Assembly: GCA_964538435.1 (NCBI GenBank) | Contig: CAZIDX010000007.1 | Location: 4,399-68,398, forward strand | DNA length: 64,000 nt | Direction: 5' to 3' | Origin: an uncultured Gammaproteobacteria bacterium | Lineage (GTDB): Bacteria; Patescibacteriota; Patescibacteriia; UBA9934; GWF2-40-263 | Shown: in pieces, positions 1-64,000 of the stretch | Numbering within the stretch: the stretch's first letter is position 1 | Layout of the letters: each line of letters starts with the position of its first letter | Notes under the pieces: generated by a model | Databases searched by the model: none | The model's input: the letters and a program-made list of their open reading frames with translations, nothing else | Told to the model about the DNA's origin: nothing | Translations under genes and position numbers: made by a program

Positions 1-1213
1 TGGTCTTCAGGCCGCTGAACACGGCGTGATTCCAGTCGATGTCCGCGATCTCGATGTCGAAGTCGCTGCTCGCGAGCCTCATGGCCTGGGCCACGGCGTT
101 GGAACGCTCCACGAAGGCAGCGAATCCGTCCGGGTTGGTCCGATCCATGAAGTTCAGGTTTCCGGCGTGCCCTACGAAGGTCGCGTCGCGGTACAGACCG
201 TCGGCGTCCTCGAAGGTGGGGTTGGCGTCGTAGTAGTCCACGGCGTACTGCATGAGGGCCATGTACTCGTCCGAGCCGGAGCCGTCGTACGCGTTCATCA
301 GGTCCTTGACCTTCTCGGCCGAGTACAGGTACGCGGCCACGAAGTTGCGGAGATCCTCGGGGTTCTGCTGCGCCCAGTCGGTGCGCACGAAGTACGAGTC
401 CGCGATGGTGCGGCGGCGATCGGCCGTGCTGGCGAGCACGTGTGCGCCGACCACGGAGCACTCGGCACCGTCGCAGGTCTGGTCCGGACCGCCGGTGAGG
501 GCGTACATGTCCGGAGTGATGACGAAGGCGCCGGCGATGTTCTCGTTGCGCTCGAAGGCCTCGACCGGTGAGCCGGGGCCGGACAGGTTGTCGACCCATT
601 CGATGTTCACGTCGGTCCACTTGAGGCCGGCGTCACCGAGGATCGCGTGCAGGAAGCCCATGTGCGGGCCACCCTTCTGGATGGCGATGGTCTTGCCGCG
701 GAGCTGGGTCAGGTCCGTGATGCCATCACGCACGATCAGGTGGTCACCGGCCGACCAGGTCATCTGGAAGACGAACTGGGGGCAGGCGCCGGGCTCGGAC
801 TGACAGAGCTCCTCGGTGTTCACGGCCACCATCACGAAGGTGCCGCGCAGGAACGGGCTCTTGCCGGACTTGTAGTCCGCGAGCTGCTGGCTCATGTCGT
901 CGCCGTTGACGATGCAGAGGTTCTGCCCGTACTCGGCGCAGATGGTGCCTTCGCGGCTCTGATCGCCGCCCGCACAGTAGTGCGTGGGGTAGTCGCCGCC
1001 CCAGGTGATGTCCGGGACCTGCGTGCACTGACCGGCCATCTTGCCCTTGCCGGGCATGCCGGAAGAGGACTTGGAGTTGCTCTTGGTGGGTGCGGTCTGG
1101 TTGCTCGTGGGAGCACCCCCGTCACTCGACGGTGGGGTCTGCTCCACACTCACGCAGCCAGCCACGAGGAAGCTGATCAGAGCCAGCATCGGCATCAGGA
1201 AACGGAGTCGCAT
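1..1213 (-). CDS. ABC-transporter substrate-binding lipoprotein (NitT/TauT/ThiY-like); C-terminus runs off window start
   Basis: ATG at 1213..1211 preceded by GGAGGA SD (rc of 1221-1226). N-terminus MRLRFLMPMLALISFLVAGC is a signal peptide plus lipobox, followed by a S/T/P-rich linker. ~65% GC with GC3 bias. Frame stays open to position 1 (checked at both ends); absent from the ORF track only because it leaves the window. Confidence 0.6.
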   Translation of the reverse strand, partial: MRLRFLMPMLALISFLVAGCVSVEQTPPSSDGGAPTSNQTAPTKSNSKSSSGMPGKGKMAGQCTQVPDITWGGDYPTHYCAGGDQSREGTICAEYGQNLCIVNGDDMSQQLADYKSGKSPFLRGTFVMVAVNTEELCQSEPGACPQFVFQMTWSAGDHLIVRDGITDLTQLRGKTIAIQKGGPHMGFLHAILGDAGLKWTDVNIEWVDNLSGPGSPVEAFERNENIAGAFVITPDMYALTGGPDQTCDGAECSVVGAHVLASTADRRRTIADSYFVRTDWAQQNPEDLRNFVAAYLYSAEKVKDLMNAYDGSGSDEYMALMQYAVDYYDANPTFEDADGLYRDATFVGHAGNLNFMDRTNPDGFAAFVERSNAVAQAMRLASSDFDIEIADIDWNHAVFSGLKT

Positions 1214-1601
1214 GGACATCCTCCTTCTCTCCCTGTCGGTGAATTTACTTCCAGGCCGTGACAGGCCAAGCCAGGAAGCATGTTCTCGGATTCGTTCCGA
1301 TTGGATCTCACCGTTGAGCGATGAGGGCGTGCAGTAGACCTAAATCCACTACGTCACGCACACGGCGAGATCCAATCGAAACAAATCTTTGAAATGAGAA
1401 TAAAAAGAGCGCCCGGTATTTGGGCGTCTTTCCAGTATTATGACCTTGCGTAACGGAAACGCCCCATTTCCGAAGGGCGCAACTTAGTCCAAGTGGCAAA
1501 ATTTGTCAAGGGGCACAAATGGACATCTGTTAGCTGAGTTTGACGAGTTCATTTTTGCCTATAAAATCAGGAGTTTTCTGTATATTTTTGGTCAGAAACT
1601 A

Positions 1602-1630
1602 TTGACAAATGTGCTTTTTTGTGCTAATAT
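1602..1630 (+). promoter_or_regulatory. sigma70-like promoter TTGACA-17-TAATAT
   Basis: TTGACA 1602-1607, 17-nt spacer, TAATAT 1625-1630 in an AT-rich divergent intergenic region; about 170-nt leader before ATG 1801. Confidence 0.5.
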
Positions 1631-1800
1631 CGCATGTTCGCTTGAGACTGCGTTAGCCGCAACTAACAAAGAATCTATGCGACCCAAGTGCCCCGCCACA
1701 GGGGCAAACATATCAACCCAAGACCTTTGCCTGCCCGCGCGATGGAATGTGCGGACCAATGCGGGTGGGTGAAAAACCTCCGCACTGCAAAGGCAACATC

Positions 1801-2358
1801 ATGTCCCCTTCCGACTTCCGCGTCGTCTCCAGCGCTCGCAAGCTCGTCCTCGTTCCCAAGATCGATGCCCCTGTGGTGTCCTTCCCGGACGGAGCCGAGA
1901 TCAACAGCTGGGGAGCCAACAACGAGACCCCCACCGTGGTGGTCTGCAACGGCACCGAGGAGACCCCGTCCTGGCAGGGTGTCGACGCCGTGACCGGCTT
2001 CGTCATCGTCAACGAGGTTCCCGAGGAGATCGCCGAAGCCGCCCTGGCCATGTACGAGTCCGGCAACTCCCTCGAGGACGTGCTGGCCTACCTGGTCGAG
2101 AACGGCTGCGTGGATCAGTACACGAGCTCGTGGAGCTTCAAGAAGACCAAGCTCTCTGTGGCCGGCACCGTCCTGAGCGACAAGTCCGGCATCTACAAGC
2201 GTGACGACCGTGACCTGATCGCCTGCTGGCGTGAGGGTGACACCTTCTTCACCGCCCCGAGTGGTGAAGGTCGGGTCATCGAGCCCGGCATCCTGCAGCG
2301 GACCTACCGCCTGCCGGACGGAAGTCAGATCGATCTCGATCAGGTTCCCGAGAAGTAG
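1801..2358 (+). CDS. hypothetical protein (high-GC island gene)
   Basis: 185-aa ORF with ordinary composition and GC3 bias. Antisense ORF 1675..2523 is Gly/Arg-rich reverse-frame junk. First ATG at 1801 (the ORF opens at 1747 with an alternative start codon). Confidence 0.5.
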   Translation: MSPSDFRVVSSARKLVLVPKIDAPVVSFPDGAEINSWGANNETPTVVVCNGTEETPSWQGVDAVTGFVIVNEVPEEIAEAALAMYESGNSLEDVLAYLVENGCVDQYTSSWSFKKTKLSVAGTVLSDKSGIYKRDDRDLIACWREGDTFFTAPSGEGRVIEPGILQRTYRLPDGSQIDLDQVPEK

Positions 2359-2595
2359 AACTAGCTCTTCATCACCCCCGGGTGGTAGAAGGGCATGGGA
2401 TCCAACCCTTGTGTGTAACAGTGACCCCTGTGGTCTCTGGAATGCGCTAGGAGTGGTTCCATGGAATGCAACGCTGCGGCTGAGCATTCCTGAGAAGCGT
2501 CTGCGGACGTGACTCAACCCCACTACGGCCCAGGGGTAAAAGGGCAGCGACCACCGGTTAGCGCAGTTGCGGATGCGCGCCGGTGGTTTTGTTTT

Positions 2596-2624
2596 TAAAA
2601 CAGACGCGCTTGACGTCTGTTTGT
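2596..2624 (-). terminator. rho-independent terminator at GC-content junction
   Basis: Inverted repeat AAACAGACG-N7-CGTCTGTTT (2598-2622) flanked by A/T runs, immediately after the stop (2625-2627) of the 997-aa gene. Confidence 0.5.
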
Positions 2625-5618
2625 TTATGACATGAAGGTTTGCAGTTTGTCTTCGAGGCTGTCGAGGTTTGCAAGGTGTATCTTATCTGGATTCTCTCTG
2701 GCTAATCTGACAAACTCTCTGAAATATTTTCTATGCACGATGTAGTTCTTTTCTTTTTTTCCTGTTGGCTCAGGTGAGCCGCCGAAATCTTTTGTCATGT
2801 GTTCATCAAAGACCTCTTCGTCAAGCGCGCCCTCGAGAAGATGAAAGACATGCTCATCAAACTTTGTGTCTTCTGTATCAGGTAAACGATCAAGGTTGCT
2901 CATCACAACAGAGGCTGCTTCTGCAAAACGGCCAGAGTCAGATAAGAGCACGATATCAAACCCGTTCTTGATTGACTCGTTGATTTCCATGATTGAGAAC
3001 ACTCCCCCGTTCCCAGCAACGAGCACACGCGGTTGGTCTTGGCTGATGCGAGCAAACAGGGATTCCATGTAAGCGATGTGCAAGTCATATCCACTCACAC
3101 GCTCTTCACCTTCTCGTCCAAACATGGCTGTGATTGGAGTAACTGCCGTGTCCACTGGAGCTAGAGCAAAGCGCTCCCAAGAGTCTGTTTGCTCCATCCA
3201 TGGATTATCTGGATAGACGGTGTTTCCAGCGGGCGAGATTGAAAACAGATGCGCTTGATCTCTAAACGGCAGGTGCTCGGTTTCAGAGCGATAGATTGTA
3301 TTTTGTTTTCCAAAAAATACACCTATTCCAGACTGTGTCCCTGGCACAGCAACATTTGCTTTTGCATCATGAGCGACCCGGATAACTGCTGAGCTCATGC
3401 GATTTAGCGGATGATCTTCTGGGCGATCTGTTTCTTTTACCATTCGGCAACCACCAACAACATTGATTAGAGGGCGATTTCGGTTCACCCGCAGCTTGTC
3501 GAGGACAGCTTCTTCGATATCAACTGGAATTGTCTCAGAGGGATGGTTGATTTCGTGATCCATTGCGACAACGCGGACATCGTGAGATTTTGAACAAAGC
3601 TCTTCATCAAATCCATAGTCTGGACACATGTTTTGTGCAAGCGAGAGGAATTCTGGTCCGTATTCTATTTCGTGATTCCGTACAGCAGGCCGGTACATAT
3701 CTTTGAACCCACACATCTCTGGGGTTGCTGCGCTGCTGTACAAAAACTTAGCGTAGTCCTGCCGAACGTCATCAAGCCCATCGAGGAACCTGCTCGCAGC
3801 TGCTTCATCGACAGGTGGCATCAATGCAACGAAGTCGTCGAGGAGATTGTAATACTCACTTGATTGGTTTGTCAGAACAAAGACCATTGATTCTTCTGCA
3901 ATGTCAGAGAGTTTTTGTTCCCAGTTTTTGTTTTTGTATTTGAGAAGTTTTTGCATCCGCTCAATCTGCTTGATGAAATGATCGAATGCGCGCAGACTCT
4001 CTTCAATCTCAATGTAGGCTGCTCTTTCAAACACTGGAGTTGCATTCTGCTGATCTGGCTTGAGGTCTTTGCTCTCATCGATCAGGATTCGAGCAACGCT
4101 TCCTTGATGCACAGATTCGAGAAAACTGTGCTGTCGCCCTTGCTTGGATTTTTTGTACTGACCTCGGAAAAAGAGAAACTGTGCATCTGGATCTGATTGC
4201 GGACCAGAAGCGAGTAGGTTGCGAGCGATTTTTTGGGCGCTGTAGTAACGGTGATCAGAAAGGATGCTGGACCGCGCCTTATAACTCTGCTCTTGCGCGT
4301 CACGCATTCCGTGATCGAAAAAGAATCGTCTGTCTCCAACGCGCTCTCCCGTTATTGCTATACCAACCCCCTCTGCAAAACGCGTGAGGGCATGTGCTCC
4401 CCACTCCTTGTTTTGCTCGAGGACAAGATCGATGAGCTTGTCTGGGATCACTTGTCCATGATCAAGAACACGTTTTGCCAAACGGTCTGGGAACTGAAGC
4501 ATCTCATCAATCACAGCTTGCTGCGTTTGTTCTGGAGTGGCCTTAGCAAGCCCGAGTGTGTCAGCAAACGCTGCGAGCTGATGTTCGCGCTTTGCATGCA
4601 GGTCTTCTGTGTCAAAATTTTCACTGGCGCGACGAAGCCCAAGCTCAAGTCCCTCTGCTTCTGATCCTAGCCAGTGTGACTCAAGCTCTGCTCTGAGCTC
4701 TTCTGAAACTAACCCAAACGGGATGTGGGCAACAAATGGTCTTTGGAGGATGTTCTTTGCTTTTCCCTTGCGTCGCCCATCAAAATGAACCTGTACACCG
4801 TTTGAATCGAGTGTGACGTGTCGGGTTTTCTTTCCGTTCACCCTGAACGTTCTTGCTAGACCTGATGTAAATAGTGCTGAGGTGAGTTTTGTGCGTTCGC
4901 TGCGTGCCTGATCTGCCAGATCTGGATGTGATCGCTCAATGTTTCTCAGCGCGTGTTCTGCACGAGCAAACTCTTGAGGGGTTAACGTTGCGATGGCATT
5001 GCTTTCAAAAAGCTCTGATGGGATGAATCCAAGAGACTCAATGAGTCGCCCTAGGTTGTCAGGGTTTGTTCGAAGAGCTGCGGCTGCAACAGGCGCCCAA
5101 TCGTCTTGCGGCTCCATACGAAGCACGCGGTAGGCAGCCGCTCGCACCTCACTCTCGTAGGTGTCCCAGGTCACATCCTCAAACCGATCTGCAAACACCA
5201 TCCGTTCGTGTAACTGATTACTGCTCTTTGCATCGAGAAGCAACGTGTCTTGCTCGTGTGAAATATTGGCTAGACTTGCTTTCCCAGTAAGCACGGCCTC
5301 CTGCGCCCAGTCGATCAGGTCTTTGAGTTCGTGATTTGATTGCAGAACAGTGTTGCGAACTCTTGCTCCTTGGTGACCAATAAGTTTTTGAAGGAGTCCA
5401 ACATTCTTTTCCACTTGCTGCTGCTCTTCTGGGCTAAGCATGAGGAAATCGTCCTTACTCAGACTGATTTCTTTTGTGTGTTCTGCGCCGTGTGATAGCA
5501 AAAATTGCCGCTGGCTTTCAAACACACCGGTGAGTGTTGTCTCGAGCTTTGTGAAGGAAACAACTTCTCTGTGCTGAACAAGATCATGCTGCCTTCTTCC
5601 TCCTTCTCCACCCATCAT
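2625..5618 (-). CDS. large (997 aa) uncharacterised protein with C-terminal LOG/SLOG-like Rossmann domain (tentative)
   Basis: Single uninterrupted ORF. C-terminal ~350 aa carries INVVGGCRMV ... LVAGNGGVFSIMEINE, resembling the GGGxG and PGGxGTxxE motifs of LOG-family proteins (compare canonical LOG at 25553..26281). N-terminal ~600 aa is helical with no motif I recognise. TAACAT box 9 nt upstream of the ATG, no SD. Confidence 0.6.
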   Translation of the reverse strand: MMGGEGGRRQHDLVQHREVVSFTKLETTLTGVFESQRQFLLSHGAEHTKEISLSKDDFLMLSPEEQQQVEKNVGLLQKLIGHQGARVRNTVLQSNHELKDLIDWAQEAVLTGKASLANISHEQDTLLLDAKSSNQLHERMVFADRFEDVTWDTYESEVRAAAYRVLRMEPQDDWAPVAAAALRTNPDNLGRLIESLGFIPSELFESNAIATLTPQEFARAEHALRNIERSHPDLADQARSERTKLTSALFTSGLARTFRVNGKKTRHVTLDSNGVQVHFDGRRKGKAKNILQRPFVAHIPFGLVSEELRAELESHWLGSEAEGLELGLRRASENFDTEDLHAKREHQLAAFADTLGLAKATPEQTQQAVIDEMLQFPDRLAKRVLDHGQVIPDKLIDLVLEQNKEWGAHALTRFAEGVGIAITGERVGDRRFFFDHGMRDAQEQSYKARSSILSDHRYYSAQKIARNLLASGPQSDPDAQFLFFRGQYKKSKQGRQHSFLESVHQGSVARILIDESKDLKPDQQNATPVFERAAYIEIEESLRAFDHFIKQIERMQKLLKYKNKNWEQKLSDIAEESMVFVLTNQSSEYYNLLDDFVALMPPVDEAAASRFLDGLDDVRQDYAKFLYSSAATPEMCGFKDMYRPAVRNHEIEYGPEFLSLAQNMCPDYGFDEELCSKSHDVRVVAMDHEINHPSETIPVDIEEAVLDKLRVNRNRPLINVVGGCRMVKETDRPEDHPLNRMSSAVIRVAHDAKANVAVPGTQSGIGVFFGKQNTIYRSETEHLPFRDQAHLFSISPAGNTVYPDNPWMEQTDSWERFALAPVDTAVTPITAMFGREGEERVSGYDLHIAYMESLFARISQDQPRVLVAGNGGVFSIMEINESIKNGFDIVLLSDSGRFAEAASVVMSNLDRLPDTEDTKFDEHVFHLLEGALDEEVFDEHMTKDFGGSPEPTGKKEKNYIVHRKYFREFVRLARENPDKIHLANLDSLEDKLQTFMS

Positions 5619-5684
5619 AGTGAGTTTATGTTACCACTTTTGGTCTTGCGCTGCGAGAGTGAAACAAGTATTATTCGTTTTAAT

Positions 5685-6443
5685 ATGAAACCATTTTTGA
5701 TTCTTCAACTTCGGAAAAATGATCAAGCCTCGGACGGTGAGTATGAGGCTTTTTTGGATTACGGCAATCTTGATGAAAAAGATACTGTGCGTGTGCGCAT
5801 GGATCGAGGTGAGTTACCTGAGGTGAATCTTAATGATTATTCTGGTGCAATCGTTGGAGGTGGTCCGTGGAATGTGAGTGATCCGGATGCGAAGAAGTCG
5901 CAAGAGCAAAAGCAGGCAGAGTTGTGGCTTGGTGATTTGTTTGCAGAAATTCTTGAGCGAGACTTTCCTTACCTTGGCGCATGCTATGGTTTCGGTGTTC
6001 TGGCCCACCTTGCTGGAGGCCGAGTAGATAAAGGAAGATACGGAGAAGATCCTGGTGCTGTTCGAGTACACCTGTCAAATGAAGGGAATGAAGACCCTCT
6101 TCTTAAAGATCTCCCAACTTCTTTTGACGCGCTTGTGGGACACAAAGAAGCATGTGAAGAGCTTCCGGAAGGTGCTGTGCTTCTTGGGGGTTCAGACACA
6201 TGCCCTCATCAAATGTTTCGTATAAAGAACAACATTTACACGACTCAGTTTCATCCAGAGCTTGATGTCGAAGGAATTTGTGTGAGGATTGATGTGTACA
6301 AGAATGCTGGGTACTTCCCTCCTGAGGATGCTGAGAAGCTGAAGGTTCAATGCAAAAAAGAAACTATTGATGTGCCAATGGAGATTTTGAGGAGATTTGT
6401 GAAGAGGTACACACAACAAACCCTTGACAGTACTGAATGTTGA
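5685..6443 (+). CDS. class I glutamine amidotransferase-like protein
   Basis: GACYGFG (nucleophile elbow Cys) and FHPE motifs typical of GATase1. ORF track start at 5505 overlaps the divergent gene, so first internal ATG 5685 (MKPFLILQL) is used; TATTAT box ~10 nt upstream. Confidence 0.7.
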   Translation: MKPFLILQLRKNDQASDGEYEAFLDYGNLDEKDTVRVRMDRGELPEVNLNDYSGAIVGGGPWNVSDPDAKKSQEQKQAELWLGDLFAEILERDFPYLGACYGFGVLAHLAGGRVDKGRYGEDPGAVRVHLSNEGNEDPLLKDLPTSFDALVGHKEACEELPEGAVLLGGSDTCPHQMFRIKNNIYTTQFHPELDVEGICVRIDVYKNAGYFPPEDAEKLKVQCKKETIDVPMEILRRFVKRYTQQTLDSTEC

Positions 6444-6497
6444 TGTTGCAATAAACTTACGACTGAGGGAATTCCTCAGCAATAGACACAATCAAAA

Positions 6498-6537
6498 CAT
6501 CCTCCCAAACTCTATTTTTTGAGTTAGGAGGGTGTTT
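6498..6537. terminator. bidirectional hairpin terminator
   Basis: CCTCCCAAACTC / GAGTTAGGAGG imperfect inverted repeat around a T-run, then GTGTTTTATTCTG. Confidence 0.4.
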
Positions 6538-6563
6538 TATTCTGATTCAAACTCAGAGCCCTC

Positions 6564-6594
6564 TAAGGGGCCGGGTCGTTACTTGTAGCATTGC
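6564..6594 (+). repeat. left 31-bp terminal inverted repeat
   Basis: Exact reverse-complement match to 7443-7473. Confidence 0.8.
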
Positions 6595-6597
6595 TTT

Positions 6598-7458
6598 ATG
6601 GCAAGACAGCTTCGTATTGAATTTCCAGGTGCGTTGTATCATGTTTTCGCACGCGGGAATGCAAAACAAGACATTTTTCTTGACGCCGATGATCGGACTT
6701 TGTTTCTAAAGAGTCTTGAGTTTTGTGTTATGACTCATAATTTGATTTGCCATGCATATTGCCTAATGGACAATCACTACCACCTTCTCTTGGAGACACC
6801 AGACGGGAACCTGTCACAAGGAATGAGGGATTTGAATGGGAATTATGCTCAGTCCTTCAATTCTCGACATGACCGTGTCGGTCATTTGTTTCAGGGTAGA
6901 TATAAGGCAATTGTGGTTGAAAAAGAAGTTTATCTATGTGAATTGGCAAAATACATTGCTAACAACCCTGTAAAAGAAGGGCTTGTAAAATCTGCAGATG
7001 AATGGGTGTGGGGCAGCCATCAAGCAACCATCGGAAAAACAGAAGCGCCAAGCTGGTTGACCACAGATTTTATATTGGGGCACTTTTCAACTAATAGGCA
7101 GATGGCGCTTGAAGAGTATCGTGGTTTTGTATCCAGCTTAGAAGGTGGTGGTGACCCATATAACAACGTCCGCAAAGGTGCCATTATCGGCTCAGAGCAA
7201 TTTGCTTTTTCATTATGGGAAAAATTTGAAAGCTCAGAAGAGATAAAGGATGTTGTTGTCTCAGAGAGAATGATTGGCAGACCTTCCTTGAATGATATCT
7301 TCTCTGGAGCAGGAACCTTGAAACAGCGTGATGATCGTATCATTGCAGCAAAAAGGCGAGCGGGTTATACAATTACCGAAATTGCAAATCACTTACAGCT
7401 TCACCGAACAACGGTTAGCAGGATTTACAATCGAGAACAACAGCAATGCTACAAGTAA
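6598..7458 (+). CDS. IS200-like / REP-associated tyrosine transposase (Y1 HuH family, COG1943-type) with C-terminal HTH
   Basis: N-terminus RIEFPGALYHVFARGNAKQDIF and HuH motif CLMDNHYHLLLETP, then GHLFQGRYKAIVV (catalytic Tyr region); matches the widespread long IS200-like transposase family. C-terminal AGYTITEIANHLQLHRTTVSRI is HTH-like. Confidence 0.75.
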   Translation: MARQLRIEFPGALYHVFARGNAKQDIFLDADDRTLFLKSLEFCVMTHNLICHAYCLMDNHYHLLLETPDGNLSQGMRDLNGNYAQSFNSRHDRVGHLFQGRYKAIVVEKEVYLCELAKYIANNPVKEGLVKSADEWVWGSHQATIGKTEAPSWLTTDFILGHFSTNRQMALEEYRGFVSSLEGGGDPYNNVRKGAIIGSEQFAFSLWEKFESSEEIKDVVVSERMIGRPSLNDIFSGAGTLKQRDDRIIAAKRRAGYTITEIANHLQLHRTTVSRIYNREQQQCYK

Positions 7459-7473
7459 CGACCCGGCCCCTTA
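7443..7473 (-). repeat. right 31-bp terminal inverted repeat (followed by partial duplicate GGCCCCTTAG 7475-7487)
   Basis: Exact reverse-complement match to 6564-6594. Confidence 0.8.
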
Positions 7474-7532
7474 GCGGCCCCTTAGTGTGATTGGAACAAC
7501 TTAGTTGCGAAACGAGATTGGAAAACGTATGA

Positions 7533-8162
7533 TTGATGAGTATGAAACCACGAAATTTTGAAGGAAGATACGTTGAAGGCTCCACGTTTATGGTTTTTGA
7601 AGAAGGTGGAAAGTCCATGGAGCAGTATCTGGATATGCTAAATCTAAAAAAGGATGATTTGGTTGGAAAAAGAATCATGGATCTTGGCTCTGGCCCTGAG
7701 GAGCGATTTGCAAATGAGATTGAAGCCGCAGGAATTGAATCTGATGTTGTTTGTGTGAATCCTGATTATGAACATGAGTCTTTTAAGACTGAAGTTTCCG
7801 ATAAATCTCCGAACAGAGAGCGGGTTGCTGCTATTGCTCAAGATCTTCCTTTTGAAGACGAATCTTTTGATCTTATTGTTGCGCTGGAGTCTGTCTCTAG
7901 GTACGCAGCACCAAGAGATAGTATTGATGAGGCGTTTAGCTGGGCAACTGAGCTTTTTCGTGTCCTCAAAGAGGAAGGTGAGGCGCGTTTATGGCCGATA
8001 CTGGAACTTGATGAGCACACTCCTGAAAACCATGATGCACACCTGGATTTTGTTAACTACCTAACAGATCTAGGGGCAGAGGTTAAGCTTGAAGAATGGC
8101 AGGACAAGAAACACCCTGGCATCAAGGGTCACCGAATGATTATTCGAAAACCAAAGAGATAG
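7533..8162 (+). CDS. class I SAM-dependent methyltransferase
   Basis: Motif I IMDLGSGPE and post-I/II acidic motifs (DLIVALESV). Confidence 0.7.
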   Translation: MMSMKPRNFEGRYVEGSTFMVFEEGGKSMEQYLDMLNLKKDDLVGKRIMDLGSGPEERFANEIEAAGIESDVVCVNPDYEHESFKTEVSDKSPNRERVAAIAQDLPFEDESFDLIVALESVSRYAAPRDSIDEAFSWATELFRVLKEEGEARLWPILELDEHTPENHDAHLDFVNYLTDLGAEVKLEEWQDKKHPGIKGHRMIIRKPKR

Positions 8163-8180
8163 CAGATTCTTCCCAAATTA

Positions 8181-8212
8181 AAACACCCTGCCAATGACAG
8201 GGTGTTTTTTGT
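8181..8212. terminator. rho-independent terminator (bidirectional)
   Basis: CACCCTG-CCAATGA-CAGGGTG hairpin (8184-8204) followed by TTTTTT; A-run upstream. Confidence 0.7.
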
Positions 8213-8218
8213 TAGAGA

Positions 8219-9124
8219 TTACTGATTTCCTTCGATGAAGAGTATTGCGTCGTTGATTGGGATGGTGAAGCCGATGTTTTCTCCTTCGCTGTCGATGGCT
8301 GTGTTGACTCCGACTACTTCGCCATCGAGATTGAGCAGTGGACCACCTGAGTTTCCTGGGTTGATGGAGGCGTCTGTTTGGATGATGTTTTCAAGCTCTA
8401 AGACTTCCCCTGAGTCAAGCATTGATGAGATCGATCGCCCAAGTGCACTGACCACGCCGCGAGTAACTGTTGAATCGTAGCGACCAAGCGAGTTTCCAAT
8501 TGCCATAACGGTTTGGCCGACCTCTAGCGCATCTGAGTCGCCAAGCGAAGCTGCATTAAGTGTCACCTCACTCTGCACTTTAATAAGCGCAAGATCGGTT
8601 TCATCTGAGACGTTTACCACCTTTGCTGAAAGCTCAAGTCCATCCACAGTAAACACGGTGTAGTCTGCGCTTCTGTCTTCGATCACGTGTTTGTTTGTGA
8701 GGATGTACCCATCTTCAGAGATGATAATCCCTGTTCCACCACCAATTTCGATTGTTACCGTTTCATTTTCTCTTCCCATTGGAGTCGCACTCGGACGATC
8801 TTGGTTTGCGGCAGGTTTTGCTGCAGAAGGAGAAGCTGAGCGCTGCTGACGAAAGTACGGACTGAATGGATCCTGGTTGAATCGTCCTGTATTTCGATCA
8901 TAAATCTTTTCAACATCCTTTGTAATAATGATTGAAACAACAGATGGTGAAACCTCATCAACAGCATCAATAACCATTTCATCGCTTGTTTCTATGGTTG
9001 TGATCACCTCTGTGACACCTGCTTGCTGAAGGTATGGCAGACCGAAGATGAGAAGCGCGCCAACAATCAAAATCGTAATCAGGATATTGATAATGACCGT
9101 GAGGATGAGTGTTGATGTCTTCAT
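8219..9124 (-). CDS. membrane-anchored trypsin-like serine protease (HtrA/DegP-like S1C, no PDZ domain)
   Basis: N-terminal TM helix; catalytic triad motifs TNKHV (His), DLALIK (Asp), GNSGGP (Ser). Confidence 0.8.
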   Translation of the reverse strand: MKTSTLILTVIINILITILIVGALLIFGLPYLQQAGVTEVITTIETSDEMVIDAVDEVSPSVVSIIITKDVEKIYDRNTGRFNQDPFSPYFRQQRSASPSAAKPAANQDRPSATPMGRENETVTIEIGGGTGIIISEDGYILTNKHVIEDRSADYTVFTVDGLELSAKVVNVSDETDLALIKVQSEVTLNAASLGDSDALEVGQTVMAIGNSLGRYDSTVTRGVVSALGRSISSMLDSGEVLELENIIQTDASINPGNSGGPLLNLDGEVVGVNTAIDSEGENIGFTIPINDAILFIEGNQ

Positions 9125-9127
9125 ATA

Positions 9128-10132
9128 TTAGTAGTCGAGCCCCTCGCGGGCAGGGACGCCTGAGTAAAAGTAATGCCTGTGTAGGCGCATTTGTGTGATG
9201 AGATGGGCGCGGTCGAGAAACTCTTTTGGTGCATGGCGTCCGGTCATGATGACCTCGGTGTTATCTGGCTTGCTGTCGAGCAGCTTGAGCACATCACTTA
9301 CTTTGAGCATGCCTAGATCTGTGGTTGAGTTGATCTCGTCGAGAACCACCAAGTCACAACCCTCATCGAACATCTTTTGTGCAGCACTGAGTCCGCGCTG
9401 CGCTTCTTGCTTATCGGTATCTTGGACTGAGAAGTCAAAACGTCCAGTGTCAGGATCGATGCGATCTCGTCCTGTTGCAACATAATCAATCCCCTCGATT
9501 TGTTCGAGAACGTGACGTTCTGAGTAATGTGTCTCCCCTCCTTTGTCAAAATATACAATTCCAACTTTCTTTTCAACAGCTCGCGCTCGAATCACCTCTC
9601 CGAGTGCTGCAGTGGTCTTACCTTTTCCGTTTCCTGTGAAGACCTGAATGAGGCCATAGCCTTCTCGTCCTTTGATGCGCTCGTCCGTGCCGACCGTGAT
9701 GCCGAAGTGCTTTCTATAGACGTCAATGACATCAAACACGACCTGGTGAGCTGTTTCTTCAAATGAAAGCTGTGGGTTCATCCAAATAAGCTCGGTGTGC
9801 TCATCAGAGAGTGTGATTTTCACTCCTTCTTTGAGTCTGACAAGGTGAAAGATGCCGATGATTGGGTTATTCTCAACATCACCATTTACTCCCCAACGAT
9901 CAACATGAAGCGGTTCGAGCACCTCGAAGTCTCCTGCATTAATGCCTAGCTCTTCGGTAAGCTCTCGGATAAGAGCGTCGCGCGGCATCTCATTTGCATC
10001 CATGCGCCCGCCTGGAAAGTCGAGTTTTCCCTTTGCTTTTGAGTGGTCACCAATCCCGCTTTCTCTGATTAGAAGAATGCGACCAACACGATCAACAACA
10101 ACCCCTTTATTTGCTACAAACTTTTTTTCCAT
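9128..10132 (-). CDS. Nudix hydrolase fused to cob(I)yrinic acid a,c-diamide / corrinoid adenosyltransferase (CobA/CobO/BtuR)
   Basis: N-terminal Nudix box GGRMDANEMPRDALIRELTEELG. C-terminal IQVFTGNGKGKTTAALG P-loop, VVLDEI, IMTGR and terminal GLDY, collinear with CobA/BtuR. 3 bp from the downstream protease gene. Confidence 0.75.
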   Translation of the reverse strand: MEKKFVANKGVVVDRVGRILLIRESGIGDHSKAKGKLDFPGGRMDANEMPRDALIRELTEELGINAGDFEVLEPLHVDRWGVNGDVENNPIIGIFHLVRLKEGVKITLSDEHTELIWMNPQLSFEETAHQVVFDVIDVYRKHFGITVGTDERIKGREGYGLIQVFTGNGKGKTTAALGEVIRARAVEKKVGIVYFDKGGETHYSERHVLEQIEGIDYVATGRDRIDPDTGRFDFSVQDTDKQEAQRGLSAAQKMFDEGCDLVVLDEINSTTDLGMLKVSDVLKLLDSKPDNTEVIMTGRHAPKEFLDRAHLITQMRLHRHYFYSGVPAREGLDY

Positions 10133-10217
10133 AGTAAACCGATTTTACCATAGATTGACAAAGTGGCGTTTTGGAGATAAGGTTTGATATCCTCAACAAA
10201 AGGAAATGGGAGGTATC

Positions 10218-10913
10218 ATGCGAGGAATCCCTCTTGCACCGCATATGAGTCCTGGCGACCTGTGCATCATCACTGTGACCACCAGAAGCAGCTGCGACTC
10301 TCTGGGTCGCATCGGCCCCGAGGACTTTGTGGGCGAGTTCAAGGGTGTGGTCGAGGCCGTGGACTACGACAACCGCAGGATCAAGGCCAAGTTCACTGAC
10401 CCGCGCCTGACCAAGAACAGAGATCTGGCTATTCGTCGGTTCGACGACAAGGAGCCGCCGTACGAGTACAGGGTTCGCCCGCGTTACCGAATCCAAGGCT
10501 TGTCCATGCAGACCGGGTTCGAGCTCGGTCAACGCTGCGTGGTGCAGATCGGTCACTTCGACGAGAACCCGAGACTGTGTGAGAACCCGGGCATGACCCC
10601 AGAAGAAGTCCTCGAGTGCTTCCCGATCGAGATGGTCGGCCTGTGGGAAGCGAAGATCATCTTCGCCAGCACCAAAGGTGTTGACATGGATGGCACGATC
10701 TACTACCCGGTGGCCGTGCTCCTGGTCGATGACCGTCTGGCAAATCACGAGAACGAAGAGGTTCGGCACTGGCATGGACTGGAGCCTCCGGTGCGCTACA
10801 ACGTGTACCGCGTGAACGAACACATCATCGACGGAGCCCAGCAGGTGATGCGTGTTTGGGAGACCGCACGTGATGCACTGATGGACTCCTGGTCCACGCT
10901 CCAGAAGGGCTGA
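10218..10913 (+). CDS. hypothetical protein (high-GC island, first of four)
   Basis: GGGAGG SD 4 nt before ATG 10218. Ordinary composition; antisense ORF 10107..10952 is junk-like. Upstream TTGACA (10164-10169)-17-TAAGGT. Confidence 0.55.
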   Translation: MRGIPLAPHMSPGDLCIITVTTRSSCDSLGRIGPEDFVGEFKGVVEAVDYDNRRIKAKFTDPRLTKNRDLAIRRFDDKEPPYEYRVRPRYRIQGLSMQTGFELGQRCVVQIGHFDENPRLCENPGMTPEEVLECFPIEMVGLWEAKIIFASTKGVDMDGTIYYPVAVLLVDDRLANHENEEVRHWHGLEPPVRYNVYRVNEHIIDGAQQVMRVWETARDALMDSWSTLQKG

Positions 10914-10975
10914 GCAGACTGAGCAAACGCTCGACGAAGCGCTAAGCAGCAATGCTGGCGCTTTTCTAATTGTGT

Positions 10976-10998
10976 GATTCTTGTTCGTAGGTACGAAA
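10976..10998. repeat. palindromic repeat family copy (degenerate right arm)
   Basis: GATTCTTGTTCGTAGGTACGAAA; shares TTCGTAGGTACGAA core with 11050, 54325 and 54410. Confidence 0.5.
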
Positions 10999-11049
10999 TG
11001 TTATCCACAACTACTTTTTGTTTGTTTGAGGAGTGAAGATTGCTTGCGT

Positions 11050-11079
11050 GATTCTTGTTTGTAGGTACGAAAAAGAATC
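11050..11079. repeat. 30-bp palindromic repeat (14-2-14 inverted repeat)
   Basis: GATTCTTGTTTGTA-GG-TACGAAAAAGAATC; arms 12/14 complementary. Confidence 0.6.
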
Positions 11080-11086
11080 GTGAATA

Positions 11087-11117
11087 GAAAACAGGACCCT
11101 AGGGTCCTGCGTTTTTG
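11087..11117. terminator. bidirectional terminator with perfect 18-bp palindrome CAGGACCCTAGGGTCCTG
   Basis: Palindrome 11092-11109 embeds the TAG stop of the minus-strand gene; T-runs on both sides. Confidence 0.6.
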
Positions 11118-11620
11118 TCGTTACCTCCCTTTCCTCGCCCAAGGGCGATTCCGGCAAGGCTGGCGATGTGGTCGAGCAGCCACTTGCGTTTTCCGATCGA
11201 GCTCTTGCTGATTGCTGTGCACACGTAGAGCAGAGCAACCTTGAGCGCAGTGTCTGTGGCCAGAGCCATAACCTCTTCCTGTGCAGTTGTAGCACCTGCC
11301 TTGAGAAATGCCTCAGGTACTCCCATGGAGAACGGGAGTGTCAGGAAGAGAAGTAGGTAGATCTCACCGTGCGTGATGAAGCGCCAGATGTAGCTTCCGC
11401 TCTGATGGTCTCCAACCCAGCGGCTAACCTCGCGCGCACCCACAAAGATTGTGAGGGCGTAGAACCAGTAGTCTACGAGCTGCTTTCCCACACTGACGTG
11501 CGTTGGGAGCCAGTAACTGGCTGCGATCAGGCTGATCACGATAACGGTACAGATGTCGAAGACGAGCTTCCAGGCGAACAGCTTCCGAAACACGAAGCTG
11601 ACACGTTCTTTTCCAGTCAT
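11099..11620 (-). CDS. hypothetical integral membrane protein (high-GC island)
   Basis: Start chosen at ATG 11620 (MTGKERV) preceded by GGAGGTG SD (the track ORF opens with an alternative start codon at 11647). 4-5 predicted TM helices. Confidence 0.5.
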   Translation of the reverse strand: MTGKERVSFVFRKLFAWKLVFDICTVIVISLIAASYWLPTHVSVGKQLVDYWFYALTIFVGAREVSRWVGDHQSGSYIWRFITHGEIYLLLFLTLPFSMGVPEAFLKAGATTAQEEVMALATDTALKVALLYVCTAISKSSIGKRKWLLDHIASLAGIALGRGKGGNDKNAGP

Positions 11621-11725
11621 TGTCACCTCCGCATTGGAACTGGACAAAAAACCTTAGCAACGCAGCTGATTTGCGTCAAGGTATTGAAATACCACGCCCG
11701 GGGGCGTGGTTCGTGGCAGTTGCTG

Positions 11726-12352
11726 CTAGCGCAAGAGCTGTGGGAGCGCAATGGCAGCCAGGATACCGATGATCGAGATGACGATCATGACCTCCACCAT
11801 TGTCGTGCTCTTGAGGATCTTCCTCTTGTTCACGAGGATGAAGCCTGCCGGAAGAAGCAGGGACAGGAGCAGTCCGAAGACCACGATCCGCTGATGCGGG
11901 AACAGAGCCACCATGGTCGGCAATGTGACACGTTCGTCACCATCGACCAGCACCTTGCGCACCTGCAGCAGAGCCAGGTCTCGATCTCCGCTGCTCATCT
12001 CTGCCGCAATGGCTTCATCTGCCTCGAGCTTGGCGCCTACGATGTTCTCGTACCAGTACCCGACGTCGTTACTGCCGCGCTCGAAGAACACGTTCGAGTG
12101 ACCGTAGTTAATCTCGTGTTCGTCCAGATACTCGATCGCGAGCCCCACCTTCTCACTGGCGCGCTCCAGGTTGGAGGCATCGGCAGCGAGCTTGAGGTTG
12201 TCGGTCACGTTGATGGAGAACAGGAGCGAAACCACGACCGCGTAGGCAGCGATCAGAAGCGCAGGCAGCAACGTGAACCCTGTACCTACCAGTATTGTGT
12301 TCCTATTGCTGCGCTCGAGCCTTTCTCTGTCACGTCCGGTAGGGATTGCCAT
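11726..12352 (-). CDS. hypothetical membrane protein (N-terminal TM, extracytoplasmic domain, two C-terminal TM helices)
   Basis: Antisense ORF 11369..12382 is His/Cys/Arg-rich junk. Directly follows the stop of 12363..13067 (operon). Perfect 20-bp palindrome ACCACGCCCGGGGGCGTGGT (11693-11712) downstream. Confidence 0.5.
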   Translation of the reverse strand: MAIPTGRDRERLERSNRNTILVGTGFTLLPALLIAAYAVVVSLLFSINVTDNLKLAADASNLERASEKVGLAIEYLDEHEINYGHSNVFFERGSNDVGYWYENIVGAKLEADEAIAAEMSSGDRDLALLQVRKVLVDGDERVTLPTMVALFPHQRIVVFGLLLSLLLPAGFILVNKRKILKSTTMVEVMIVISIIGILAAIALPQLLR

Positions 12353-12362
12353 GTTGTCTCCG

Positions 12363-13067
12363 TTACTCCGTGTGGATCTTGACGGTGTCGTTCATGGGGA
12401 AGAGACGAAAGCGTTCACCACTCTCATTCTCCATGATGAAGTAGTTGCCGGACTCGATGAGCTCCTGGATTCGAGCGTTCTCGTGATCCTTGAGTTGTGC
12501 TTCCACCTGCTCGCTCTCTTGTTCGCGCGGCTCTGCCAGATACTGCTGCTGGTCAGCGATGAGATCCCTGCGAACCTGCTTGGCTCGATACGGGTCAGAC
12601 AGCTCGCTTGCAAAGCCCAGAGCGCGGCTGTAAGCCTCATCTGTGCGCTCGCAACGCATGCGCCAGATCATCATCTCCTGGACGAACAAGTCGTGCTTGG
12701 ACTCGTCGATCTCCTGACACTGGGCCACGTAGGCCTCGAACCAGTCGGCGCCGAGGTAGCTGCCGTCATCTCGGACCTTGCAGTCGCGGGCCTTTTGCAG
12801 ATGCTCGCGCTTGAGACCTGAATAATGGAAGCAATTCACAGACCTCCACGCGATGATGATCGGCTCCTCGGTTTCAGGTGCACTCACCTTGACCTCGGCA
12901 GCCTGAGCCACGGTGTCCATGGACTCATCCGTGACCATAACGAATCCGATCACGACCCCGAACAGGACCAGACCGAACAGCGCCAGGTAAATCACGCCTG
13001 ATGGGAACGTGACGGGCTTGAGCTGATCGCGAATGCGCTTGCTCACGACCTTTGTTCGCTTGTTCAT
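12363..13067 (-). CDS. hypothetical single-pass membrane protein (high-GC island)
   Basis: GGAGGGGAG SD before ATG 13067; one N-terminal TM helix then a charged soluble domain. Confidence 0.5.
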   Translation of the reverse strand: MNKRTKVVSKRIRDQLKPVTFPSGVIYLALFGLVLFGVVIGFVMVTDESMDTVAQAAEVKVSAPETEEPIIIAWRSVNCFHYSGLKREHLQKARDCKVRDDGSYLGADWFEAYVAQCQEIDESKHDLFVQEMMIWRMRCERTDEAYSRALGFASELSDPYRAKQVRRDLIADQQQYLAEPREQESEQVEAQLKDHENARIQELIESGNYFIMENESGERFRLFPMNDTVKIHTE

Positions 13068-13170
13068 TTCTTCTCCCCTCCACTGGGTGACGGATATTGA
13101 ACTTTGGTGAACATGAGAGAATGCCTGAAAATCATCGTTTTGTCAATGGTTGGTGTATAATGTAGTCACT

Positions 13171-13743
13171 ATGTTTTTTCTAAAAGCCTTTATTGCTGGG
13201 TTTGTGATTAAGTCGATTGCAAGTTTTGATGACACGGTCACAAAGATCCCAGTGATCACCAGCCTGACTCAAACACGTGAAGGAAAAATTGCGTTTGCGA
13301 TTGGAAATCTTGGTGCGGTTGCGGTTGTCATTTTGATCGCTTCTGGGATAAGTGCACTTTTAAGTGACTTTGGTGCTCTGCGCTATATTTTAGCTGGACT
13401 CATCTTTTTGGTCGCACTTAATGCTCTTCGTCCTGCTCGCCAACATGCACGCAAGAAAAAACACGACCACCCGTCTGGGCTCAAACTCTTGTACCTAATC
13501 GGGATAGGGTTTGCCGTGTCGTTTGTTGCGCTTATTGATGACTCAGTGCTCTTTATCCCTCTCTTTGCAAACGAGGCTTTATCGAGCGCGTACGTTATTG
13601 TTGGAATCTTTGTATCGACGATTGTGAACTTGCTTCTTGTGATTTACTTTGCTGAGCAGTTTGAGCGTGTGAAGTACTCACACTTTGTTTCATTTGTGAT
13701 CTTGCTCATTATTGCTGGGCTGATTGCGTTTGGAGTGCTTTAA
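13171..13743 (+). CDS. hypothetical polytopic membrane protein
   Basis: Six hydrophobic helices. Track ORF opens at 13150 with an alternative start codon; first ATG is 13171, with TATAAT at 13156-13161. Confidence 0.45.
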   Translation: MFFLKAFIAGFVIKSIASFDDTVTKIPVITSLTQTREGKIAFAIGNLGAVAVVILIASGISALLSDFGALRYILAGLIFLVALNALRPARQHARKKKHDHPSGLKLLYLIGIGFAVSFVALIDDSVLFIPLFANEALSSAYVIVGIFVSTIVNLLLVIYFAEQFERVKYSHFVSFVILLIIAGLIAFGVL

Positions 13744-13756
13744 CAATTTGAAAACC

Positions 13757-14329
13757 TCACCCTAGGGGCGAGGTTCGTTGCCACAGGTCCACCAGCTCAT
13801 CAGCTAGGGCCTGTGTTTTTGTGTCTGCGACCGTGAGTCTACGCTCAAGGTCGTGAAGCACGTGTGTGCAGCAACTGGGAACGGGCTGTGTGCAGCCATT
13901 GATCTTGGTCTGCACTCTCCAGTCGATGCGGATGCCAGCGTCTTGGAATGCTTGCTCCCACTGAGAAAGCTCGTCAAAGCTCTTCCCAACGTACATGGCA
14001 TGTGTGCCACACGACATCATGACGTGCAGGTGCGGATTGTGAATGTTGCCAGGAAGATCACCCAAAACGATCTGAGCACTGTCAGCCAAGTAAGCCTGAA
14101 CAGCAGCCTCAACCTCTGGTAGACCAGCGTGCCACTGCTTTTGTCGCGCGCTCCAGGGCTTGAGCCCAAGAAGAGGGCCGTGGGTATCCGAGTAGACATC
14201 GATCTCGTGGAGACCAACACGCACATCAGAGCGGGCCTGGAGAAGCCTGTAGAGCGTGGTGCAGAGCGTGGACTTCCCGCTGTTAGCAGGACCACCGACA
14301 AGGAGACGAATCTGGTGAGGTGCGCTCAC
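13757..14329 (-). CDS. P-loop NTPase / small kinase-like protein
   Basis: Walker A LLVGGPANSGKST and Walker B-like IVLGDLPG. GTG start overlaps the Fic stop (GTGA) with GAGGTGA SD inside the Fic 3' end. ~57% GC. Confidence 0.55.
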   Translation of the reverse strand: MSAPHQIRLLVGGPANSGKSTLCTTLYRLLQARSDVRVGLHEIDVYSDTHGPLLGLKPWSARQKQWHAGLPEVEAAVQAYLADSAQIVLGDLPGNIHNPHLHVMMSCGTHAMYVGKSFDELSQWEQAFQDAGIRIDWRVQTKINGCTQPVPSCCTHVLHDLERRLTVADTKTQALADELVDLWQRTSPLG

Positions 14330-14940
14330 TGATCACCTCGCAATGCCCGGTAGTAGGCCTGAAAGACCTCGAGGCTCTGGTTCATGCGCTCGTAGTAGCT
14401 CCTGCGGTCTGCATAGATAGTGAGGGGCGCTCCTGCCTTGAGACAGGCCAGCGCGCTCCAGAATTTGGTCATGCGACCACAACCATCTGAGTATGGGTGA
14501 ATGCGGAAGTCGAGCTCGTACTCGAGTATTGCCAGGAATTCTGTGACTTGATCTTGTGTCAGTCCGGCCAGGCCAGACGCAAGCCACTTGAACCACACAC
14601 CCATTTCGATATCGATCCTACCAATGGGCACTCCATAGGCCTTGCCTGTGTCATGCTGGCGATACATGGAGCTGGTTTGGGTTCCTGATGTTACGGATGC
14701 AAAGAGCTGGAGCTCGAGCAGGCGCAGGTCGCGCACGCTCAGGTCACGATCTCGGTGATCCCACAGGCGATTTGCTGCGCAGACGAGTCCGCGCATTGCA
14801 CTTTCCTGCAGGGCCTCCCCTGTTTCTTCGGCCTGAGGTTTCCCCTCTCGACCCAGTGCATTGACTGAACCTGTCTGAACCGTGCGGCTCATGCCAGAAA
14901 TGCTCCGGAGGAGCACCTGGATGAACTCAGTCTTTTCCAT
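14326..14940 (-). CDS. Fic/Doc (Fido) family protein
   Basis: Fic active-site motif HPYSDGCGRMTKF (HPFx[DE]GNGR pattern) and upstream RDLRLLELQLF helix. Overlaps the HD gene stop by 14 nt. Confidence 0.65.
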   Translation of the reverse strand: MEKTEFIQVLLRSISGMSRTVQTGSVNALGREGKPQAEETGEALQESAMRGLVCAANRLWDHRDRDLSVRDLRLLELQLFASVTSGTQTSSMYRQHDTGKAYGVPIGRIDIEMGVWFKWLASGLAGLTQDQVTEFLAILEYELDFRIHPYSDGCGRMTKFWSALACLKAGAPLTIYADRRSYYERMNQSLEVFQAYYRALRGDQ

Positions 14941-15505
14941 GGCTACCTCCTAGGATCTTTTGAGCCTCTGCCAAGAGCATCTTGTGCAAAGGAACGCTGA
15001 CATCTTTAGCTATTGGAAGGAAAAAATCAACCGTCTTCTGTGCATAACGTGTCACAAAATCGGTATGCGAATCCTTAATACATTGCATGGCCCTACAGTT
15101 ATCCAACCGATCAACAAGCTTTACCATCTGTCCGTCGCGGCTGCTGGCCTTAATTTTCTTTAAAAATGCGTGATTATCAATCACATCGTCAGGAGAAGTG
15201 CATTCATCCACCAGTTGCCTGACATGCTTGTTTGTGAGGCGCTCAACCTTGTCTAGAGTGGTGTCTGTGTCCTCGATAACGTCGTGGAGGAGAGCTGCAG
15301 CCATTACGTCTGGATCTTGGTAGCCAAGTGTTTGATTGAGAATCAAAAAGCAGCGGTATAGGTGAACAAGTTGACACTCCTGGATCCGCTTGTCATTGCC
15401 ATGTACCTGCTGCACAAACTCAACAATAGGTTGCAAATGCCTGGGAAGCTGCTGTCGAACAAATTGAAAAACGTATTTTTCGTCTTGTGAGTATTCCCAG
15501 GTCAT
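14927..15505 (-). CDS. HD-domain (p)ppGpp-hydrolase-like protein (small alarmone hydrolase / Mesh1-like)
   Basis: H..HD metal-binding signature with AALLHDVIEDT identical in pattern to the RelA/SpoT HD hydrolase motif. TATAAT 10 nt upstream of the ATG (leaderless-like). Confidence 0.65.
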   Translation of the reverse strand: MTWEYSQDEKYVFQFVRQQLPRHLQPIVEFVQQVHGNDKRIQECQLVHLYRCFLILNQTLGYQDPDVMAAALLHDVIEDTDTTLDKVERLTNKHVRQLVDECTSPDDVIDNHAFLKKIKASSRDGQMVKLVDRLDNCRAMQCIKDSHTDFVTRYAQKTVDFFLPIAKDVSVPLHKMLLAEAQKILGGSHGKD

Positions 15506-15540
15506 AGTGGGGTTATTATATCGAACTTTCTAACAGATCT

Positions 15541-15572
15541 GAAAACAGGGGCCGTAACCCCTGTTTTTTCTT
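15541..15572. terminator. rho-independent terminator after nrdJ
   Basis: CAGGGGCCGTAACCCCTG hairpin (15546-15563) with T-runs on both strands. Confidence 0.7.
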
Positions 15573-15574
15573 GT

Positions 15575-18500
15575 CTAGCTACATCCGCTTGTTGCACCGC
15601 AGTTTAGGCACTTATAGCAAGCTGCGTTGCGAACCATGATTGAGCCACAGGTGTCACAGGCAGGGGCGTCTGATTGATTATCAAACGTTTGCGTGTGCTT
15701 TGAGTCCTTCTCTTCTTTTGCGTCAAAGAGCTTTGTTTGTACTTCATCTGTCTGCTCTTCTTCTTCCTCATCTTTTTTCACAAGTTCAGCCACGTCTTCA
15801 TCTGCAACAGGTGCGACGGTCTCGCTGAGCTGGGCCGTGTTGATCCCAACAGCCACCTGACTCTCTTGAGGAAGGAACTTGATTGCAAGCCAACGGAAGA
15901 TGTAGTCCGTGATGGACTTGGCGATTCTGATTTGAGGATTGTTTGTGTAGCCTGATGGCTCAAAACGCATGTGAACAAACTTGTTCACGAGAACCTCCAG
16001 TGGCACCCCGTACTGAAGGCCGATTGAGATGGCTGTGGCAAAACTATCCATGAGCCCGCTAATCACAGACCCTTCCTTTGACATGGTAATGAAGATTTCC
16101 CCAGGAGTTCCGTCGTTGTAGAGCCCAACCGTGATGTATCCCTGATGGTTTCCTACGGCAAACTTATGCGTAACAGCCCTGCGCTCGTCTGGAAGCCGGC
16201 GGCGACGCGGTTTGCTTGATGAATCGACTTTTACGGTTTGGACAATCTGTTTTTCTGCTTCTTTAATTTCTGCTTTTTCTTCTTCTACGTTCTGCTTCTT
16301 TGCATCTGATTCTTTTGAAGTTGTGAGTGCCTGCTGGCGCTTTGATCCATCACGGTAGATGGCAATGGCCTTGAGTCCCATCTTCCATCCCTGCATGTAA
16401 ACATCGGCAATATCTTCTTTTGTTGCCTCATGTGGCATGTTCACAGTCTTTGAGATGGCACCTGAGATGAAAGGTTGGACAGCGGCCATCATGCGGATGT
16501 GGCCCATGTAATGAATGGTGCGTGTTCCGTTTGCAGCTTTAAATGCGCAATCAAATACGGCCAAATGCTCAGGTTTGATGTGAGGAGCGCCTTCAATAGT
16601 ATCTTTTTCTTCGATAAAGTCCTGAATCTCTTTTCGCTCAGACCCAGTGTAGCCAAGGCGTGTGAGGGCTTCTTCCACGGTTCCATTCACCATCTTGAGC
16701 ATTCCACCTCCAACAAGCCATTTGTACTTTACAAGAGCGATATCAGGCTCAACACCAGTGGTGTCGCAATCCATGAGGAAAGAGATGGTTCCGGTTGGAG
16801 CGAGTACGGAGATCTGTGCATTGCGGAGCCCGTGACTACTTGCATGTTCAACGGTGTTGTCCCAGCACTTGCGCGCTTCTGTGAGCAAGTCGGCTGGCAC
16901 TCCTTCTTCTTTGATCTTGTAAGACTCGTCGCGGTGCATGCGCATGACTTCCATGGCTGGTTCTTCGTTTGCTTTGTATCCAGCAAAGGCTCCGCGCTTT
17001 TCTGCGATTTTTGATGACTGGAAATAGCAGTGACCGCTCTGGAGTGAGGTGATAGCAGCGGCTAAGTTGCGTCCTTCGTCTGAATCGTAAGGGAGCCCGC
17101 GGCTCATAAGGAGCGCACCGAGGTTTGCGTAGCCGATTCCAAGAGGTCGGTAGTCAAGACTGTTCTGCTCAATGGCTGGAGTTGGATAAACCGAGCTTCC
17201 TACAATAATCTCCTGCGCTGTGATAATGATTTCGTTTGCTTTTTTGAATGCCTCTGTATCAAATACCATGCGTCCGTTTTCCTCCTTTCGGAACTTCATG
17301 AGGTTGAGAGACGCCAGGTTGCATGCACTGTCATTGATAAACATGTACTCAGAGCATGGGTTTGAGGCAAAAATGCGATCTGTGTTCTTGCAGGTGTGCC
17401 ACTTGTTAATAGTGGTGTCGTACTGGATTCCTGGATCTCCACACTGCCACGCAGCATCTGTCATAAGATCCATGAGATCCTGTGCCTTCCAGGTTTGAAT
17501 GGTCTCGCCCGTTGTCACTGCCTTTGTGTCCCAGTTTTCTCCTTTTTCAACCGCACTCATGAACTCATCGTTTACACGCACTGAGTTGTTTGCATTTTGG
17601 AAATAGATTGATCCATAAGCTGGGCCGTCGATTGATCCGTCATACCCGGCATCCATGAGCGCCCAAGCCTTTTTCTCTTCTTCAACTTTGCAAGTAATAA
17701 ATTGATCAATGTCAGGGTGTCCAACATCCAAAATCACCATTTTTGCGGCACGACGTGTTTTCCCTCCTGATTTGATGACTCCAGCAAATGCATCCAGTCC
17801 TTTCATGAACGACACAGGTCCTGAAGCTTTTCCGTTGCTTCCTCCAAGATACTCGTGGCGGGAACGGAGCTTTGAAAGACTTGAACCAGCACCAGACCCA
17901 CCCTTAAAGAGCATGCCCTCTGTGACACAGAGGTTCAGGATTGAGCGCATGTCATCCTCAACTGAGTTGATGAAGCAGGCAGAGCATTGCTGTGGTCGCG
18001 GTGTTCCCACATTAAACCAAACCGGCGAGTTAAATGCTGCCATTTGGTTTACGAGAATGTAATGAAGCTCATCCTCGAAGGTTTGTGCGTCTTCTTTTGT
18101 TTGAAAATAACTTCCCTTCCGCCCCCAGTCAGAAATAGTTGTTGCCACTCGCCCAACAAGCTGCTTTACAGAAGTCTCCCGATCTTCCTTTCCAATAGTT
18201 CCGTAAAAGTATTTTGAAACAACAATGTTTGTTGCTGTCTGAGACCAACTCTTTGGCATCTCTACATCCTTTTGCTCAAACACCAAGTTGCCTTTATGGT
18301 CCATGATGGTGGCATCGCGTTTTTCCCATTCGATCTCGTCGTATGGATGCACGTCCTTTTTTGTGAAGTAGCGTTTTACATCGATTCCTTTTCCGTACTG
18401 TTCCTTTTTGTCATTCACACGCTCCTCATTGCGGAACTGTGAGTAACGCTTTGCCACATGGACGAGGTTGGCGTCAATTAAAACAAGACCAACAACTTCA

Positions 18501-18781
18501 CGAACGTCAGCAAATGATGGGTTGCTGTGTCCGTTGAATTGTTTGGTCAATCGGGTGATTACCTGTCCGGTAACACGATCCGCCAACTGTTTTTCTTTCA
18601 TGCCAGCTGAAACAAGAGCGCTCTTTAGCGAAGCATGAAGCTTTTTACTATCAAAATCTTGTTCGTCACCACTACGTTTACGTATACATTTTACTGAAGT
18701 CATAAACTCCAATACAGCATCTGAAATATTAGCAGTGTCCGTTTTTTTCTCACGAACCTGTTTGGTGGTGGTGTCCGACAT
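15575..18781 (-). CDS. nrdJ: adenosylcobalamin-dependent (class II) ribonucleotide reductase with N-terminal ATP-cone and C-terminal Zn-ribbon
   Basis: 1068 aa. ATP-cone at the N-terminus, RNR catalytic core (NPCSE, GLMD), C-terminal CDTCG...CYKCLNCG zinc ribbon. Confidence 0.9.
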   Translation of the reverse strand: MSDTTTKQVREKKTDTANISDAVLEFMTSVKCIRKRSGDEQDFDSKKLHASLKSALVSAGMKEKQLADRVTGQVITRLTKQFNGHSNPSFADVREVVGLVLIDANLVHVAKRYSQFRNEERVNDKKEQYGKGIDVKRYFTKKDVHPYDEIEWEKRDATIMDHKGNLVFEQKDVEMPKSWSQTATNIVVSKYFYGTIGKEDRETSVKQLVGRVATTISDWGRKGSYFQTKEDAQTFEDELHYILVNQMAAFNSPVWFNVGTPRPQQCSACFINSVEDDMRSILNLCVTEGMLFKGGSGAGSSLSKLRSRHEYLGGSNGKASGPVSFMKGLDAFAGVIKSGGKTRRAAKMVILDVGHPDIDQFITCKVEEEKKAWALMDAGYDGSIDGPAYGSIYFQNANNSVRVNDEFMSAVEKGENWDTKAVTTGETIQTWKAQDLMDLMTDAAWQCGDPGIQYDTTINKWHTCKNTDRIFASNPCSEYMFINDSACNLASLNLMKFRKEENGRMVFDTEAFKKANEIIITAQEIIVGSSVYPTPAIEQNSLDYRPLGIGYANLGALLMSRGLPYDSDEGRNLAAAITSLQSGHCYFQSSKIAEKRGAFAGYKANEEPAMEVMRMHRDESYKIKEEGVPADLLTEARKCWDNTVEHASSHGLRNAQISVLAPTGTISFLMDCDTTGVEPDIALVKYKWLVGGGMLKMVNGTVEEALTRLGYTGSERKEIQDFIEEKDTIEGAPHIKPEHLAVFDCAFKAANGTRTIHYMGHIRMMAAVQPFISGAISKTVNMPHEATKEDIADVYMQGWKMGLKAIAIYRDGSKRQQALTTSKESDAKKQNVEEEKAEIKEAEKQIVQTVKVDSSSKPRRRRLPDERRAVTHKFAVGNHQGYITVGLYNDGTPGEIFITMSKEGSVISGLMDSFATAISIGLQYGVPLEVLVNKFVHMRFEPSGYTNNPQIRIAKSITDYIFRWLAIKFLPQESQVAVGINTAQLSETVAPVADEDVAELVKKDEEEEEQTDEVQTKLFDAKEEKDSKHTQTFDNQSDAPACDTCGSIMVRNAACYKCLNCGATSGCS

Positions 18782-18924
18782 AGGGCGAGTATGTTGGGGA
18801 TCTATTAAGTTGTTATTAGCGAAAGGATCTTAACAAATTTGGCAGAATAAAAGAAGATCCACTTAGGATCATCTCTTCACTCCTGAAAGGGTCCAGATGG
18901 GATGATTCTTCTTCCCCACTGCGA

Positions 18925-18940
18925 CCACTACATGTTGTGG
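18925..18940 (-). promoter_or_regulatory. NrdR box 1 (CCACTACATGTTGTGG)
   Basis: 16-bp imperfect palindrome of the NrdR-box type, downstream of the -10 element. Confidence 0.6.
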
Positions 18941-18949
18941 TCCTGTTCT

Positions 18950-18978
18950 ATTGTAGACCACTATATGTAGTGGTGTCA
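18950..18978 (-). promoter_or_regulatory. nrdJ promoter TTGACA-17-TACAAT (minus strand)
   Basis: -35 is the rc of 18973-18978, -10 is the rc of 18950-18955. Confidence 0.55.
18958..18973 (-). promoter_or_regulatory. NrdR box 2 (CCACTATATGTAGTGG) within promoter spacer
   Basis: 16-bp palindrome, centre 33 bp from box 1, lying between -35 and -10. Confidence 0.6.
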
Positions 18979-19009
18979 AAATGCGGTTATCCACATATTT
19001 TGACGACAC

Positions 19010-19588
19010 TTAGAACCCCATGCTCAGATTGATTGATGCCTTTTCTTCAATTTTATCGGAAAAATCAACAGGGATGGGCCTTCGTCCTCCCAATCGATCT
19101 TCGTAGGCCAGTGCGTTGTACTTTTTTCCGTACTCGTAAACGTCCTTTGTCACCTTTACGTCCTGCAGGCAGTAATCTTTAATCTTCTGGATCTCCCCTT
19201 GCTTCCACCACTCTACCGCTTGGAGTCCATGACCTGATTTTCTGTGACCTACAGATGCTGCTGCCACATCATCAAGCTTGAGACGGAATCCAAGAGCCTT
19301 GTGAATTTCTTCGAGAATGTCGAGGTTTGGAAAATCGAGGAAGTTGCCGGCGTAATAATTGTTCATCACAGGAAGATCAAAGCCCTTGCTGTTGTATCCA
19401 ATAATGCGGCCAGATTTTTCAAGTCGCTGGTAGAGTTGGCCTAGCTCATGCTCCTCAAATGCTTCGAAGGTGTCTGTCTCATAAAAATAGACTCCAACAA
19501 CAGAGATTTTAAGCTTGTCTGTGAAATACCCACCGACTTCTTGAAATGTATTCTGGGTCTCAATATCGAGAACCACCTCATTATTCAT
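19010..19588 (-). CDS. DEDD-family 3'-5' exonuclease (DnaQ-like)
   Basis: Exo I LDIETQ, Exo II GYNSKGFDLPV, Exo III YCLQD motifs. Confidence 0.65.
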   Translation of the reverse strand: MNNEVVLDIETQNTFQEVGGYFTDKLKISVVGVYFYETDTFEAFEEHELGQLYQRLEKSGRIIGYNSKGFDLPVMNNYYAGNFLDFPNLDILEEIHKALGFRLKLDDVAAASVGHRKSGHGLQAVEWWKQGEIQKIKDYCLQDVKVTKDVYEYGKKYNALAYEDRLGGRRPIPVDFSDKIEEKASINLSMGF

Positions 19589-19642
19589 AGGGATCTTGGA
19601 GTGATAACGGCAGTATTATAGCACACCGGACTTTTCCACAAT

Positions 19643-20179
19643 CTAGGTGATCTCGTAGAGGTAAATCGTGGTAAATCCAAGCGTTTGTTGCTCTATCTCT
19701 TTGAGGTCCTTGAACCTGAAATCTCGTGAGATTACGCGTGTTCCTGCTGGATATCTTTTCTTTAGGATGGGGGTCAGACGCTCGTTAAACTCAGGGAATA
19801 GATAGGCAAAGATGACATCTGCGTCTGGGAGGTCAGTCTTGAATATGTTTGCACGCAGGAACGTGGCGTTTTCCAGCTTTGCCCGCCTGGCCCTGAATCT
19901 AGACACCCGAACCAACCAGCCCATCTGCTCAATCCCAACACCGATTGCCCCAAGCTTGGCAGCTTCGAGTACGAGCGAGCCATCACCTGAACCAAGATCC
20001 AGGACACACTGGCCTGGCTGAAGCTCTGCTAGATCCATCATGGCTTTTGAGATTTTTTTGCGAGTTCTTACCCAAGGAACAGAGACAACACCACTTACAA
20101 GCAGGTACCCAGCAAAAATCAAGAGCCCTATTAGAAAGAGCTCTGTGAGAAATATACAAAATAGAATCAGTGTCTTCAT
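19643..20179 (-). CDS. membrane-anchored class I SAM-dependent methyltransferase
   Basis: N-terminal TM helix; VLDLGSGDG motif I. Confidence 0.65.
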   Translation of the reverse strand: MKTLILFCIFLTELFLIGLLIFAGYLLVSGVVSVPWVRTRKKISKAMMDLAELQPGQCVLDLGSGDGSLVLEAAKLGAIGVGIEQMGWLVRVSRFRARRAKLENATFLRANIFKTDLPDADVIFAYLFPEFNERLTPILKKRYPAGTRVISRDFRFKDLKEIEQQTLGFTTIYLYEIT

Positions 20180-21594
20180 GGTGTAATCTTTGCGCTTGCA
20201 GCAGCTGCTTTCACCCCCTCTGAAAAGGTTGGGAATGCGTGAATCATGCTGGCCAGCTTGTCTACAGTGGCATTTAAGTGAATAGCTAGCGCGATCTCGT
20301 GTATCACCTCACCAGCTCGCTCTCCAACCATGTGACCTCCAAGAACCTTCCGAGTCTTTGGGTGCGCCACAATCTTTATGAGTCCAAAGCGCGTATTCTC
20401 AGTAACTGCGCGCCCGAGTGCACCAACATCATAGCTACCAACCAATGCGCTCTTGAACTTTGTCTCGACCTCTTGCTGCGTTAGGCCAACAGACGCCACT
20501 TCTGGGTCTGTGAACGTAACACGTGGCACAACACGCTCATCAATCTTTTTCGCAGGCTCGCGTTTCTTTTTTGCCAACATCCCAGCATTTAGACCTGCAA
20601 TGTAGCCTTCGTGGTGGGCAGTGTGGGTGAAGCGCATGCCCCCATTTACGTCTCCGGCTGCAAAAATGTGCTTTACATTTGTTCTTTGCTCTTTTGATGC
20701 AACAATGTCTCCGCGCTCGCTTAATTCGACTCCAGACGCGTTGATCTCTAGCCCATCGATGTTTGATTGCTTTCCGGTAGCAAGAATGATCTGCTCAACA
20801 GCAAGGGTCTGCTCCCCATCGACTGACTCAACCCTGAGGCCATATACCCCACCGCGCGCGTCAATGATTTCGTTGGTCTTTGTGTTGACTCTGATGTCAA
20901 CACCGAGTTTTTGCAAACGCTCATGCGCGATCTGTGTGATCTGGACATCCTCTCGGCTCAAAATCGTTGGTGCCGCCTGAAGAAGGGTCACGCGCGTTCC
21001 AAAGCTTGCAAAAAACGTGGCGAGCTCACATCCAACTGGCCCTGCACCGATCACTGCCAATGTCTTTGGCTGCCTTTTTACTTGCACGGCCTTTTTCCAG
21101 GTCCAGTAGGTGCCTTTTTCCAGCCCAGGTATTGATGGGATTCGATCTCTGGCTCCAGTTGCAATCACAACCGTTTTTGCGTAAATATTTTGCCCGTCCA
21201 CTTGAATCATGTGATCATCCAGAAATGTTGCTTGGCCTGTTTTGACGGTTACGCCTAGTTTTTCAAAAATTCGCACATAGCGCTCCCCCACCTTCCCTCC
21301 ACCTGTGATTGCTTCAACAACCTCGTCTCGGTACTGAGTGACTTTTTCAAAATCAAAAGAAAGGTTTCCAAGCTCGATTCCAAGCTCTCGCGCGTGCCTT
21401 GCCTTGTGATACATCTTTGCTGCCCTAAGAAGAGCCTTTGTGGGCACACAGGCATAGTTTGGACACTCACCCCCAAGCTTTTCTTTTTCGATCACACATA
21501 CGCTTGCTCCTGTGCTCACAGCCGCTTCTGCAGCAGAAAATCCTGCAGATCCGCTTCCAATAATCACGACATCAAATGTTGATTGTGCTGACAT
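20176..21594 (-). CDS. FAD-dependent pyridine nucleotide-disulfide oxidoreductase (dihydrolipoyl dehydrogenase family)
   Basis: GSGSAG FAD site, redox-active GGECPNYACVPTK, NAD site GAGPVG, C-terminal HAFPTFSE dimer-interface motif. ATGA overlap with the upstream gene. Confidence 0.75.
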   Translation of the reverse strand: MSAQSTFDVVIIGSGSAGFSAAEAAVSTGASVCVIEKEKLGGECPNYACVPTKALLRAAKMYHKARHARELGIELGNLSFDFEKVTQYRDEVVEAITGGGKVGERYVRIFEKLGVTVKTGQATFLDDHMIQVDGQNIYAKTVVIATGARDRIPSIPGLEKGTYWTWKKAVQVKRQPKTLAVIGAGPVGCELATFFASFGTRVTLLQAAPTILSREDVQITQIAHERLQKLGVDIRVNTKTNEIIDARGGVYGLRVESVDGEQTLAVEQIILATGKQSNIDGLEINASGVELSERGDIVASKEQRTNVKHIFAAGDVNGGMRFTHTAHHEGYIAGLNAGMLAKKKREPAKKIDERVVPRVTFTDPEVASVGLTQQEVETKFKSALVGSYDVGALGRAVTENTRFGLIKIVAHPKTRKVLGGHMVGERAGEVIHEIALAIHLNATVDKLASMIHAFPTFSEGVKAAAASAKITP

Positions 21595-21597
21595 AGA

Positions 21598-22593
21598 TTA
21601 GTTTTCAAATGCGCCGCGCGCTGCCTCCCAAAGACGTGTGTCTCCGGCCTTTTTTAAGTAATACCACCATTCAGCTCCCCAAAGATAGGTTTCGCTCACA
21701 CCTGTTTTTGCAGCAAACTCAATGTTGGTCTGGAGCATTTCAGCTGTGAACGCGTCGTACCATTCAGCAGGCTGCTTGCTTTCGATGGGTTCTGGGAACC
21801 ATGGCTCAGCCTGGAGCTCTGAGACGATAATGTCGTCTACATATCCGCTTACAGCACCTGATCGGAAGAAGTAATACTCAGGGCTGAGTGGATACACAAA
21901 ATATCCAAAGAGATCGTTCCAGGTCTGCCTGTACAGTGAGAATCCAAGCACATCAGCTGATTGAGCGGCGTCTAGCCATGGTCCAATCTCACCACTCACT
22001 GTCACTTGAATCGGTCTGTCGTCAAGGCGGCGAACAAGATCTACACGATCCTGGAAGTTCTTCATTGAAATATCTGGACACTCACCAAATGGGAAAAAGG
22101 GTTCGTTTTCTACTTGCCAACGCACAATGGCTGGATTGTCTTTGTATCGAAGAACCGCCGCTTGCATAAACGCAAGCAAGGCCTCTTGTCTTTGTGTGTC
22201 ACTCAAAGTCTCTGCCCAGTCTGGAATAAAACACTCTGGCCATCTTGGTACTTTTTCTCCCACAACCATTGTCATACTGACATTATGATCTTCTGAGTAG
22301 TTCATGATCCAGTCGTAGCGAGACCAATCAAACTCCCCATCAACTGGCTCGATATCAGACCAGTACATTGGGAGCCTGACATGACGCACACCCAGATCTT
22401 GAATCAATGCGGCGTACACTGTGCTGTACATGAGGTTTAGCTGGTCTGAGTAGAGGGTTGAGAATGTGATTCCGTATTCTGTTTCTGGAACTGGTCTGTC
22501 ATTGATCCAATTTGAGGCAAAAGAAAAAACCACCGCAGTGGCAATAACAACGGCAACAAGCGCAATCACGTTTGTTGTTTTTGATGTATGCAA
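21598..22593 (-). CDS. membrane-anchored clan GH-A glycoside hydrolase (GH5-like TIM barrel)
   Basis: N-terminal TM; WQVENEP acid/base motif typical of GH-A (GH5/GH42) enzymes. Confidence 0.45.
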   Translation of the reverse strand: MHTSKTTNVIALVAVVIATAVVFSFASNWINDRPVPETEYGITFSTLYSDQLNLMYSTVYAALIQDLGVRHVRLPMYWSDIEPVDGEFDWSRYDWIMNYSEDHNVSMTMVVGEKVPRWPECFIPDWAETLSDTQRQEALLAFMQAAVLRYKDNPAIVRWQVENEPFFPFGECPDISMKNFQDRVDLVRRLDDRPIQVTVSGEIGPWLDAAQSADVLGFSLYRQTWNDLFGYFVYPLSPEYYFFRSGAVSGYVDDIIVSELQAEPWFPEPIESKQPAEWYDAFTAEMLQTNIEFAAKTGVSETYLWGAEWWYYLKKAGDTRLWEAARGAFEN

Positions 22594-22608
22594 ACCCCCA
22601 GTATTAAT

Positions 22609-24195
22609 CTAAATTTCTTCTCTCTTTTCCCTCAGGAATGCGAGCCAGCTCTCTACAAGGCCGATGGCCGCTTTAAACGGTGCTTCGATAATGAAGTCAA
22701 AGAAGAATAGGAAAATATTTACGCGCGGTGCGCGGATCGCAACCCATCGTCCTGCACGTACGATTGGCAAGAAAATCACATCAACAATGGTTCCAACGAC
22801 ACCTCGTGCTGTGTCAACGATAAGCAGCTCTCTTCGGATGTTTCGGATACGGAGCCCGAAGTAGGCAACAAGACAGAGGAAGAAGATGAAGAAGAAGATG
22901 GACAGCGCGTTGAAGTGCAAAGTCACCAGGAATCCAGCGATTACAGCGATGGTTGCAAGCAGGATAGCAACATAGGCTCCATTGAAGATCCACCAGAGCG
23001 CTCCTCGTCCCCATGGGCGCTTTTGCTTGTATACAAGCCCAAAATCATCTCCAAGCCCCAGAAGCGCATGCACTTCCTCGAGGACTTTTTCTGTGTTTTG
23101 TTTCTTTGGAATACGCACAGAAAGCCCAATCACAGCCAAGAGCAATGGTGGGAATAAGATGTTTACCATCAGCGGCATGTAGTCTGTTGTGTGCAGGACC
23201 AGGGATTCGTATGGGTATTCGACCAGGATAGCAAGGATTGATTTTGTGAACAGCAAGAAGAACGCTGCGCGCACAACTGTTCGGTTGAGCCGCTTCCTGA
23301 GCGAGCCATAACGAGCTTCAGCGGCTTTTGTAATAGCTGTATCAATGGTTGTGGTGTCTCCTGAGTACAATGCACTAGAAAACGCTTCTGGGCTGTCTTT
23401 TACAATGTCTGTGAGCAGATGGAAGACAACGCCGTGACGTCTTACAAATCGGAATACAGCGTCTTGAGACTTGTGATAGATCTGATTTTCAATTGACTCA
23501 ATGACCGTGCCAATATTCATGGCAACTTCTTTTGCAACGGCATCGCCTGATTTTGCTGTGCGCCACTTTGGATAGTAGAGCGTGAGGATGCGATAGCGCA
23601 GCGTGGCCACATTTGACTTGAGCACAGAGCGATGCACCGCAACGTAGAGCTGCAGGTCTCGATCAGCCTCACTGATAACCTTTGTTTGCCAGTCAATGCG
23701 TTTTTTCAGTTCTTGATACGCATAGCTTGCTAGAGCCTCGTCAACGCATGGTGGTCCAAGCACGTACTCGATTTCAACTGAGAGCACATCAAGAAGCCAC
23801 TTGTAGACATACTGCCCCTCTTTGGTCTCCCCCTCGAGTGTTCCAAACATGAGTTTGTACTTCTCGAGAATCTGAGAAACCTTTGCAATTGTGTTTGTTG
23901 GGACTTCTTTGTTTGGAAGATACTTTGCCCAAACAAGCTCTCGGAGAAGTGTCTCTGCTAAGTGGTCTGATGGATCCCCTTCTGAGAGACGACGCTTGAG
24001 AATGCGCTTGATTGCGTTGCGTCTGAGCAAATGCTCTTCATCGTACTCAAGCGTGTTGCGCACGGTCTCATACGCAGAAGCAGCCGCAGAGACAGTGTCT
24101 GAGACGTGAATAGTATCCTCTTCTTTTTTTCCTTCCTCTTCTTCTCGGCGGATCTGGATGATGGTGCCAAGGAGGTGTTCGAGTGCTTTGTCCAT
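22609..24195 (-). CDS. hypothetical membrane protein (cytoplasmic N-domain plus C-terminal TM bundle)
   Basis: 528-aa ORF with several C-terminal hydrophobic helices; no motif recognised. Confidence 0.45.
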   Translation of the reverse strand: MDKALEHLLGTIIQIRREEEEGKKEEDTIHVSDTVSAAASAYETVRNTLEYDEEHLLRRNAIKRILKRRLSEGDPSDHLAETLLRELVWAKYLPNKEVPTNTIAKVSQILEKYKLMFGTLEGETKEGQYVYKWLLDVLSVEIEYVLGPPCVDEALASYAYQELKKRIDWQTKVISEADRDLQLYVAVHRSVLKSNVATLRYRILTLYYPKWRTAKSGDAVAKEVAMNIGTVIESIENQIYHKSQDAVFRFVRRHGVVFHLLTDIVKDSPEAFSSALYSGDTTTIDTAITKAAEARYGSLRKRLNRTVVRAAFFLLFTKSILAILVEYPYESLVLHTTDYMPLMVNILFPPLLLAVIGLSVRIPKKQNTEKVLEEVHALLGLGDDFGLVYKQKRPWGRGALWWIFNGAYVAILLATIAVIAGFLVTLHFNALSIFFFIFFLCLVAYFGLRIRNIRRELLIVDTARGVVGTIVDVIFLPIVRAGRWVAIRAPRVNIFLFFFDFIIEAPFKAAIGLVESWLAFLREKREEI

Positions 24196-24201
24196 ACGTT
24201 T

Positions 24202-25551
24202 TTACACAATAAGTGGGAGCCTGTGAATCGTGCTTTTTCGGCCTAAAACAAGGTCTTCAATGCGATATGTTCCGTGAGTTGGCGCTTCAATGTAGCCGTT
24301 CCAGGCCATTCTGGCAACCCCTCCGGAGTGGATCCAATCAAAGAGCCATTCGTCTGTGTAGCGCGGGTCATTTTGTGGGATTCCTCCTCCAACATAGTTG
24401 AGCCATACACGATTAAACTCTTCTTGTGAGCCAATAGGCGGCGCCATAACAACAGCAATACCGAGCCCAGTGAAAAATGAAAGTTCGCTTGGTTTTGTCC
24501 AGAGAATGTCTGTTGTTTTTAGAACTTCGTTGAAATCAGAAAAGTACTCTGCGCGCGAGGCATGCTCTGGGACATTCACCCACTCTCCAAGTTCTTTTTT
24601 GAGCCCGCAATCCTTTACAGCCGCACGGTAGTAGCGCACTGCGTCTTTTCGGTAGCCTGCCATGAGGTTAAGTCTGATCTCGTGCCTTGCAATCTTTGAC
24701 TTGAGACTCTTTAAAATCTTCACACCAAGAGCACGCTGCGCCCCTGCTCCACCAACACTGTAGGTGAGAGTGAGTGGGTGTGTGGATGAGTTTAGTTTGC
24801 AACGAGACGGCCCAAGCTCTTGTTTGAGTGTGGATGTGTATCTTTGCTGGAAGATTCCCTCTGGATCGAGGTTGCAGAGCCGTTCTTTAAGCAGGTCTTT
24901 AAGCACGCTTGCCTTTGCTCCACCAATGAGCTCCTTTGGCATTGGGAAGCCTGTGGCATAGATGTTTTCTGCTGGCACACCATAAAGCTTGAGTCGCTCC
25001 ACCACACGTCCGTTGCTGGCCAGGTACTTGATGCGACTGGTCTTGGGATCAAGCGGTGCCCATGCGCGTGAGATATCAGCATCTGTTGTCACGCACCAGA
25101 TGTCTCCTGGGTAATCGTAGTAATCTGCAAAAAAGGCTGGGATGAAAAAGGTTGTTACGATCGGGAGAGGGTTTTTGGACATCTCTTCGACCATGTGCTT
25201 ACCCAAGCCCTTTTTGATCATTCGAAAAATCTCCTTTACCTGAATGATTGGCTTTGAAAGATCTCTTCGAGGATAAAACTTTGGAATTTGCTGCCAATGA
25301 TCCAGGGCTTCAAACAAAAAGTCTCCGACCACTGGGACCGGTTTCATTCTTGATATTGCCTCATAGATCTTACGACTGTCATTCCAGAGCTTTCTGTCTT
25401 CAGCTGGAATGCCTTTGTAATCGTTTGCTGAGATCACTGTGCCACAAGAGAGATCCTTGAGTGCATAGGCTGCACGCGAGTGCCCGTACCCCATGTTTAC
25501 ATCGATCACCCAGGCTTTTTGGCAATTCTTTGGTTTAAACGGTGACGACAT
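24202..25551 (-). CDS. putative GT-B glycosyltransferase (MGDG-synthase / MurG-like)
   Basis: N-terminal VIDVNMGYGHSRAAYAL resembles the G-G-H-x-R-A-A loop of MGDG synthase/UgtP; weak call. Confidence 0.35.
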   Translation of the reverse strand: MSSPFKPKNCQKAWVIDVNMGYGHSRAAYALKDLSCGTVISANDYKGIPAEDRKLWNDSRKIYEAISRMKPVPVVGDFLFEALDHWQQIPKFYPRRDLSKPIIQVKEIFRMIKKGLGKHMVEEMSKNPLPIVTTFFIPAFFADYYDYPGDIWCVTTDADISRAWAPLDPKTSRIKYLASNGRVVERLKLYGVPAENIYATGFPMPKELIGGAKASVLKDLLKERLCNLDPEGIFQQRYTSTLKQELGPSRCKLNSSTHPLTLTYSVGGAGAQRALGVKILKSLKSKIARHEIRLNLMAGYRKDAVRYYRAAVKDCGLKKELGEWVNVPEHASRAEYFSDFNEVLKTTDILWTKPSELSFFTGLGIAVVMAPPIGSQEEFNRVWLNYVGGGIPQNDPRYTDEWLFDWIHSGGVARMAWNGYIEAPTHGTYRIEDLVLGRKSTIHRLPLIV

Positions 25552-25552
25552 A

Positions 25553-26281
25553 CTAGAAGAAGCTTCGTTCAGCCGATGTGTTGATAATGCGCATTGCGTC
25601 TTCTGCTGTGTCTACAACGGAAATAAGTTCGAGATCTTCTGGGTTGATGGTTCCAAATTCTTCAAGCTGAGTTTCTCGGACCCAGTCAAACAACCCGCTC
25701 CAGTAATCTTTGCTTATGCAGATCACTGGAATGTTCTGCATCTTCCCTGTTTGGATAAGCGTCACGATTTCAAACAACTCGTCCATGGTGCCGTATCCGC
25801 CTGGCATGTAGACATAAGCTTGTGCTGATGCTGCCAGAATAACTTTTCGTGTGAAAAAGTAGTGAAATGCTCGGGAGTGTGTGACGTATTTGTTGATGCG
25901 CTGCTCGTTTGGGAGTTGGATGTTGAGCCCGATGGACTTCCCTCCTGCCTCAGCAGCCCCTTTGTTTGCTGCCTCCATCATTCCTGGACCACCACCTGTA
26001 ATAACTGTGTAGCCGTTTTCTGTAAGAAGCCCCCCTAGTTTTACTGCTTCTTTGTACCACTTGTTTCGTGGGCTTGTGCGCGCTGACCCAAAGATGGTCA
26101 CTTCCTTTCTTGAATCTGTTAAAAACTGGAATCCTTCGACGAACTCGGACATGATTCTAAAGATCCTCCATGAAAGTTCGTTGATGTGCATTGGCTCATC
26201 AAGAGCTTCATTTGGTGCTAGTGGAAGACGGCAAATGCTGTCTTTGCATTCTTGTTCTTTTGATGGTTTCTTTTTAGGCAT
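25553..26281 (-). CDS. LOG family protein (cytokinin riboside 5'-monophosphate phosphoribohydrolase-like)
   Basis: GGGPGMMEA and PGGYGTMDE signature motifs. Confidence 0.8.
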   Translation of the reverse strand: MPKKKPSKEQECKDSICRLPLAPNEALDEPMHINELSWRIFRIMSEFVEGFQFLTDSRKEVTIFGSARTSPRNKWYKEAVKLGGLLTENGYTVITGGGPGMMEAANKGAAEAGGKSIGLNIQLPNEQRINKYVTHSRAFHYFFTRKVILAASAQAYVYMPGGYGTMDELFEIVTLIQTGKMQNIPVICISKDYWSGLFDWVRETQLEEFGTINPEDLELISVVDTAEDAMRIINTSAERSFF

Positions 26282-26314
26282 ATTTGTAGTTGATTTCTAA
26301 GGTATTGTAGCACA

Positions 26315-26854
26315 TTAAGGCGTGTAATCGCGCAGGAGTTTTCTACAGGTCTTTGCGCGCGGATAGATGGTCTCAAGAAGTGTCCAGAAGGCCTTTGAAT
26401 GGTTGAAATGCAGTGTGTGACAGAGCTCGTGAGCGATGATGTACTCTGCGAGCTCGCGTGGGAGAAGTGAGAGTTTGTAGTGAAAGCTGAGCCTGTGTTT
26501 GTGTGTGCAGTTTCCCCACTGAGACTTGTATTTGCGTAGGCGGACCTCGTCGACAGTGAATGGCTGGAATCGACGGAACTTGATGATTGACTCTTCAATG
26601 AGAAGTCTCGTTTGTTTTTCAATGGCCGGGCGCGGTACACCGCGGTGAGAAAGTGTTTTTTGAGGATTCTGCCTTTGAGCGCGCTCAAGTTGCTTGTCAA
26701 TCCAGTCTTGCTGCGTGCGCACAAAGTGTCTTATACGAGTGTCAGACAACCTGGCTTGATGTGGAACCACAACCTCCCATCGCCCACCTGGATGGACCAC
26801 AATACTCATGCGTTTTGCACGCTTGCTGATGCGTATGGGGATATCTGTTTGCAT
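26315..26854 (-). CDS. YgjP/DUF45 (SprT-like) metal-dependent hydrolase
   Basis: HELCHTLHFNHSKAFW zinc-binding motif. Confidence 0.7.
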   Translation of the reverse strand: MQTDIPIRISKRAKRMSIVVHPGGRWEVVVPHQARLSDTRIRHFVRTQQDWIDKQLERAQRQNPQKTLSHRGVPRPAIEKQTRLLIEESIIKFRRFQPFTVDEVRLRKYKSQWGNCTHKHRLSFHYKLSLLPRELAEYIIAHELCHTLHFNHSKAFWTLLETIYPRAKTCRKLLRDYTP

Positions 26855-26867
26855 GGGTGCATTATAG

Positions 26868-26908
26868 CAAGTTTGTGTATAAGAAAACCCGCCGTCGCTC
26901 TGGTGAGC
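26868..26908 (-). terminator. rho-independent terminator after high-GC single-gene island
   Basis: CCCGCC-N18-GGCGGG hairpin (26878-26907) followed on the minus strand by TTTTCTT. Confidence 0.55.
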
Positions 26909-26950
26909 TATGGCGGGCAGGCCCGGTTGGAATGTATCCGTGCGGGGGGT

Positions 26951-27382
26951 CTAGGCGAACGCGATGGCTGCCATGGGGAAGCGCTGGCTGCGCCGGTAGA
27001 GCTGGGCTCGCATGACCTGAGAGCGCAGGCGCTTGCCTGAGACCGGGTCCAGGAAGTTCATCTGGCTGCCGCTGGGCACCTTGCGGGCGACCTCCAGGGC
27101 GATGGTCTCGACGGCCTCGTCGTACTGTTGCGACGGTGTGACGCTCTTCTGCGCCTGTCGGGTCATCTCGTCCCAGCGCGTGAAGTTGGTGCGCGCGGTG
27201 ACGAGAAAGTTGTAGACGAAGAGCAGATCCACAGCGTTCATGCCGCTGGTTTGGATCTCGCGAACGACATCCTGAGCCAGGCTCAGGAACTCGCTTGCGT
27301 CGATGTCTGATCGTTCGTCGTAGCGACGCATCAGGCGCGCGCAGTGCTTGGCGACCGTGGATGTGAGCTGCTGCGGTGTCAC
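26951..27382 (-). CDS. hypothetical protein (single-gene high-GC island)
   Basis: Start chosen at GTG 27382 preceded by GGGAGG SD (track ORF opens at 27418). ~62-65% GC; ordinary composition. The overlapping 197-aa ORF in another frame is Arg-rich junk. Confidence 0.45.
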   Translation of the reverse strand: MTPQQLTSTVAKHCARLMRRYDERSDIDASEFLSLAQDVVREIQTSGMNAVDLLFVYNFLVTARTNFTRWDEMTRQAQKSVTPSQQYDEAVETIALEVARKVPSGSQMNFLDPVSGKRLRSQVMRAQLYRRSQRFPMAAIAFA

Positions 27383-27553
27383 GGTTTTCCTCCCAATCGG
27401 CGCAGGGTATCTGCGCACGAGTTTTGAGACTAAAATAAAAACAAGGCGCTGTCAAGGCCTTTTTCTTACCCAGAACAAATCTGGGTAGCCGCGGACTTTA
27501 GCCTGCGTTCGGACACAAGCTAAAGCTTGCGGCTACCACACACAATGAATGGA

Positions 27554-28090
27554 TTACGGAAGGACGGGTTCAGTCTCGATCATGGCGTTTTCTACAGCCT
27601 CGAATGTCATGAGCACGACCGTGTCTTCGAAATCTGTTGCTTGCGTGTCGTGAATCTCTGAAAACTCCGCATCACCGTCGTCGTGATAGGCCACAGCGTA
27701 GTACACCTGGCCCTGCACCAACGATTCTTCAGCACGAATGAGTACATGCTCCCCTCCCTCAACCATCCACCCTGAGTTTCCAATCACATCACCTGGCATG
27801 CCATCGCGATCATTGTAGATTGCCACGAACCCAGGCTTTGAGAGCACAGCATATCCAACCCAAACCTCTCTCTGCCCTGCTTGCTGATTCTCAACAAAAA
27901 TGGCGTTCTCACCTGCTTCGAGCATGTTTTCGAATGTTTGAGAGCGGACCTGCTCATCTATGGCTGCACTGGTGTCCTGTGGACTCACGGCTGAATCCTC
28001 AGCTTTTGGTGCTGTCACTGCAAGGCCAATAAACAGGAATACGATGATTAGAAAGAAGAATAACCAGAGTTTTGGGATGTTTTGCTTCAT
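27554..28090 (-). CDS. hypothetical secreted/membrane-anchored protein
   Basis: N-terminal signal/TM helix, acidic mature domain. Confidence 0.5.
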   Translation of the reverse strand: MKQNIPKLWLFFFLIIVFLFIGLAVTAPKAEDSAVSPQDTSAAIDEQVRSQTFENMLEAGENAIFVENQQAGQREVWVGYAVLSKPGFVAIYNDRDGMPGDVIGNSGWMVEGGEHVLIRAEESLVQGQVYYAVAYHDDGDAEFSEIHDTQATDFEDTVVLMTFEAVENAMIETEPVLP

Positions 28091-28164
28091 ACACAGGGAT
28101 TATACCTAGGACTGGACAAAAAAACGAGAAACGGCTATACTCTCCCCGTTAACTGATCAAATCT

Positions 28165-28413
28165 ATGGGAAAATCTTGCATTGTTACTGGCAAGAAGACT
28201 GTTACTGGAAACCGAGTTTCTCACGCAAACAACAAGACAAAGCGTCGACTCAAGGCAAATCTCCAGAAGAAACGTCTTCTTAACCCAGCAACCGGACGAA
28301 TCGTGACTGTCACAATCTCAGCTCGTGGTATGCGCACTCTTAAGAAGTGGGACCGCGAAGGAAAGACATACGATCTTACCAAGTTGAAAAAGGACGGCAC
28401 CCTCGCCAAGTAA
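28165..28413 (+). CDS. rpmB: 50S ribosomal protein L28
   Basis: Core tracks L28 (C-V-T-GK..V-GN-VSHA-N-TKRR..NLQ....RGMRT); TATACT box upstream. Confidence 0.85.
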   Translation: MGKSCIVTGKKTVTGNRVSHANNKTKRRLKANLQKKRLLNPATGRIVTVTISARGMRTLKKWDREGKTYDLTKLKKDGTLAK

Positions 28414-28415
28414 AA

Positions 28416-28440
28416 AAACTCCCGGAAGGGAGTTTTTTGG
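28416..28440 (+). terminator. rho-independent terminator
   Basis: CTCCCGGAAGGGAG hairpin followed by TTTTTTGG. Confidence 0.7.
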
Positions 28441-28452
28441 TTTGTTGGATTA

Positions 28453-29321
28453 TTACTTCTTGTCTTGCTTGATTCTTTCTATTGTTTTGTTACGTTTATC
28501 CAACATCTCATCTTGATTAATAATTTCCACGACTTTGGAAATTGGCGTGACAATTGCAACTCCTTTATTCACCGCTTCATCACTCAGAACATTAGACGAA
28601 TCATGAACAGAACAATCATGCTGGCTGTCAATAGACTGATTCCAATGCCCTTGCGTAAGACCAAGTAAATAAAAGACATCTGTTAAAGGGTTCGGTGGAT
28701 CATGCTTTCTCCTAAATGGACCGAGATGAACAAAAACCGGAGAACCACTCAAACCGCCAATCGATCTACATTCTACAAGATAGGCCTCAATGGACGTTAT
28801 TAAACCACCAAGATCGGCGCTCACTTTTTCATTTGGCATCATTGAAATATTTCCAAATCGTGCAATCGGAAGATTCCTGTCTCTCCCGGCATGATTCACA
28901 AATAACCCTATCATGAAGGTTTCATCACCAATCCCAATTTGCTCACCCTCACAAGAACAGCCTCGCTTACAATATCCTCAATATCGATAATTTTGTAATC
29001 ATATTTTTCTTGATTGGGTGCACAAAAAAATACTGCAGCATCAACAGTCTCTTCTTTATTAATCACCCACTGCTCAGGCTCGGTCCTTACATGTTCTACA
29101 CCTGTTTTTGTATTCATTCTCAAATAGACACCTCCGTCGTTCTCTTCCTTTTGAATCCCTGCAATAACATGTTGTGCCGTGACAATGTAACAAAAAGTAA
29201 CATCAAGGTCCTCAACGAAATCTCCAACAAAAAATGCGGTGCCTTTTAAACAAAACTTTTCTTCTTTGTTACGTGCCGCTATGAAGACAACACCTTCTAG
29301 TATTTCTTTTTTTACAAGCAT
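28453..29321 (-). pseudogene. trypsin-like (S1) serine protease split by a frameshift
   Basis: ORF 28911..29321 carries the His (TAQHV) and Asp regions; ORF 28453..28914 carries the Ser motif GGLSGSPVF. The two are in different frames and overlap. The downstream frame is open ~17 codons upstream of its Met, consistent with one ~290-aa gene broken by a -1/+2 shift near 28915-28960. Confidence 0.5.
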
Positions 29322-29350
29322 ATTTCATATTTACTCCCTCAATATCAGCG

Positions 29351-29740
29351 TTATTCCTTCACCTCCGAGAAAACCAACACGTACCCATTGAGATCACTCA
29401 CTGCGAATTCTTTTGCTCCGTAAAAGGTCTCTTTCATCTCTCTGACGATCTCAACATTCTCCTTCACTGATTCGTAGAGTGCCTGCACGTCGTCTACTTT
29501 GATGTAGAGCGTCATGCTTGCTCCGATCTCCTTCCCTGCGAGAACAGACATCTCTTTTTCTAGACTCTCTCGCTTTTGAAAGAAGATCTGGACGTCGCCT
29601 GCTTGCACTACGGCCCATTCGAGGGGTTCGTCTATTGTTTGTTCTTTGTTGGCGAGCTGGAAGTTCAGGTTGTCTTGGTACCACTTCACGGTTGCGTTTA
29701 CATCCTCAACCATGATGTTTGGAGTGAGTGTTTTGTACAT
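29351..29740 (-). CDS. VOC family protein (glyoxalase/bleomycin-resistance fold)
   Basis: 129-aa protein with paired beta-alpha-beta-beta-beta module pattern typical of VOC. Confidence 0.55.
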   Translation of the reverse strand: MYKTLTPNIMVEDVNATVKWYQDNLNFQLANKEQTIDEPLEWAVVQAGDVQIFFQKRESLEKEMSVLAGKEIGASMTLYIKVDDVQALYESVKENVEIVREMKETFYGAKEFAVSDLNGYVLVFSEVKE

Positions 29741-29751
29741 AGATATTAAGT

Positions 29752-30867
29752 TTAAACTGCTTTCTCAATCTTCCCCACCAACTCATCGAGGCCATCCTTC
29801 TTCACAGCTGAGACCCAGACGCGGTCTTCTTCTGTGTGGCGCTTTTCTACAGCGTCGATGTGATCCTGTTTCATCTTGTCTTTTTTGTTGAGTACGAGAA
29901 TGCGTGGGGTTTCTCTTAAGCCTAGTTTGCTTAGGATATCCTCGACCACTTCTTTGTTCTTGCAAAAGTTCTTGTCGCTTGCGTCTGCTACGTGCAGGAG
30001 GAGGTCTGCGCCTACGGCTTCTGAGAGTGTCGATGAGAAGGCGTTTAGGAGTTCTGGGGGGAGGTCTCGGATGAAACCGATGGTATCGCTCAGGAGTACT
30101 GATTCGCGCTTTTCTGGGAGGTAGAGCTGGCCTACGCGCGTGTCTAGTGTGGCAAAGAGGGCGTCTGCAGCGTACTCCTTGCGGCCTGTGAGTGCGTTTA
30201 GGAGGGTTGTCTTGCCTGCGTTGGTGTAACCGACCACAGAGACGGTTTTTAGGCCTCTACGCTTGCGTCCGCTGTGTACGAGCTCACGTCCTTTTTTGTA
30301 CTTGTCTAGTTTCTTTTTGATGATCCGTTCTTTCTCCTTGAGGTGGCGCTTCATGATCTCGGTGTTGGTTTCTCCGATTCCGACTGTTCCGATTCCACCT
30401 GCTTGCCTGGAGAGCTCCATTCCCATACCAAAGATACGTGGGCCCATGTGGCGGATGCTGGCGAGCTCGATCTCGAGCCTGGCTTCTGTTGTGCTGGCGT
30501 GCTTGGCGAAGATTTTTAGAATGAGATCAATGCGATCCCAAACCTTCACACCGTGAGGTCTGAGCATTTCAGAGAGGTCGTAGATCTGCCGTGGTTTGAG
30601 CTGTGCGTTTACGATCAGAATAGTTGCACCGTTTTCCTTTGACTCCTCACCGATCTCCTCGGCCTTACCTGGACCGATATAGGTTCTAGCATGTGGAGCA
30701 ACGCGCTTTTGCCACTTTTTTACAATCACAATACCACCGTAGGTATTCACCAATTCTTCAAGTTCTTCCATCCTGTCCTTTGCCTCCTCTTTTGGAACAC
30801 GAGGATGTGTCATGTCGATTAGAATGGCTTTTGTCTGTGTCTTTGTTTTCATAGATGTGGACATCAT
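29752..30867 (-). CDS. hflX: GTPase HflX
   Basis: HflX N-domain then G-domain with GYTNAGKTTLLNALTG (G1), DTIGF (G3), NKKD (G4). Confidence 0.85.
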   Translation of the reverse strand: MMSTSMKTKTQTKAILIDMTHPRVPKEEAKDRMEELEELVNTYGGIVIVKKWQKRVAPHARTYIGPGKAEEIGEESKENGATILIVNAQLKPRQIYDLSEMLRPHGVKVWDRIDLILKIFAKHASTTEARLEIELASIRHMGPRIFGMGMELSRQAGGIGTVGIGETNTEIMKRHLKEKERIIKKKLDKYKKGRELVHSGRKRRGLKTVSVVGYTNAGKTTLLNALTGRKEYAADALFATLDTRVGQLYLPEKRESVLLSDTIGFIRDLPPELLNAFSSTLSEAVGADLLLHVADASDKNFCKNKEVVEDILSKLGLRETPRILVLNKKDKMKQDHIDAVEKRHTEEDRVWVSAVKKDGLDELVGKIEKAV

Positions 30868-30884
30868 AGCAATCTTGAGTGGAA

Positions 30885-30920
30885 ATCAAAACACCCGAGG
30901 CATTCCCGGGTGTTTGTTTG
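30885..30920 (-). terminator. rho-independent terminator
   Basis: ACACCCGAGGCATTCCCGGGTGT hairpin with T-run on the minus strand. Confidence 0.6.
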
Positions 30921-30929
30921 AGTTTCAAC

Positions 30930-31904
30930 TTAGTCAGCTGAGGCCACTGCTGTCATAGTAATGGTTCCAGTACAGGTACCAGATACGTCGTACTGTGGAA
31001 TCTGGATCTCCCAGTGAACAGAGTCAGTAACAGCACCGGCTGTGATCTGGTAAGGGATGGTGACGTCAAGAAGAGTTGGAGTTCCGCTAAGAGCAGCTCC
31101 ACCAGATGCGTGACCATCATCATTAAGGTCATACTTAATGTTACCTACAGGAATAGTACCAGTGTTTGTACATCCCATGTCTGTTCCAGACAAGTTGATA
31201 TCAGCTTTGTCATTACCCTTCTGAGTAATAGTCTGGTCTTCGTTTGTGCCACTTACGGTCTGTACATTCTGCGCAAGTGTTCCCCAGTCAATTGGACCAG
31301 GCATATCAAGTGAGAGCATGGTTGCAATGTCGATTGTTGCAGTCATGTTCCCTGATGCTTGGGATGAGTCGTTTACATTCACTCTGGCTGTCCAGTCTTG
31401 ACCTGCTTCTGCACCACCGGCTGTAGTTGAGTTGGCCCAAAATACCACATCAACAGCACAGTTGTAGGTAAGCGAATCAGCGTCATTGGCCTGAGTTGTG
31501 CAGCTTGTTAATTTATAACAGTGATTCGGGTCGGGTCCGTTGAAACAATCCGTAAATGTCCCTACCTCTGGTGAGTAAAATAACATGTCGACGAGTGTGA
31601 TATCACTATCTCCGTTGGTGTCTGTTACAACACCTGAAATATTCAGCGTTGTATTGGATCCTGAGGTCAACTCAAAAATACCATCAACCTCATTTGTTCC
31701 ATTTCCATCTGTTTGATAGGTGTCAACGGAATCAAAGTAAATACTGTCCACTGTTGGCGCAGCATTTGCAACTCCTGCAGATGAGTTTAGCTCGTCTGCT
31801 TGTGAGTTTGCCCCCACAAGAGCCACGACAACAAACAGCGTGATAAGGAGCAATGCAGCTCCTAAAATCCAGTGCAATGCACTTGAATTGTTTGATTCGG
31901 CCAT
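30930..31904 (-). CDS. secreted, membrane-anchored Thr/Ser/Asn/Asp-rich surface protein
   Basis: N-terminal TM helix; low-complexity T/S/N/D-rich beta-rich body; no catalytic motif. Confidence 0.5.
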   Translation of the reverse strand: MAESNNSSALHWILGAALLLITLFVVVALVGANSQADELNSSAGVANAAPTVDSIYFDSVDTYQTDGNGTNEVDGIFELTSGSNTTLNISGVVTDTNGDSDITLVDMLFYSPEVGTFTDCFNGPDPNHCYKLTSCTTQANDADSLTYNCAVDVVFWANSTTAGGAEAGQDWTARVNVNDSSQASGNMTATIDIATMLSLDMPGPIDWGTLAQNVQTVSGTNEDQTITQKGNDKADINLSGTDMGCTNTGTIPVGNIKYDLNDDGHASGGAALSGTPTLLDVTIPYQITAGAVTDSVHWEIQIPQYDVSGTCTGTITMTAVASAD

Positions 31905-32010
31905 AATACGTAAGTAAGAATTAATTAGAAAAATGAATTATGTCCGGGAGCAAGGTCGACACCCCCGAATACTGTCTTAATTGTATCAAAATTTATGTAA
32001 AGCTGCTTAC

Positions 32011-32050
32011 AAATCAAAAATCCACTCAGAAACTGAATGGATTTTTTTGA
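32011..32050. terminator. bidirectional hairpin terminator (downstream of hup)
   Basis: AATCCACTCAG-AAA-CTGAATGGATT hairpin flanked by A5 and T7. Confidence 0.6.
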
Positions 32051-32055
32051 TCGCT

Positions 32056-32337
32056 TTAAAGTACTGCGTCCTTAGCTGCTTTAGCTACACGGAACTTTAC
32101 AACAGTCTTTGCAGGGATGTGGATCTGCTCTCCAGTCATTGGGTTTCGTCCCATTCGAGCTGCGCGCTCCTTTCGGACAAGCTTACCCATTCCTGGGAGT
32201 GGGAACTCTCCATTAGTGCGAACCTCTCGGTAAGCGAGTTCTACGAACTGATCCCACTTCTCAACGGCTTCCTTTTTGGAAACACCGAGAAGCTCTGCGT
32301 AAGCAGCCATGAACTGGCTCTTAGTCAATTTGGCCAT
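32056..32337 (-). CDS. hup: DNA-binding protein HU
   Basis: Tracks HU/IHF: GFG-F....R.AR.GRNP.TGE.I.IPA...V.F...K.LKDAV. Confidence 0.85.
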   Translation of the reverse strand: MAKLTKSQFMAAYAELLGVSKKEAVEKWDQFVELAYREVRTNGEFPLPGMGKLVRKERAARMGRNPMTGEQIHIPAKTVVKFRVAKAAKDAVL

Positions 32338-32536
32338 AGGTGTGGAAAACTTAAGTTTTACGCGAGAATCTTAGCACAAGATCAAATTTTTGGGAATACA
32401 AAAGATTGCAAGAACTAGTCAATTACGCAACGTTTGTCAAATTTTGTGTTGAGTATTTGTGTCAAAAACAAAAAGAAAACGGGGTTTTTGCCCCATTTTT
32501 CAAGAGTCCAAAGTCTTGTTTTTTGACTTAATTAAG

Positions 32537-32920
32537 TCAATTTCTCTGCTCAAACCATTGGTTTGCCTTTTTGATATCACTGGCGATAATTTGAGACATT
32601 TCCTCTTCTCCTGGGTAAGCAATCACATCTCTGAGCTTCTTAAAAACCGTCACTCGCATGTGCTTTCCAAAAAGTTCGATATTTTCATTTAAGAGATGAA
32701 CTTCCATTTTTAGATGGTAGCCTGTGCGCCCATCTGTGATAAAGATGAGTGATGGGTATAGCTTTCCTTCACATGTTGTCTCACCCACATACGCTCCCAT
32801 TCCAGGGATCACCACACCTTGCTCTACCGCAATGTTCGCCGTCGGACACCCAAGGCGTGTTGCAAACCCTTCGCCGGTTTCTACCCGACCGCTGAATGTA
32901 ATTTGTTTCATATCTATCAT
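32537..32920 (-). CDS. riboflavin kinase (monofunctional, RibF C-terminal-domain type)
   Basis: RLGCPTANI (PTAN motif) and GxY/E motifs of the RFK fold; stop overlaps the perfect palindrome TTGACTTAATTAAGTCAA (32523-32540). Confidence 0.65.
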   Translation of the reverse strand: MIDMKQITFSGRVETGEGFATRLGCPTANIAVEQGVVIPGMGAYVGETTCEGKLYPSLIFITDGRTGYHLKMEVHLLNENIELFGKHMRVTVFKKLRDVIAYPGEEEMSQIIASDIKKANQWFEQRN

Positions 32921-32957
32921 CCACTTTATACTGAGAAACGAAAATAGGGCAAGTGCC

Positions 32958-33482
32958 CTATTTTTTTGTGATCTTCTTTATGTGCTTGATTGCTCTTTCA
33001 ACAATCGGCTTCATATCCTTATAACTTGATGTGCTTTGCACTTTGCTCAGCGGCACCCACTTAGCATCCATGGCATGCTCTTCTGGGTCTGGGTCCAGTT
33101 TTGCATTGGGCTTTGTTTCAAACAGGTAGTAGTGAATGTCTTTATGAACGAGCTTGCCTTTTTTTTCAAACTTGTCGCGAAACCAGATATCGATTTGCCC
33201 CAGGTCTTCCCAGAACTTGATCTCCATGAGTCCAAGCTCTTCTAGAGTCTCTCGTGCGGCTGCCTCTTCAAGGTCCTCTCCCTTCTCTACCCTACCTTTT
33301 GGAAAGGTCCACTTGCCGTAGGTGTCTTGCATCATGGCAAACGACACCCCTTTTCCAGTTCGACGAAACACAACACCGCCAGCAGATACCTCCTTGATCG
33401 CTTTTTCTTTTCTTTTGGAAGACGCCTTAGAGCTCTTCCTCTGCGGCTTCTTCCCCGCTGGTTGTTTCTTCTTGGGCTTCAT
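32958..33482 (-). CDS. Nudix hydrolase with Lys-rich N-terminal tail
   Basis: Nudix box GRVEKGEDLEEAAARETLEELG; 5' end overlaps the ctpA-like gene by 56 nt. Confidence 0.7.
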   Translation of the reverse strand: MKPKKKQPAGKKPQRKSSKASSKRKEKAIKEVSAGGVVFRRTGKGVSFAMMQDTYGKWTFPKGRVEKGEDLEEAAARETLEELGLMEIKFWEDLGQIDIWFRDKFEKKGKLVHKDIHYYLFETKPNAKLDPDPEEHAMDAKWVPLSKVQSTSSYKDMKPIVERAIKHIKKITKK

Positions 33483-34710
33483 AGGTTCCTAGCAAAATTT
33501 GTGATGCAGCATCCTTCTGCGGATCTAGGCCTTCGTCATACTGCTCTAGTGTGTATTCAACCTCGATGTCTGGCGTGACTCCTGTTTCGTTGATGCTTCT
33601 ACCAAGTGGAGTATACCATTCTGCTACTGTTATCTTTACTGCTGCTCCATCATTTAGCTCTCGGTAATCTTGAACTGAACCTTTTCCAAAGGTCTGAGTT
33701 CCAATAATTGTGGCAAAGTCATAGTCTTGGAGTGCTCCGGCAACAATCTCTGATCCAGAGGCAGAGCCACCGTTTACAAGTACAACGGTATCAATCCCCT
33801 CAAGCCGCGGAGCCATGAGCCCCTCGTAGGTGTTTGATCCTTCTGGGCTGCGCTCGATCACGATTGACTCATACCCAATCCAAGCAGATGCAATATCGAT
33901 TGCTGAGGTCAGGAGTCCGCCCGGGTTGCTTCGAAGATCAAGAATGATTCCAGCCACGTCTTTTGATAGCGCTTCTTGAACAGCCTGATTAAACAGCCCT
34001 GCGGTGTCTTGATTAAATGTACTGATATCAATCACCATGATGTTGTCTTCGTCGATCTCCCAGTTCACACTCTCAATTATAATGGTGTCGCGCGTGATAG
34101 TGATGTCAACGAGCTCGTCTAGACCGTTTCGGCTTACGGTCAAAATAACGTCTGTTCCCTTTTCTCCACGAATTCTTTGCACTGCCTCTTCAACAGTGAT
34201 GTTCATGGTTTCATATCCATCGATCATGACCACCCAATCAGCTGGTTGCAGACCTGCTTGCTCAGCTGGAGACCCGCTGAGCGGCGCAACGATCTGAAGC
34301 TTGTCATCTTTGATGCCAATCTCGGCTCCGATTCCTTCAAACGAGCCCGTGATGCTCTCTGTGAATGCCAATGCCTCTTCTGGATTGAAGTACACACTGT
34401 ATGGATCGTCTAGTCCATCAATGAGCCCACCAACAGCCCCGTGATAGAGGTCAATGTCAGAGACGGGTTGATCGTAGTATCCCTCTTTTACAAAGTTCCA
34501 AATATCCCAAAAGTTGCCAAACTCAATGTCTTGCGCCAGGTAGGATGGTGTGTCACCAACGCCTGTTACCTGCCCCTGACCCTCAGGAACCATGTTGCGC
34601 GCTGCCCGCTCTTGTCCTACAAAAAAACCAATGCTGAATGAGCACGTGGTTAGCAGAAGCGCAACAAGCACAATGATTGAAACTGGGAAAACTGTTTTAT
34701 TCTTTGACAT
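33427..34710 (-). CDS. carboxyl-terminal processing protease (S41, CtpA-like) with PDZ domain
   Basis: N-terminal TM; PDZ segment GLQPADWVVMIDG; S41 motifs LDLRSNPGG and GSASGSEI. Confidence 0.8.
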   Translation of the reverse strand: MSKNKTVFPVSIIVLVALLLTTCSFSIGFFVGQERAARNMVPEGQGQVTGVGDTPSYLAQDIEFGNFWDIWNFVKEGYYDQPVSDIDLYHGAVGGLIDGLDDPYSVYFNPEEALAFTESITGSFEGIGAEIGIKDDKLQIVAPLSGSPAEQAGLQPADWVVMIDGYETMNITVEEAVQRIRGEKGTDVILTVSRNGLDELVDITITRDTIIIESVNWEIDEDNIMVIDISTFNQDTAGLFNQAVQEALSKDVAGIILDLRSNPGGLLTSAIDIASAWIGYESIVIERSPEGSNTYEGLMAPRLEGIDTVVLVNGGSASGSEIVAGALQDYDFATIIGTQTFGKGSVQDYRELNDGAAVKITVAEWYTPLGRSINETGVTPDIEVEYTLEQYDEGLDPQKDAASQILLGTYEAQEETTSGEEAAEEEL

Positions 34711-35185
34711 AGTGCGTATAGGATACAGCCGGATTAAGATTGAGTCAAAACCCCTCTTATATGCACATTCGATGTCCCTATTTTCTCGTGGTTGAGATAA
34801 AAAATGAACATCGAATGTCTGTTTTTGAAAGTCAAAGGGTGGGTTTTACTTTATTTCTTGGGGGTGTTGGCCCCCTAGAACCCCAACCTACTTTCTTTGG
34901 TCGCAAAGAAAGTAGGCAAAGAAAACAGTCCCGCCCGATCTTGCTTTGCCGGGCCAGCTACCGTCTCAAGCTTGTCTTGGCTGCGGAACGGCGCCCGATT
35001 TTGTTCATGCCAACGTCTGACTTTGGTGGCAGGAACTTCTGGCCTGAGCGGTCAGCTCCTTCAAAGTCAGACGTTGAGCTGCTCCAGAATCGGTGCTAGG
35101 ACCATCCTCACCATCCTCTCAGAGGGGATCGACAAGCTTTCACCGGGCTGGCTCTGGCAGTCTCGATAGGGCGGGAGTCGATCAG

Positions 35186-35216
35186 AATTAGAAAAGACCC
35201 CTCCGAAGAAGAGTCT
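35186..35216 (-). terminator. rho-independent terminator with UUCG tetraloop
   Basis: rc AGACUCUUC-UUCG-GAGGGGUCU (9-bp stem with G-U pairs) followed by UUUUCUAAUUC. Confidence 0.55.
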
Positions 35217-35226
35217 TGCGTAGTTG

Positions 35227-35940
35227 CTAGCCGAACTGCGACCCGAAGCGGGACTCGACAGCATCGATGGCTGGTCCGAAGAGCTTGTCGAGCTGCCAAT
35301 CGATCATGCCTCCCACAGCACCATCGAGAGACAGGTCGTTGAATGCCTTTGCGCGTGCGTAGCGTTCTTCAGTCTCGAGCAACACAGACACCAGACCGCA
35401 AGAGATCGAGCAGATGATGCCACAGACCAGCGACATGACCAGTGGCGATGCCTCAGCCATGGGATTCACGATCAGGAAGATCGCAGCTCCCATTGTACCG
35501 AACACAGCCATGGACAGGCGCTTGAACATGTTGATGCTCAGCGCTACGAGAACGAGTGCCTTGACGACCACCAGAACGAACGCGCTGACGAACACTATGC
35601 AGACGAATGCTGCGAGGATCAGGAACAGGATCGCGAACCCGAAGAGCTTCAGCTTGTTGCTCCAAATGTCTCCGGCAACCCCCTTGACCATCCTGACAGG
35701 AACTTCGAGCCACTGCTTGGCCGTGACCATGTAGGGGTGAGCGACCCACTCCTCGAAGCTCATGCGTGCAGCTTGCTTGGTGGAGCGGACGAGCCCTCGG
35801 ATGTCGTAGCCGATGAGGATGAGCGGGAAGATGAGCACGAGGGTAAGCAGGTCGCTCCCCATGCTCTGGCCGATGTAGCAGCCCAGAGAGCCACCAATCA
35901 GGCCAGCGCTCATGGACTTTCCAGTTTCTCTTGTGAACAT
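35227..35940 (-). CDS. hypothetical polytopic membrane protein (single-gene high-GC island)
   Basis: AGGAGG SD before ATG 35940; multiple TM helices; antisense ORF 35224..35994 is His/Asp/Glu-rich junk. Confidence 0.5.
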   Translation of the reverse strand: MFTRETGKSMSAGLIGGSLGCYIGQSMGSDLLTLVLIFPLILIGYDIRGLVRSTKQAARMSFEEWVAHPYMVTAKQWLEVPVRMVKGVAGDIWSNKLKLFGFAILFLILAAFVCIVFVSAFVLVVVKALVLVALSINMFKRLSMAVFGTMGAAIFLIVNPMAEASPLVMSLVCGIICSISCGLVSVLLETEERYARAKAFNDLSLDGAVGGMIDWQLDKLFGPAIDAVESRFGSQFG

Positions 35941-36010
35941 TGCGCCTCCTGCGCGTGTTTCTGCGTCTTGCAGCGCTTTTTTCTATCATGCTGAGGCCTA
36001 TCTGTCAACC

Positions 36011-36039
36011 TTGATTTGGAACGATTTTTGGCGTATTAT
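36011..36039 (+). promoter_or_regulatory. promoter TTGATT-17-TATTAT driving a leaderless mRNA
   Basis: -10 ends 9 nt before ATG 36049; no SD. Confidence 0.45.
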
Positions 36040-36048
36040 GGCTGCGAT

Positions 36049-37368
36049 ATGCATCCACGAATACGACTTTTACTGTTTCTCATCTTTTTATTCGCCTTTC
36101 TCATAACTGCCCCGCTGGTTGTGCTTTACACGGCTGGGTATCGTTTTGATTTCACAGCGAATGCCATCGTTCACACTGGAGTGCTCAATGTGACATCTGT
36201 TCCTCGCAGCGCAACGGTTTGGATTGATGGTGATAAGCAATCAGATCGCACGCCGTCTGTGCTGGATGATGTCATGCCTGGAGAGCGTGTTGTGCGTGTC
36301 ACAAAGGATGGGTACACGAGCTGGGAAAAGACTCTGCTTGTTGAAAGTCGTGACACTACGTTTGTCTACGACGCCATGCTTTTTCTTGAGACAGAGTTTG
36401 AGATTGAAGATGATCGAGAAATTCTTGAGAGTGCGTTGTCACCCAACGATCACACACTTGCCTATCTGACCTCAGAAGGATCTTGGGCTGAGCTTTGGTC
36501 GATCACAGAAGGCGAAAAGCAATTGCTAACACGTGTGTCTGATTTTGAGGATGCGTCGTATGTGCTTAGCTGGTCATCTGAAGGTGATTATCTGGCACTT
36601 GAGCAAACGGTTGGTGGCGAGCTTGCGCTTTCTGTTGTTGATGTTGGAAATGGATCTACGATTGAGACACATGAGGTGCTGCAGACAGCAGAGGATTATT
36701 GGTGGGATGCTGGAGACAATGACGCACTCTTTATTCGATATGATGAGAATGTCTACAAACTCTCGCTTGCAAACAAGGACCTGGCTGAGATTATTCCTGA
36801 GAATCCGCAGCGAACAGTGACAAGAAATGGGATTATTGAGCTTGCGCAGAGCGCAGACCGCGTTGCCATTGCTCGAGTAGAAGACGAGATCGCTTCGATC
36901 ATTACCTATCTCCCCTATGGCGACTACGCTTTCTTGCCTGCGCCAGATGATGTGGTCATGCTTGAAGATCTTGATCGTGGAAGACTTATCCTGCTAGACC
37001 TGAATGAAACCGAACAACCTATCTTGATTAACAAGGAGCTGACACTGTGGCAATGGCATGAGAATGACGACCTGCTCCTGTACTCAGATGGATTTGATAT
37101 TGAGATCTACAGCCGCGATTCTCACACCACACAAACACTCACACGCCTTAGTGAGCAGATTGTGGACCTGATGTGGTATCCGCTTGGAAACAGCATCGTG
37201 TACTCAGCTGCAAACGAAGTGATCGCGCTTGAGCTTGAAAGCCGCGACGGACACAGCGCAACCACACTTCATGAGGGATCTGTGGAATCAACTTGGGTTG
37301 ATGAAGAGGGAGAGTTTCTGTATGTCACGAACTCGAACATCATTCAATCAAAACGACTACAAAGATAG
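36049..37368 (+). CDS. membrane-anchored PEGA-domain protein with beta-propeller-like C-terminal region
   Basis: N-terminal TM; PEGA-like segment VTSVPRSATVWIDGDKQSDRTPSVLDDVMPGERVVRVTKDGYTSWEKTL. First ATG at 36049 (track ORF opens at 36016 with an alternative start codon). Confidence 0.55.
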   Translation: MHPRIRLLLFLIFLFAFLITAPLVVLYTAGYRFDFTANAIVHTGVLNVTSVPRSATVWIDGDKQSDRTPSVLDDVMPGERVVRVTKDGYTSWEKTLLVESRDTTFVYDAMLFLETEFEIEDDREILESALSPNDHTLAYLTSEGSWAELWSITEGEKQLLTRVSDFEDASYVLSWSSEGDYLALEQTVGGELALSVVDVGNGSTIETHEVLQTAEDYWWDAGDNDALFIRYDENVYKLSLANKDLAEIIPENPQRTVTRNGIIELAQSADRVAIARVEDEIASIITYLPYGDYAFLPAPDDVVMLEDLDRGRLILLDLNETEQPILINKELTLWQWHENDDLLLYSDGFDIEIYSRDSHTTQTLTRLSEQIVDLMWYPLGNSIVYSAANEVIALELESRDGHSATTLHEGSVESTWVDEEGEFLYVTNSNIIQSKRLQR

Positions 37369-37418
37369 CAAACCAAAAAAATCCAGGCACCTGCTTGGAG
37401 TTTTTGGTTAATTAACAC

Positions 37419-37587
37419 TAAGGGGCCGGGTCGTTACTTGTAGCATTTCTAGCTTTTCCACATGTTTAGTACAAAAAAATGGATTTAATATCCATTTTTT
37501 TTGAAGTTTTTTGTTTACAGGTTTCAATTTATACTCGTTTAGACTCAGGAATAGAATATGAATGCTACAAGTAACGACCCGGCCCCC
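37419..37587. mobile_element. MITE-like non-autonomous element with the same terminal inverted repeats as the IS200/RAYT-like element
   Basis: TAAGGGGCCGGGTCGTTACTTGTAGCATT at 37419-37447 and its rc (26/27 nt) at 37561-37587 flank ~115 bp of AT-rich ORF-less DNA, wedged between the stops of convergent genes. Confidence 0.6.
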
Positions 37588-37589
37588 AA

Positions 37590-38672
37590 CTAAAGCTCTA
37601 CAAAACTGTTGTCTCCCACAATCAGTCTATGTCCTGTTTTTGGATGGGAGCGTTTGTAATCGACAAGCTCAGCATTGACTCCAATAAGGCTGTTTACAAT
37701 GCGACGTGTTGTGTCGATCTTTGCTCCGTCAAACACGATTGAATGCTCGACTTCAGTGTGGTTTACCTGCACGTTGTCTCCGATTGCTGTGTACGGTCCG
37801 ATATAGCTTGATGTGATGCGACAGTTCTTTCCGATTGCGACTGGTCCGCGAATGAGACAGTCAGGGCTAATCTCTGTTCCCTCTCCAATGCTCACAGGCC
37901 CTTGGATTTGCACATCTTCGTGCGGCTCGCAGTCCACTGAGTATCCTTCTCGAGGCGTGTCGTCCATGATGAGCGCATTTCCTTCGATGAGTGCGTTTGG
38001 GGTTCCGGTGTCCTTCCACCAACCTGTGATCTCCTCGTGACCAACTTTTCCGTTATTGATGTACCAGGTGATCATGTCTGTAATCTCGTACTCACCTCGG
38101 CCTGATGGCTCCATTGTTTTAAATGCATCAAAGAATTTTTCGTCAAAGAGATAGATTCCTGTGACGGCAAATGGTGATGGCGGGTTCTCTGGTTTCTCGA
38201 TTGTTTTGATCAGGTTGCCCTGCTCATCGAATTCTGGAACACCGAATCGCTTTGGATCTTTCACTCGAGAGAGCGCGATCATACAATCGAGGCCTTCGTT
38301 TTGGAATCGATCTACGAACTTATTGATGCCGCCAAGAATAATGTTGTCACCCAGGAAAAACAGGAAACGCTCTCCTTTGAGATGCTCCTCTGCGTTTGCA
38401 ACAACGTGCGCGAGTCCTTTTGCTCCGCCGCGCTGCTCGAGGTAGGTGATCTTGGCACCAAACTCAGATCCGTCTCCCAGGTTCTCTGACATGTACTTCA
38501 CCTCGCCTGGGTTCACGTTGATGATGATGTCCTTAATCCCTGCATCTGTGATCTTTTTTAGGACATACCAAAGCATTGGCTTGTTAGCCAGCGGAATGAG
38601 ATGTTTGTTTCGAGTCCAGGTAATTGGGCGTAATCGCGTTGCGTGCCCGCCTGCTGCAATAAGTGCTTTCAT
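37590..38672 (-). CDS. rmlA: glucose-1-phosphate thymidylyltransferase, long form (nucleotidyltransferase plus C-terminal left-handed beta-helix)
   Basis: MKALIAAGGHATRLRPIT sugar-nucleotidyltransferase signature; C-terminal hexapeptide-repeat region; 360 aa. Confidence 0.7.
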   Translation of the reverse strand: MKALIAAGGHATRLRPITWTRNKHLIPLANKPMLWYVLKKITDAGIKDIIINVNPGEVKYMSENLGDGSEFGAKITYLEQRGGAKGLAHVVANAEEHLKGERFLFFLGDNIILGGINKFVDRFQNEGLDCMIALSRVKDPKRFGVPEFDEQGNLIKTIEKPENPPSPFAVTGIYLFDEKFFDAFKTMEPSGRGEYEITDMITWYINNGKVGHEEITGWWKDTGTPNALIEGNALIMDDTPREGYSVDCEPHEDVQIQGPVSIGEGTEISPDCLIRGPVAIGKNCRITSSYIGPYTAIGDNVQVNHTEVEHSIVFDGAKIDTTRRIVNSLIGVNAELVDYKRSHPKTGHRLIVGDNSFVEL

Positions 38673-38754
38673 AAGAAAATGATACTAAACCTTTAAAAAA
38701 GGTACGTCAAGTGTTCCCCCTGCTTCTAGACTACGTTGGATGCGGGCTCTGGTC

Positions 38755-38790
38755 AATGAGAAAACCCGCCACAGCAATGCCGTAGCGGGT
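38755..38790 (-). terminator. rho-independent terminator after high-GC Nudix gene
   Basis: CCCGC-N15-GCGGG hairpin (38765-38789) with TTTTCTC on the minus strand. Confidence 0.55.
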
Positions 38791-38807
38791 CTCGTCCCTT
38801 GCGGGTT

Positions 38808-40022
38808 CTAGCGGGAGCTGAGCTCTGCGCGGATGCGCTCTTGCTCGACCTTGATCTCTTGGAGCGTCGAAGCCACTGCAAGCGCGTGCTTGCGCTCGCT
38901 CATCTCGAACTTGATCTCGGTGATGTGACCACCGTAGCGCTGGTCGCTCATCTCACCCATCCAGGCAGTGCTGCCATGGAGAGTCTGGAGGCGCACCTTC
39001 CACATCCCGTCATTGCGGCGGGACTTGCGCCTGAGGTAGCGGATGACTCGCTCGAGGTCGTCAGCCAGGATACCGTTGAAGCACGGAGGTGATCCAACCC
39101 AGTCTTCGAGGCCGAGGAACACTTCGATGCGTGCATCCTGACAGACTGACATCTTCAGATCGTAGTTGAAACCAGGCCCCATCCAGCTCACACACTTTTC
39201 GAGCACGGGCTTGGATGCACGCACAGGTACTGCTCGCGGAGGCTCGATGAGCCCCTTGAGCTGCGCCTTCATCAGTGCGGCAGAGGTGAACCCGTCCGTG
39301 ATCACCCCATCGCGCACCATTTCGTAAAGCTCGGTGAGACTCAGAACCACAGGTCCGAGCACGGACTCGGAAACGTCACGCGAGATCTTGCTCTCGTCGA
39401 TGATGACGTCGGTGATCATGAGGATCTCGGGGTCCATGCCCAGCACACCCGTATCAGGGTCTGTGATGCCGAGCGGGAACATCCTGGAGGTCTTGGTCAG
39501 GATTGCTCCGACCTCCTCCTGGGCCTCGCGGATGGCGCACTCTTCCATGGCTTCGTCTGGCATGCGTGTTCCGCGCGGAAGCTCGATGGTCCAAGCGCGC
39601 TTGGCGTGCTTGTATGAGCGGACGAGAACGAATTCATTGTCCACGGTCCGCAGCAGCACTGCGGCACCGACATCCCTGCCGATGTTCCACTCGACCACTT
39701 GGTAGGTTCCGACCACGGGCGCTCCGTCTTCCTCGCGCGGAGGAAAGAGCACGGTGTAGACCGGGATGACCCAGTACGGTGTGGTGACTACGCGATGGAG
39801 TCCGATGATCTGAACTTCGCCCTCACTCCAGTCTCCCAGAGGAACACTTTCGTCTTCCAGGCTCGCGACCACACGCTCGATAGCTTCTCTTCGAGTGCTT
39901 TCGGCGTACTTGACCCGGGCGCGCCTGAGCGATCCCTTGGCCAAACTCACCCCCAGGTCAATGACCTGATACTTGTCTTCCTTTCCCATTTTGACTCGCT
40001 TTGGACCAGGCTGCACGAGCAT
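38808..40022 (-). CDS. multidomain Nudix hydrolase family protein (single-gene high-GC island)
   Basis: Nudix box GTRMPDEAMEECAIREAQEEVG. ~60% GC. Start uncertain: ATG 40022 (MLVQPG) or 39989 (MGKED). The track ORF extends artefactually to 40379 across the next gene. Confidence 0.5.
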   Translation of the reverse strand: MLVQPGPKRVKMGKEDKYQVIDLGVSLAKGSLRRARVKYAESTRREAIERVVASLEDESVPLGDWSEGEVQIIGLHRVVTTPYWVIPVYTVLFPPREEDGAPVVGTYQVVEWNIGRDVGAAVLLRTVDNEFVLVRSYKHAKRAWTIELPRGTRMPDEAMEECAIREAQEEVGAILTKTSRMFPLGITDPDTGVLGMDPEILMITDVIIDESKISRDVSESVLGPVVLSLTELYEMVRDGVITDGFTSAALMKAQLKGLIEPPRAVPVRASKPVLEKCVSWMGPGFNYDLKMSVCQDARIEVFLGLEDWVGSPPCFNGILADDLERVIRYLRRKSRRNDGMWKVRLQTLHGSTAWMGEMSDQRYGGHITEIKFEMSERKHALAVASTLQEIKVEQERIRAELSSR

Positions 40023-40146
40023 GGCGCCGAAGTGTGAGTGTGAATACACGAACATCCTGCATGAGAATGCCGCGTGCACTGCTGGGTAGCAGAGGAGGAA
40101 TTTACCATAAAATAAGGGTTTTGTCAAGGTAAAAAAGCAATCAAAA

Positions 40147-40175
40147 AACCCGGCTTGAGCCGAGTTTTTCTCTTT
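40147..40175 (-). terminator. putative terminator after rmlD-like gene
   Basis: A6-ACCCGGC-TTGA-GCCGAGT-T5, imperfect short stem. Confidence 0.35.
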
Positions 40176-40183
40176 GTTTATCT

Positions 40184-41056
40184 TTAGCACGTAGGCCCAA
40201 CTTCGTCTGATTCCCCTTTTTTCTTTGCCTCTGCATACTTTTCCATTGTGTCGTGGAGTGCTTCGTAGATTGGACGCATTTTGATTCCCACCTTCTCTAA
40301 CTCTTCTGATGCTAGGAAATTGTTTGATCGCCCTTTGGCAGCAAGCCCTTGCTCTACGAGCTCTTCGTTTGAGATCCATTCGTTTGTGTGCGTTGGATCT
40401 ACGAGCTCTTCGTAGAGTTTGATGAGGTCGCGATGCTTCATGGTTCCTGGGTTGGTGACGTGGAAGATGCCGGCGGCTTTTTTCTCCATGAGCTGGTAGA
40501 AGACGTCGATCATGTCATCGAGCACGGTTACTGAGTTTTCAACATCGATGACCTTTGGGAAACTGGCGACCTTGTCGATGAGGTTTCCTGGTGCTGGGAT
40601 CCAATCGATTGGCATACGAATGCGTGCGATCCCGACGTTTGGCAGTGTTGAGAGCATAAGGTCGGCGGCCCACTTTGATCGTGAATACACTGGGTGTGGG
40701 TTCCCAAAATCACATTCTCGCCAGGCGTTGTCATCGTGATGCGATTCGCCGTAGAAAATGCAGCCTGAGCCCATGTGAAGCAGGTAGAGATCTTTTTCTG
40801 AGCAAGCTTCAGCTAGGATCATTGGCAGGATCGTATTCCCTCGCATGGTTTCGACTTGATGATCCTCACACCAATCAACGTTTGGGCTCCCCTTGATACC
40901 AGCGGCATTAAACACAACATCTGGCTGCACGCGTTCGATCTCGTCGAGCATGTCTTGCTTTGTGTTGATGATGGCGTCTGAGAGCACGGCATCATCGCCC
41001 CACTCATCTGCACAGCGCTGCCCCATGTACCCTTTTCCGATGATAAGAATTTTCAT
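40184..41056 (-). CDS. rmlD: dTDP-4-dehydrorhamnose reductase-like SDR (RmlD family)
   Basis: MKILIIGKGYMG Rossmann motif and YSRSK (YxxxK) catalytic dyad; RmlD-like size. Confidence 0.6.
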   Translation of the reverse strand: MKILIIGKGYMGQRCADEWGDDAVLSDAIINTKQDMLDEIERVQPDVVFNAAGIKGSPNVDWCEDHQVETMRGNTILPMILAEACSEKDLYLLHMGSGCIFYGESHHDDNAWRECDFGNPHPVYSRSKWAADLMLSTLPNVGIARIRMPIDWIPAPGNLIDKVASFPKVIDVENSVTVLDDMIDVFYQLMEKKAAGIFHVTNPGTMKHRDLIKLYEELVDPTHTNEWISNEELVEQGLAAKGRSNNFLASEELEKVGIKMRPIYEALHDTMEKYAEAKKKGESDEVGPTC

Positions 41057-41058
41057 AG

Positions 41059-41535
41059 CTATCCTGTTTTGGCTTTAATTTCTTGTTCTATTTTCTCAAA
41101 CCACTCAAACGCAGCTTGGCCTCCTGATTTTTCGAATCTGAAACTTATTGAGTATTTGTTTCCGTCAGATCCCTGGAACCTCACGCGGCCTTTGTATTTT
41201 CCATTGTCTTTTCGCTTGCGAGTTTTTAAATCATACATCTGCGACGTGCTGATGTCGATCATGTCGTTTGGGTATGTGAGTGTAACGGCATTACCGTTTA
41301 TACGCACGTGACGAATGCCTGTTTTGATTTGTTTGACTGCAAGAAAAATACCAATGAGTGGAATGATTATGAAGACAGCTACAGGAATGAGCTCAACAAT
41401 ATGTTCGCCACCCTCTGTGATTTCCACAAAGATACTAAACGCCATTGCAATTGCTATTGCACCCATAATTGCGCTGGCAACAACTCCTTGCCGCGTCTTG
41501 AACACTTCGTATTCGATTGGTTTATCGATGTCCAT
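41059..41535 (-). CDS. hypothetical small membrane protein (2 TM)
   Basis: 158-aa ORF with two hydrophobic helices, basic C-terminus; overlaps rmlB by 14 nt. Confidence 0.45.
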   Translation of the reverse strand: MDIDKPIEYEVFKTRQGVVASAIMGAIAIAMAFSIFVEITEGGEHIVELIPVAVFIIIPLIGIFLAVKQIKTGIRHVRINGNAVTLTYPNDMIDISTSQMYDLKTRKRKDNGKYKGRVRFQGSDGNKYSISFRFEKSGGQAAFEWFEKIEQEIKAKTG

Positions 41536-42523
41536 ATTGTTTTTCGTAATACTCTTGGTACGCGCCAGATCGGCAGGCGTCTACCCATTCTTGGTTATCT
41601 GTGTACCACTGAACTGTGCGCTTGATTCCTTCTTCAAATGAGATCTGAGGCTCCCAACCGAGTTCGGTGCGGAGCTTTGTGGCATCAAGAGCGTAGCGAC
41701 GGTCGTGTCCCTCTCGGTCCTTTACGTACTCGATCGCGTCCTCTCCCCGCCCAGTGAGCTCGAGGAGCTTCTTTACCACCTCCATGTTTGGCACACGGTA
41801 GCCTGTTCCGATGTTGTAGGTCTCACCAAGCTTTCCTTCGCGTGCGATCAGGTCGATTGCGCGGCAGTGGTCCTCTGTGAAGATCCACTCGCGCACTTGC
41901 ATACCGTCTCCATACACTGGCACGGTCTTTCCTTCTTTGAGGTTCATGGTGAAAAGTGGAATGAGTTTTTCTGGGAACTGGCGCGGTCCGTAAAAGTTTA
42001 CTGAGTTCGTTACGATCACAGGTGTGTCATAGGTTACAAAGTACGAGTAGCACAAGTGGTCAGCTGCTGCCTTTGATGCTGAATATGGTGAGCGTGGCTC
42101 GAATGCATCACCTTCTTTACTCTCGCCTTCCATGACCGCGCCATAGACCTCGTCGGTTGAGATGTGGACCATGCGCGGGATGTTGTGCTTTCGCACTGCC
42201 TCGAGGAGTGTGAAGACTCCCATGATGTTTGTTTCAAGAAAAGCGCGCGGCTCGAGGATGGACCGGTCCACATGTGTCTCGGCAGCGTAGTTGATGATGA
42301 GATCAACGCCTTGCACGGCCTTGTCTACATCTTCTGGGTTTGCAATGCTTCCTTTGATAAAGGTGTAGCGTGGATCGTCCTGGATGTCAGCAAGGTTATT
42401 CAGGTTCCCGGCGTAAGTAAGGTTGTCTAGGTTCACGATCTGAGTATCATCATACTTGTCGAGTAGATAGTGGATCATGTTTGAGGCCATGAACCCCGCT
42501 CCCCCTGTGATTAGGATTTTCAT
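41522..42523 (-). CDS. rmlB: dTDP-glucose 4,6-dehydratase
   Basis: ITGGAGFMASN Rossmann, TDEVYG, YSASKAA catalytic motif, NFYGPRQFPEKLIP. Confidence 0.85.
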   Translation of the reverse strand: MKILITGGAGFMASNMIHYLLDKYDDTQIVNLDNLTYAGNLNNLADIQDDPRYTFIKGSIANPEDVDKAVQGVDLIINYAAETHVDRSILEPRAFLETNIMGVFTLLEAVRKHNIPRMVHISTDEVYGAVMEGESKEGDAFEPRSPYSASKAAADHLCYSYFVTYDTPVIVTNSVNFYGPRQFPEKLIPLFTMNLKEGKTVPVYGDGMQVREWIFTEDHCRAIDLIAREGKLGETYNIGTGYRVPNMEVVKKLLELTGRGEDAIEYVKDREGHDRRYALDATKLRTELGWEPQISFEEGIKRTVQWYTDNQEWVDACRSGAYQEYYEKQYGHR

Positions 42524-42529
42524 AAACGT

Positions 42530-42940
42530 TTAACTAAGTTCATTTTTGATTTGCGCTGCGAGCTCACTGAGCTCTTCTGGTTTTGCCTCGCCAGAGTTCC
42601 ATGGGAGCACACCATCGTCTTTTGTGCGCGGAACAATGTGGAAGTGGGTGTGAAAGATAGACTGCCCAGCCTCGGCACCGACGTTTGTGAGCACATTGAA
42701 TGCATCTGCATCGACTGTGTCACGAATGACTGGCGCGATTTTTCGGATAACATTCATTATGCGCGCGAGATCATCCTCTGATGATGAGAGCATGTCTTGC
42801 TCCTGATTCTTTGGCACGACAAGAGTGTGACCTTTGCTGAGTGGAAAGAGATCGAGAAAGGCAATGACGTGATCGTCCTCGTAAAGGATGTTTGCCGGAA
42901 TCTCGCGATTGATGATTTTGGTGAAGATTGATGGTTCCAT
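42530..42940 (-). CDS. HIT family (histidine triad) protein
   Basis: HTHFHIVP histidine-triad motif. Confidence 0.8.
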   Translation of the reverse strand: MEPSIFTKIINREIPANILYEDDHVIAFLDLFPLSKGHTLVVPKNQEQDMLSSSEDDLARIMNVIRKIAPVIRDTVDADAFNVLTNVGAEAGQSIFHTHFHIVPRTKDDGVLPWNSGEAKPEELSELAAQIKNELS

Positions 42941-42941
42941 A

Positions 42942-43304
42942 CTATTTCTTAAATGCTTTGAGAATGAGCCAAGGGGTTGCGAGTCCGATCACGACCAGAG
43001 CTGCTCTGTACTCGTCTAGCCCTTCGGATGTGTGCCAGATTAGCATGGCCAGAGCGATCCCGGAAATGAGTGCGACCACCTTGTGAACAAGCGGTCTTTC
43101 TCGGTAGGAGTCCATCTCTCTTGACCAAAGCAAGCCAAAGGCAACGATAGCGAGCAGGAAGATGTGCACTGAGACGTAGCGAGAAACAAAGCCGGGTTGA
43201 ACAAGGTCAATGGCCCAGAATGAGATGTATGAAATCAGGGCCACATGGAATCCAGTTCTGGCAATTTCTTCTTTTGGATTGAAATGTTTTCGTTTCCAGA
43301 CCAT
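42942..43304 (-). CDS. hypothetical membrane protein
   Basis: 120 aa, three hydrophobic helices. Confidence 0.45.
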   Translation of the reverse strand: MVWKRKHFNPKEEIARTGFHVALISYISFWAIDLVQPGFVSRYVSVHIFLLAIVAFGLLWSREMDSYRERPLVHKVVALISGIALAMLIWHTSEGLDEYRAALVVIGLATPWLILKAFKK

Positions 43305-43306
43305 AG

Positions 43307-43888
43307 CTAGGCACTAAATGGTGTGATGCCGAATTTGTTTAGAACTTCAAGGAGCGGAGCAATAGGCAGGCCGACAACATTGTAGTAGTCACCGTATACA
43401 CCTTTGAAAAGTGCTGCTCCTCCATCTTGGATCCCATAGGCACCTGCTTTATCGAGCGGCTCTCCGGTTGCTACGTAGAGGTCGATGATTTCGTCTGAGA
43501 GATCTTTAAACTCCACGTCTGTAACAATGGCTTCTGAGACTGACTCTCCGGACTCGAGATCTCGAACTGTGAATCCGGTAATGACTTGGTGACGCTTGCC
43601 ACTGAGGGTTTTAAGGGTTTCTTTTGCTTTTTCTGGCGTGTGGGGTTTGCCGAGCACTTGTCCTTCGTGGGCAATAATAGTGTCAGCTGCGACAATCACA
43701 GCATCTTTTTCATCTGTCTTGATCGAATCTGCTTTTCCTTTTGAGAGAAACTTAACGAGCTCCTCTGGAGTCATGTCGAGTGTCATGTCTTCTTCGTAAT
43801 CGTTGTCGATGACCTTAAAAGGTAGACCAACCTGCTCCATAATCATTTTTCTGCGCGGTGAAGTTGAGGCAAGTAGTAGTTTTTTCAT
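43307..43888 (-). CDS. maf: Maf-like nucleotide pyrophosphatase
   Basis: LLLASTSPRRKMIM, GKP and AGAYGIQ motifs. Start set at ATG 43888, immediately after the stop of the upstream gene (track ORF extends to 44056 in overlap). Confidence 0.75.
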   Translation of the reverse strand: MKKLLLASTSPRRKMIMEQVGLPFKVIDNDYEEDMTLDMTPEELVKFLSKGKADSIKTDEKDAVIVAADTIIAHEGQVLGKPHTPEKAKETLKTLSGKRHQVITGFTVRDLESGESVSEAIVTDVEFKDLSDEIIDLYVATGEPLDKAGAYGIQDGGAALFKGVYGDYYNVVGLPIAPLLEVLNKFGITPFSA

Positions 43889-43890
43889 AG

Positions 43891-45321
43891 TTATTTGATG
43901 ATGAGTTCGTCTCGGTACATCCAGGTATTTATTTTGTGGATCATGAGCTCGGCTTCTATGGTGTCGATCCCTGGTGTTGAGAATACAAACTTCCAGGTAC
44001 CATCCTCTTCTGCAAAAAGCTCGGCTGTGTTGAATGAGAGCGTCTTTACCAGCCAACCATCTTGCTCGCGAGGACTTTCGTAGTTTGCAATGACGTAGTC
44101 GACTCCGAGCTCGTCTAGATCTGACATGTACGTAAGCTCGACTGGGTCTGGGTCAAAGTACTGATCGGCTGAGAATGCAATTCCGCCTTCAAGCACGATC
44201 TCGACATCACCTGCTGGTGCGTCAACGATTGAGAGACCTCCTGAGTTAAGCATCTGCGAGTACCAAACATAGGGCTCCTCGATTTCCAGCTCGCTACTGT
44301 TCACAGTCATGGTCTGCACACCTTCTGCGTGCCGCGTTTGCACGCGCATGACCTCTGCTTTGGTCCAGAAGGTTGCTCCAACAGCTGGCTCTGCAAACCC
44401 CACCTCATCCCCTAGATACACCATGTCGAGGAACACCATCTTTTGCTGAGGTGTTTGTATTCGTCTGATAAAGACGTCGTTTGTTGTGTTGATGACAAGC
44501 TTGTACACCCCTTCTGCGAGCCCTGGCACTGAAAGTGTGAGGTGCTCGAGACCTGTTGGAATGGCGTCGCTGCGAATGTTCCCATCGTCTTCTGCGCGCG
44601 CTTCTGCAACAGGCAACCCTTCTTCATTAAACACAACAACAGAGAGAAGGTCTGCGCCTTCGTCTCGGTTCATGTCCATGTAATCAAACTCAAAGAGCAG
44701 GGTTTCATCTTTGATGTATGTTTTGAGCTCGTGGTGACCGCGCAGGGATGCATCGATTGTCTGGATGGTGTCTGTTGGGTTGTAGCCTGTAATGCGGTAT
44801 GGAACATCAAAGCTTGTTTGGTAGGTTGCAACTTCGTTTCGTCTTGGTGGATCTGCAAAGAAAGCGTCAAGGGAGTTGTATGTTGCTTCGCGCTGGAGCA
44901 GCACCAGGCCTTCCTTGTCGATTCTGTTCCAGGTTGAATCCTCAATGATTTTATTGTGGAACGGGAAGAGGGTTGTAACTTCTGGATCTTCTTGATTCAT
45001 TCCCCCAAACTCAACGATTGGGACACTGCTGTTTTCAAACCAGACCTCCACGTCGATTTTCTCAAAGTCTCTGTGTGGGTGCACAAAAAAGAAGGTTGGG
45101 TCTGCCACAATTGGCTGCACCCACAACCCTTGCTCGTTCATGCGGACGTCGCCTGTTCTCTGGCTTGGCTGGATCTCGTCAATGAAGGGTGAGTCTTGTC
45201 CAACAATATGTGAAGCGAAAAAGACCCCGGACGGAACAAACCACTGGGTCGCGAGCCACCCAAGCAAAACGATTGGAGCGGCTATGAGGAAACATTGGAT
45301 GATGCGGATGAGAATCTTCAT
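43891..45321 (-). CDS. hypothetical membrane-anchored extracytoplasmic protein
   Basis: N-terminal TM, 450-aa beta-rich body, no motif; 4-nt overlap with the upstream GT-C gene. Confidence 0.5.
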   Translation of the reverse strand: MKILIRIIQCFLIAAPIVLLGWLATQWFVPSGVFFASHIVGQDSPFIDEIQPSQRTGDVRMNEQGLWVQPIVADPTFFFVHPHRDFEKIDVEVWFENSSVPIVEFGGMNQEDPEVTTLFPFHNKIIEDSTWNRIDKEGLVLLQREATYNSLDAFFADPPRRNEVATYQTSFDVPYRITGYNPTDTIQTIDASLRGHHELKTYIKDETLLFEFDYMDMNRDEGADLLSVVVFNEEGLPVAEARAEDDGNIRSDAIPTGLEHLTLSVPGLAEGVYKLVINTTNDVFIRRIQTPQQKMVFLDMVYLGDEVGFAEPAVGATFWTKAEVMRVQTRHAEGVQTMTVNSSELEIEEPYVWYSQMLNSGGLSIVDAPAGDVEIVLEGGIAFSADQYFDPDPVELTYMSDLDELGVDYVIANYESPREQDGWLVKTLSFNTAELFAEEDGTWKFVFSTPGIDTIEAELMIHKINTWMYRDELIIK

Positions 45322-46916
45322 TTTTTGTAGATTTGATAGAGGGATTCTTGGTCGTAGGTCTCAATGAGCTTGATTCCCAGGTCCATGTCTGCGAGTCGTG
45401 AATTGTTCAAATATTCAATGTCCTCAGAAGGGAATGTTATGCCGTAATAATACACTGAATCCGTCTTTGTGAGGAGCGGAAGCGCTTCGTATGTAGCATC
45501 ATCGCGGAGCGGGTACATGACCTGTCTGTGAGGGAAGATGATCTTATCAGCACGATCAACAATGATGATACTACTCTCTTGTGTGTGCGTGAGGATGCTC
45601 TCCTGGATCTCCCCTGACCTGGACAGTGTGTCTGCTACTTTTACGAGACCGTCTTGCCCCTGTGAGAACACAGCGTTGAAGTTGAGGAATACCACCATGA
45701 AGAGCAACCCAGCAGAGATGAGTTTTGCTTGCTTTGAATAGATTGTCTGTGCAAGCTTTTCTATTGCAATGGCAATGAGCGGAATCGACAAGATGTACAT
45801 TGGGAGCCAGTAGCGCACATAGGAGTTTGCCATGGTTATTTGGGTTGGATCTGGGTTGTCATGAATCTCCCAACTTCCGTACATGAGCGTGAGGTAACCA
45901 AAGATCATTGCTCCGGTTGCGATAATCCCCCACTTTTTCCAATTCTTTTTGTCTTTCCAGCACACCACCCCCAAACCAATCGCGGCAAGTGATGTGAGCC
46001 ACCAGAACATGGATCCAAAATAGATTGAGAAGTGCTCCCAGGCCGAAGCTGGGTGAATGCCAAACGGGAAGAGCTCGACTGTGTCTGCGGATTCATCTGC
46101 GCTGAGTGTGATCTGAGCTGAATCGATCCCAACCGTATAGCCTGTTGTGAGTGGACCGCCGTATGTGAGTGTGTTGAATGCAAAAAGAATCAAGAGGCCC
46201 AGGGCGAGTCCGAGCAGGCCGCGGAGAAGGTGTTTGTATTTGAGGCGCCTAATATTCAGCGCGAGCAATGCACCCAGAGCCAAGGCGATCCAACCGAACT
46301 CTGATGTTCTTACAAAGAGAGCGAGTCCGAGCGAGAGTCCAGCAAGAATGTCGCTGAGCCATGGTGCTCGCTTGAGTTTTTCAAATGGTTTGCAGACCCA
46401 GAGCCAGAGCGCAAGCACGATCAGATCAATGAAAAGTACGTTGTGCATGAGTCCGCGCGCTGAGTAGTACCAGATGGCTGGGTGGAGCAAGAAGAGTGTG
46501 AATGCCATCAATCCAATCTTTGATCCAAAAAATTTCTCTGTGAGTTTTCTAAATGCCAGCCCTGCACCGACGGTTATTGCCGGAGTGAGCACCCAAAGCA
46601 CCCAGGAACCAAAGAGCGACATAAGGGCGCCATAGAGCACTGGGAGGCCAAGGAAACTGCCTGGATAGAGGTAGCCTTCAACTGAAACTGTGCTGCGTGG
46701 GTGAATGCGATCATCAAGAAAAAGCGAGGTTAAGTTTGGTCCATCATGCAAGACCCCTTCTGCAGCAAAACGCTCTGCAAAAAAGGCGTTTGCTGTCTCA
46801 TCTGGCGAGATGTAGAGCTGCTGCTCATTGATGAGGATGAGTGATGTGAAAAAAAACAGAACCGCTACAGCAGCAACGATCCACCTTCCAGATGACTTCT
46901 TAGAACTAGAGACCAT
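45318..46916 (-). CDS. GT-C fold membrane glycosyltransferase (PMT / ArnT-like, GT39/GT83 type)
   Basis: ~11 TM helices, first extracytoplasmic loop with a DE motif (YISPDETANAF), large C-terminal soluble domain. Confidence 0.6.
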   Translation of the reverse strand: MVSSSKKSSGRWIVAAVAVLFFFTSLILINEQQLYISPDETANAFFAERFAAEGVLHDGPNLTSLFLDDRIHPRSTVSVEGYLYPGSFLGLPVLYGALMSLFGSWVLWVLTPAITVGAGLAFRKLTEKFFGSKIGLMAFTLFLLHPAIWYYSARGLMHNVLFIDLIVLALWLWVCKPFEKLKRAPWLSDILAGLSLGLALFVRTSEFGWIALALGALLALNIRRLKYKHLLRGLLGLALGLLILFAFNTLTYGGPLTTGYTVGIDSAQITLSADESADTVELFPFGIHPASAWEHFSIYFGSMFWWLTSLAAIGLGVVCWKDKKNWKKWGIIATGAMIFGYLTLMYGSWEIHDNPDPTQITMANSYVRYWLPMYILSIPLIAIAIEKLAQTIYSKQAKLISAGLLFMVVFLNFNAVFSQGQDGLVKVADTLSRSGEIQESILTHTQESSIIIVDRADKIIFPHRQVMYPLRDDATYEALPLLTKTDSVYYYGITFPSEDIEYLNNSRLADMDLGIKLIETYDQESLYQIYKK

Positions 46917-47484
46917 ACGTGAACAAACTAATCACTGCGAAAACGATCGCGAGCGAGAGCGTTCCCACACTTACAGGGATAAAGAGATTAAACCCACTCC
47001 AAAGAGCAATGAGGAGAAATGAAACACCTATGACTTGCAGGACCATCTTTGTTTTTCCGAAGATGTTTGCGCTCACTATCTTCCCTTCAGCTTTTCTGAG
47101 CACACCACCGAGCGTGAGCGCAGCCTCAACAATAACGATCAAGAGTCCAAAGATGACATTCACGTGCTTGATGACGACCAGAAGCACGACTGAACCTACT
47201 AGAATTTTATCAGCAACAGGATCAAAGAAGGTTCCCCAGTCTGTGATCTGCTTGCGAAGCCGCGCTATTGATCCATCGAGCGCGTCTGAGAATGCGAGAA
47301 GCAGAAAGAGGGGCATGCCAAGGGAATACTGCTCAAGATAAAGAAGCACGAGTACGAATGGTGTCATGATGATCCTAAAAATGGTCACCATGTTTGGGGT
47401 TACAAACGATGGGACCAAAGGCACAAACGTGTACTTCATGACGTGATCGTGCGGGAACAGCTTGTACGGATCGCGCTCAACCAT
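46906..47484 (-). CDS. CDP-alcohol phosphatidyltransferase family protein
   Basis: D-x2-DG-x2-AR ... G-x3-D-x3-D signature (SDALDGSIARL ... FFDPVADK). Confidence 0.7.
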   Translation of the reverse strand: MVERDPYKLFPHDHVMKYTFVPLVPSFVTPNMVTIFRIIMTPFVLVLLYLEQYSLGMPLFLLLAFSDALDGSIARLRKQITDWGTFFDPVADKILVGSVVLLVVIKHVNVIFGLLIVIVEAALTLGGVLRKAEGKIVSANIFGKTKMVLQVIGVSFLLIALWSGFNLFIPVSVGTLSLAIVFAVISLFTYGL

Positions 47485-47524
47485 AGTATAATGGATCAGA
47501 AATCCGGCAGACCCGGGATATTCT

Positions 47525-49672
47525 ATGTATCACAAGATTCACCATACCATTGTTACGCTCGTTTTTCTAGCGTTTTTTGTGGGAAACACCTTTGCGTTGC
47601 AGAGCACTTCGCTGGGCCTTATTCTTCTCATATTCTACCTACTTTTCTTCGGTTGGGAGCTGGGCGGACTCATCACCACTTCTGAGAAAGCTATCCTGCG
47701 CTGGTGGCTTGGTGTGTGGCTTCTTCTCTCTCTGATCATGATCATTGGGAGTGCTGCGTACTACACAACATTTTTAACAGCAGAGGTTGTGTATGTGATT
47801 GTGCTTCTTACGCCTCCGATCGTGCTCTGGGCAGCCACTCGGCACAAACACAAGCCACTGATGCTTCATGCGCATGATCTGTGGAAAGAGAAGAGGCATC
47901 GCATCCCGGGTGTTGTGTTTTTGCTTGCAGCGCTGTTTCTTGTTTTGCTCTCAATGTATTTTAGTGTTCTAGGTGACCACCTTGTTACAGATTCTGTGCG
48001 CTCAGTTTGGGAGCGTGTTCCTGGAGGAGTGTTTCAGCTCTTTGCTCTTGCTTCCCTTGTGCTGTTTGCGCTTCTTCTTCGCGGAAAAGAACGTGCACTC
48101 ACCATCTTGCTCTACGGAGGGATACTTTTTGCTGCTGTGTCTGTTGTTGCCATTGTCTTCCCTCTTGGATTCGGGTTTGACTCGTTTATTCACAAAGCCA
48201 CAGAGTCACATCTAGCTGAGTTTGGAACCATCAGTCCAAAACCGTTTTACTATATTGGACAATACGCCCTGGTGTTATTTGCTCACCACGGTTTTTTACT
48301 TCCTGTTGGCCTTGTTGATACGTATCTTCTCCCAACGCTCATTGCACTGCTGCTCCCATCTGCTTGGTACTTTGCTGCGGCGCATATCACCCGGAAGAAA
48401 TCTGTGGCTATGGCAACGCTCCCAGGTGTTTTCCTGCTCCCGCTTTCAGGATTCATTGTCACAACACCGCAGGGACTTGCAAATCTTTGGACACTCCTGA
48501 TTGTTTTGGCTTCTGTGCCTTTCTTGCTTGAAAAGGAGCATCCGCGCTTGCTTGTGCTTGGACTTACAGCTGTGGCAACGCTACTTATCCATCCGATTGC
48601 CGGGATCCCGGTCATGCTCTACCTTGCCCTGCTTTTCTCTGACCCATCGCGCATTGATCCGCGCACACCAGTGCTGAATCGCATCTTACGCATCATTTTA
48701 ATTGCGTTTGCGTCTGTTGTTCTTCCACTGAGTTTTCTTGTAAATGCACTTATTAGCGGCCAGTCGCTTGGCATTGATTGGGCCGCGCTCAATCCTCTCA
48801 CCTGGCTTGGGGAGCTGAACATTAGCGTGTTCTTTGAGAATCGCTTTGAGCCGCTTCTAGATCTTGTTTATCTCTACGGACTCAATGCAACCTTGATTGT
48901 GTTTGCGATTGCTGGCATGGCTTGGGTGATGTATCGCAAAGAACTTTCAACGCGGTTCCGTGTGCTTGTTGTAATGACGCTTGTGCTTGCGATCAATTAT
49001 CTCATCATGAGCACAACACTTGAGTTCACGTTCCTTATCGATTACGAGCGCTCAAACTATGCTGCGCGCCTGGTTCCGCTCATGGTACTGTTCCTCTCTC
49101 CTCTTTTGATCCTTGGCCTCTCTCACCTGCTCATCAACCTTAAGTCTCGACCACTTGTGCTGCGTACGTGTGCGCTTGTGTTGTTTGTTGCGATTGCTAC
49201 GAGCACGGTGTATATGTCTTACCCTCGACGCGATGCGTATGACACAAGCCGTGGGTTTAATGTTGGGCAGTCAGATATTGATGCGGTCTATCTCATTGAG
49301 ACGCTTGCAGGCGAGGAAGAGTATGCCGCACTAGCAAATCAATCTGTGTCTGCGGCTGCGATTAGTGAGATTGGCTTTCGCTACTACAACGATTTCTTCT
49401 TTTATCCGATCCCGACTGGTGGGGCGATGTACGAATACTTCTTGGACATGAACGAAATGCCAACGCGAGAGAAGGCCCAGGAGGCGCTTGCACTCATCGA
49501 TGATCCGGATGTTGAGACCATGTTTTATGTGGTGAACAACTATTGGTGGGAGGCACCGCGGATCATTGAAACAGCAAAGTCGAATGCGGATGATTGGCGG
49601 TCTGTGGGCGACGAGGGGCAGGTGTATATTTTCAAGTACGAGTTTGGTGAGAGCACAGTCGAGATGGAATAG
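47525..49672 (+). CDS. large polytopic membrane protein (715 aa), possible glycan polymerase/transferase
   Basis: More than 12 TM helices plus a C-terminal soluble domain; embedded in the glycosylation locus; no catalytic motif recognised. Confidence 0.5.
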   Translation: MYHKIHHTIVTLVFLAFFVGNTFALQSTSLGLILLIFYLLFFGWELGGLITTSEKAILRWWLGVWLLLSLIMIIGSAAYYTTFLTAEVVYVIVLLTPPIVLWAATRHKHKPLMLHAHDLWKEKRHRIPGVVFLLAALFLVLLSMYFSVLGDHLVTDSVRSVWERVPGGVFQLFALASLVLFALLLRGKERALTILLYGGILFAAVSVVAIVFPLGFGFDSFIHKATESHLAEFGTISPKPFYYIGQYALVLFAHHGFLLPVGLVDTYLLPTLIALLLPSAWYFAAAHITRKKSVAMATLPGVFLLPLSGFIVTTPQGLANLWTLLIVLASVPFLLEKEHPRLLVLGLTAVATLLIHPIAGIPVMLYLALLFSDPSRIDPRTPVLNRILRIILIAFASVVLPLSFLVNALISGQSLGIDWAALNPLTWLGELNISVFFENRFEPLLDLVYLYGLNATLIVFAIAGMAWVMYRKELSTRFRVLVVMTLVLAINYLIMSTTLEFTFLIDYERSNYAARLVPLMVLFLSPLLILGLSHLLINLKSRPLVLRTCALVLFVAIATSTVYMSYPRRDAYDTSRGFNVGQSDIDAVYLIETLAGEEEYAALANQSVSAAAISEIGFRYYNDFFFYPIPTGGAMYEYFLDMNEMPTREKAQEALALIDDPDVETMFYVVNNYWWEAPRIIETAKSNADDWRSVGDEGQVYIFKYEFGESTVEME

Positions 49673-49677
49673 TCATC

Positions 49678-49721
49678 AAAACACCTCATTTCCTTGAGAA
49701 AGAGGTGTTTTTGTATTGACA
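49678..49721 (+). repeat. 44-bp direct repeat copy 1 (hairpin + TTGACA module)
   Basis: AAACACCTCATTTCCTTGAGAAAGAGGTGTTTTTGTATTGACA; 42/43 identical to 50971-51013. Confidence 0.75.
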
Positions 49722-49860
49722 CAACTTGGCACAAATGCTAGGTTTCATTGTCGATTCATTTCGAAAGCCCCTCAGGGGGCGCCCTGGATCTTCACGAGGA
49801 AGTGAAAGGCTTCCCTGGTATCTCTCAGGAGATGCTGCTTCAGATGATACGGAGACAGAC

Positions 49861-50913
49861 ATGTCCCCCAAAGTTCCTGAAGAACTGTCCGCTGAGCAGC
49901 AGCTCGCGATCCTTCGCGACTGGCTCATGAACCACAACCAGGCGTTCGGACATATGCGCGGCAAGCTCGGTGGATCCACCATGGATCTACTCGGCAGGCT
50001 GCTCGAGACCCGTTCGCCCTCTGCCGCTCTGGAGGCGTACAACGCTCTGGTCAGCGACATGCGCATTATGTTCAAGCACCTGGCCAAGCTACGCCGGGAT
50101 GGCCACACCGTAGCCGAAGCTGAGCTGATGCGCGCCCTGACCCAGCCGGGCTACCTGATCACGGGTGAGACTGTCCCTCTGGAGAGCACAGCACCTTACA
50201 CACTGTTCATGATCGACCCAGAGCTCACCTTCGCAACCGCGAAGTTCCTGGAAGACTGGAAAAACGTGTACCTGAACCAGTGTCCTCGTGTCCGGTGTCG
50301 GGCAGTCGTCGAGCCAGAGTTCGCTTTGGATCGCTACGGCAACCTCATCTGGGAGGTCTACCTGCGTGAGATGCGGGAAAACTATTACGACCGAATCGGT
50401 TTCCTCAACGACGACTTGCAGCGAGCTCAAACGCTCGTGTCGTATGTTCTGGAGACCTTCGGGCGAAGGCTCGAAATCTCAACCAAGCGCGTCGGCACCA
50501 AGACAACAGACTTTATCCCCATGGGGTGGAGAACGAGACAAGCCCCTCGAACCAGAGCCCAGCTCACAGCTAATCACCGGGTAGTCAACATGCTCTCCTG
50601 CGTGTTTGGAAAGCCACTGGAGCAGGGACAGGTGTTGAGTGCGTTCCCACGTGCTGAGCAGCACCGTGTGGCAACCTGGCAGTTCCACGCACCTGCAGCC
50701 ATGAACCTGAGTAGCCCCAGACGTACCTTCTACGTCGGCTTCCACCCCCGGGCGGAGCACGAGAAGTGGCAGCGTGCACGACCGCAGCTCACCAGTCGCG
50801 GCACAGCCAACGGCTGGGGTGCGATCATCATCCCCAGATCCATGCTCGACATGTACGACCGTGAAGGGCACTTCCTTTTCCACAACCGCAACCTGGATTT
50901 CCCTGAATCCTAG
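49861..50913 (+). CDS. hypothetical protein (high-GC cassette 1)
   Basis: ~65% GC ORF. Start chosen at ATG 49861 (GGAG 8 nt upstream); the ORF opens at 49726 overlapping the promoter-like module, so the true start is uncertain. Confidence 0.45.
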   Translation: MSPKVPEELSAEQQLAILRDWLMNHNQAFGHMRGKLGGSTMDLLGRLLETRSPSAALEAYNALVSDMRIMFKHLAKLRRDGHTVAEAELMRALTQPGYLITGETVPLESTAPYTLFMIDPELTFATAKFLEDWKNVYLNQCPRVRCRAVVEPEFALDRYGNLIWEVYLREMRENYYDRIGFLNDDLQRAQTLVSYVLETFGRRLEISTKRVGTKTTDFIPMGWRTRQAPRTRAQLTANHRVVNMLSCVFGKPLEQGQVLSAFPRAEQHRVATWQFHAPAAMNLSSPRRTFYVGFHPRAEHEKWQRARPQLTSRGTANGWGAIIIPRSMLDMYDREGHFLFHNRNLDFPES

Positions 50914-50927
50914 ATTGCACCACGAAC

Positions 50928-50968
50928 GCCCCTGTTGGTTCACACCGGCCGGGGCGCTTTCTATTTCT
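50928..50968 (+). terminator. GC-rich hairpin terminator
   Basis: CGCCCC-N18-GGGGCG followed by CTTTCTATTTC; near-copy of the terminator at 51580-51618. Confidence 0.55.
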
Positions 50969-50970
50969 AG

Positions 50971-51013
50971 AAACACCTCGTTTCCTTGAGAAAGAGGTGT
51001 TTTTGTATTGACA
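50971..51013 (+). repeat. 44-bp direct repeat copy 2 (hairpin + TTGACA module)
   Basis: AAACACCTCGTTTCCTTGAGAAAGAGGTGTTTTTGTATTGACA, followed by a 16-nt spacer and TAAGGT. Confidence 0.75.
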
Positions 51014-51088
51014 AATCCTTAAAAAGGTGTAAGGTGGCTTCTTGTCGAATACCCCCCTACGGTAGGGAAAGCCGAATAGAATGTAGAG

Positions 51089-51562
51089 ATGCTAGGACGA
51101 GTTATGATCACCCTCAAAGTGACCATTGGCGACCACCTCGAACAGGTGCTCAGGGTTTCCGACAATGACCCTGACGCCGAGATCTTGATCGACGCAGCGC
51201 TCGACAGCAAGTGCGTCATGACCCTGACGGTCCCGCAAGAGCCCGAGTGCGCTGCTGCTCTTGGTCGTTTGGTGTTTGGCCAGGATCTGCCCACGGACAA
51301 GGTGGTGCTCACGGACAAGATCACGGAGCTGTCCAAGACCACAGACAAACTCGGGCTCAAGACCACGGTTCACACGACCCTGACGCGGACTGACAAGCTC
51401 CGCTACATCTGGCAGGTCGTGGAGAAGAGCGAAGCTGACCTGGTCAAGTACTCGGCGTTTGGTCAGGGATCGTTGAAGGCGGTCAAACAAGCCTTGGCCG
51501 AGCTCGGTCTGCATCTGGGTATGGACCTGTCCGAGATCAAGGACCAGCTTCCTCAGCCCTAG
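51089..51562 (+). CDS. hypothetical protein (high-GC cassette 2)
   Basis: 157 aa, ~60% GC; alternative start ATG 51104. Confidence 0.45.
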   Translation: MLGRVMITLKVTIGDHLEQVLRVSDNDPDAEILIDAALDSKCVMTLTVPQEPECAAALGRLVFGQDLPTDKVVLTDKITELSKTTDKLGLKTTVHTTLTRTDKLRYIWQVVEKSEADLVKYSAFGQGSLKAVKQALAELGLHLGMDLSEIKDQLPQP

Positions 51563-51579
51563 GGCACACAAGCACGCGA

Positions 51580-51618
51580 CGCCCCGTCGGTATCACCGGC
51601 CGGGGCGTTTCTTATTTT
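51580..51618 (+). terminator. GC-rich hairpin terminator
   Basis: CGCCCCG-N14-CGGGGCG followed by TTTCTTATTTT. Confidence 0.6.
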
Positions 51619-51651
51619 GAATCAAAAAACCAGCGCATGGCTGGTGTTTTG

Positions 51652-52635
51652 TTACTTGCGGAAAATATTCTCTACAATCTCTTCGAGGGTTACGTCTGCT
51701 ATTGAGATGTCTTTGACTCTGTGTTTTGTTACCAGGTCTTTGATAATGCCTGGTGATTTTTCTGCTGGGATTCTCAGCGATGCGCTAAATGGTGAGTGCT
51801 CGAAGATTTTTCCGTAGCTTTGCAGATCTTTTTTGTACACCCTGTCAAAGAACTCTACCTCGAGATATTTGTGGTCGCTGTACTTTTCTACGATTTCTTT
51901 GAGTGAGCCGTCGTATCCAACCTCGCCCTCGTCGATGATGATGAGGCGCTTGCAGAGGTTTTCGACGTCGTCCATGTTGTGCGACGTTAGGATAATGGTG
52001 GTTCCTTCTTTTTTGTTGTGTTCGCGCAGGAAGTTGCGGATGTTTTTTTGTGAGAGTACGTCTAGGCCGATGGTTGGTTCGTCTAGGAAGAGGACCTTTG
52101 GGTTGTGGAGGAGTGAGGCCAGGAGTTCGCATTTCATTCGCTGTCCGAGTGAGAGCTTGCGGACTTGGATATTTAGAATATCCCCGATCTCCATAAGCTC
52201 TGAGAAGTCTTTGATTCTTTTTCGATAGGTTCTCTCTGGGATGTCGTAGAGTCTTTGAATGAGTTTGAATGACTCGATGGCTGGGAGGGTCATCCAGAGC
52301 TGGAACTTTTGCCCCATTACGATTGAGATTTTCTTTTTGAACTCGTTCTCCCTGTGAATTGGTGTGTGTCCATCGACTGTAATCTCTCCAACGCTTGGTG
52401 TGAGGATTCCTGAGAGCATCTTTAGAGTCGTCGTCTTCCCTGCCCCGTTCTTTCCGATAAAGCCGATGAATTCGCCTGGCTTAATATCAAACGACACGTG
52501 CTTTACAGCCTCTTTTGTGAGTTTCTCTCTGTGAAAGAGCGCTTTGAGCGATCCTCTGAGCCCCTCTGCTTTTTCGTGATACGTAAAAATCTTGCTTACG
52601 TCTTTTACAGAGATGATGGGTGTTGTGTCTGGCAT
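51652..52635 (-). CDS. ABC transporter ATP-binding protein (ABC-2 exporter type)
   Basis: Walker A GKNGAGKTT, signature LSLGQRMK, Walker B LFLDEPT, H-loop TSHNM. Confidence 0.85.
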   Translation of the reverse strand: MPDTTPIISVKDVSKIFTYHEKAEGLRGSLKALFHREKLTKEAVKHVSFDIKPGEFIGFIGKNGAGKTTTLKMLSGILTPSVGEITVDGHTPIHRENEFKKKISIVMGQKFQLWMTLPAIESFKLIQRLYDIPERTYRKRIKDFSELMEIGDILNIQVRKLSLGQRMKCELLASLLHNPKVLFLDEPTIGLDVLSQKNIRNFLREHNKKEGTTIILTSHNMDDVENLCKRLIIIDEGEVGYDGSLKEIVEKYSDHKYLEVEFFDRVYKKDLQSYGKIFEHSPFSASLRIPAEKSPGIIKDLVTKHRVKDISIADVTLEEIVENIFRK

Positions 52636-52636
52636 A

Positions 52637-53434
52637 TTATCCTTGAGCGCTTTTGTAATGTCTCAGCCCCTTGTTCCAGAAGAGTGATGAGAGAAGATAA
52701 AAAATGAGTGCAAGACCTGCGGCAACAATGACATCCATGTAATCGACATTGCCGAAGAATGCTCTTGCTGGGACTGTGAACATGAATGCGAGCGGGATGA
52801 TGAAAGAGAAAAACATCTTTGCAAATCCTTTGAAGATCGTGATTGGATACTCACCGAGCTTCATGATGCTGTTTCTCAGATACTGCGGGGTTTCAATGAT
52901 GTAGAAGAAGTTGATTGTTCCTAGCATGAGTGTGAATGAGAAGTGCAGGACGAACCCAATGAGCAGGAATGGAATGTAGGTCATCAAGTAAATCGGATCA
53001 GCACTTGTTTGCGCGCCGTAAACAATGAGGAGCACGGCTGCAATAATGGCTGGTGTTGAGAAAATGACATCAATGAAACGATAGCTTAGGTATGCCCTGA
53101 GGTTTACTGGTGTGACAAGCAAGAGATCAAAGCTCCCCTTATCAACCAAGCGCATGATTCGAGTAAATCCACGTGTGTACGTTGCCCAGGATATGCCGTC
53201 GATGAAGAAATAGGTTCCAAGCAGCACATACATGTGACTGATATCCCACCCACCGATGAGTTGCACTTGTCCGTAGATCGCCTGGAAGAATATGATCGTG
53301 ATGGCAATGCGTAGGAGTGTTGCAAACGTAATGATTGAAAACGTAAATACATCACTAGTCCGATCCATGGTCTCTAGCTTGATACAGATGGCGCATAATT
53401 GCAGATGTTTCTTTACGCTCATATCACCCACCAA
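52637..53434 (-). CDS. ABC-2 family transporter permease
   Basis: Six TM helices; immediately upstream of the ATPase gene; overlaps the next permease. Confidence 0.65.
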   Translation of the reverse strand: MVGDMSVKKHLQLCAICIKLETMDRTSDVFTFSIITFATLLRIAITIIFFQAIYGQVQLIGGWDISHMYVLLGTYFFIDGISWATYTRGFTRIMRLVDKGSFDLLLVTPVNLRAYLSYRFIDVIFSTPAIIAAVLLIVYGAQTSADPIYLMTYIPFLLIGFVLHFSFTLMLGTINFFYIIETPQYLRNSIMKLGEYPITIFKGFAKMFFSFIIPLAFMFTVPARAFFGNVDYMDVIVAAGLALIFYLLSSLFWNKGLRHYKSAQG

Positions 53435-54230
53435 ATGCTTCGTATTTCTTTATTCCACGTTTCCACAGTATCGCGACAAGAATAGCCAAGATGATTGTCC
53501 AGATCGTTTGGATACCAATGCCCATTGCAATCTCAACCCAGCTTAGATTTCCCACGAACGCATCCACGAGAAAAGCTCCGATGTACTTAAATGGCAAGAC
53601 AGTGCCGAGTATTTGAATCCATCCTGGGAGGAATGCGAGTGGAATCAGTGCTCCCGCGAGGAAAAACAGGAAGATCTCTAGAACAAAGGAAAGGATATCT
53701 GAGTAGAGCATCCAGAACTCAATGATTCCAATCAGAACATCGATGAGAAACAGAATGTTGATTGCACCGATCACTGTCACTGCAAGCACGAGATACGAGA
53801 TTGGATTTGTGATGAGCTGGATGTGACTTGAGAACAGCAAAACAAGCACTGCAAGCACGGGCAACCCTAGAACTATCCTAAACAATCTCCGTGAGAGCGA
53901 GCGCCAGTAGTGGTAGGAGAAATAATTCATTGGACGAGTGAGATACTTTGAAAGCTCGCCTTCTCGAATCTCATACGCAACTGGAACGTTTGCGTAGATA
54001 GCTGAAAGGAGGTAGGTGATCAAAATATAGTAGGTCACCATTTCCCTTTTTGAATACCCCATGAGCTCAGCATTTGCTCCATACACATCGTTCCAAAGAT
54101 AGAATGTGCTGATCAAAAAAATTGAAGCAATACCAAATTGCACCAAGCTGCTTACGCGGTACTCAAGTGTCTCTTGCCATGCGCTTTTAAAAAGAAAAGC
54201 GTACATGGCACATCGCTTCTTGATCGTCAT
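53424..54230 (-). CDS. ABC-2 family transporter permease
   Basis: Six TM helices; operon with the two genes above. Confidence 0.65.
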   Translation of the reverse strand: MTIKKRCAMYAFLFKSAWQETLEYRVSSLVQFGIASIFLISTFYLWNDVYGANAELMGYSKREMVTYYILITYLLSAIYANVPVAYEIREGELSKYLTRPMNYFSYHYWRSLSRRLFRIVLGLPVLAVLVLLFSSHIQLITNPISYLVLAVTVIGAINILFLIDVLIGIIEFWMLYSDILSFVLEIFLFFLAGALIPLAFLPGWIQILGTVLPFKYIGAFLVDAFVGNLSWVEIAMGIGIQTIWTIILAILVAILWKRGIKKYEAFGG

Positions 54231-54324
54231 GCATCTATTGTACCAAAAAACCGACTAGATTGAACTCATCCTGTTTAGCATTTAGCAGGCACAAAAATGA
54301 AAACTCGCATGTCAGTCTATGGGT

Positions 54325-54354
54325 GATTTTTGTTCGCACCTACGAAAAAGACTC
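54325..54354. repeat. 30-bp palindromic repeat family copy
   Basis: GATTTTTGTTCGCA-CC-TACGAAAAAGACTC. Confidence 0.55.
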
Positions 54355-54409
54355 ACCCGGGGAATCATCTTACTTTGACCATTATTCTGAAAGGTGCGTT
54401 GAGGTGTGC

Positions 54410-54439
54410 AATTCTTTTTCGTAGGTACGAACAAGAATT
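54410..54439. repeat. 30-bp palindromic repeat (best copy; 14-2-14 with 13/14 complementary arms)
   Basis: AATTCTTTTTCGTA-GG-TACGAACAAGAATT. Confidence 0.6.
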
Positions 54440-54485
54440 ACGTTTGGGTTTGTTTGTGGTGTGTGGGTTGAGAAATAGAGAGAGC

Positions 54486-54520
54486 AAAAAAGTGAGTACT
54501 TCTATACTCACTTTTTGTCA
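54486..54520. terminator. bidirectional terminator
   Basis: A6-GTGAGTA-CTTCTA-TACTCAC-T5. Confidence 0.6.
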
Positions 54521-54647
54521 TCAGTTTATCCATCCTCACCCATTTCGCTTTTCCACTTCTTGTATAGTGCTTCGTGATCTCTATAGTAATTCTCTTCAAA
54601 ATTTGGATCTGATTCAAAGACATCTAATTCTGTATCGAGCAACTCTT

Positions 54648-55849
54648 TTATTTGATCTCCTCAATAATCTTTTCAAGCTTGCTCACGTATTCTTTTATTC
54701 CGTAGCGGAGGCCGTGTTCGAAGATGCGTTGTGTTTTTGTCCACCAGACGTCTTTGTCTGTTGCGATTCGTTTCATGGCTTCGACGAGCTCTGGAACTGA
54801 TCCTGGTTCAACGAGAATTCCTGTTTCTCCGTCTTTTATTAGCTCTGGGATGCCTCCGATGCGGGACGCGATTACTGGGACGCCGACTTTGTAGCTTTCG
54901 TAGATGACGGTTGGTGAGTTTTCGTAGCAGAGGGATGGGACGAGGATGGCGTCGCTGGATTTTACGATCTTGAGCAAGTGTTGCATTGAAACAAAACCGT
55001 GGTAGTGCACGCGTGGATCCAGGCTTGCGCGTGCGGTTACGTAGTCTGAGAGCGAGCCGTCTCCTGCGATGTGTAGTTGCACGTCTGTGCCGAGCCCTTC
55101 CATTGCTTCAAATAACTCTACGATGCCTTTGTGCTTTTCAAGTTGCCCTACATACAAAAAGCGTGCTGCGCCTGATACCTGCTTTTCACGTGGAGGGCAG
55201 TCAACAGGCGGTAGTGGATTTGGTAGGACATGTGTTTTTGAGCGCGAAAACATTCCTCGTTTGTTGTAAAACTCTGCGAGGAAGTGCGATGGTGAGATGA
55301 CAGCGTCTGGATTTCCAATTGAGTTCTTTACTCCGTTTTCATACATCTTTCGAAGCGGCCCTACATTGAGCCCACTGTCTTCTTTTCCATGAATGAGCAG
55401 TCCGCTTGGAACGGAAAGCTGTACATCGTGAAGGGTGTGAATGTGCGGGATCCCTTGCTTTTGAATCTCCTTTCCAACAGAAACTCCAAGACCCTTGAGA
55501 TTGTGGGTGATGATCACGTCTGGGTCTTCATCTTGAATGACGCTTCGGATTGCGCGGCGTGCAAATGGACTGTATAGATCGATGAGGTGCCAAAATGCAC
55601 GGATGGGAAATGGGACGTATCTATCATGCTTGATGTAGTAGAGGTTCAGTGGATAGAAACGATACACAGCCTCAAGATGCCTCTCTCGGATGTGAGGGAA
55701 AATACTGTGCAACCCATGATAACCTTCGGTCGTTAACACAAAAACATCATGACCTGCTTCGTAAAGAGCATCGGCCACACGCTGGGCCACAAGTTCTGCT
55801 CCTCCGCGTGCCTGTGGCGGGTAGAGATTTGAAACGATTCCAATTTTCA
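54648..55849 (-). CDS. GT4 family glycosyltransferase
   Basis: GT-B fold. Start at ATG 55849 (MKIGIVSNLYPP), directly after the stop of the upstream GT4 gene (track ORF overlaps it). C-terminal E-x7-E region (PSLCYENSPTVIYES, IGGIPELI). Confidence 0.75.
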
Positions 55850-55851
55850 TG

Positions 55852-57021
55852 TTAGTACGTGCGCTTGCTTTGCTGCATGAGCACTGATAAATAGGTTTGC
55901 TCGAGTTTATCAATTAGTGGCTCCCAGTCAAATCTCTGCTCTGCGTGTTTTCGCGCAGAGAGACCGAAACGACTGCGGAGCTCTTCTTGCTCAAGAAGGA
56001 GGGTAATCGCCTCTGCAAGCTCATTTTGATCGTTTGGCGGTACAAGTAGACCGGTATCCCCGTCTCGAACAACCGTCCTGACACCAGGAAGATCTGATGC
56101 AATGGATGGGATTCCTGTTGCGGCTGCTTCGACGGCTACGAGCCCAAATGCCTCTGCTCTCTTTGTTGATGGAAACACATGGAAATCCCCTGCTCTGTAA
56201 TAGCGGGGCAGATCCTCTTCTGACACACTCCCGGCGAATGTTACGCGAGCGCGCATCTGTTTGCTTTCCAGAATCTCTTCAAACTGATGCTTAAGCTCAC
56301 CAGAACCAACAATCATAAGGTGCCAGTCTTTTTCTTTGATGCTTTCAAGAGCCTCAAAAAGCACGGGGAGCCCCTTGAAATAATGTGCCTCGTCTAGTCC
56401 GCCTACAAACACCATCACTGGAGTAGATTCAGAAATATTGTGGCGCGCGCGGATCATTGGTTCTTTACCTGGACAGAAAGACTCAAGATCAACTCCAAAC
56501 GGATGTTCCTCTAGTCGATCGGCAGCCCCATCGATTTTAGCGAGAGCAGATGTGTTTGCGTAATCAAGCGAACTCGACAGGATGCGGTCCACGCGATTTA
56601 CAAGCCATGGGAACAAGAGCCTACGATGCGCACCAAAGACGGCTCCGCGCACTCCACCGGCAACAGCATCCATGTGGTAGGTCATGACAAGCCCCTGGCT
56701 TTGGCGCATGGCCTTGCGCACGATTGTGGGCTCGGCTCCGCCAAAGAATGGGTAGTGCAAATGAACAAGATCGAATCCTGAAAGTCTGCGAAACAAAGAC
56801 GGGAGCACACTGCCGTTTCCGATGGTGAGGATGCTTGGGAGTCTGTGCACATAACGCGGGTCCTCGCTGTCGTCTCCGTCTTTTGAGCGCGTGGTGAACA
56901 CATGTACGTTGTAGCCTCGCTCGCGCAAACGCTCAGTGTATTCAAAAGCCACCTTCCCCATTCCGCCACGATACGGTGGGTAGGTGCATACGACATGTGC
57001 GATTTTTGGTTTCTTGTTCAT
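55852..57021 (-). CDS. GT4 family glycosyltransferase
   Basis: KIAHVVCTYPPYRGGMG N-terminal motif and C-terminal EAFGLVAVEAAATGIPSIASD motif. Confidence 0.8.
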   Translation of the reverse strand: MNKKPKIAHVVCTYPPYRGGMGKVAFEYTERLRERGYNVHVFTTRSKDGDDSEDPRYVHRLPSILTIGNGSVLPSLFRRLSGFDLVHLHYPFFGGAEPTIVRKAMRQSQGLVMTYHMDAVAGGVRGAVFGAHRRLLFPWLVNRVDRILSSSLDYANTSALAKIDGAADRLEEHPFGVDLESFCPGKEPMIRARHNISESTPVMVFVGGLDEAHYFKGLPVLFEALESIKEKDWHLMIVGSGELKHQFEEILESKQMRARVTFAGSVSEEDLPRYYRAGDFHVFPSTKRAEAFGLVAVEAAATGIPSIASDLPGVRTVVRDGDTGLLVPPNDQNELAEAITLLLEQEELRSRFGLSARKHAEQRFDWEPLIDKLEQTYLSVLMQQSKRTY

Positions 57022-57038
57022 GTGTGATTCTTTCTTCT

Positions 57039-57090
57039 CTCCACCTCGTCATCCTGACGACGAGCTTGTGAGGAGGAAGGATCCCACTCT
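57039..57090 (-). repeat. diverged copy of the 58-bp repeat unit (downstream flank of GIY-YIG gene)
   Basis: CTCCACCTCGTCATCCTGACGACGAG...AAGGATCCCAC aligns with the rc of the 57398-57562 unit (blocks CTCCACC, CGTCATCCTGA, AAGGATCCCAC). Confidence 0.55.
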
Positions 57091-57091
57091 T

Positions 57092-57379
57092 TTACAGATC
57101 AACTGACAGGTCTTTCCAATCTGGATTCTCGGTCTCGATTAGTTTGATTTTCTTTTCTCTTTTCCAACCTTTTATCTCTTTCTCTCGCTCAATAGCCAAG
57201 ATTGCTGTTGGGGCACTCTCGGCATATATCAACTTTGAGCAATTATATTTCTTTGAGAAACCTTCGACCAACCCAGACTTATGCTCAAATATTCTTCGGG
57301 AGAGGTTGTTGGTCATCCCCGTGTATAGAACCTTGTTCCACTCATTGGTTAATATGTATGCGAAATACTCTCGATCCAT
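57092..57379 (-). CDS. free-standing GIY-YIG nuclease family protein
   Basis: FAYILTNEWNKVLYTGMTNNLSRRIFEH is a GIY-YIG core (YIL..., LYTG..NL..R...H); 95 aa. Confidence 0.75.
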   Translation of the reverse strand: MDREYFAYILTNEWNKVLYTGMTNNLSRRIFEHKSGLVEGFSKKYNCSKLIYAESAPTAILAIEREKEIKGWKREKKIKLIETENPDWKDLSVDL

Positions 57380-57562
57380 ACGTTTATCTTGCTGTGAGTG
57401 GGATCCTTCGCTCCGCTCAGGATGACGGGGTGGAGTAGGGTTTGACTTGCTAGAGGTGGGATCCTTCGCTCCGCTCAGGATGACGGGGTGGAGTAGGGTT
57501 TGACTTGCTAGAGGTGGGATCCTTCGCTCCGCTCAGGATGACGGGGTGGAGTAGGGTTTGAC
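57380..57562 (+). repeat. 58-bp tandem repeat, ~3.1 copies
   Basis: Unit GTGGGATCCTTCGCTCCGCTCAGGATGACGGGGTGGAGTAGGGTTTGACTTGCTAGAG starting 57398, 57456 and 57514 (perfect copies; third truncated), with a partial unit 57380-57397. No unique spacers, so not CRISPR. Confidence 0.8.
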
Positions 57563-57565
57563 TAT

Positions 57566-57820
57566 TTACAAGAAGAAAATACTGAGCTCAGTTAAAATAT
57601 TGATTCCGAACCAGAGTACAATGAAAAAGCCTATGAGAACTAAAAGTTGCCTGAATGCTTTTTCACGCGTGTCTTTCTTAAACAGACCATGCATGAGATC
57701 AATGAATGGAAAATGTCGACCGTAGACATGTTTGTTCACTGCGAGTTTGTATGCAATCCCAACAAAGACGAGCAAAATGATCGCGATGAGTGACTCGAGG
57801 AGAAAACCGAGGTTGTTCAT
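57566..57820 (-). CDS. hypothetical small membrane protein (2 TM)
   Basis: 84 aa with two hydrophobic helices; 2 bp from the GT2 gene. Confidence 0.4.
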   Translation of the reverse strand: MNNLGFLLESLIAIILLVFVGIAYKLAVNKHVYGRHFPFIDLMHGLFKKDTREKAFRQLLVLIGFFIVLWFGINILTELSIFFL

Positions 57821-57821
57821 A

Positions 57822-58880
57822 TTACCATCGGATTATGAATTTGATCAGTTGGAATGAGAGGTTAAGCAGTGGATTCGCGATCTTTTCCACAAGCGGGCTT
57901 GAAGTTTCTTGGTGATCGATCTTTCCGGTAAACAGGCGCAGAATCTCTTTATCCGACACTTTTCTGAGGATAAATGTCTCGATGCGTTTTGTGCGAATAT
58001 GCTTCCAGGTTTTTAGGCGGAGCAGGTCTCTGTAAACGAGAAGCTTTTCCTTGATCCAGCCACCCTTGATGGCAAGCACAATAAGCCCGATCTCGAGTGC
58101 GAGCATGAACGGAGCTAGTAGCGCGAGGGTTGGCCAGCGCAGATGTGAGAAGTGCACGAGGATTCGATTACGCTCCATCCAGAAGAACTTTTTGATTGAG
58201 CGAGAAAACTCGTAGTGGTGGTGGACGATCGATTTTGTTGAAAGTACGTTTTTGTACCCAGCAAGCCTTAGGCGCCAACCTAGATCCAGGTCTTCGTGAT
58301 AGAGAAAAAGGAATGGGTCGAGTACACCAACCTTTCTGAGCGCTGACGACCGAAGGAGCACAGCTGCACCGCTTGAGTACGCAATCTCCTCTCCGTCTTT
58401 GTAGCGATCTTTCACCTTCTCCCACGGCTGTCCATTATCGCGCACGAATCCAAATCCGAGAAAGTGAATCATTCCTCCAGTGGCATTGAGGTACTCAGGG
58501 TCCTGCCATAGCATCATGCGTGACTGCACAGATCCGATGCTTGCGTCTTTTTCTGCAAGCGCAACGGCTTCTTTGAGTGCTTGTGGATCAAGCTTTGCAT
58601 CGTGATTGAGAAGATAGACGTAGTCACACCCTTCGAGCACGGCATGGTGAATGGCAAGATTGTTTCCTCCAGCAAACCCGAGATTTTCTCCGCTTGGGAA
58701 AAAGGTAATGCCTTCTTTTTTTCTGAGCATGTCTGGTGTGCCATCTGAGGAAGCGCAGTCCACGACAATAATTTCTCGTTTGTCCTTTGGATAATCAACT
58801 TGCTGGCAAGACAAAACAACCTCGTCAATAAACGAAGCTGCGTTGTAGGAAACTGTGATGACAGCAACTTTTGGAAGCAT
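57822..58880 (-). CDS. GT2 family glycosyltransferase
   Basis: VAVITVSYNAASFI, DCASSDGT and LLNHDA (DxD-like) GT-A motifs; C-terminal TM helices. Confidence 0.8.
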   Translation of the reverse strand: MLPKVAVITVSYNAASFIDEVVLSCQQVDYPKDKREIIVVDCASSDGTPDMLRKKEGITFFPSGENLGFAGGNNLAIHHAVLEGCDYVYLLNHDAKLDPQALKEAVALAEKDASIGSVQSRMMLWQDPEYLNATGGMIHFLGFGFVRDNGQPWEKVKDRYKDGEEIAYSSGAAVLLRSSALRKVGVLDPFLFLYHEDLDLGWRLRLAGYKNVLSTKSIVHHHYEFSRSIKKFFWMERNRILVHFSHLRWPTLALLAPFMLALEIGLIVLAIKGGWIKEKLLVYRDLLRLKTWKHIRTKRIETFILRKVSDKEILRLFTGKIDHQETSSPLVEKIANPLLNLSFQLIKFIIRW

Positions 58881-58882
58881 AC

Positions 58883-59221
58883 TTACTTGTTGTCTTTGTC
58901 TAAATCTTTTAGGGCGTTTGAGCGTACAAGGCGTGTGATCTCTCGCTCAACATCTTCAATGCGCACAAACATGCGGAACACAAGTAGAAACAAAATAATG
59001 AGCGATAGATAGATGACAGCGTCTGCACCGCGCCCAACACCAACAAACTGAGCAACAACATCGGTGGTTTTCGGTAGGACTGCCACCACGCCGGCAATCA
59101 CCCAAAAAATAACCCAGAATCCGAGCATGGCAATCGTTAGCGCGCCTTTTCTGAATTGCCAGAGCGCACGTGAGATCGCAAAGACGGCAATGGCAAGAAT
59201 GATGATCGAAATGATGTTCAT
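58883..59221 (-). CDS. DUF2304-like small membrane protein (GT2-associated)
   Basis: 112 aa, three TM helices plus charged C-terminus; architecture and synteny with GT2 typical of this family. Confidence 0.45.
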   Translation of the reverse strand: MNIISIIILAIAVFAISRALWQFRKGALTIAMLGFWVIFWVIAGVVAVLPKTTDVVAQFVGVGRGADAVIYLSLIILFLLVFRMFVRIEDVEREITRLVRSNALKDLDKDNK

Positions 59222-59225
59222 ACCT

Positions 59226-59891
59226 TTACATGGTTATGCGCCGGAAGATCAGCTTAAGAAGTGTTTTGATACCCACAAAGAAACTTTGCCCTTTGGAGAG
59301 CGAGTATTCTGTGTAGATCGCTTTGATCGGCACCTCGGTAATCTCGAGCTTGTTACGCTTGCTTTCTGCAATGAGCTCAGATGAAACTTCCATTCGATTT
59401 GTTTTGATCTCAATCTTTGAGAGAGCGTCGCGCGCAAAGCCTCGGAATCCGGACTGACTGTCTGTCACCCACGCTCCGAATAACACAAAAGTTGTGAGGT
59501 TTCCAAGAACCTGAGCCACCTGCCGGTACCAAGGCATGCCTGAGCGCGTTTTCATACGCGTACCAATGACAACGCTTGCACCTTTTTTGAGCGCTTCTGT
59601 GAACTTTGGAATCTCTTCTGGATCGTGCTGACCGTCTGCATCGAGTGTGATCACGGCGTCAGCGCCGAGCTTGATCGCTGCTGCGAAGCCAGTTCCGATT
59701 GCTGCACCAAGCCCTCGGTTTATTGCGTGAGAGACAACAGTTGCCCTTTGTTCAAGTGCAATGGTTTTTGTGTTGTCAGTTGACCCGTCGTTAACCACAA
59801 GGACCCGATCAACATGTGGACGGGTCTTTTTGATCACTTCTGCGATTGTTGTCTGCTCGTTCCAGGCCGGTATCAGTGCAATCACCTTCAT
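59226..59891 (-). CDS. GT2 polyprenol-phosphate glycosyltransferase (DPM1/ArnC-like)
   Basis: LIPAWNE, VVNDGSTDNT and TLDADGQHDP motifs. Confidence 0.8.
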   Translation of the reverse strand: MKVIALIPAWNEQTTIAEVIKKTRPHVDRVLVVNDGSTDNTKTIALEQRATVVSHAINRGLGAAIGTGFAAAIKLGADAVITLDADGQHDPEEIPKFTEALKKGASVVIGTRMKTRSGMPWYRQVAQVLGNLTTFVLFGAWVTDSQSGFRGFARDALSKIEIKTNRMEVSSELIAESKRNKLEITEVPIKAIYTEYSLSKGQSFFVGIKTLLKLIFRRITM

Positions 59892-60907
59892 AGGGATGTA
59901 AGTAGGATCTTATTTGCTTTCAAGTACTCGGTTGTTCTTCGCAGGCCGTCTTCAAGGCGGACGAGCGGGAACCACCCAAGGTCTTTTGCTTTTTCAATGC
60001 GAGGGAGCGCGAGCTCGGACAGGAATCCAAACCCCTCTCCTGGAACAATGCTTGACTGCGATTCGGTTTGCGCAAGAATCATTTCTGCAATCTCTTTAAG
60101 CGTGTGGTCAAGGTCGCTTCCAATATTGACTGGACCTGGGTCTTCCTGCGCGTCCATGAGCCTTACCATTCCGTCAACGAGATCTGTTACAAACACGAGA
60201 GACGTTTTGAAATCTTCGCCGCCATTTAGCACAACATCTTTTCCGTCTAGAGCATTGAGGATGAAGTCTGGAATGAGGTGCCCATCAAAGAGCGGCATGC
60301 GGGGTCCGTAGGTTCTAAAGATGCGTGCGATTCGGATCTCAAGCCCATGCACCTGCCTGTAGGTGTCAAACATGGTCTCTGAAAACCGTTTTCCTTCGTC
60401 ATAGCAGGCGCGCGGTGACATGTGCTCGACAATACCCACATCTTCTTCCTCAACATGTGTCTTGGCAGTTTCCCCTCGTGCTCCGTAGACAACAGAGCTA
60501 GATGCTAGGAATGCCTTTGCTCTGTATTTTTTTGCGAGCTCAAGCACGTTGTAGTTCCCTACTGAGTTTGAAAGTAGGGTTTGAATCTTGAACTGATGAA
60601 AGTTTTTGATTGATGTTGGGCAGGCCAAGTGGTAGATCTCTTGAATGCCTTGAAATGGGAGCTTGAAGGCGGCTAGTTCGCTGTGCTGCTCAAGATCAAA
60701 AGGCTCGTTGATATCGAGTTTGAGGAATCGGAAATCCTGATGTTGCATGAGTGCATCAATGTTCTTTGCGTTGCTTGTAGCGAAGTTATCAACACAAATA
60801 ACATGATGTCCGTCTTTTAGCAGACGCTCACAGAGATGGGAGCCGATAAACCCTGCTCCACCAGTGATCAAAATGTTCTTTTTTTCAAAGGAAAGTGCCT
60901 GTGCCAT
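59888..60907 (-). CDS. NAD-dependent epimerase/dehydratase, UDP-glucuronate decarboxylase (UXS)-like
   Basis: ILITGGAGFIGSHL ... VICVDNFATS N-terminus resembles UXS; YxxxK present. Start at ATG 60907 (MAQALSF) with TATACT 8 nt upstream. Confidence 0.7.
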   Translation of the reverse strand: MAQALSFEKKNILITGGAGFIGSHLCERLLKDGHHVICVDNFATSNAKNIDALMQHQDFRFLKLDINEPFDLEQHSELAAFKLPFQGIQEIYHLACPTSIKNFHQFKIQTLLSNSVGNYNVLELAKKYRAKAFLASSSVVYGARGETAKTHVEEEDVGIVEHMSPRACYDEGKRFSETMFDTYRQVHGLEIRIARIFRTYGPRMPLFDGHLIPDFILNALDGKDVVLNGGEDFKTSLVFVTDLVDGMVRLMDAQEDPGPVNIGSDLDHTLKEIAEMILAQTESQSSIVPGEGFGFLSELALPRIEKAKDLGWFPLVRLEDGLRRTTEYLKANKILLTSL

Positions 60908-60962
60908 ATGCTTGTAGTATATCAGATATTCAGCGTGTAGCGAGTAGCAGTTAGCGTGTAGG

Positions 60963-62585
60963 TTAAAAATTCTCATCTAGAGAAGACACGCTTGCGAGTG
61001 CCTCGTCCACATCATAGTCGCTGGTTGATTCGATATCATCTCCGAATGAATAGTTGGTAATAAAGACATCTGAGATGTCATCAATTTGCTGATTCCAATC
61101 CTCACCATAGAGATCAATGGCTATATCCTCTGAACTGATTGCACGAAGTTCTCCCTGAGCTGCGACAGCGTACACGGTTGGGACACTAAGAAACTTCACC
61201 ATCTTTGTTCCAGGGTGATACGTCACATTCTTTCCCAGCGGCAGTGATGAGAGAAACTCGCCTGTCACCTCGATCACATCATCAAAATCATCAAACCAAG
61301 TAAAGAATACTTTTTCGTTTGGGAAGGCGTGGCGGTATCCGTCGTCTGCGTAATAGTACACAGCGCGGCAAGGATCGTTTGCGCCCGCATCTTCATCGCA
61401 GACTTTTTTCACAAGACTGCTTTCGCTTGCTGTGCCTGTGGTCTCGGTTGTGTCCACGTCCAATCCATCAACATAGGATGGAGCCAGAGCCATGGCGTTT
61501 GCGATATTAAGTCGACCAGCCCCCATCTTTCCACGAGCGTCTCCGTAGGCTGTCACAGGATCAACAGAGAGCTTAAGGATTGATTTGATGTCGTTTGGAT
61601 CCAGAGAGTTGTACGTGGCTTTAAGTAGCGCTGCGGCACCTGCAACCATTGGAGCGGCCATGGATGTGCCTGACCAGCCTTCTTCATAGTACTCCTCGAA
61701 TCCTGTCCAGCTATCGCTTTGATACACCGTGCTTGTGATGTTTTCTCCTGGAGCTGAAATGTCTGTGCAGATTGATCCGTAGTTTGAAAAGTCGGACTTC
61801 ACGTCATTTTCATCTGTTGAGGCCACGCCTAGAATCCAGTCTTCGTCAGCGCGCTCTCCAAAGCAGGCTGGGAAGATAGCCCTGTTGTCCACATTAGTTC
61901 CGCCACCAGAGGTGTTTCCTACAGCAGCAACAACCACCACACCTGCCTCATAGGCTTCGCGGATAGCGCGACGGAATGTATTGTCTGGATCGTAGCCAGT
62001 AAAACTAAGGTTGATGACATCAGCGCCGTTTTCAACGGCATATTCCACTCCCTGGCGCGCTAGTGCTGATCCACCAACGCCATGATTATCCAAGATGCGC
62101 ACGGACATAATTTTAACGTCCCAGTTGATTCCAGCCACCCCCTCACCGTTGTTTGTCATGGCCCCGATGGTTCCAGCAATAAAGGTGCCATGCGAGATAG
62201 AGCCCATGTCAGAACCAACCCCGTGGTCTGGTGCTGGATCACCGTCGTATCCAACGTAGTCCCAACCGTGGACATCATCAATGTATCCGTTCCCATCGTT
62301 GTCGAGTCCATCCCCCTCGATTTCATCTCCGTTTCTCCAGAGATTGTTAACGAGGTCTGGGTGATCGAGGTCAACTCCGGTATCAAGCACAGCTACAACA
62401 ATTGAGTTGTCTCCGGTTCCTGTTTCCCATGCTTCTTCTAGCCCAAGTGTTTCAAAGTGCCACTGATCATCAAAGTAGCTGTCGTCTGGTGTAAGGGCGT
62501 AGGCTGGCACCGCGAGTGAGAACAGCAAACAAAAAATCGCCCCCTTGAGCATGGTTTCAAAGAACTGTTGTTTGTTCATAAGCAT
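60963..62585 (-). CDS. secreted subtilisin-like serine protease (S8)
   Basis: Asp VAVLDTGVD, His HGTFIAG, Ser GTSMAAP; N-terminal signal peptide. Confidence 0.85.
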   Translation of the reverse strand: MLMNKQQFFETMLKGAIFCLLFSLAVPAYALTPDDSYFDDQWHFETLGLEEAWETGTGDNSIVVAVLDTGVDLDHPDLVNNLWRNGDEIEGDGLDNDGNGYIDDVHGWDYVGYDGDPAPDHGVGSDMGSISHGTFIAGTIGAMTNNGEGVAGINWDVKIMSVRILDNHGVGGSALARQGVEYAVENGADVINLSFTGYDPDNTFRRAIREAYEAGVVVVAAVGNTSGGGTNVDNRAIFPACFGERADEDWILGVASTDENDVKSDFSNYGSICTDISAPGENITSTVYQSDSWTGFEEYYEEGWSGTSMAAPMVAGAAALLKATYNSLDPNDIKSILKLSVDPVTAYGDARGKMGAGRLNIANAMALAPSYVDGLDVDTTETTGTASESSLVKKVCDEDAGANDPCRAVYYYADDGYRHAFPNEKVFFTWFDDFDDVIEVTGEFLSSLPLGKNVTYHPGTKMVKFLSVPTVYAVAAQGELRAISSEDIAIDLYGEDWNQQIDDISDVFITNYSFGDDIESTSDYDVDEALASVSSLDENF

Positions 62586-62588
62586 GGG

Positions 62589-64000
62589 TTATGGATTCCA
62601 GATCGCAATGGAAGCGCCTGCGCGATGCATGTCATCGAATGCAAAGAATCCTCCGATGAGGTTGAGTGTTTCGTCGAAAATTCGGACATGAGGTCCTCCG
62701 CTTGTTTGTGGTACAGCAAAAATCTCTGTGGTTCCGTTTCGGTCAATGTCACCAATGGTAATTTGAGTTCCACCAGCAAATGACATTGGAAAGAAGTATT
62801 GTTTTGCTGTTTGGCTTCCAGATTCATTATACACGCTCACAGCTGATCTGTTGCCCTGAGCTGGGCAGACGAGGAGTTCGTTTTGTCCGTCCTGGTCTAG
62901 ATCACCGACAGCAGACAGTGTTCCTCCGCTGAACTGATCACTGGAAACACTGCGAACATACTGCCCATCTCCATCAATGACACGTACACGCCCCTGTCCT
63001 GAGGTCTCTGTGATAACGATTTCAAGCTCTGGATCTTCGTCTAAGTTTCCAGTACTAAGCGCAAGGCTTGTTGATGTGGTTTCAAAAGGATAGAGCTCGT
63101 CTAGCATGTACCCGTGCTGATCAAAGACCCGAACCTCTCCGTTTCCTCCTGTTGCTCGTGTGACAACGATTTCATCTGCTCCATCGCCTGTGAGATCCCC
63201 GAGCGCGATCTTGATACCGGTTCGCTCTCCCTCGTTAAATGCGAAAAATTGAGCATGCACCTGTCCGTCAACTGAAAAAACCCTTACTTGCGGACCACCA
63301 CCAGGACCGGCTCCTGTGACCACCTCTTCGATTCCGTCTCCATTAATATCACCTACAGCCAAATTTACACCTCCGCGGAAGTCTTTGTGATATGCGTAAA
63401 ACTCATCTAAGCGTGTTCCGTGATCGTTGAATCGTCTGACAAGCGGCTCTGTGCCTGGGCCTTGGGCAATCACAAATGATCGAGATGGGTTGTCGCGTGT
63501 GTTTGCTGGGCGCACAGATGCACCGCCAGCGTAGCGAGCAGCCACCTCGAATGCTTTTGCAATATTAAGTCGGCCGGATCCAAGCTGCCTGCGCGCTTCT
63601 AGATCTGTTTCTGCTACTGGATCCACTGAAAGCTGCAAGGAAAGTCGCACTTGGTCTGGTGAGAGGCTTGGGTAAGCTGAGATAAGCAGTGCTGCAGCTC
63701 CAGAGACCATTGGGGCAGCCATGGATGTTCCCTGCCATGGCGATCCGTATGATGTTGCAAGCCAGATAGAAGAATCATCCTGATAGACAGAAGCGAATAC
63801 ATTTGTTCCTGGCGCAGAGAGATCAACGCAGTTTGTTCCGTAGTTTGAAAAAGACGCGCGTGTGTCTGACGAATTTGTTGCCGCTACTCCGATCACAACA
63901 TTGCGACCGATCTCCTCGTCAAAGCAGGCTGGGAAGACTGGGGTGATATCGGTGTTTACTTCTCCGTTCCCGGCTGCTGAGACAATCACCACACCTTGAT
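62589..64000 (-). CDS. subtilisin-like serine protease (S8) with C-terminal FG-GAP repeat domain; N-terminus beyond window end
   Basis: GTSMAAP Ser motif near the window edge; at least four FG-GAP-like repeats (GDINGDGIEEVV, GDLTGDGADEIVV, GDLDQDGQNELLV, GDIDRNGTTEIF). Confidence 0.75.
   Translation of the reverse strand, partial: QGVVIVSAAGNGEVNTDITPVFPACFDEEIGRNVVIGVAATNSSDTRASFSNYGTNCVDLSAPGTNVFASVYQDDSSIWLATSYGSPWQGTSMAAPMVSGAAALLISAYPSLSPDQVRLSLQLSVDPVAETDLEARRQLGSGRLNIAKAFEVAARYAGGASVRPANTRDNPSRSFVIAQGPGTEPLVRRFNDHGTRLDEFYAYHKDFRGGVNLAVGDINGDGIEEVVTGAGPGGGPQVRVFSVDGQVHAQFFAFNEGERTGIKIALGDLTGDGADEIVVTRATGGNGEVRVFDQHGYMLDELYPFETTSTSLALSTGNLDEDPELEIVITETSGQGRVRVIDGDGQYVRSVSSDQFSGGTLSAVGDLDQDGQNELLVCPAQGNRSAVSVYNESGSQTAKQYFFPMSFAGGTQITIGDIDRNGTTEIFAVPQTSGGPHVRIFDETLNLIGGFFAFDDMHRAGASIAIWNP

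Follow-up and report, generated by a model that had tools for sequence, protein, structure and literature searches.

GC-rich, gene-sized islands in a mid-GC Candidatus Uhrbacteria chromosome: composition, start signals and distribution among relatives

Introduction

How does one chromosome come to hold, side by side, genes of ordinary composition and genes that are far richer in GC? The 64,000-nt stretch of DNA analysed here (the window) had been described, in a first reading of its bases, as a mosaic in which discrete GC-rich islands, each gene with its own Shine-Dalgarno (SD) sequence and each island delimited by hairpin terminators, had been acquired repeatedly from a high-GC donor, perhaps an actinobacterium. 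We investigated the composition, start signals, edges and cargo of these islands and followed them through related genomes.

Results

The backbone of the window is that of Candidatus Uhrbacteria (Patescibacteria/CPR): its NrdJ is 73-81% identical to that of ~25 genomes titled Candidatus Uhrbacteria, and gene order is kept around nrdJ, with >15 neighbours syntenic with Uhrbacteria genomes. In the closest relative, L081, most backbone proteins are 76-95% identical and two are at 49-70%, with dS ~1. This identity and synteny place the window in the chromosome of a small-genome groundwater Candidatus Uhrbacteria bacterium, in keeping with the epibiont-like lineage suggested by the original prediction. 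nrdJ and a CobA-Nudix gene (9128-10132) are the borders of a slot that holds 0-8 genes among relatives, and many operon-first backbone genes carry a -10 box a few bases 5' of their ATG.

Discrete GC-rich blocks are visible both in a 500-bp GC profile and in per-gene GC and in-frame GC3 values. When correct frames are used, the GC-rich set amounts to 13 genes, grouped into 9 blocks that together take up 9.5 kb or 15% of the window, with per-gene GC of 0.55-0.65, and backbone genes have a mean GC of 0.468 (sd 0.031). GC3 spans 0.62-0.91 (mean 0.75) in the 13 island genes and 0.32-0.60 (mean 0.49) in 52 backbone genes (Mann-Whitney p = 3e-8), and a two-component mixture is preferred for its distribution (BIC -89.7 vs -78.1; component means 0.496 and 0.778). 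Measured GC is 0.604 for 1-2600, 0.564 for 10218-13067, 0.637 for 26951-27382, 0.576 for 35227-35940, 0.598 for 38808-40022 and 0.576 for 49861-51562; the hand counts of 60-68% in the original prediction hold for 1-1000 (0.66) and are too high elsewhere, as is the ~55% given for nrdJ (measured 0.476), and the list of islands had missed 13757-14940 (GC 0.569). Nearly all compositional outliers lie on the GC-rich side. Several of the longest ORFs within the islands shadow GC3-rich genes on the opposite strand (GC1 0.7-0.9).

Table 1. Positions and composition of the island genes, the backbone anchor and associated elements in the window.
Feature	Position	Strand	GC	GC3	Remarks
Solute-binding lipoprotein (NMT1-like), 5' part	2..1219	-	0.654	0.909	frame and lipobox
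g1747	1747..2358	+	0.629	0.843	no Pfam match
Transposase-like gene	6598-7458				adjoins no GC-rich island; sole transposase-like gene in window
g10206	10206..10913	+	0.592	0.758	no Pfam match; divergent from CobA-Nudix gene
g11099	11099..11647	-	0.552	0.667	membrane protein
g11726	11726..12352	-	0.577	0.761	C-terminus resembles type IV pilin N-terminal helix
g12363	12363..13067	-	0.572	0.753	N-terminal transmembrane helix; no Pfam match
g13757	13757..14329	-	0.572	0.618	P-loop ATPase resembling Csx3-associated AAA domain
g14326	14326..14940	-	0.566	0.629	Fic-domain protein, motif HPYSDGCGR
nrdJ	15575..18781	-	0.476		class II ribonucleotide reductase; backbone anchor
g26951	26951..27418	-	0.635	0.840	155 aa; no Pfam match
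g35227 indel, non-coding tail	34711..35226	.	0.50		terminator-like hairpin 35194-35217
g35227	35227..35940	-	0.576	0.761	membrane protein in g33427/g36016 divergent spacer
Nudix-domain protein	38808..40022	-	0.598	0.738	Pfam NUDIX; extra N- and C-terminal regions
D6 copy 1	49679..49721	+			43 nt; terminator hairpin and TTGACA
g49861-family 5' leader	49767..49835	+			structured, conserved; two covarying hairpins, YCAGG loops
g49861	49861..50913	+	0.590	0.724	251-representative family; no Pfam match
D6 copy 2	50971..51013	+			43 nt; 98% identical to copy 1
g51089	51089..51562	+	0.582	0.772	

The edges of the islands coincide with gene ends; the adjacent spacers have a GC of 0.49, and the first 50 codons of the flanking backbone genes have a GC3 of 0.474 with no gradient. 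Terminator-like hairpins do stand at several edges (11091-11110, 35194-35217, 40143-40170 and 51629-51645) but not at all of them, and terminator counts across the window are just 1-2.8 sd above those of shuffles. No integrase was found by Pfam scans of the window proteins and no tRNA in the window; att-like repeats are absent at the islands, except around g49861, and no repeats are common to the islands besides D6 and D14 around 49.7-51.6 kb.

Codon usage in the islands correlates poorly with that of their own backbone (RSCU, r = 0.30) and well with that of high-GC genomes (0.63-0.90, except 0.54 for L015), and it is of a generic high-GC type that fits any high-GC genome equally well. C-ending codons are strongly preferred (TTC 87%, ATC 88%, TAC 89%) and G-ending Lys, Glu and Gln codons are also raised. 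The pooled islands have GC1 0.610, GC2 0.417 and GC3 0.759, whereas the lineage regression predicts GC1 0.612 and GC2 0.421; the signature of amelioration, GC1 and GC2 lagging behind GC3, was sought, and the pool sits on the genome-wide line with no lag.

SD cores precede 8 of the 13 island genes and 8 of the 52 backbone genes (p = 0.002), so an SD of its own can be credited to those eight island genes and not to the remainder. Examples are an SD-like GGAGG upstream of g12363, CAGGAGG for g35227, GAGGTGAT for g13757 and TAGGAGGT for g14326. Within the window alone the enrichment modestly exceeds composition-matched shuffles (P = 0.014-0.046); in relatives an SD accompanies 11/25 GC3-rich and 23/218 ordinary genes (p = 9e-5), all nine genes of a GC-rich operon in L161 have one, and backbone orthologues are without SD in low-, mid- and high-GC Uhrbacteria. 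High-GC codon usage and SD motifs that the backbone is without thus give the islands the foreign look first ascribed to them.

Most island proteins have no Pfam family, and the cargo consists mostly of ORFans with some envelope and some defence-like proteins. PADLOC matches g13757 to Csx3-AAA (E = 9e-11) and g14326 to SoFic/PDC-S04, the Pfam Fic match of the latter being weak; g14326 shares 14 nt with an upstream HD-domain gene of ordinary composition. g51089 weakly matches the RNA polymerase alpha C-terminal (helix-hairpin-helix) domain and g11726 a huge phage, LR756511.1 (27%, E = 6e-10). Viral relatives were sought and none found.

The distribution of the islands among relatives divides them by age. 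g35227, g49861 and g51089 have no counterpart in L081; g35227 is also absent from ~11 other relatives, and L081 retains ~55 nt homologous to its 5' end. The block at 11.7-15.5 kb (11726-15505) is missing from every relative covering that site, and no orthologue of g11726 was found in relatives. These three cases (g35227, g49861 with g51089, and the block) are gains relative to relatives, but repeated acquisition by this genome, as originally proposed, is not supported, since six families predate it: for the lipoprotein, g1747, g10206, g11099, g26951 and the Nudix gene, other Uhrbacteria hold orthologues at matching positions, and these too are rich in GC3. The g1747 orthologue in L023 (62% identity, GC3 0.88) adjoins the g2625 orthologue; g10206 has GC3-rich positional orthologues in L023, L003, L006, L015 and L161 (27-42% identity), and g11099 has orthologues in L003 (GC3 0.79, with SD) and L006 (0.58). 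Those of g26951 (23-43% identity) lie between the YgjP-like and g27554 orthologues, with GC3 of 0.93 in L003, 0.86 in L004, 0.75 in L005 and 0.54 in L006. The L081 orthologue of the Nudix gene (68% aa identity, GC3 0.70) has a dN of 0.24 and a dS of 1.06, the same as that of its neighbours, which places the shared families before this genome. The slots themselves recur: that between RmlD and the NTP-transferase holds the Nudix gene in the window and L081, AT-rich genes in L088 and unrelated GC-rich genes in L095, and the slot after g47525 differs in content between the window and L081.

The lipoprotein gene is cut by the left boundary of the window and opens a GC-rich SBP-VWA-OmpA-...-ABC-AAA operon whose remainder lies beyond that boundary; in L161/L164 the whole solute-binding operon has GC3 of 0.62-0.86. 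The best matches of the lipoprotein (58-66%) come from the same nrdJ-CobA region in other Uhrbacteria, the L019 orthologue is at 42%, and matches of 43-47% are spread over many phyla. Few of its top 120 matches carry names; those that do come from Patescibacteria, Verrucomicrobiota, Acidobacteria, Myxococcota and Omnitrophica, with no Actinobacteria among them. Searches with the lipoprotein and the g49861 family found no donor lineage, and the ORFan island families were seen solely in CPR-type contexts.

g49861 is flanked on both sides by the two D6 copies, whereas L081 has a single copy, in the same place as copy 1. The leader hairpins (49767-49781 and 49817-49835) show compensatory changes in 7/14 pairs (RNAalifold on an alignment) and the leader has no match in Rfam. 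An AlphaFold2 model of the protein (pLDDT 90.5) gave no fold match against the PDB. Elsewhere the family occurs in CPR-type genomes in differing contexts, always with an SD and with a GC3 excess that varies from ~+0.35 (L171, L172) down to ~0 (L174), a series resembling successive steps of amelioration, that is, of drift toward host composition.

Discussion

On balance, it is probable that the islands arrived by horizontal transfer, at various times and in units of gene size, from a pool that is GC-rich and uses SD motifs. A conserved core of syntenic mid-GC genes without SD is broken at recurrent variable slots by units that may be said to use another dialect, with high-GC codons at all three positions and often an SD, leader and terminator of their own. 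g35227, g49861 and g51089 would have been gained or exchanged after the split from the closest relative, and signs of insertion are present in the g35227 indel and in the 43-nt direct repeat around g49861; the Nudix gene, g26951, g10206, g11099, g1747 and the solute-binding operon would have entered before the Uhrbacteria species diverged and been inherited vertically since. Composition, synteny, presence and absence among relatives, the SD contrast and the sharp edges are direct observations; by inference, the source might be bacteria living alongside or some CPR element so far unseen, rather than Actinobacteria in particular, and old residents may be held GC-rich by re-seeding or by a directional force. 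The original prediction had named two signs against horizontal transfer, and they part company here: the closest homologues do lie in the backbone lineage, but GC3 is truly elevated.

It is unlikely, though worth serious weight, that the islands are vertical Uhrbacteria genes of no foreign origin that a gene-specific force (nucleotide or mRNA selection, or GC-biased gene conversion, gBGC) keeps GC-rich in place. Positional orthologues in up to six genomes stay at GC3 0.54-0.93, with the island minimum in L006, the lowest-GC host; the dS of the Nudix gene equals that of its neighbours; outliers are upward only; and a single old acquisition of the g26951 family with neutral decay needs an ancestral GC3 of 1.3-2.0, which is impossible, so that plain transfer with amelioration is not the whole story. 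Moreover, the oldest shared families are still GC-rich although silent sites of the backbone are near saturation, and re-seeding or a maintaining force is therefore needed. gBGC is documented in bacteria, as heterogeneity with R2 ~0.09 in S. pyogenes (Lassalle et al. 2015; PMC4450053), and as there the deviation in the window lies mainly at third positions and is upward only, but the excess of +0.25 to +0.4 GC3 is several-fold larger than reported. Since gBGC acts on heteroduplex DNA, the rise in GC should spill into the flanks, whereas the edges are gene-sharp, the spacers ordinary and the flanks unaffected. Neither gBGC nor the wider class of in-place forces accounts for the SD contrast or for the gains and losses between close relatives, and in L174 a g49861-family member is wholly host-like in composition.

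The remaining explanations are far less probable. That the islands form the heavily translated set of the cell, whose ribosome-binding sites are strong and whose optimal codons, ending in C, were fixed by translational selection, would fit the SD enrichment, the preference for NNC codons and a solute-binding/OmpA/ABC operon that is a plausible abundant envelope system; we consider it improbable, since the rise of G-ending Lys, Glu and Gln codons together with GC1 and GC2 shifting along the genome-wide line is a signature of GC pressure, GC3 among backbone genes does not track conservation, and genes for Nudix, Fic and P-loop proteins would hardly rank among the most expressed. Highly expressed marker genes were sought in the window and close Uhrbacteria loci and none lie there; in the related CPR loci used for this check, which carry GC-rich, SD-led genes (the L174 family member keeps the SD only), ATP synthase (L168), ribosomal S16 and HU (L173) and L19 (L174) are ordinary in GC3 and carry no SD. 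Slightly less probable still is a series of recent transfers from one high-GC donor, actinobacterial or other, into this genome, and for the shared families it is largely refuted. Actinobacteria typically have high GC3 and use SD motifs, and the lipoprotein has a Ser/Thr/Pro-rich linker after its lipobox, but its closest homologues are syntenic Uhrbacteria operons, which leaves the actinobacterial donor without support; the lack of Pfam families for most island proteins, the six families common to other Uhrbacteria and a codon usage that matches any high-GC genome also speak against one donor. We give hardly any credence to an assembly or binning artefact that joined contigs of a high-GC organism to a mid-GC one. 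The most extreme of the blocks abuts the window's left boundary, and Logan contigs with g49861 end near the ends of the gene, but equivalent GC-rich/backbone junctions recur in independent GenBank, JGI, ENA and Logan assemblies: g1747/g2625 in L023, RmlD/Nudix/NTP-transferase in L081, the g26951 family in L003-L006 and CobA/solute-binding operon in L161/L162. With island edges that are gene ends, these junctions bear out the original view that the internal islands are not chimeras, and a chimeric left-end island is likewise rejected.

Beyond acquisition as such, we raise as a tentative and rather doubtful proposal that Uhrbacteria, and probably other Parcubacteria, keep two gene dialects co-resident in the long term, a mid-GC core without SD and a GC-rich, SD-led accessory set whose composition would not decay even between positional orthologues with silent sites diverged to saturation. 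This would imply an undiscovered, CPR-specific GC-rich reservoir (plasmid, virus or host-derived DNA stream) from which the same slots are filled again and again or, alternatively, some force that acts on this class of genes and goes with a second way of starting translation.

Flexible genomic islets and hypervariable regions of horizontal transfer include compositional islands as Lawrence and Ochman use the term and the hypervariable slots of streamlined marine bacteria. Like them, the window islands have deviant composition and codon usage, occupy recurrent slots between conserved syntenic genes, vary in content among close relatives and carry ORFan, envelope and defence-like cargo. Unlike them, the units are gene-sized (one to three genes) without integrase, tRNA or att sites, are GC-rich rather than AT-rich as is usual, are set apart from the host also by their signal for translation initiation, and in several cases are positional orthologues of long standing whose composition has stayed apart from that of the host. 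Integron gene cassettes are likewise mostly single-gene ORFan units, and g49861, placed between 43-nt hairpin-containing direct repeats and belonging to a family found in unrelated contexts with its own leader, resembles them; however, Pfam scans of the window found no IntI, no attC-like element is common to the islands, and the island genes lie in both orientations with their own promoters. About half of Parcubacteria 16S sequences are without the anti-SD motif (Tsurumaki et al. 2022; PMC9297842). As in low-SD lineages of the Bacteroidetes type, ordinary genes of the window are without SD and a minority has a clear one, but here those that carry an SD are the GC-rich accessory genes and not ribosomal regulators.

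GC-rich gene islands in an Uhrbacteria backbone

The GC-rich blocks of the window, which has a mean GC of 0.493, are visible in a 500-bp profile. The longest ORFs called greedily inside the islands were mostly antisense shadows (GC1 0.7-0.9); these calls were dropped and the frames were therefore fixed again by translation, GC3 and homology. The resulting set comprises 13 genes in nine blocks (9,531 nt, 14.9% of the window) with a GC of 0.55-0.65 and a GC3 of 0.62-0.91, whereas the remaining 52 genes have a GC of 0.38-0.52 and a GC3 of 0.32-0.60 (Mann-Whitney p = 3e-8 for GC3). A two-component mixture is favoured for GC3, with means of 0.496 and 0.778, and GC1 and GC2 of the islands are raised by only ~0.04-0.05. 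Codon usage shifts accordingly between islands and backbone for TTC (87% vs 42%), AAG (88% vs 46%) and CCA (12% vs 59%). The island edges are sharp, with a GC of 0.49 in the spacers adjoining or separating island genes and a GC3 of 0.474 in the 50 island-nearest codons of backbone genes. With the correct frames, the profiles confirm the discrete GC-rich gene islands of the original prediction. Its intervals were right but its hand-counted GC values were somewhat high (true GC 0.56-0.64), one island was overlooked, and nrdJ, put at ~55% GC, was measured at 0.476.

The nrdJ protein is 73-81% identical to that of ~25 genomes titled Candidatus Uhrbacteria, and the genes around it are syntenic with those genomes. 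A closer relative, locus L081, was found by a metagenome scan with an RmlB-like gene as query; most backbone proteins are 76-95% identical between the two, with two at 49-70%, and dS is 0.9-1.6. Pfam matches in the backbone (ribonucleotide reductase, a dihydrolipoamide dehydrogenase-like protein, CobA-Nudix, sugar-nucleotide enzymes, glycosyltransferases, an ABC-2 transporter and proteases) are those of ordinary cellular genes. Because of these relatives and this gene content, the suggestion of a small-genome epibiont-like lineage was correct. Neither an Rfam nor a tRNA scan gave any match in the window, and 16S rRNA, EF-Tu, GroEL, DnaK, L7/L12 and RecA were absent from every Uhrbacteria locus examined.

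Features of the window
Feature	Position	Remarks
997-aa protein	2625-5618	C-terminal prokaryotic SLOG (TRPM-type) domain; conserved in relatives
IS200-like Y1 transposase gene	6598-7458	HTH domain
49-nt inverted repeats	6547-6595, 7442-7490	Flank the transposase gene
Doublet of the same 49-nt repeat	37418-37450, 37561-37586	113 nt between arms; spacer before NTP-transferase gene
CobA-Nudix	9128-10132	Nudix fused to ATP:corrinoid adenosyltransferase, beside B12-dependent nrdJ; conserved in relatives
29-nt repeats	10970-10998, 11044-11072	g10206/g11099 spacer
29-nt repeats, inverted pair	54319-54347, 54404-54432	Spacer before glycosyltransferase gene
Six-gene segment	11726-15505	
Last 25 residues of g11726	11726-11810	MVEVMIVISIIGILAAIALPQLLR
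Overlooked island	13757-14940	
HD-domain, Fic and P-loop ATPase genes	13757-15505	Translationally coupled; ATPase Csx3-associated AAA-like
Composition switch	14927-14940	Overlapping junction; GC3 0.48 in HD, 0.62-0.63 in Fic and ATPase
nrdJ	15575-18781	
Regions upstream of backbone genes (examples)	10133-10162, 15506-15535, 26855-26884, 28091-28120, 54231-54260	
Accessory segment	28453-29740	Two AT-rich genes and a glyoxalase-family gene
AT-rich accessory pair	28453-29321	GC 0.38-0.40, GC3 0.32-0.34; no Pfam match
Structured leader of g49861	49767-49835	Within leader 49722-49860
24-nt hairpin-plus-T-run elements	50943-50966, 51594-51617	GC-rich; 88% identical
Tandem repeat	57382-57563	58-nt unit, three copies, 91% identical; spacer GC 0.56
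GIY-YIG gene	57092-57379	Neighbour of tandem repeat
Small ORF	57566-57820	Neighbour of tandem repeat

Shine-Dalgarno motifs, an independent second signal of the islands

A Shine-Dalgarno (SD) core of at least 4 nt was found at 8 of 13 island and 8 of 52 backbone starts (p = 0.002), and one of at least 5 nt at 5 of 13 and 2 of 52, respectively (p = 0.003); composition-matched shuffles of the window alone give P = 0.014-0.046 for the contrast. Across 15 related loci, the motif is present at 11 of 25 GC3-rich genes against 23 of 218 ordinary genes (p = 9e-5). It also precedes all nine genes of the solute-binding operon in locus L161, and the orthologues of island gene g26951 in L003, L004 and L005 have GGAG and a GTG start in common. 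Only 0-9% of backbone orthologues carry it in Uhrbacteria, whether their GC is low, middle or high, and at backbone genes of the window it is no commoner than expected by chance. In many backbone genes that open an operon, a TATAAT/TAAAAT box ends 7-12 nt upstream of the ATG, and a 'CT ATG' start context recurs; this suggests that mRNAs of this lineage may usually be leaderless or have very short leaders. According to published work, around half of the Parcubacteria 16S sequences have no anti-SD motif (PMC9297842).

Shared and variable islands

Several islands have orthologues in related loci. The gene g10206 has positional orthologues adjoining CobA in L023, L003, L006, L015 and L161 (27-42% identity), g11099 has orthologues in L003 and L006, and g1747 has one of 62% identity in L023, adjoining that of g2625. 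Orthologues of g26951 lie between those of a YgjP-like gene and g27554 in L003-L006 (23-43% identity), the Nudix gene (38808-40022) has a 68% orthologue in L081, and orthologues of the lipoprotein gene at the left end are present in L019 and L161. Each of these orthologues is GC3-rich within its genome, at 0.54-0.93 vs 0.38-0.55 for the backbones (0.68 for that of L015). L003 and L005 are the closest pair both for the backbone and for the g26951 family. Between the window and L081, dS of the Nudix gene (1.06) equals that of its neighbours and dN (0.24) is higher than theirs, which indicates vertical descent with a faster changing protein.

The lipoprotein opens an operon, solute-binding/VWA/OmpA/.../ABC/AAA, that spans at least 11 kb. 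In L161, this operon closely follows nrdJ-CobA on its downstream side and is GC-rich over its whole length, with a GC3 of 0.62-0.86 vs ~0.55. The best homologues of the lipoprotein (58-66%) are found in Uhrbacteria, in operon contexts like that of L161, and matches at 43-47% are scattered across many phyla; Actinobacteria are not among the few source names given for the matches. The L161 context and this distribution argue against both an assembly chimera at the left end and the actinobacterial donor at which the lipoprotein had been taken to hint.

Other islands vary between relatives. The gene g35227 is absent from L081 and ~11 other relatives, in which the genes on either side of it adjoin directly, and L081 retains ~55 nt of its 5' end. 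Neither gene of island 7, g49861 and g51089, has a counterpart in L081, where an unrelated 173-aa GC-rich gene occupies the place, and the six genes from g11726 up to nrdJ are missing in every relative covering the site. In the Nudix slot, L088 has a pair of AT-rich genes and L095 a pair of unrelated GC-rich ones, and the nrdJ-CobA slot holds 0-8 genes among relatives. No counterpart of the accessory segment with the AT-rich pair was found in any related locus, and the orthologues of g29752 and g27554 lie side by side in L004 and L005, both of which span the site; AT-rich accessory cargo therefore exists too. Among ~35 Uhrbacteria loci, no strong AT-rich outlier was seen other than the L088 pair (12694-15725 of that locus; GC 0.30-0.31, backbone 0.47).

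PADLOC matches suggest that the coupled HD-domain, Fic and ATPase genes form a defence or toxin-like module. The last residues of g11726 resemble a type IV pilin N-terminal helix that ends an unrelated ORF, and may be the remnant of a truncated pilin gene.

Source and persistence of the GC-rich style

Among 43 Uhrbacteria backbones with a GC3 of 0.24-0.85, GC1 = 0.217*GC3 + 0.448 and GC2 = 0.120*GC3 + 0.330. The island pool falls on this regression, so that the islands resemble genes at equilibrium with a genome of ~56-62% GC, without the lag typical of amelioration; the impression from Muto-Osawa slopes that their GC3 is too high for their GC1 and GC2 was dropped on the same ground. The island codon style is generic: the RSCU correlation is 0.71-0.90 for unrelated high-GC bacteria, and 0.54-0.74 for Uhrbacteria of high GC. 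High-GC Uhrbacteria as donors are weakened by this no better fit, and by the lack of SD motifs at their ordinary genes as well. GC-rich outliers make up 5-25% of the sequence of mid-GC Uhrbacteria loci, where AT-rich ones are uncommon; high-GC genomes show hardly any outliers. For a phage origin we found a single weak match, of g11726 residues 20-160 to the 595-kb uncultured phage LR756511.1 (27%, E = 6e-10), and IMG/VR held no relatives of g49861, g35227, g11726 or the g49861 family alignment.

The age of the shared families is difficult to reconcile with their composition. Four-fold sites of the backbone are 31-37% identical between the window and L003-L006, full saturation being ~26%, and under an F81-type model each lineage retains only 27-39% of an initial compositional deviation. 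For the Nudix gene, the required ancestral GC3 (window vs L081) of ~0.88 is feasible, but neutral decay of the g26951 orthologues would require 1.3-2.0, which is impossible, so these cannot be explained by one old acquisition that then decayed neutrally. The oldest families must have been re-seeded from a GC-rich pool or kept GC-rich by a directional force. Simple gBGC could supply such a force, but the sharp island edges count against it, and the idea that gBGC hot spots account for all islands is weakened by flanks without a GC3 gradient; against pure maintenance in place stand the SD contrast and the turnover of the slots. An expression class is argued against by ATP synthase, S16, L19 and HU, which in the related loci that carry the g49861 family have ordinary GC3 and no SD motif. 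The original interpretation is supported in part. The blocks are probably accessory units of horizontal origin and mixed age that occupy recurrent slots of the Uhrbacteria chromosome; an actinobacterial donor is not supported, and several blocks are much older than this genome.

Dependence on host cells and on DNA uptake is assumed for CPR/Patescibacteria, but to our knowledge gene gain by their small genomes is poorly known. The pattern is reproducible in the window and >30 related loci, and we found no description in the searchable literature of GC-rich codon usage coupled to SD-led starts beside an SD-less core, or of the persistence of this style in shared families. GC3 and SD together give a simple sequence rule that tells flexible from core genes in these genomes, and a set of conserved insertion slots becomes available for study. 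Shared families that do not drift to host composition bear on the question of what maintains the base composition of bacterial genomes.

The g49861 family and its leader

The g49861 family (251 representatives) sits in unrelated contexts in other CPR-type genomes, always with an SD motif, and its GC3 excess is +0.35 in L171 and L172, +0.1 in L168, L170 and L173, and 0 in L174. Exact look-up of g49861 matched only 1.2-1.3 kb Logan contigs, and fold searches gave no significant match. A structured 5' leader, conserved among family members, often lies upstream, in the window as well as in L172, L171, L168, L174 and L170, with two hairpins that have YCAGG loops and stems pairing CCUCC-like with GGAGG-like runs. 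Compensatory changes occur at 7 of 14 pairs in the six sequences and no Rfam match was found; the leader is a candidate cis-regulatory RNA travelling with the gene. The 24-nt element follows both g49861 and g51089, and the two genes of island 7 therefore have the same kind of terminator.

Repeats and mobile-like elements

The transposase gene with its flanking 49-nt repeats, together with the doublet, resembles a REP-associated transposase (RAYT) and its REPIN. The transposase gene is absent at this site in relatives, and L023 carries a GC-rich gene instead. The 29-nt repeats contain TTCGTAnnTACGAA and may serve as a binding site for a transcription factor, or may be a small mobile repeat.

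Follow-up and report, generated by a model that had tools for sequence, protein, structure and literature searches.

A probable TIRtron in a Patescibacteria genome, with two-part terminal inverted repeats and junction duplications that may be nicking scars

Introduction

Among the Y1/HUH proteins of bacteria, the TIRYTs (subclass 2.1) form the second-largest group. Elements of the IS200/IS605 type carry subterminal imperfect palindromes at both ends and encode a TnpA of ~130–160 aa, often accompanied by tnpB. In a REP unit, a short GC-rich hairpin has a GTAG or GTGG tetranucleotide at its foot. The genomes of Patescibacteria are small and otherwise poor in repeats. REPtrons, in which a RAYT (TnpA_REP) is associated with REP, BIME or REPIN sequences, are said to have been described by Nunvar in 2010, Bertels and Rainey in 2011 and Ton-Hoang in 2012, with 4ER8 as the structure.

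In the portions used here of Di Nocera, De Gregorio and Rocco (2013, BMC Genomics 14:522, PMC3733652), RAYT-like genes with flanking terminal inverted repeats (TIRs) are described, the proteins being named TIRYT and the units TIRtrons. Many of these TIRs share the sequence GGGGWSAS and are similarly spaced from the gene, and TIRs also occur as single, dimeric or grouped copies. According to the portions used of Quentin, Siguier, Chandler and Fichant (2018, BMC Genomics 19:475, PMC6006769), 20 of 26 TIRYTs fall into TnpAY1 subclass 2.1, and those 20 all have a C-terminal HTH (Bac_DnaA_C, HTH_23 or HTH_28) and no REPs nearby. In published tnpAY1 sets, to the extent that the consulted portions cover them, non-IS tnpAY1 genes are enriched in large genomes. 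The literature searched yielded no experimental or biochemical study of any TIRYT, and nothing relevant on RAYTs in Patescibacteria or on the TIR motif string. Here we analyse a RAYT-like gene and its flanking repeats in a 64-kb stretch of DNA from a CPR (Patescibacteria) lineage; this whole stretch is referred to as the window.

Results

A TIRYT gene lies between perfect inverted repeats. The two arms enclose a single ORF, and there is no tnpB (Table 1). No match arose in 100 dinucleotide-preserving shuffles of the window. The gap between the left arm and the ATG is 2 nt and the right arm runs over the TAA, in agreement with the original prediction, made for this DNA before our analysis, of a repeat that adjoins the start codon and overlaps the stop. 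That prediction was also correct in calling the repeat perfect, with a length of 33 nt rather than 31 bp, and in reporting a partial duplication of the repeat end, which measures 11 nt rather than 10 bp. The ORF-less 169-bp element with the same ends is likewise present, one base away from the coordinates given for it.

Beyond the perfect core, the inverted repeat extends imperfectly to 49 nt at 90% identity (6547–6595 and 7442–7490), and the degenerate copy of the junction unit just outside the left arm is part of this extension. The 11-nt junction duplication is composed of 4 nt of flank and the outer 7 nt of the arm, and its inner boundary, between 7463 and 7464, is located 7 nt inside the arm (+7). 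No RNA family was detected when the full window was scanned with Rfam, and there was no tRNA either. A Logan contig (L001) comprising the gene segment between both arms was considered as a circle and rejected as an assembly break; it ends at both arms, as is expected for a 33-nt inverted repeat assembled at k = 31.

Table 1 Coordinates of the TIRYT locus and the gene-less dimer in the window
Feature	Position	Strand	Details
Degenerate copy of the 11-nt junction unit	6552..6562	+	CTCAGAGCCCT; 7/11 identical to CTAAGGGGCCG; just outside left arm
Left terminal inverted repeat	6563..6595	+	33 nt; CTAAGGGGCCGGGTCGTTACTTGTAGCATTGCT; exact reverse complement of 7442–7474
Terminal box of left arm	6567–6577		GGGGCCGGGTC
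Inner boxes of left arm	6578–6591		GTTACTT GTAGCAT; layout from comparison with 176 related arms
TIRYT gene	6598..7458	+	286 aa; ATG at 6598; TAA at 7456–7458
Y1/HUH catalytic core			residues ~1–140; HUH (H60-Y-H62) at nt 6775–6783; Tyr119 at nt 6952–6954
Conserved middle domain			after catalytic core, before HTH of the 286-aa protein
C-terminal three-helix HTH	7318–7455		residues ~241–285
Right terminal inverted repeat	7442..7474	-	33 nt; covers last five codons and stop codon of the TIRYT gene
Junction duplication	7475..7485	+	11 nt; exact tandem copy of CGGCCCCTTAG at 7464–7474
ORF-less TIR dimer	37418..37586	n/a	169 bp; arms 37418–37450 and 37561–37586

The encoded protein matches Pfam Y1_Tnp (E 5.6e-11; 43.1 bits against a cut-off of 23). 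At its C terminus, HTH_23 (E 4.7e-5; 23.5 bits against a cut-off of 24.6) and HTH_28 (E 6.9e-4) are found just under the gathering threshold, and NCBIfam REP_Tyr_transpos scores 77.9 bits against a cut-off of 80. The residues H60, H62 and Y119 (in YIxxNP) are invariant in an alignment of 21 homologues and intact in the window protein; the invariant HUH motif and catalytic Tyr argue for kept nicking and joining chemistry. The best PDB match to an AlphaFold (AF2) model of the protein (pLDDT 83.6) is the E. coli REP-associated tyrosine transposase 4ER8 (TnpA_REP; target TM 0.79), and the ISDra2, IS608 and IS200 transposases come next. The last 45 residues (241–285) are modelled as a three-helix bundle with a pLDDT of 84–92. 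Identity to the published TIRYTs pca3049 and tkm1558, whose sequences we obtained from Additional file 5 of PMC3733652, is 38% over 146 aa (E 5e-32) and 30% over 212 aa (E 1e-28), respectively, and identity to the E. coli RAYT is 22% (E 3e-7). The gene's original description as RAYT-like and Y1/HUH is borne out.

Arms are conserved across the protein family. A homologue search returned thousands of matches, and those with names belong to Candidatus Uhrbacteria or the Patescibacteria group. We assembled a set of loci from three homologues found by exact look-up and 80 more from metagenomes, and searched the flanks of each gene for inverted repeats. Across these ~80 homologous loci, at 43–60% protein identity, nearly all arms begin GGGGTCAGGTCTT, i.e. 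(G)GGGTCAGGTCTT. Flanking inverted repeats with a score of at least 14 are present at 72 of 89 gene copies (65 of 81 without re-sampled loci), against a maximum of 14 and typical scores of 8–12 in shuffled controls. The direct-orientation control usually gave 6–11, except at four loci that have direct repeats (16–30). A position matrix built from 75 left and 71 right arms contains no information in the flank, rises abruptly at the first G and holds 1.5–2 bits over 12–13 positions before giving way to weaker, lineage-specific sequence. The distance from terminus to start codon in the relatives has its mode at 46 nt (24 of 75 loci). The family terminus is also common to plasmid copies from the cultured bacteria Legionella adelaidensis (GGAGGGTCAGGCC; protein WP_131739603.1), Sporomusa termitida (GGGGTCAGGCC) and Rhodospirillum rubrum (GGGGTCAGACCCC).

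Within this family, the terminal box of the window is a variant, GGGGCCGGGTCGT for GGGGTCAGGTCTT. The window terminus GGGGCCGG agrees with GGGGWSAS at 6 of 8 positions, and the homologous loci carry GGGGTCAG at the equivalent position, an exact fit; because they fit exactly at the same place, we regard the window arm as a derived variant of this motif. GTAG is present in the inner arm of the window and absent from most related arms. Folding of single arms on either strand revealed no significant hairpin (z −0.8 to +1.1), and the arms are therefore neither REPs nor IS200-type ends. No target-site duplications were seen in the aligned flanks of related loci. As a separate observation, these flanks tend to prolong the inverted repeat by 2–4 nt.

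The inner arm co-varies with the HTH. Each arm would consist of two parts, an almost invariant terminal box of 11–13 nt and an inner sequence of ~14 nt that is specific to the lineage and often comprises two tandem 7-mers. The inner arm has a 7-nt periodicity (self-identity of 45% at shift 7 versus 20–37% at other shifts), and in many lineages it consists of a tandem pair of 7-mers that vary in concert, as in TGGAATC TGGAATT, CGGCTTC CGGCTTT and TCCAGTG TCCAGTT. We compared inner-arm divergence with the divergence of each protein region across 63 elements using a Mantel-type permutation test, which controls phylogenetic non-independence only in part. Divergence of the C-terminal HTH, the fastest-evolving part of the protein, correlates with that of the inner arm (r 0.47; partial r 0.38; permutation p 0.001); for the catalytic core the corresponding values are r 0.19, partial r −0.06 and p 0.86. 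The co-variation supports, without proving, recognition of the inner boxes by the HTH. If the HTH does read these boxes, the invariant terminal box would fall to the conserved catalytic core.

Tandem duplications at element ends share an inner boundary. Exact junction-spanning tandem duplications were found at 19 of 199 ends (9.5%), compared with 17 of 5460 positions chosen at random. Counting every full tandem duplication up to 60 nt from an end gave 56 events; 13 of them have the inner boundary at +7 (GGGGTCA^GGTC), 5 have it at +8 or +9, and 8 have it at 0 to +3. The position of the outer boundary is variable, periods run from 8 to 19 nt without microhomology, and both ends of the unit are affected. 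The two copies of CTAAGGGGCCG in the window, with their inner boundary at +7, fit this family-wide pattern, and a duplication of this kind is also present at the Legionella plasmid copy, its boundary being one base further out. Arrays of 4–5 duplication units are present at ends in three loci. The periods are 13, 13, 16 and 15 nt in one of these (L057) and also differ in a second (L051), which indicates repeated independent events; in the third (L030) all are 16 nt.

One fixed and one variable boundary would be expected if a nick at a specific site were followed by a short stretch of outward strand-displacement synthesis and by resealing, and for this reason we infer that the tandem duplications may be scars of nicking at GGGGTCA^GGTC and may mark the cut site of the enzyme. 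Alternatively, another element could have inserted and excised at one fixed position, but the variable length of the duplications speaks against ordinary target-site duplication. They could also stem from other processes at a site bound by protein.

A gene-less dimer carries the same arms. The 26-nt arms of the ORF-less element, at 37422–37447 and 37561–37586, are identical to the arms of the gene-bearing unit, and its left arm matches out to 33 nt with one mismatch. The 64-kb window holds four arms, those of one gene copy and one dimer 30 kb apart, and all four share an identical 26-nt core (GGGGCCGGGTCGTTACTTGTAGCATT). The interior of the dimer is 110 nt long and AT-rich, and contains a hairpin flanked by A7 and T8. 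The element is positioned between convergent genes, 3 nt beyond the stop codon of the minus-strand gene, and when folded as single-stranded DNA it gives a single long hairpin (−42.4 kcal/mol; z = −11.7). It corresponds to the 'dimeric TIR' of Di Nocera et al. 2013 (PMC3733652), as described in the portions of that study used here.

Related units have moved. One locus (L060) has two gene-bearing copies with 99.3% nucleotide identity, located 1.6 kb apart in unrelated flanks, and the flanks of five further copy pairs, themselves 88–90% identical, have no detectable similarity. Near-identical copies thus occupy unrelated contexts, so the unit has moved. With one mismatch allowed, the 13-mer GGGGTCAGGTCTT occurs 151 times in 375 kb of loci versus ~0.5 expected; 135 of these matches flank genes and 16 are orphan arms, including, in L081, a 58-bp arm-to-arm dimer and a 750-bp pair. 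We set aside the orphans counted with a 10-mer, about half of which were expected by chance, and recounted the arms with the 13-mer. Several loci contain tandem or fragmentary gene copies. P0096 has one fixed genomic context in 24 contigs, for which a stably inherited, possibly domesticated gene is as good a fit as a mobile one.

In the window itself, evidence of activity is sparse. The 20-mer CCGGGTCGTTACTTGTAGCA gave one unpaired match, in a Saccharimonadales MAG (L002), in a 1.2-Tb collection of genome contigs that excludes the source genome, where ~1 is expected by chance. An exact look-up of the flanking proteins led only to the Logan contig of the same sample, which is interrupted at the dimer; neither an empty site nor a polymorphism was found by this route.

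The window copy has lost its promoter box. The terminus-to-ATG distance in the window is 30 nt, below that of all 75 relatives examined, and compared with the closest relatives (L003, L004 and L011) the window copy is missing ~16 nt. In the relatives, these nucleotides hold an extended −10 box (TGGTATAAT, TGGTACAAT or TGTTAAAAT) just upstream of the ATG. Upstream of the window gene there is a terminator hairpin of the preceding gene, and no promoter-like site was found there. Because it has neither the TGGTATAAT box nor a promoter-like site upstream, the window copy may be silent or poorly expressed, with its ORF intact.

Discussion

We conclude with considerable confidence that this locus is a TIRtron, in which a RAYT-like Y1/HUH TIRYT gene with a C-terminal HTH lies between its own cognate TIRs and a gene-less dimer is found 30 kb away, and for which we predict two-part reading of the arms, a nick at +7 and the resulting scars. 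The unit is a new member of the known TIRtron/TIRYT class (putatively subclass 2.1), from a CPR lineage and with a variant terminal box. The architecture highlighted in the original prediction is not new; in the portions of the two studies used here it is that of the class named in 2013 (PMC3733652) and assigned to subclass 2.1 (PMC6006769). The concern raised alongside that prediction, that the repeats might be incidental, is not borne out, since the arms are conserved across the whole protein family. The statement in the original prediction that the unit 'is or was active here' stands in part: movement is seen in related loci and not in this genome, and support from the window is thin (one gene copy and one dimer, with the promoter box lost).

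We infer binding, the position and strand of the nick, and a route of nicking, extension and resealing. In the proposed mechanism, the HTH domain would read the inner boxes on duplex DNA and the HUH core would act on the terminal box, placing a nick 7 nt in from the end of the arm, at GGGGTCA^GGTC or its counterpart on the complementary strand. In this way, segments bounded by TIRs, whether or not they contain the gene, would occasionally be copied or moved. A nick that is extended outward by a few bases and resealed via the phosphotyrosine link would leave a short tandem duplication of flank and terminus, the displaced 5′ end being held as a phosphotyrosine adduct until resealing; the 11-nt repeat in the window would be one such duplication. 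To our knowledge, characterised HUH Y1 enzymes act on single-stranded hairpins and not on duplex inverted repeats, which counts against the proposed working.

A further-reaching proposal, which we offer tentatively and consider doubtful, is that the duplications are scars of TIRYT activity in vivo, with cleavage 7 nt inside the terminal box and secondary cleavage exactly at the terminus. In combination with the co-variation between HTH and inner boxes, it would set TIRYTs apart from every characterised Y1 enzyme in their mode of action, and the elements would be active in reduced CPR genomes. If true, the HTH would recognise the duplex arm while the HUH core nicks a fixed distance away, and aborted cycles of nicking, short outward extension and phosphotyrosine resealing would build iteron-like arrays of flank plus GGGGTCA.

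Three other readings of the locus were weighed against a TIRtron. In a strict REPtron, a RAYT acts with REPs or REPINs, a GTAG-preceded hairpin is recognised on single-stranded DNA, and a single-copy, domesticated gene mobilises short repeats in trans. The RAYT-like protein (REP_Tyr_transpos score and 4ER8 match), the GTAG in the window inner arm, the long REPIN-like hairpin of the 169-bp dimer and the one locus of P0096 in 24 contigs all fit such a system, and RAYTs are typically single-copy (PMC5581495). We nevertheless consider it unlikely, given that the individual arms have no hairpin of their own, most related arms lack GTAG, the spacing between arm and gene is fixed (mode 46 nt), and the gene-bearing unit is itself duplicated, in unrelated contexts; the portions of Quentin et al. 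(PMC6006769) used here also place no REPs near subclass 2.1 genes. That the inverted repeats are instead regulatory or structural sites, either operators for autoregulation by the HTH or sequences whose pairing stabilises or terminates transcripts, with the protein a domesticated DNA-binding factor, has a slim chance of being correct. An invariant HUH motif and catalytic Tyr are hard to reconcile with that role, autoregulation needs no identical inverted arm downstream, and the gene-less dimers, the solo arms and the near-identical units in unrelated contexts speak against it, as do the fixed-boundary junction duplications, which indicate DNA breakage. It would account for the left arm of the relatives at a fixed 46 nt from the ATG beside an extended −10 box, for the co-variation of HTH and inner boxes, and for a dimer with a terminator-like hairpin between convergent genes.

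An ordinary IS200/IS605 element, moving by single-strand peel-and-paste via subterminal hairpins and bounded by inverted repeats only through coincidence, would share the Pfam Y1_Tnp domain and the structural similarity to the IS608 and ISDra2 TnpA, and is extremely improbable here: subterminal hairpins are absent on folding, long TIRs are conserved in ~80 relatives, the protein has twice the length of TnpA_IS200 with extra domains and is nearer to RAYT/TIRYT than to IS200 TnpA, and tnpB is absent. We rejected an IS200/IS605 identity as refuted by the features tested (no hairpins, TIRs present, 286 aa with two extra domains, no second ORF), and we agree with the original prediction that classical IS200/IS605 elements lack terminal inverted repeats.

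TIRtron units are common in Patescibacteria and have moved there. The single locus adds little, and it is the comparison across the family that leads to testable predictions for the whole TIRYT class, namely the two-part arm, a candidate nick site 7 nt inside it and a proposed origin of the small duplications beside many copies. The two-part arm, the co-variation of HTH and inner boxes and the fixed +7 scars may go beyond the literature, as the portions of PMC3733652 and PMC6006769 used here contain no mention of them. Together these three features amount to a specific, testable prediction of the cleavage site for a large HUH family.

Comparison with known systems places the unit as follows. 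Like MITEs and REPINs, the 169-bp element is short, ORF-less and intergenic and has the same inverted repeats as a protein-coding partner. It differs from them in that its interior and that of the gene-bearing unit are unrelated, it has no target-site duplication, and there is one copy in 64 kb. With IS200/IS605 elements (IS608 and ISDra2 TnpA) the unit shares Y1/HUH chemistry and the lack of an evident target-site duplication, whereas it has TIRs in place of subterminal hairpins, a protein of about twice the length and no tnpB. Because its two ends are symmetrical, the strand-specific peel-and-paste route is not obviously applicable.

The catalytic fold and motifs are shared with REPtrons, 4ER8 being the best structural match, and in both cases a gene lies between inverted copies of a short repeat and gene-less inverted dimers can form a long hairpin. 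In contrast to REPs, arms of the window type are not palindromic and have no GTAG-plus-hairpin unit; the window protein also has additional middle and HTH domains, and the copy number of the repeat appears low. The closest agreement is with the TIRtron/TIRYT class: a RAYT-like Y1/HUH protein of ~230–300 aa with a C-terminal HTH, TIRs at a roughly constant distance from the gene, a terminus in the relatives (GGGGTCAG) that fits GGGGWSAS, arms that also occur solo or as dimers, and a window protein 38% identical to pca3049. The window unit departs from this class in its variant terminus, GGGGCCGG, and in its host, a CPR (Patescibacteria) lineage with a small genome, whereas the published sets, in the portions used here, are drawn from complete genomes of cultured phyla.

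Tandem duplications of flank plus arm terminus (junction scars) are extended at three loci into arrays, where the flank together with GGGGTCA forms a unit that is repeated four or five times. At L057 unit length is not constant: successive units measure 13, 13, 16 and 15 nt. These arrays have an iteron-like appearance. A junction scar of the same kind, CACTCTGGAGGGTC twice followed by AGGCCTTGCC, is found at the TIRtron on a plasmid of Legionella adelaidensis (NZ_LR134433.1; L092:262-300), a cultured gammaproteobacterium, and such scars are therefore not limited to candidate-phyla-radiation (CPR) bacteria.

Coordinates of the tandem arrays and of the paired TIRYT copies
Feature	Locus	Positions	Remark
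Array of flank + GGGGTCA units	L030	3120-3200	directly outside an arm
Array of flank + GGGGTCA units	L051	810-865	directly outside an arm
Array of flank + GGGGTCA units	L057	1840-1915	directly outside an arm
Gene-bearing copies	L060	2262-3245 and 3870-4855	99% identical

Whole units are also found next to each other. Tandem or fragmentary TIRYT copies adjoin a full copy at L015, L036, L060/L069 and L072, an arrangement which suggests that these units accumulate side by side. At L060, similarity between the two copies continues past the left arm for 8 nt (AAGCACCG) but stops at the right arm, so on just one of its sides the duplicated segment starts beyond the conserved terminus.

When the window copy is compared with its closest relatives, about 16 nt present in L004:2975-3003, L003:1185-1216 and L011:55-90 are missing from window positions 6590-6600. 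In the relatives, this stretch contains a TGGTATAAT-like extended -10 box positioned shortly before the ATG, suggesting leaderless or short-leader transcription there and loss of the promoter in the window copy.

The interior of the ORF-less dimer (window 37451-37560) includes a hairpin between A7 and T8 runs (AAAAAAATGGATTTAATATCCATTTTTTTT) which, given a location where two genes converge, could act as a bidirectional terminator. The upstream gene has a separate terminator-like site of its own (37382-37399). Elsewhere in the window, a perfect tandem repeat occupies 57398-57563 (58-nt unit, 2.9 copies, 100% identity), and positions 57439-57565, within the stretch holding it, contain no ORF of at least 60 aa.

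Outside the window, a Saccharimonadales MAG (DATCYV010000053.1; L002:107-127) matches the window's arm over 21 nt at one place, without a second, paired arm, and the 5.8 kb covered there contain no TIRYT gene. This match could have arisen by chance, about one being expected, or could be a relic solo arm.

CPR arms carry GGTC-A-GGTC in direct arrangement, whereas the arm on a Rhodospirillum rubrum plasmid (NC_007641.1; L094:446-464 and 1212-1230) is a palindrome, GGGGTCAGACCCC. The terminal box, the near-invariant outer part of the arm, may consist of two half-sites whose relative orientation varies by lineage.

Follow-up and report, generated by a model that had tools for sequence, protein, structure and literature searches.

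Organization of the locus

The window is a 64,000 nt stretch of contig CAZIDX010000007.1 from an uncultured bacterium. The three genes of interest lie on its minus strand, downstream of a gene for a B12-dependent ribonucleotide reductase (NrdJ). The genes, identified by ORF calling and translation, and the signals found between NrdJ and the first of them are as follows.

14927..15505, minus strand: HD gene, ATG start, 192 aa
14326..14940, minus strand: Fic-fold gene, ATG start, 204 aa
13757..14329, minus strand: P-loop NTPase gene, GTG start, 190 aa
15515..15543, minus strand: sigma-70-like promoter, TTCAGA-17-TATAAT, identified by consensus match only (10/12 positions)
15541..15568, minus strand: GC-rich hairpin found by pattern scan, where transcription of the NrdJ gene likely terminates

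Direct reading of the sequence confirmed that the three genes are translationally coupled, as had been proposed in a preliminary description of this DNA. The HD and Fic genes overlap by 14 nt at the junction CTAGGAGGTAGCCATGGAAAAGACTGA, which includes an AGGAGG Shine–Dalgarno (SD) sequence, and the Fic and P-loop genes overlap by 4 nt (GTGA) at the junction GCGAGGTGATCAGTGAGC, with a GAGGTGA SD. Start/stop overlaps or near-abutment are retained by the orthologous triads L001, L003, L004, L005, L009 and L010, and the tight coupling of the three genes is therefore not due to chance. No SD was found in the sequence upstream of the HD ATG and, as the -10 box ends 9 nt 5' of this ATG, the transcript may have little or no leader, with a predicted operon start at about 15508. 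The hairpin, which follows the NrdJ stop and precedes the HD start codon, has an 11-bp stem and a predicted MFE of -17.8 kcal/mol (z -2.1).

The HD protein

The HD protein is predicted to be a stand-alone, complete RelA/SpoT-type HD phosphohydrolase, similar to the small alarmone hydrolases (SAH) and Mesh1. It matches Pfam HD_4 (43.1 bits, 4.6e-11) above the gathering cut-off of 27.2, and the hydrolase region of NCBIfam spoT_relA (TIGR00691, 1.1e-14). The nearest solved relatives are Mesh1 (PDB Mesh1/HDDC3, 1.5e-11) and Rel hydrolase domains. All Pfam matches within its 192 aa are of HD type, making it a single-domain protein, and Pfam and NCBIfam profile searches found no match to RelA_SpoT synthetase in any of the three proteins. 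The catalytic motif is:

15269..15286, minus strand: HD catalytic motif HDVIED (H74, D75, E78 and D79), read in translation and invariant

The AALLHDVIEDT motif, from which a RelA/SpoT-type hydrolase had been recognized earlier, was found in the translation. The catalytic set R...H...HD..ED...D...N is complete, and R40, H48, H74, D75, E78, D79, K129, D132 and N136 are unchanged in eight divergent orthologues. These residues, together with the profile and Mesh1 matches, support the earlier identification.

The Fic-fold protein

Profile comparisons and a structural model indicate that the Fic fold of the middle protein is genuine and that the protein is a minimal transferase belonging to a rare clade, here called the DGCGR clade. 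The score with Pfam Fic (19 bits) falls below the gathering cut-off of 24. However, a profile comparison matched it to FICD (E 5.6e-8), and hhalign gave 96% probability in a comparison with a canonical Fic. When the AF2 model (pLDDT 87.8, pTM 0.87) was searched with Foldseek, the top 47 matches were all Fic proteins, including FICD (E 5.6e-5, TM 0.62), CdFic, IbpA Fic2, SoFic and EcFicT. Only seven relatives were found among the 5.8e9 proteins searched; the database entry P0001 is 100% identical to the protein encoded in the window. The segments of interest are:

14464..14499, minus strand: variant Fic signature HPYSDGCGRMTK, with C154 for the canonical Asn and K159 for the second Arg
14632..14685, minus strand: putative target-docking flap GTQTSSMYRQHDTGKAYG, placed using the AF2 model, with R94 and T98 invariant
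14836..14889, minus strand: conserved N-terminal segment SRTVQTGSVNALGREGKP, with S18, T20, G24 and K34 invariant and no glutamate

The signature of this clade, HP[YFW]xD[GA]CGRxx[KR], does not conform to the canonical HxFx(D/E)GNGRxxR, as an invariant Cys occupies the otherwise conserved Asn position and the last Arg is mostly Lys. The clade keeps the catalytic His, Asp, Gly and Arg, and H148, D152, C154, G155 and R156 are unchanged in seven divergent members. Class II Fic AMP-transferases (FICD/HYPE, C. difficile Fic and Shewanella SoFic) share the fold (TM about 0.5-0.65), the catalytic His, the acidic residue, the Gly-x-Gly-Arg anion nest and the YR of the flap, whose counterpart in the alignment with a canonical Fic is g.YR. 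Relative to these enzymes, the window Fic differs in the Cys and in the Lys or Arg at the last position of the motif, in lacking [ST]xxxE[GN] and in scoring below the Pfam gathering threshold. At 204 aa it is also minimal, without TPR, HTH or DUF4172 domains.

An inhibitory partner of the FicA type had been reported missing, and indeed there is no FicA-like small ORF in 13000-16000. A check for an intramolecular inhibitory helix, suggested at the same time, gave the same answer: a regex scan of the three proteins and all aligned homologues revealed no conserved occurrence of the inhibitory motif [ST]xxxE[GN]. The N-terminal segment forms a short helix at residues 19-23 in the AF2 model and, by its spacing, may occupy the place of the inhibitory helix of class II Fic proteins. 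However, when its SRT...G stretch was compared with the class II inhibitory helix, the hhalign alignment to a canonical Fic had zero confidence in this region, and a natural E-to-G de-repression of the enzyme, which is based on spacing, thus stays a conjecture.

The P-loop protein

The P-loop protein is assigned, from its motifs and modelled fold, to the SIMIBI class of NTPases as a small member of a rare, uncharacterised family. Only 323 representatives were found at E<=1e-3 among 1.84e9 proteins, and no solved relative was significant by sequence. The AF2 model (pLDDT 92) was matched by Foldseek to CbiA-like proteins, MinD (TM 0.70), ApbC, SRP54/Ffh/FtsY, ATPase-type HypB and BchL/NifH, and the protein resembles MinD, Mrp, SRP and ATPase-type HypB. 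Its motifs, read in translation, are:

14267..14296, minus strand: Walker A, GGPANSGKST
14180..14209, minus strand: family-specific switch-I-like motif HEIDVYSDTH, with E42, D44, S47, D48 and T49 invariant
14045..14068, minus strand: Walker B/G3-like motif VLGDLPGN (DxxG type), conserved

GGPANSGKST and GDLPG are conserved in the family, in keeping with a SIMIBI-type fold. However, the Walker A has Pro at the position of the signature lysine and does not conform to the KGGxGK[ST] of MinD/ParA. HEIDVYSDTH is a candidate Mg or substrate site and a candidate target loop for Fic, the latter role being inferred. The same motif is also kept in homologues that have neither Fic nor HD nearby (L019/20 and L022/26), which argues that it is intrinsic to the NTPase and is not proof of a modification site.

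The preliminary description had called this protein kinase-like, but no kinase family in Pfam or NCBIfam gave a significant match, and the fold search ranked SIMIBI NTPases higher than shikimate and uridine kinases (TM 0.33-0.41). A match to APS kinase covers the P-loop alone (E 0.01). Identity as a housekeeping kinase was rejected on the Pfam, NCBIfam and Foldseek results and on the sequence search against solved relatives. Matches to CLP1_P (polynucleotide kinase) are weak.

Csx3-AAA and AAA-Csx3 proteins, in which the Crn3 ring nuclease is fused to an ATPase, are found in type III CRISPR loci. The window P-loop protein is homologous to their ATPase domain, matching the ATPase part of the PADLOC models PDLC01515 (8.8e-11 over residues 4-148) and PDLC01045 (2.9e-9, positions 105-249). 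Judged by this homology, the P-loop family is also the source of the "AAA" domain in the Csx3/Crn3 fusions. However, the window protein has no Csx3 domain, only the ATPase part of the models being matched, and its partners are Fic and HD. No cas gene was seen among those window ORFs that were scanned, and searches of the window for Rfam families and for tandem or CRISPR-like repeat arrays found none.

Conservation of the three genes

A survey of co-occurrence, which had been recommended, found that the triad of uncultured bacteria recurs in seven or more independent contexts and in four arrangements: HD-Fic-P; Fic-HD-P; P> <Fic HD>; and <HD <Fic / P>. The pairwise-identity matrices of the three families are correlated (r = 0.87-0.93, Mantel p = 2e-4), and the three families have been co-inherited over deep divergences and in several gene orders.

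Two fusion proteins join members of the triad. P0120 combines HD and P-loop domains, and P0089 combines a P-loop domain with a Fic-like domain (E 2.3e-24 for the Fic part). In P0089, Arg replaces the Fic catalytic His, which suggests a binding role instead of catalysis in this protein. A further apparent fusion, P0028 (266 aa), was set aside, as an L015-type locus is probably read through here into the Fic antisense strand.

The recurrence of the three genes in several orders shows that HD-Fic-NTPase is a real enzyme module and not a chance neighbourhood. Had the P-loop protein been a housekeeping kinase and the triad unconserved elsewhere, the preliminary reading of these genes as a module would have fallen; because the triad is conserved as a unit, that refutation fails. 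The module is also undescribed. The combination had not been recognized as a described toxin-antitoxin architecture, and in agreement with this it is absent from PADLOC and no description was found in the literature searched.

The GC content of the HD gene (0.454) is lower than that of the Fic (0.566) and P-loop (0.572) genes. This step had been noted, and had been taken to mean that the Fic and P-loop genes were inserted as a pair beside a resident HD gene. The step itself was verified. However, it is seen in all triads with full-length genes, even at 20-40% identity, and this, with the co-divergence of the three families, refutes the insertion.

Genomic context

The window triad lies within a syntenic block that is 81.5% identical to L001. 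The neighbours of triads include NrdJ, SecDF, NusG-L11-L1, DHFR/ThyA, an ABC-F protein and PBP/Mur genes. Several loci adjoin genes of dNTP metabolism (NrdJ, glutaredoxin, DHFR, ThyA, dCMP and dCTP deaminases, Tmk and HIT), an association that perhaps stems from two independent lineages only. A Nudix-CobA (adenosyltransferase) fusion and NrdJ are found near the triad.

No integrase, transposase or defence gene was seen adjoining the triads. A tblastn search of 72,556 plasmids and 50,697 phages found no match to the triad, and IMG/VR contained no relative of the P-loop protein. The housekeeping neighbours, the syntenic block and the lack of plasmid or phage copies argue against a mobile toxin-antitoxin (TA) system, and the patchy mobile distribution expected of a type II TA or mobile defence module is not seen.

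IMG/VR did contain one match to the Fic clade (contig L030), which is not a triad. This protein (1449 aa) carries a DGCGR-type Fic domain, as in the triad, together with Portal_Mu and a Zeta-toxin kinase. Unlike the triad, it is virion-associated and is accompanied by neither HD nor the SIMIBI NTPase. All that can be drawn from it is that members of the Fic clade can act without the rest of the triad. The presence of the clade in a phage polyvalent protein keeps a role in conflict open.

Two related MAGs are labelled Gammaproteobacteria, but their SecA is closer in score to that of B. subtilis (826 bits) than to that of E. coli (759 bits), and this label is therefore not trusted. More distant triads lie among tightly packed ribosomal-protein and dTMP-synthesis genes, in contexts that look like those of candidate-phyla-radiation (CPR) bacteria.

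Possible functions

We tentatively favour the possibility that a nucleotide-derived mark is written by the Fic protein, either on the NTPase or together with it, and is erased by the HD protein. The Fic protein, as the writer, would transfer a nucleotide-derived group (NMP, phosphate or pyrophosphate) from an NTP onto a hydroxyl. The NTPase would be its physical partner, most likely as substrate or gate, with the invariant Y-S-D-T switch-I loop as the candidate site. The HD protein, as the eraser, would hydrolyse the phosphoester or pyrophosphate product and reset the system. The triad would then serve as a regulatory switch that is chromosomal and passed on vertically, perhaps with a link to nucleotide or dNTP metabolism, and would not be a mobile addiction module.

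Support for a writer comes from the Fic fold, its invariant catalytic His, Asp, Gly and Arg and the missing inhibitory motif; support for an eraser comes from the full, invariant RelA/SpoT hydrolase residue set and the solved Mesh1 and Rel hydrolase relatives; and support for a partner comes from the SIMIBI fold and the invariant, hydroxyl-rich switch-I motif. Fic and Doc enzymes modify Thr, Tyr or Ser in the switch regions of P-loop GTPases, and a modified switch-I in this NTPase would mirror that action. Writer/eraser pairs are represented by SidM/SidD and AnkX/Lem3, both acting on Rab1, and by the UTase and the HD uridylyl-removing domain of GlnD acting on PII. The GlnD HD domain takes UMP off PII, which provides a precedent for the removal of a nucleotidyl group from a protein by an HD enzyme. 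In concept, these systems resemble the triad in combining a nucleotidyl or phosphoryl-X transferase with a hydrolase that undoes its work and with an NTPase or regulator as the target. However, SidD and Lem3 are not HD proteins, and the known pairs are host-directed effectors or a single multidomain protein, whereas the triad consists of three small cytoplasmic proteins encoded together.

Several observations run against this write/erase reading. Switch-I is kept in the NTPases that lack Fic and HD, the catalytic His is Arg in P0089, and the phage portal-Fic-Zeta protein has the Fic clade with no NTPase or HD. Moreover, all characterised RelA/SpoT-type HD enzymes act, to our knowledge, on nucleotides or tRNA 3' ends and none on modified proteins.

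It is rather unlikely that the triad is instead a tricistronic toxin-antidote or abortive-infection module, in which a de-repressed Fic would be a toxin that arrests growth, the SAH-like HD would reverse its product enzymatically and the NTPase would be a second neutraliser or sensor. The model for this is the toxSAS operon aTfaRel-faRel-aT2faRel of Cellulomonas marina, where toxic products are neutralised by an SAH antitoxin (PMC11782079). Its order of an SAH gene, a gene for an NTP-using transferase and a third gene, tightly arranged and with overlaps, is mirrored in the window. However, the middle enzyme in the window has a Fic fold whereas FaRel is an RSH synthetase, the third gene encodes a SIMIBI NTPase and not a type II antitoxin, and the triad lacks the RelA/SpoT synthetase toxin gene that characterizes toxSAS-SAH systems. 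FicT-FicA, VbhT-VbhA and Doc-Phd, which are type II TA systems, also pair a Fic-fold enzyme with an overlapping upstream partner gene, but the partner in the triad is a 192-aa enzyme rather than a small antitoxin with an inhibitory helix, there is a third, obligatory NTPase gene, and the triad was not found on plasmids or phages. The toxin-antidote explanation gains from the absence of an inhibitory Glu in Fic, from generic matches of the Fic protein to PDC-S04 and SoFic in PADLOC, from the homology of the P-loop protein to a CRISPR type III accessory ATPase domain, and from the same Fic clade standing beside a Zeta-toxin kinase in a phage protein. It loses by the non-mobile setting in housekeeping operons and a conserved syntenic block, by the missing integrase, transposase and defence genes, by a co-divergence that fits vertical descent, by a gene order that is not fixed and varies among lineages, and by the extreme rarity of the family, which is unlike that of TA families.

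A nucleotide or RNA pathway is unlikely. Here, the product of the Fic-like enzyme, the P-loop enzyme or both would be a nucleotide or RNA end that is 3'-(pyro)phosphorylated or nucleotidylated, such as a non-RSH alarmone, and HD would degrade it. HD keeps all of the residues for 3'-pyrophosphohydrolase activity, the only chemistry documented for the RelA/SpoT-type HD family (PMC11782079). Relatives of the P-loop protein are fused to Csx3/Crn3, which is involved in cyclic oligoadenylate processing, and to a CCA-enzyme-like HD, and the weak CLP1_P matches and the dNTP genes adjoining several loci also fit. However, NTPase switches and ATPases outranked kinases in the Foldseek search, with Clp1 outside the top 50, and the dNTP-gene link may come from only two lineages. 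We also know of no characterised Fic, Doc or AvrB enzyme that modifies anything other than proteins. A more specific form is quite doubtful, namely that the DGCGR-type Fic, by itself or jointly with the SIMIBI NTPase, acts as a (pyro)phosphoryl or nucleotidyl transferase of non-RSH type, making an alarmone-like 3'-modified nucleotide or RNA end, with HD as its dedicated hydrolase. If true, a complete second-messenger circuit of synthesis, degradation and sensor would be present in uncultured, reduced-genome bacteria, and a function would also be assigned to the ATPase domain that accompanies Csx3/Crn3, the CRISPR ring nuclease, in fusion proteins.

It is very improbable that the NTPase acts in maturation or as a metallochaperone, in the manner of HypB, UreG or MeaB, and would load or gate the metal or cofactor of HD or of the adjacent B12-dependent RNR while being regulated by Fic. 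ATPase-type HypB, MeaB/ArgK and UreG are among its weak SIMIBI/G3E matches, and NrdJ and the Nudix-CobA fusion are nearby, but there is no conserved Cys/His metal cluster, H50 varies in L015-type triads, and RNR/B12 genes are missing from most triad loci. Coincidental adjacency of three unrelated genes has a negligible chance of being correct, being effectively refuted by the seven contexts, four arrangements, fusion proteins and co-divergence.

Significance

The new Fic clade breaks two rules of its family, the Asn of the motif and the inhibitory glutamate. Its two obligatory partners narrow the search for its substrate and chemistry to a reconstitution of three proteins. The triad also extends the stand-alone RelA/SpoT-type hydrolases beyond the partners of toxSAS. 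If the HD protein really erases the product of Fic, either the chemistry of Fic enzymes or the substrate range of SAH would be broader than is now known.

Organization of the triad genes

The three genes of the triad are chained on the minus strand, and this arrangement, put forward in the preliminary description, was borne out together with both gene overlaps and both quoted motifs, AALLHDVIEDT and GGPANSGKST. The genes and the features upstream of them are as follows.

15575-18781: NrdJ, B12-dependent class II ribonucleotide reductase (1446 bits to NF005122), upstream of the triad
15515-15543, minus strand: promoter-like site TTCAGA-17-TATAAT (consensus match only)
14927-15505, minus strand: HD (RelA/SpoT-type hydrolase), 192 aa, ATG start
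14326-14940, minus strand: Fic-like protein, 204 aa, ATG start
13757-14329, minus strand: P-loop NTPase, 190 aa, GTG start

The HD and Fic-like genes overlap by 14 nt, with an AGGAGG Shine-Dalgarno (SD) sequence within the junction (AGGAGGTAGCCATGGAAAAGACTGA), and the Fic-like and P-loop genes overlap at GTGA, with a GAGGTGA SD (GAGGTGATCAGTGA). An 11-bp GC-rich hairpin after NrdJ is followed by the promoter-like site, the -10 box of which ends 9 nt ahead of the HD ATG (15503-15505). Downstream, 13 nt separate the P-loop stop codon from the end of a convergent gene for a TerC-like membrane protein. Judged from these signals, the triad looks like a transcription unit of its own. Its mRNA is possibly leaderless, given that the -10 box lies so close to the HD ATG and that this codon has no SD in front of it.

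A NUDIX-CobA/BtuR (ATP:corrinoid adenosyltransferase) fusion is encoded at 9128-10132, 5 kb from the adenosylcobalamin-dependent NrdJ. No cobalamin riboswitch or other Rfam family was detected within the 64-kb window, nor was a tRNA gene found in it.

The HD and Fic-like proteins

The HD protein scores above the Pfam HD_4 cut-off (43.1 bits versus 27.2) and also aligns with the hydrolase portion of TIGR00691 (spoT_relA); among solved structures, Mesh1 of human and fly and the Rel hydrolase domains are closest to it. Residues R40, H48, H74, D75, E78, D79, K129, D132 and N136, which we take to be the RelA/SpoT hydrolase catalytic set, are invariant in eight orthologues with identities down to ~20 %. 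By these sequence criteria, the protein is a true stand-alone enzyme of the SAH/Mesh1 type.

The Fic-like protein reaches only 19 bits with Pfam Fic, below the gathering score of 24. It was nevertheless assigned to Fic because a seven-sequence profile matches FICD (E 5.6e-8), hhalign aligns it to a canonical class II Fic encoded in L019 with 96 % probability, and a confident AF2 model (pLDDT 87.8, pTM 0.87) gives Foldseek matches that are nearly all Fic (FICD, Clostridioides difficile Fic, IbpA Fic2, SoFic and EcFicT). Its signature is HPYSDGCGRMTK. H148, D152, C154, G155 and R156 are invariant in the seven members, which share only 25-49 % identity, and in the profile alignment C154 corresponds to the Asn of GNG and K159 to the second Arg. 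The catalytic His, acid and Arg are thus intact, and the inhibitory Glu is missing. A FicA-type partner had already been reported as absent, and a regular expression scan for [ST]xxxE[GN] found none in the Fic-like, HD and P-loop proteins, their homologues or a small neighbouring ORF. An N-terminal segment (S18-x-T20-x3-G24...K34-P) is invariant and forms a short helix in the AF2 model; hhalign against canonical Fic did not establish its correspondence to the inhibitory helix.

The P-loop protein

The P-loop protein has no significant Pfam or NCBIfam family, and no solved protein is significantly related to it by sequence (best E 0.0018, P-loop only). Foldseek places its very confident AF2 model (pLDDT 92) in the SIMIBI class, with matches to CbiA-like proteins, MinD (TM 0.70) and ApbC/Mrp, and also to SRP54/Ffh/FtsY, ATPase-type HypB, BchL/NifH and the CTP synthase N-domain. 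Nucleoside kinases score far lower, and the earlier label 'kinase-like' finds no support. The family motifs are GGPANSGKST, which is without the MinD signature lysine, HEIDVYSDTH after strand 2, K57-P-W59..R62 and GDLPGN. The sole named relatives are the PADLOC 'Csx3' models, matched in the ATPase part alone (8.8e-11 and 2.9e-9). The ATPase domain fused to the ring nuclease Crn3/Csx3 has been described as 'of unknown function' (PMC6546367, PMC12409355, PMC9676260).

Distribution and linkage

Each of the three families is rare. Among 5.8 billion proteins, word-indexed searching yielded 4, then 7, Fic-like relatives and 13 P-loop relatives. When the P-loop profile was run exhaustively with HMMER against 1.84 billion representatives, no more than 323 reached E<=1e-3 and 32 reached E<=1e-30. 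HMMs from our own alignments were scanned over all fetched loci, in addition to gene calls and ORF lists, and the contexts found are listed below.

Genomic contexts of the triad genes. L numbers are database loci or contigs carrying relatives of triad genes.
a; window, L001/L012, L002, L003; HD-Fic-P; after NrdJ
b; L004; HD-Fic-P; ECF sigma/TetR/RND on one side, Ser/Thr kinase, Mur ligase and PBP on the other
c; L005/6, L009, L011; HD-Fic-P; near SecDF, TrhO and SecA
d; L010 (high GC); HD-Fic-P; after ABC-F gene
e; L027/28/29; Fic-HD-P; between NusG-L11-L1 and DHFR-APH-nucleotidyltransferase-HIT-dCMP deaminase-ThyA
f; L015/16/17/21/24; P-loop and HD on the same strand, Fic-like between them on the opposite strand; after SecDF
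g; L013/14; HD and Fic divergent from P-loop gene
h; L007/8; P-loop and HD only; near RNR and glutaredoxin
i; L019/20; P-loop alone
j; L022/23/26; P-loop alone; adjoins dCTP deaminase/Tmk or DHFR/ThyA

The full triad is present in seven of the ten independent contexts, in four different arrangements. Two proteins from the exhaustive search are fusions. In P0089 (428 aa), the P-loop domain is joined to a Fic-like domain of the same rare clade, here called DGCGR (E 2.3e-24), with the catalytic His replaced by Arg, so NTPase and Fic can share one polypeptide. P0120 (697 aa) combines a CCA-enzyme-like HD domain with the triad-type P-loop family. For the three families, pairwise-identity matrices over 11 loci are correlated with one another (r = 0.87-0.93, Mantel p = 2e-4). 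The preliminary description had allowed for coincidental adjacency should the P-loop protein be a housekeeping kinase and the triad not be conserved elsewhere; the recurrence, fusions and co-divergence speak against that reading and give good support to HD-Fic-NTPase as a genuine module, and chance adjacency has almost nothing to recommend it.

The P-loop family is repeatedly found beside dNTP-synthesis genes, perhaps in only two independent lineages (NrdJ at 15575-18781 in the window; RNR and glutaredoxin near the L007 gene; L022, L026, L027 and L028). In loci that look like the candidate phyla radiation (CPR), the neighbours are dCTP deaminase/Tmk or DHFR-HIT-dCMP deaminase-ThyA, and the end of the P-loop gene in L027 overlaps the beginning of the DHFR gene by 20 nt. 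SecA of L005 (9465-12182) fits Bacillus subtilis SecA (826 bits) better than Escherichia coli SecA (759 bits), making the 'uncultured Gammaproteobacteria' label of the L005, L009 and L011 MAGs doubtful. SecD of these MAGs has an inserted PpiC-type rotamase domain.

GC content

In the window, the HD gene has a GC content of 0.454, against 0.566 in Fic and 0.572 in the P-loop gene. This step had been read as insertion of the Fic/P-loop pair beside a resident HD gene. The step itself is real; however, it recurs, in GC and GC3, in every triad with full-length genes (window, L003, L004, L005, L009, L010, L013 and L015), across backgrounds of 41 % to 57 % GC and protein identities of 20-40 %, which refutes the insertion reading. 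GC3 for HD, Fic and P-loop, respectively, is 0.37, 0.66 and 0.56 in L003, 0.42, 0.61 and 0.58 in L004, and 0.53, 0.71 and 0.76 in L010. The step is therefore a property of the module and not the scar of a recent insertion.

The GC content of the window is strongly mosaic (42 % to 66 % in 1-kb windows). At 57398-57563, between genes of a glycosyltransferase/polysaccharide cluster, a 58-bp unit is repeated perfectly in tandem (2.9 copies, 100 % identity).

Mobility and phage relatives

With the Fic-like and P-loop proteins as queries, tblastn gave no match among 72,556 plasmids and 50,697 phage genomes, and IMG/VR contained no relative of the P-loop protein. The surroundings of the triads showed no integrase, transposase or repeat array, and the ORFs scanned included no cas gene. 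The block from 13138 to 24892, which includes the triad, is 81.5 % identical between the window and L001. The neighbouring segment (10892-13138), made up of high-GC ORFans (55-59 %), is not common to L001, and its flanks are 72-81 % identical. In ORF 11726-12352, a prepilin-type N-methylation motif lies at the C-terminal end rather than the N-terminus, pointing to a frameshift or to a pilin gene read in the wrong frame. A 997-aa protein encoded at 2625-5618 has a C-terminal prokaryotic LSDAT/SLOG domain (nucleotide-sensor type), and its orthologue is conserved in L001.

The viral contig L030 (IMGVR_UViG_3300014839_000016) encodes, at 1593-5942 and next to a terminase large subunit, a phage polyvalent protein of 1449 aa with the following domains.

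36-349: Portal_Mu
581-762: DGCGR Fic-like (HPFTDGCGR, E 6.7e-25)
1253-1395: Zeta-toxin P-loop kinase

The DGCGR clade can hence be an effector outside the triad. The only clearly phage-like matches in the window are adjacent paralogues at 60963-62585 and 62589-63992, matching PHROG 3677 'protease' (1.2e-59 and 2.6e-24).

Possible function

The genomic data tie a complete SAH-type hydrolase firmly to a Fic-fold enzyme and a SIMIBI NTPase. We tentatively prefer a scheme in which the Fic enzyme would use an NTP to write a nucleotide-derived group, the NTPase would be its partner and likeliest target or gate, and the HD protein would reset the system. Since Fic and Doc enzymes classically modify switch loops of P-loop GTPases, the invariant Y-S-D-T loop of the NTPase is a candidate modification site, and the HD domain of GlnD, which takes UMP off PII, is a precedent for the reset. 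The location of the triad on the chromosome among housekeeping genes favours such an endogenous switch. However, the switch-I motif is kept even where neither Fic nor HD is nearby, the catalytic His is missing from the P0089 fusion and the L030 protein has neither partner. The substrates of characterised SAH-type enzymes are, to our knowledge, nucleotides or tRNA ends and not proteins, which also counts against a writer and eraser pair.

A FaRel-like tricistronic toxin/antidote system is somewhat less probable, and doubtful. In FaRel-type systems, an SAH neutralises the product of the toxin (PMC11782079). Slightly less likely again is a pathway directed at nucleotides or RNA, with 3'-(pyro)phosphorylated species that would be made by Fic, by the P-loop protein or by both and degraded by HD. 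That the NTPase is a chaperone or maturation factor is very improbable.

Relationship to known systems

The architecture had been called unfamiliar, and HD-Fic-NTPase is indeed absent from PADLOC, with no description found in our literature searches. Its components fall in known superfamilies, and what appears to be undescribed is the DGCGR Fic clade and a functional context for the Csx3-associated ATPase family. As to function, the triad may be a modification module built on Fic, with an enzyme as its partner.
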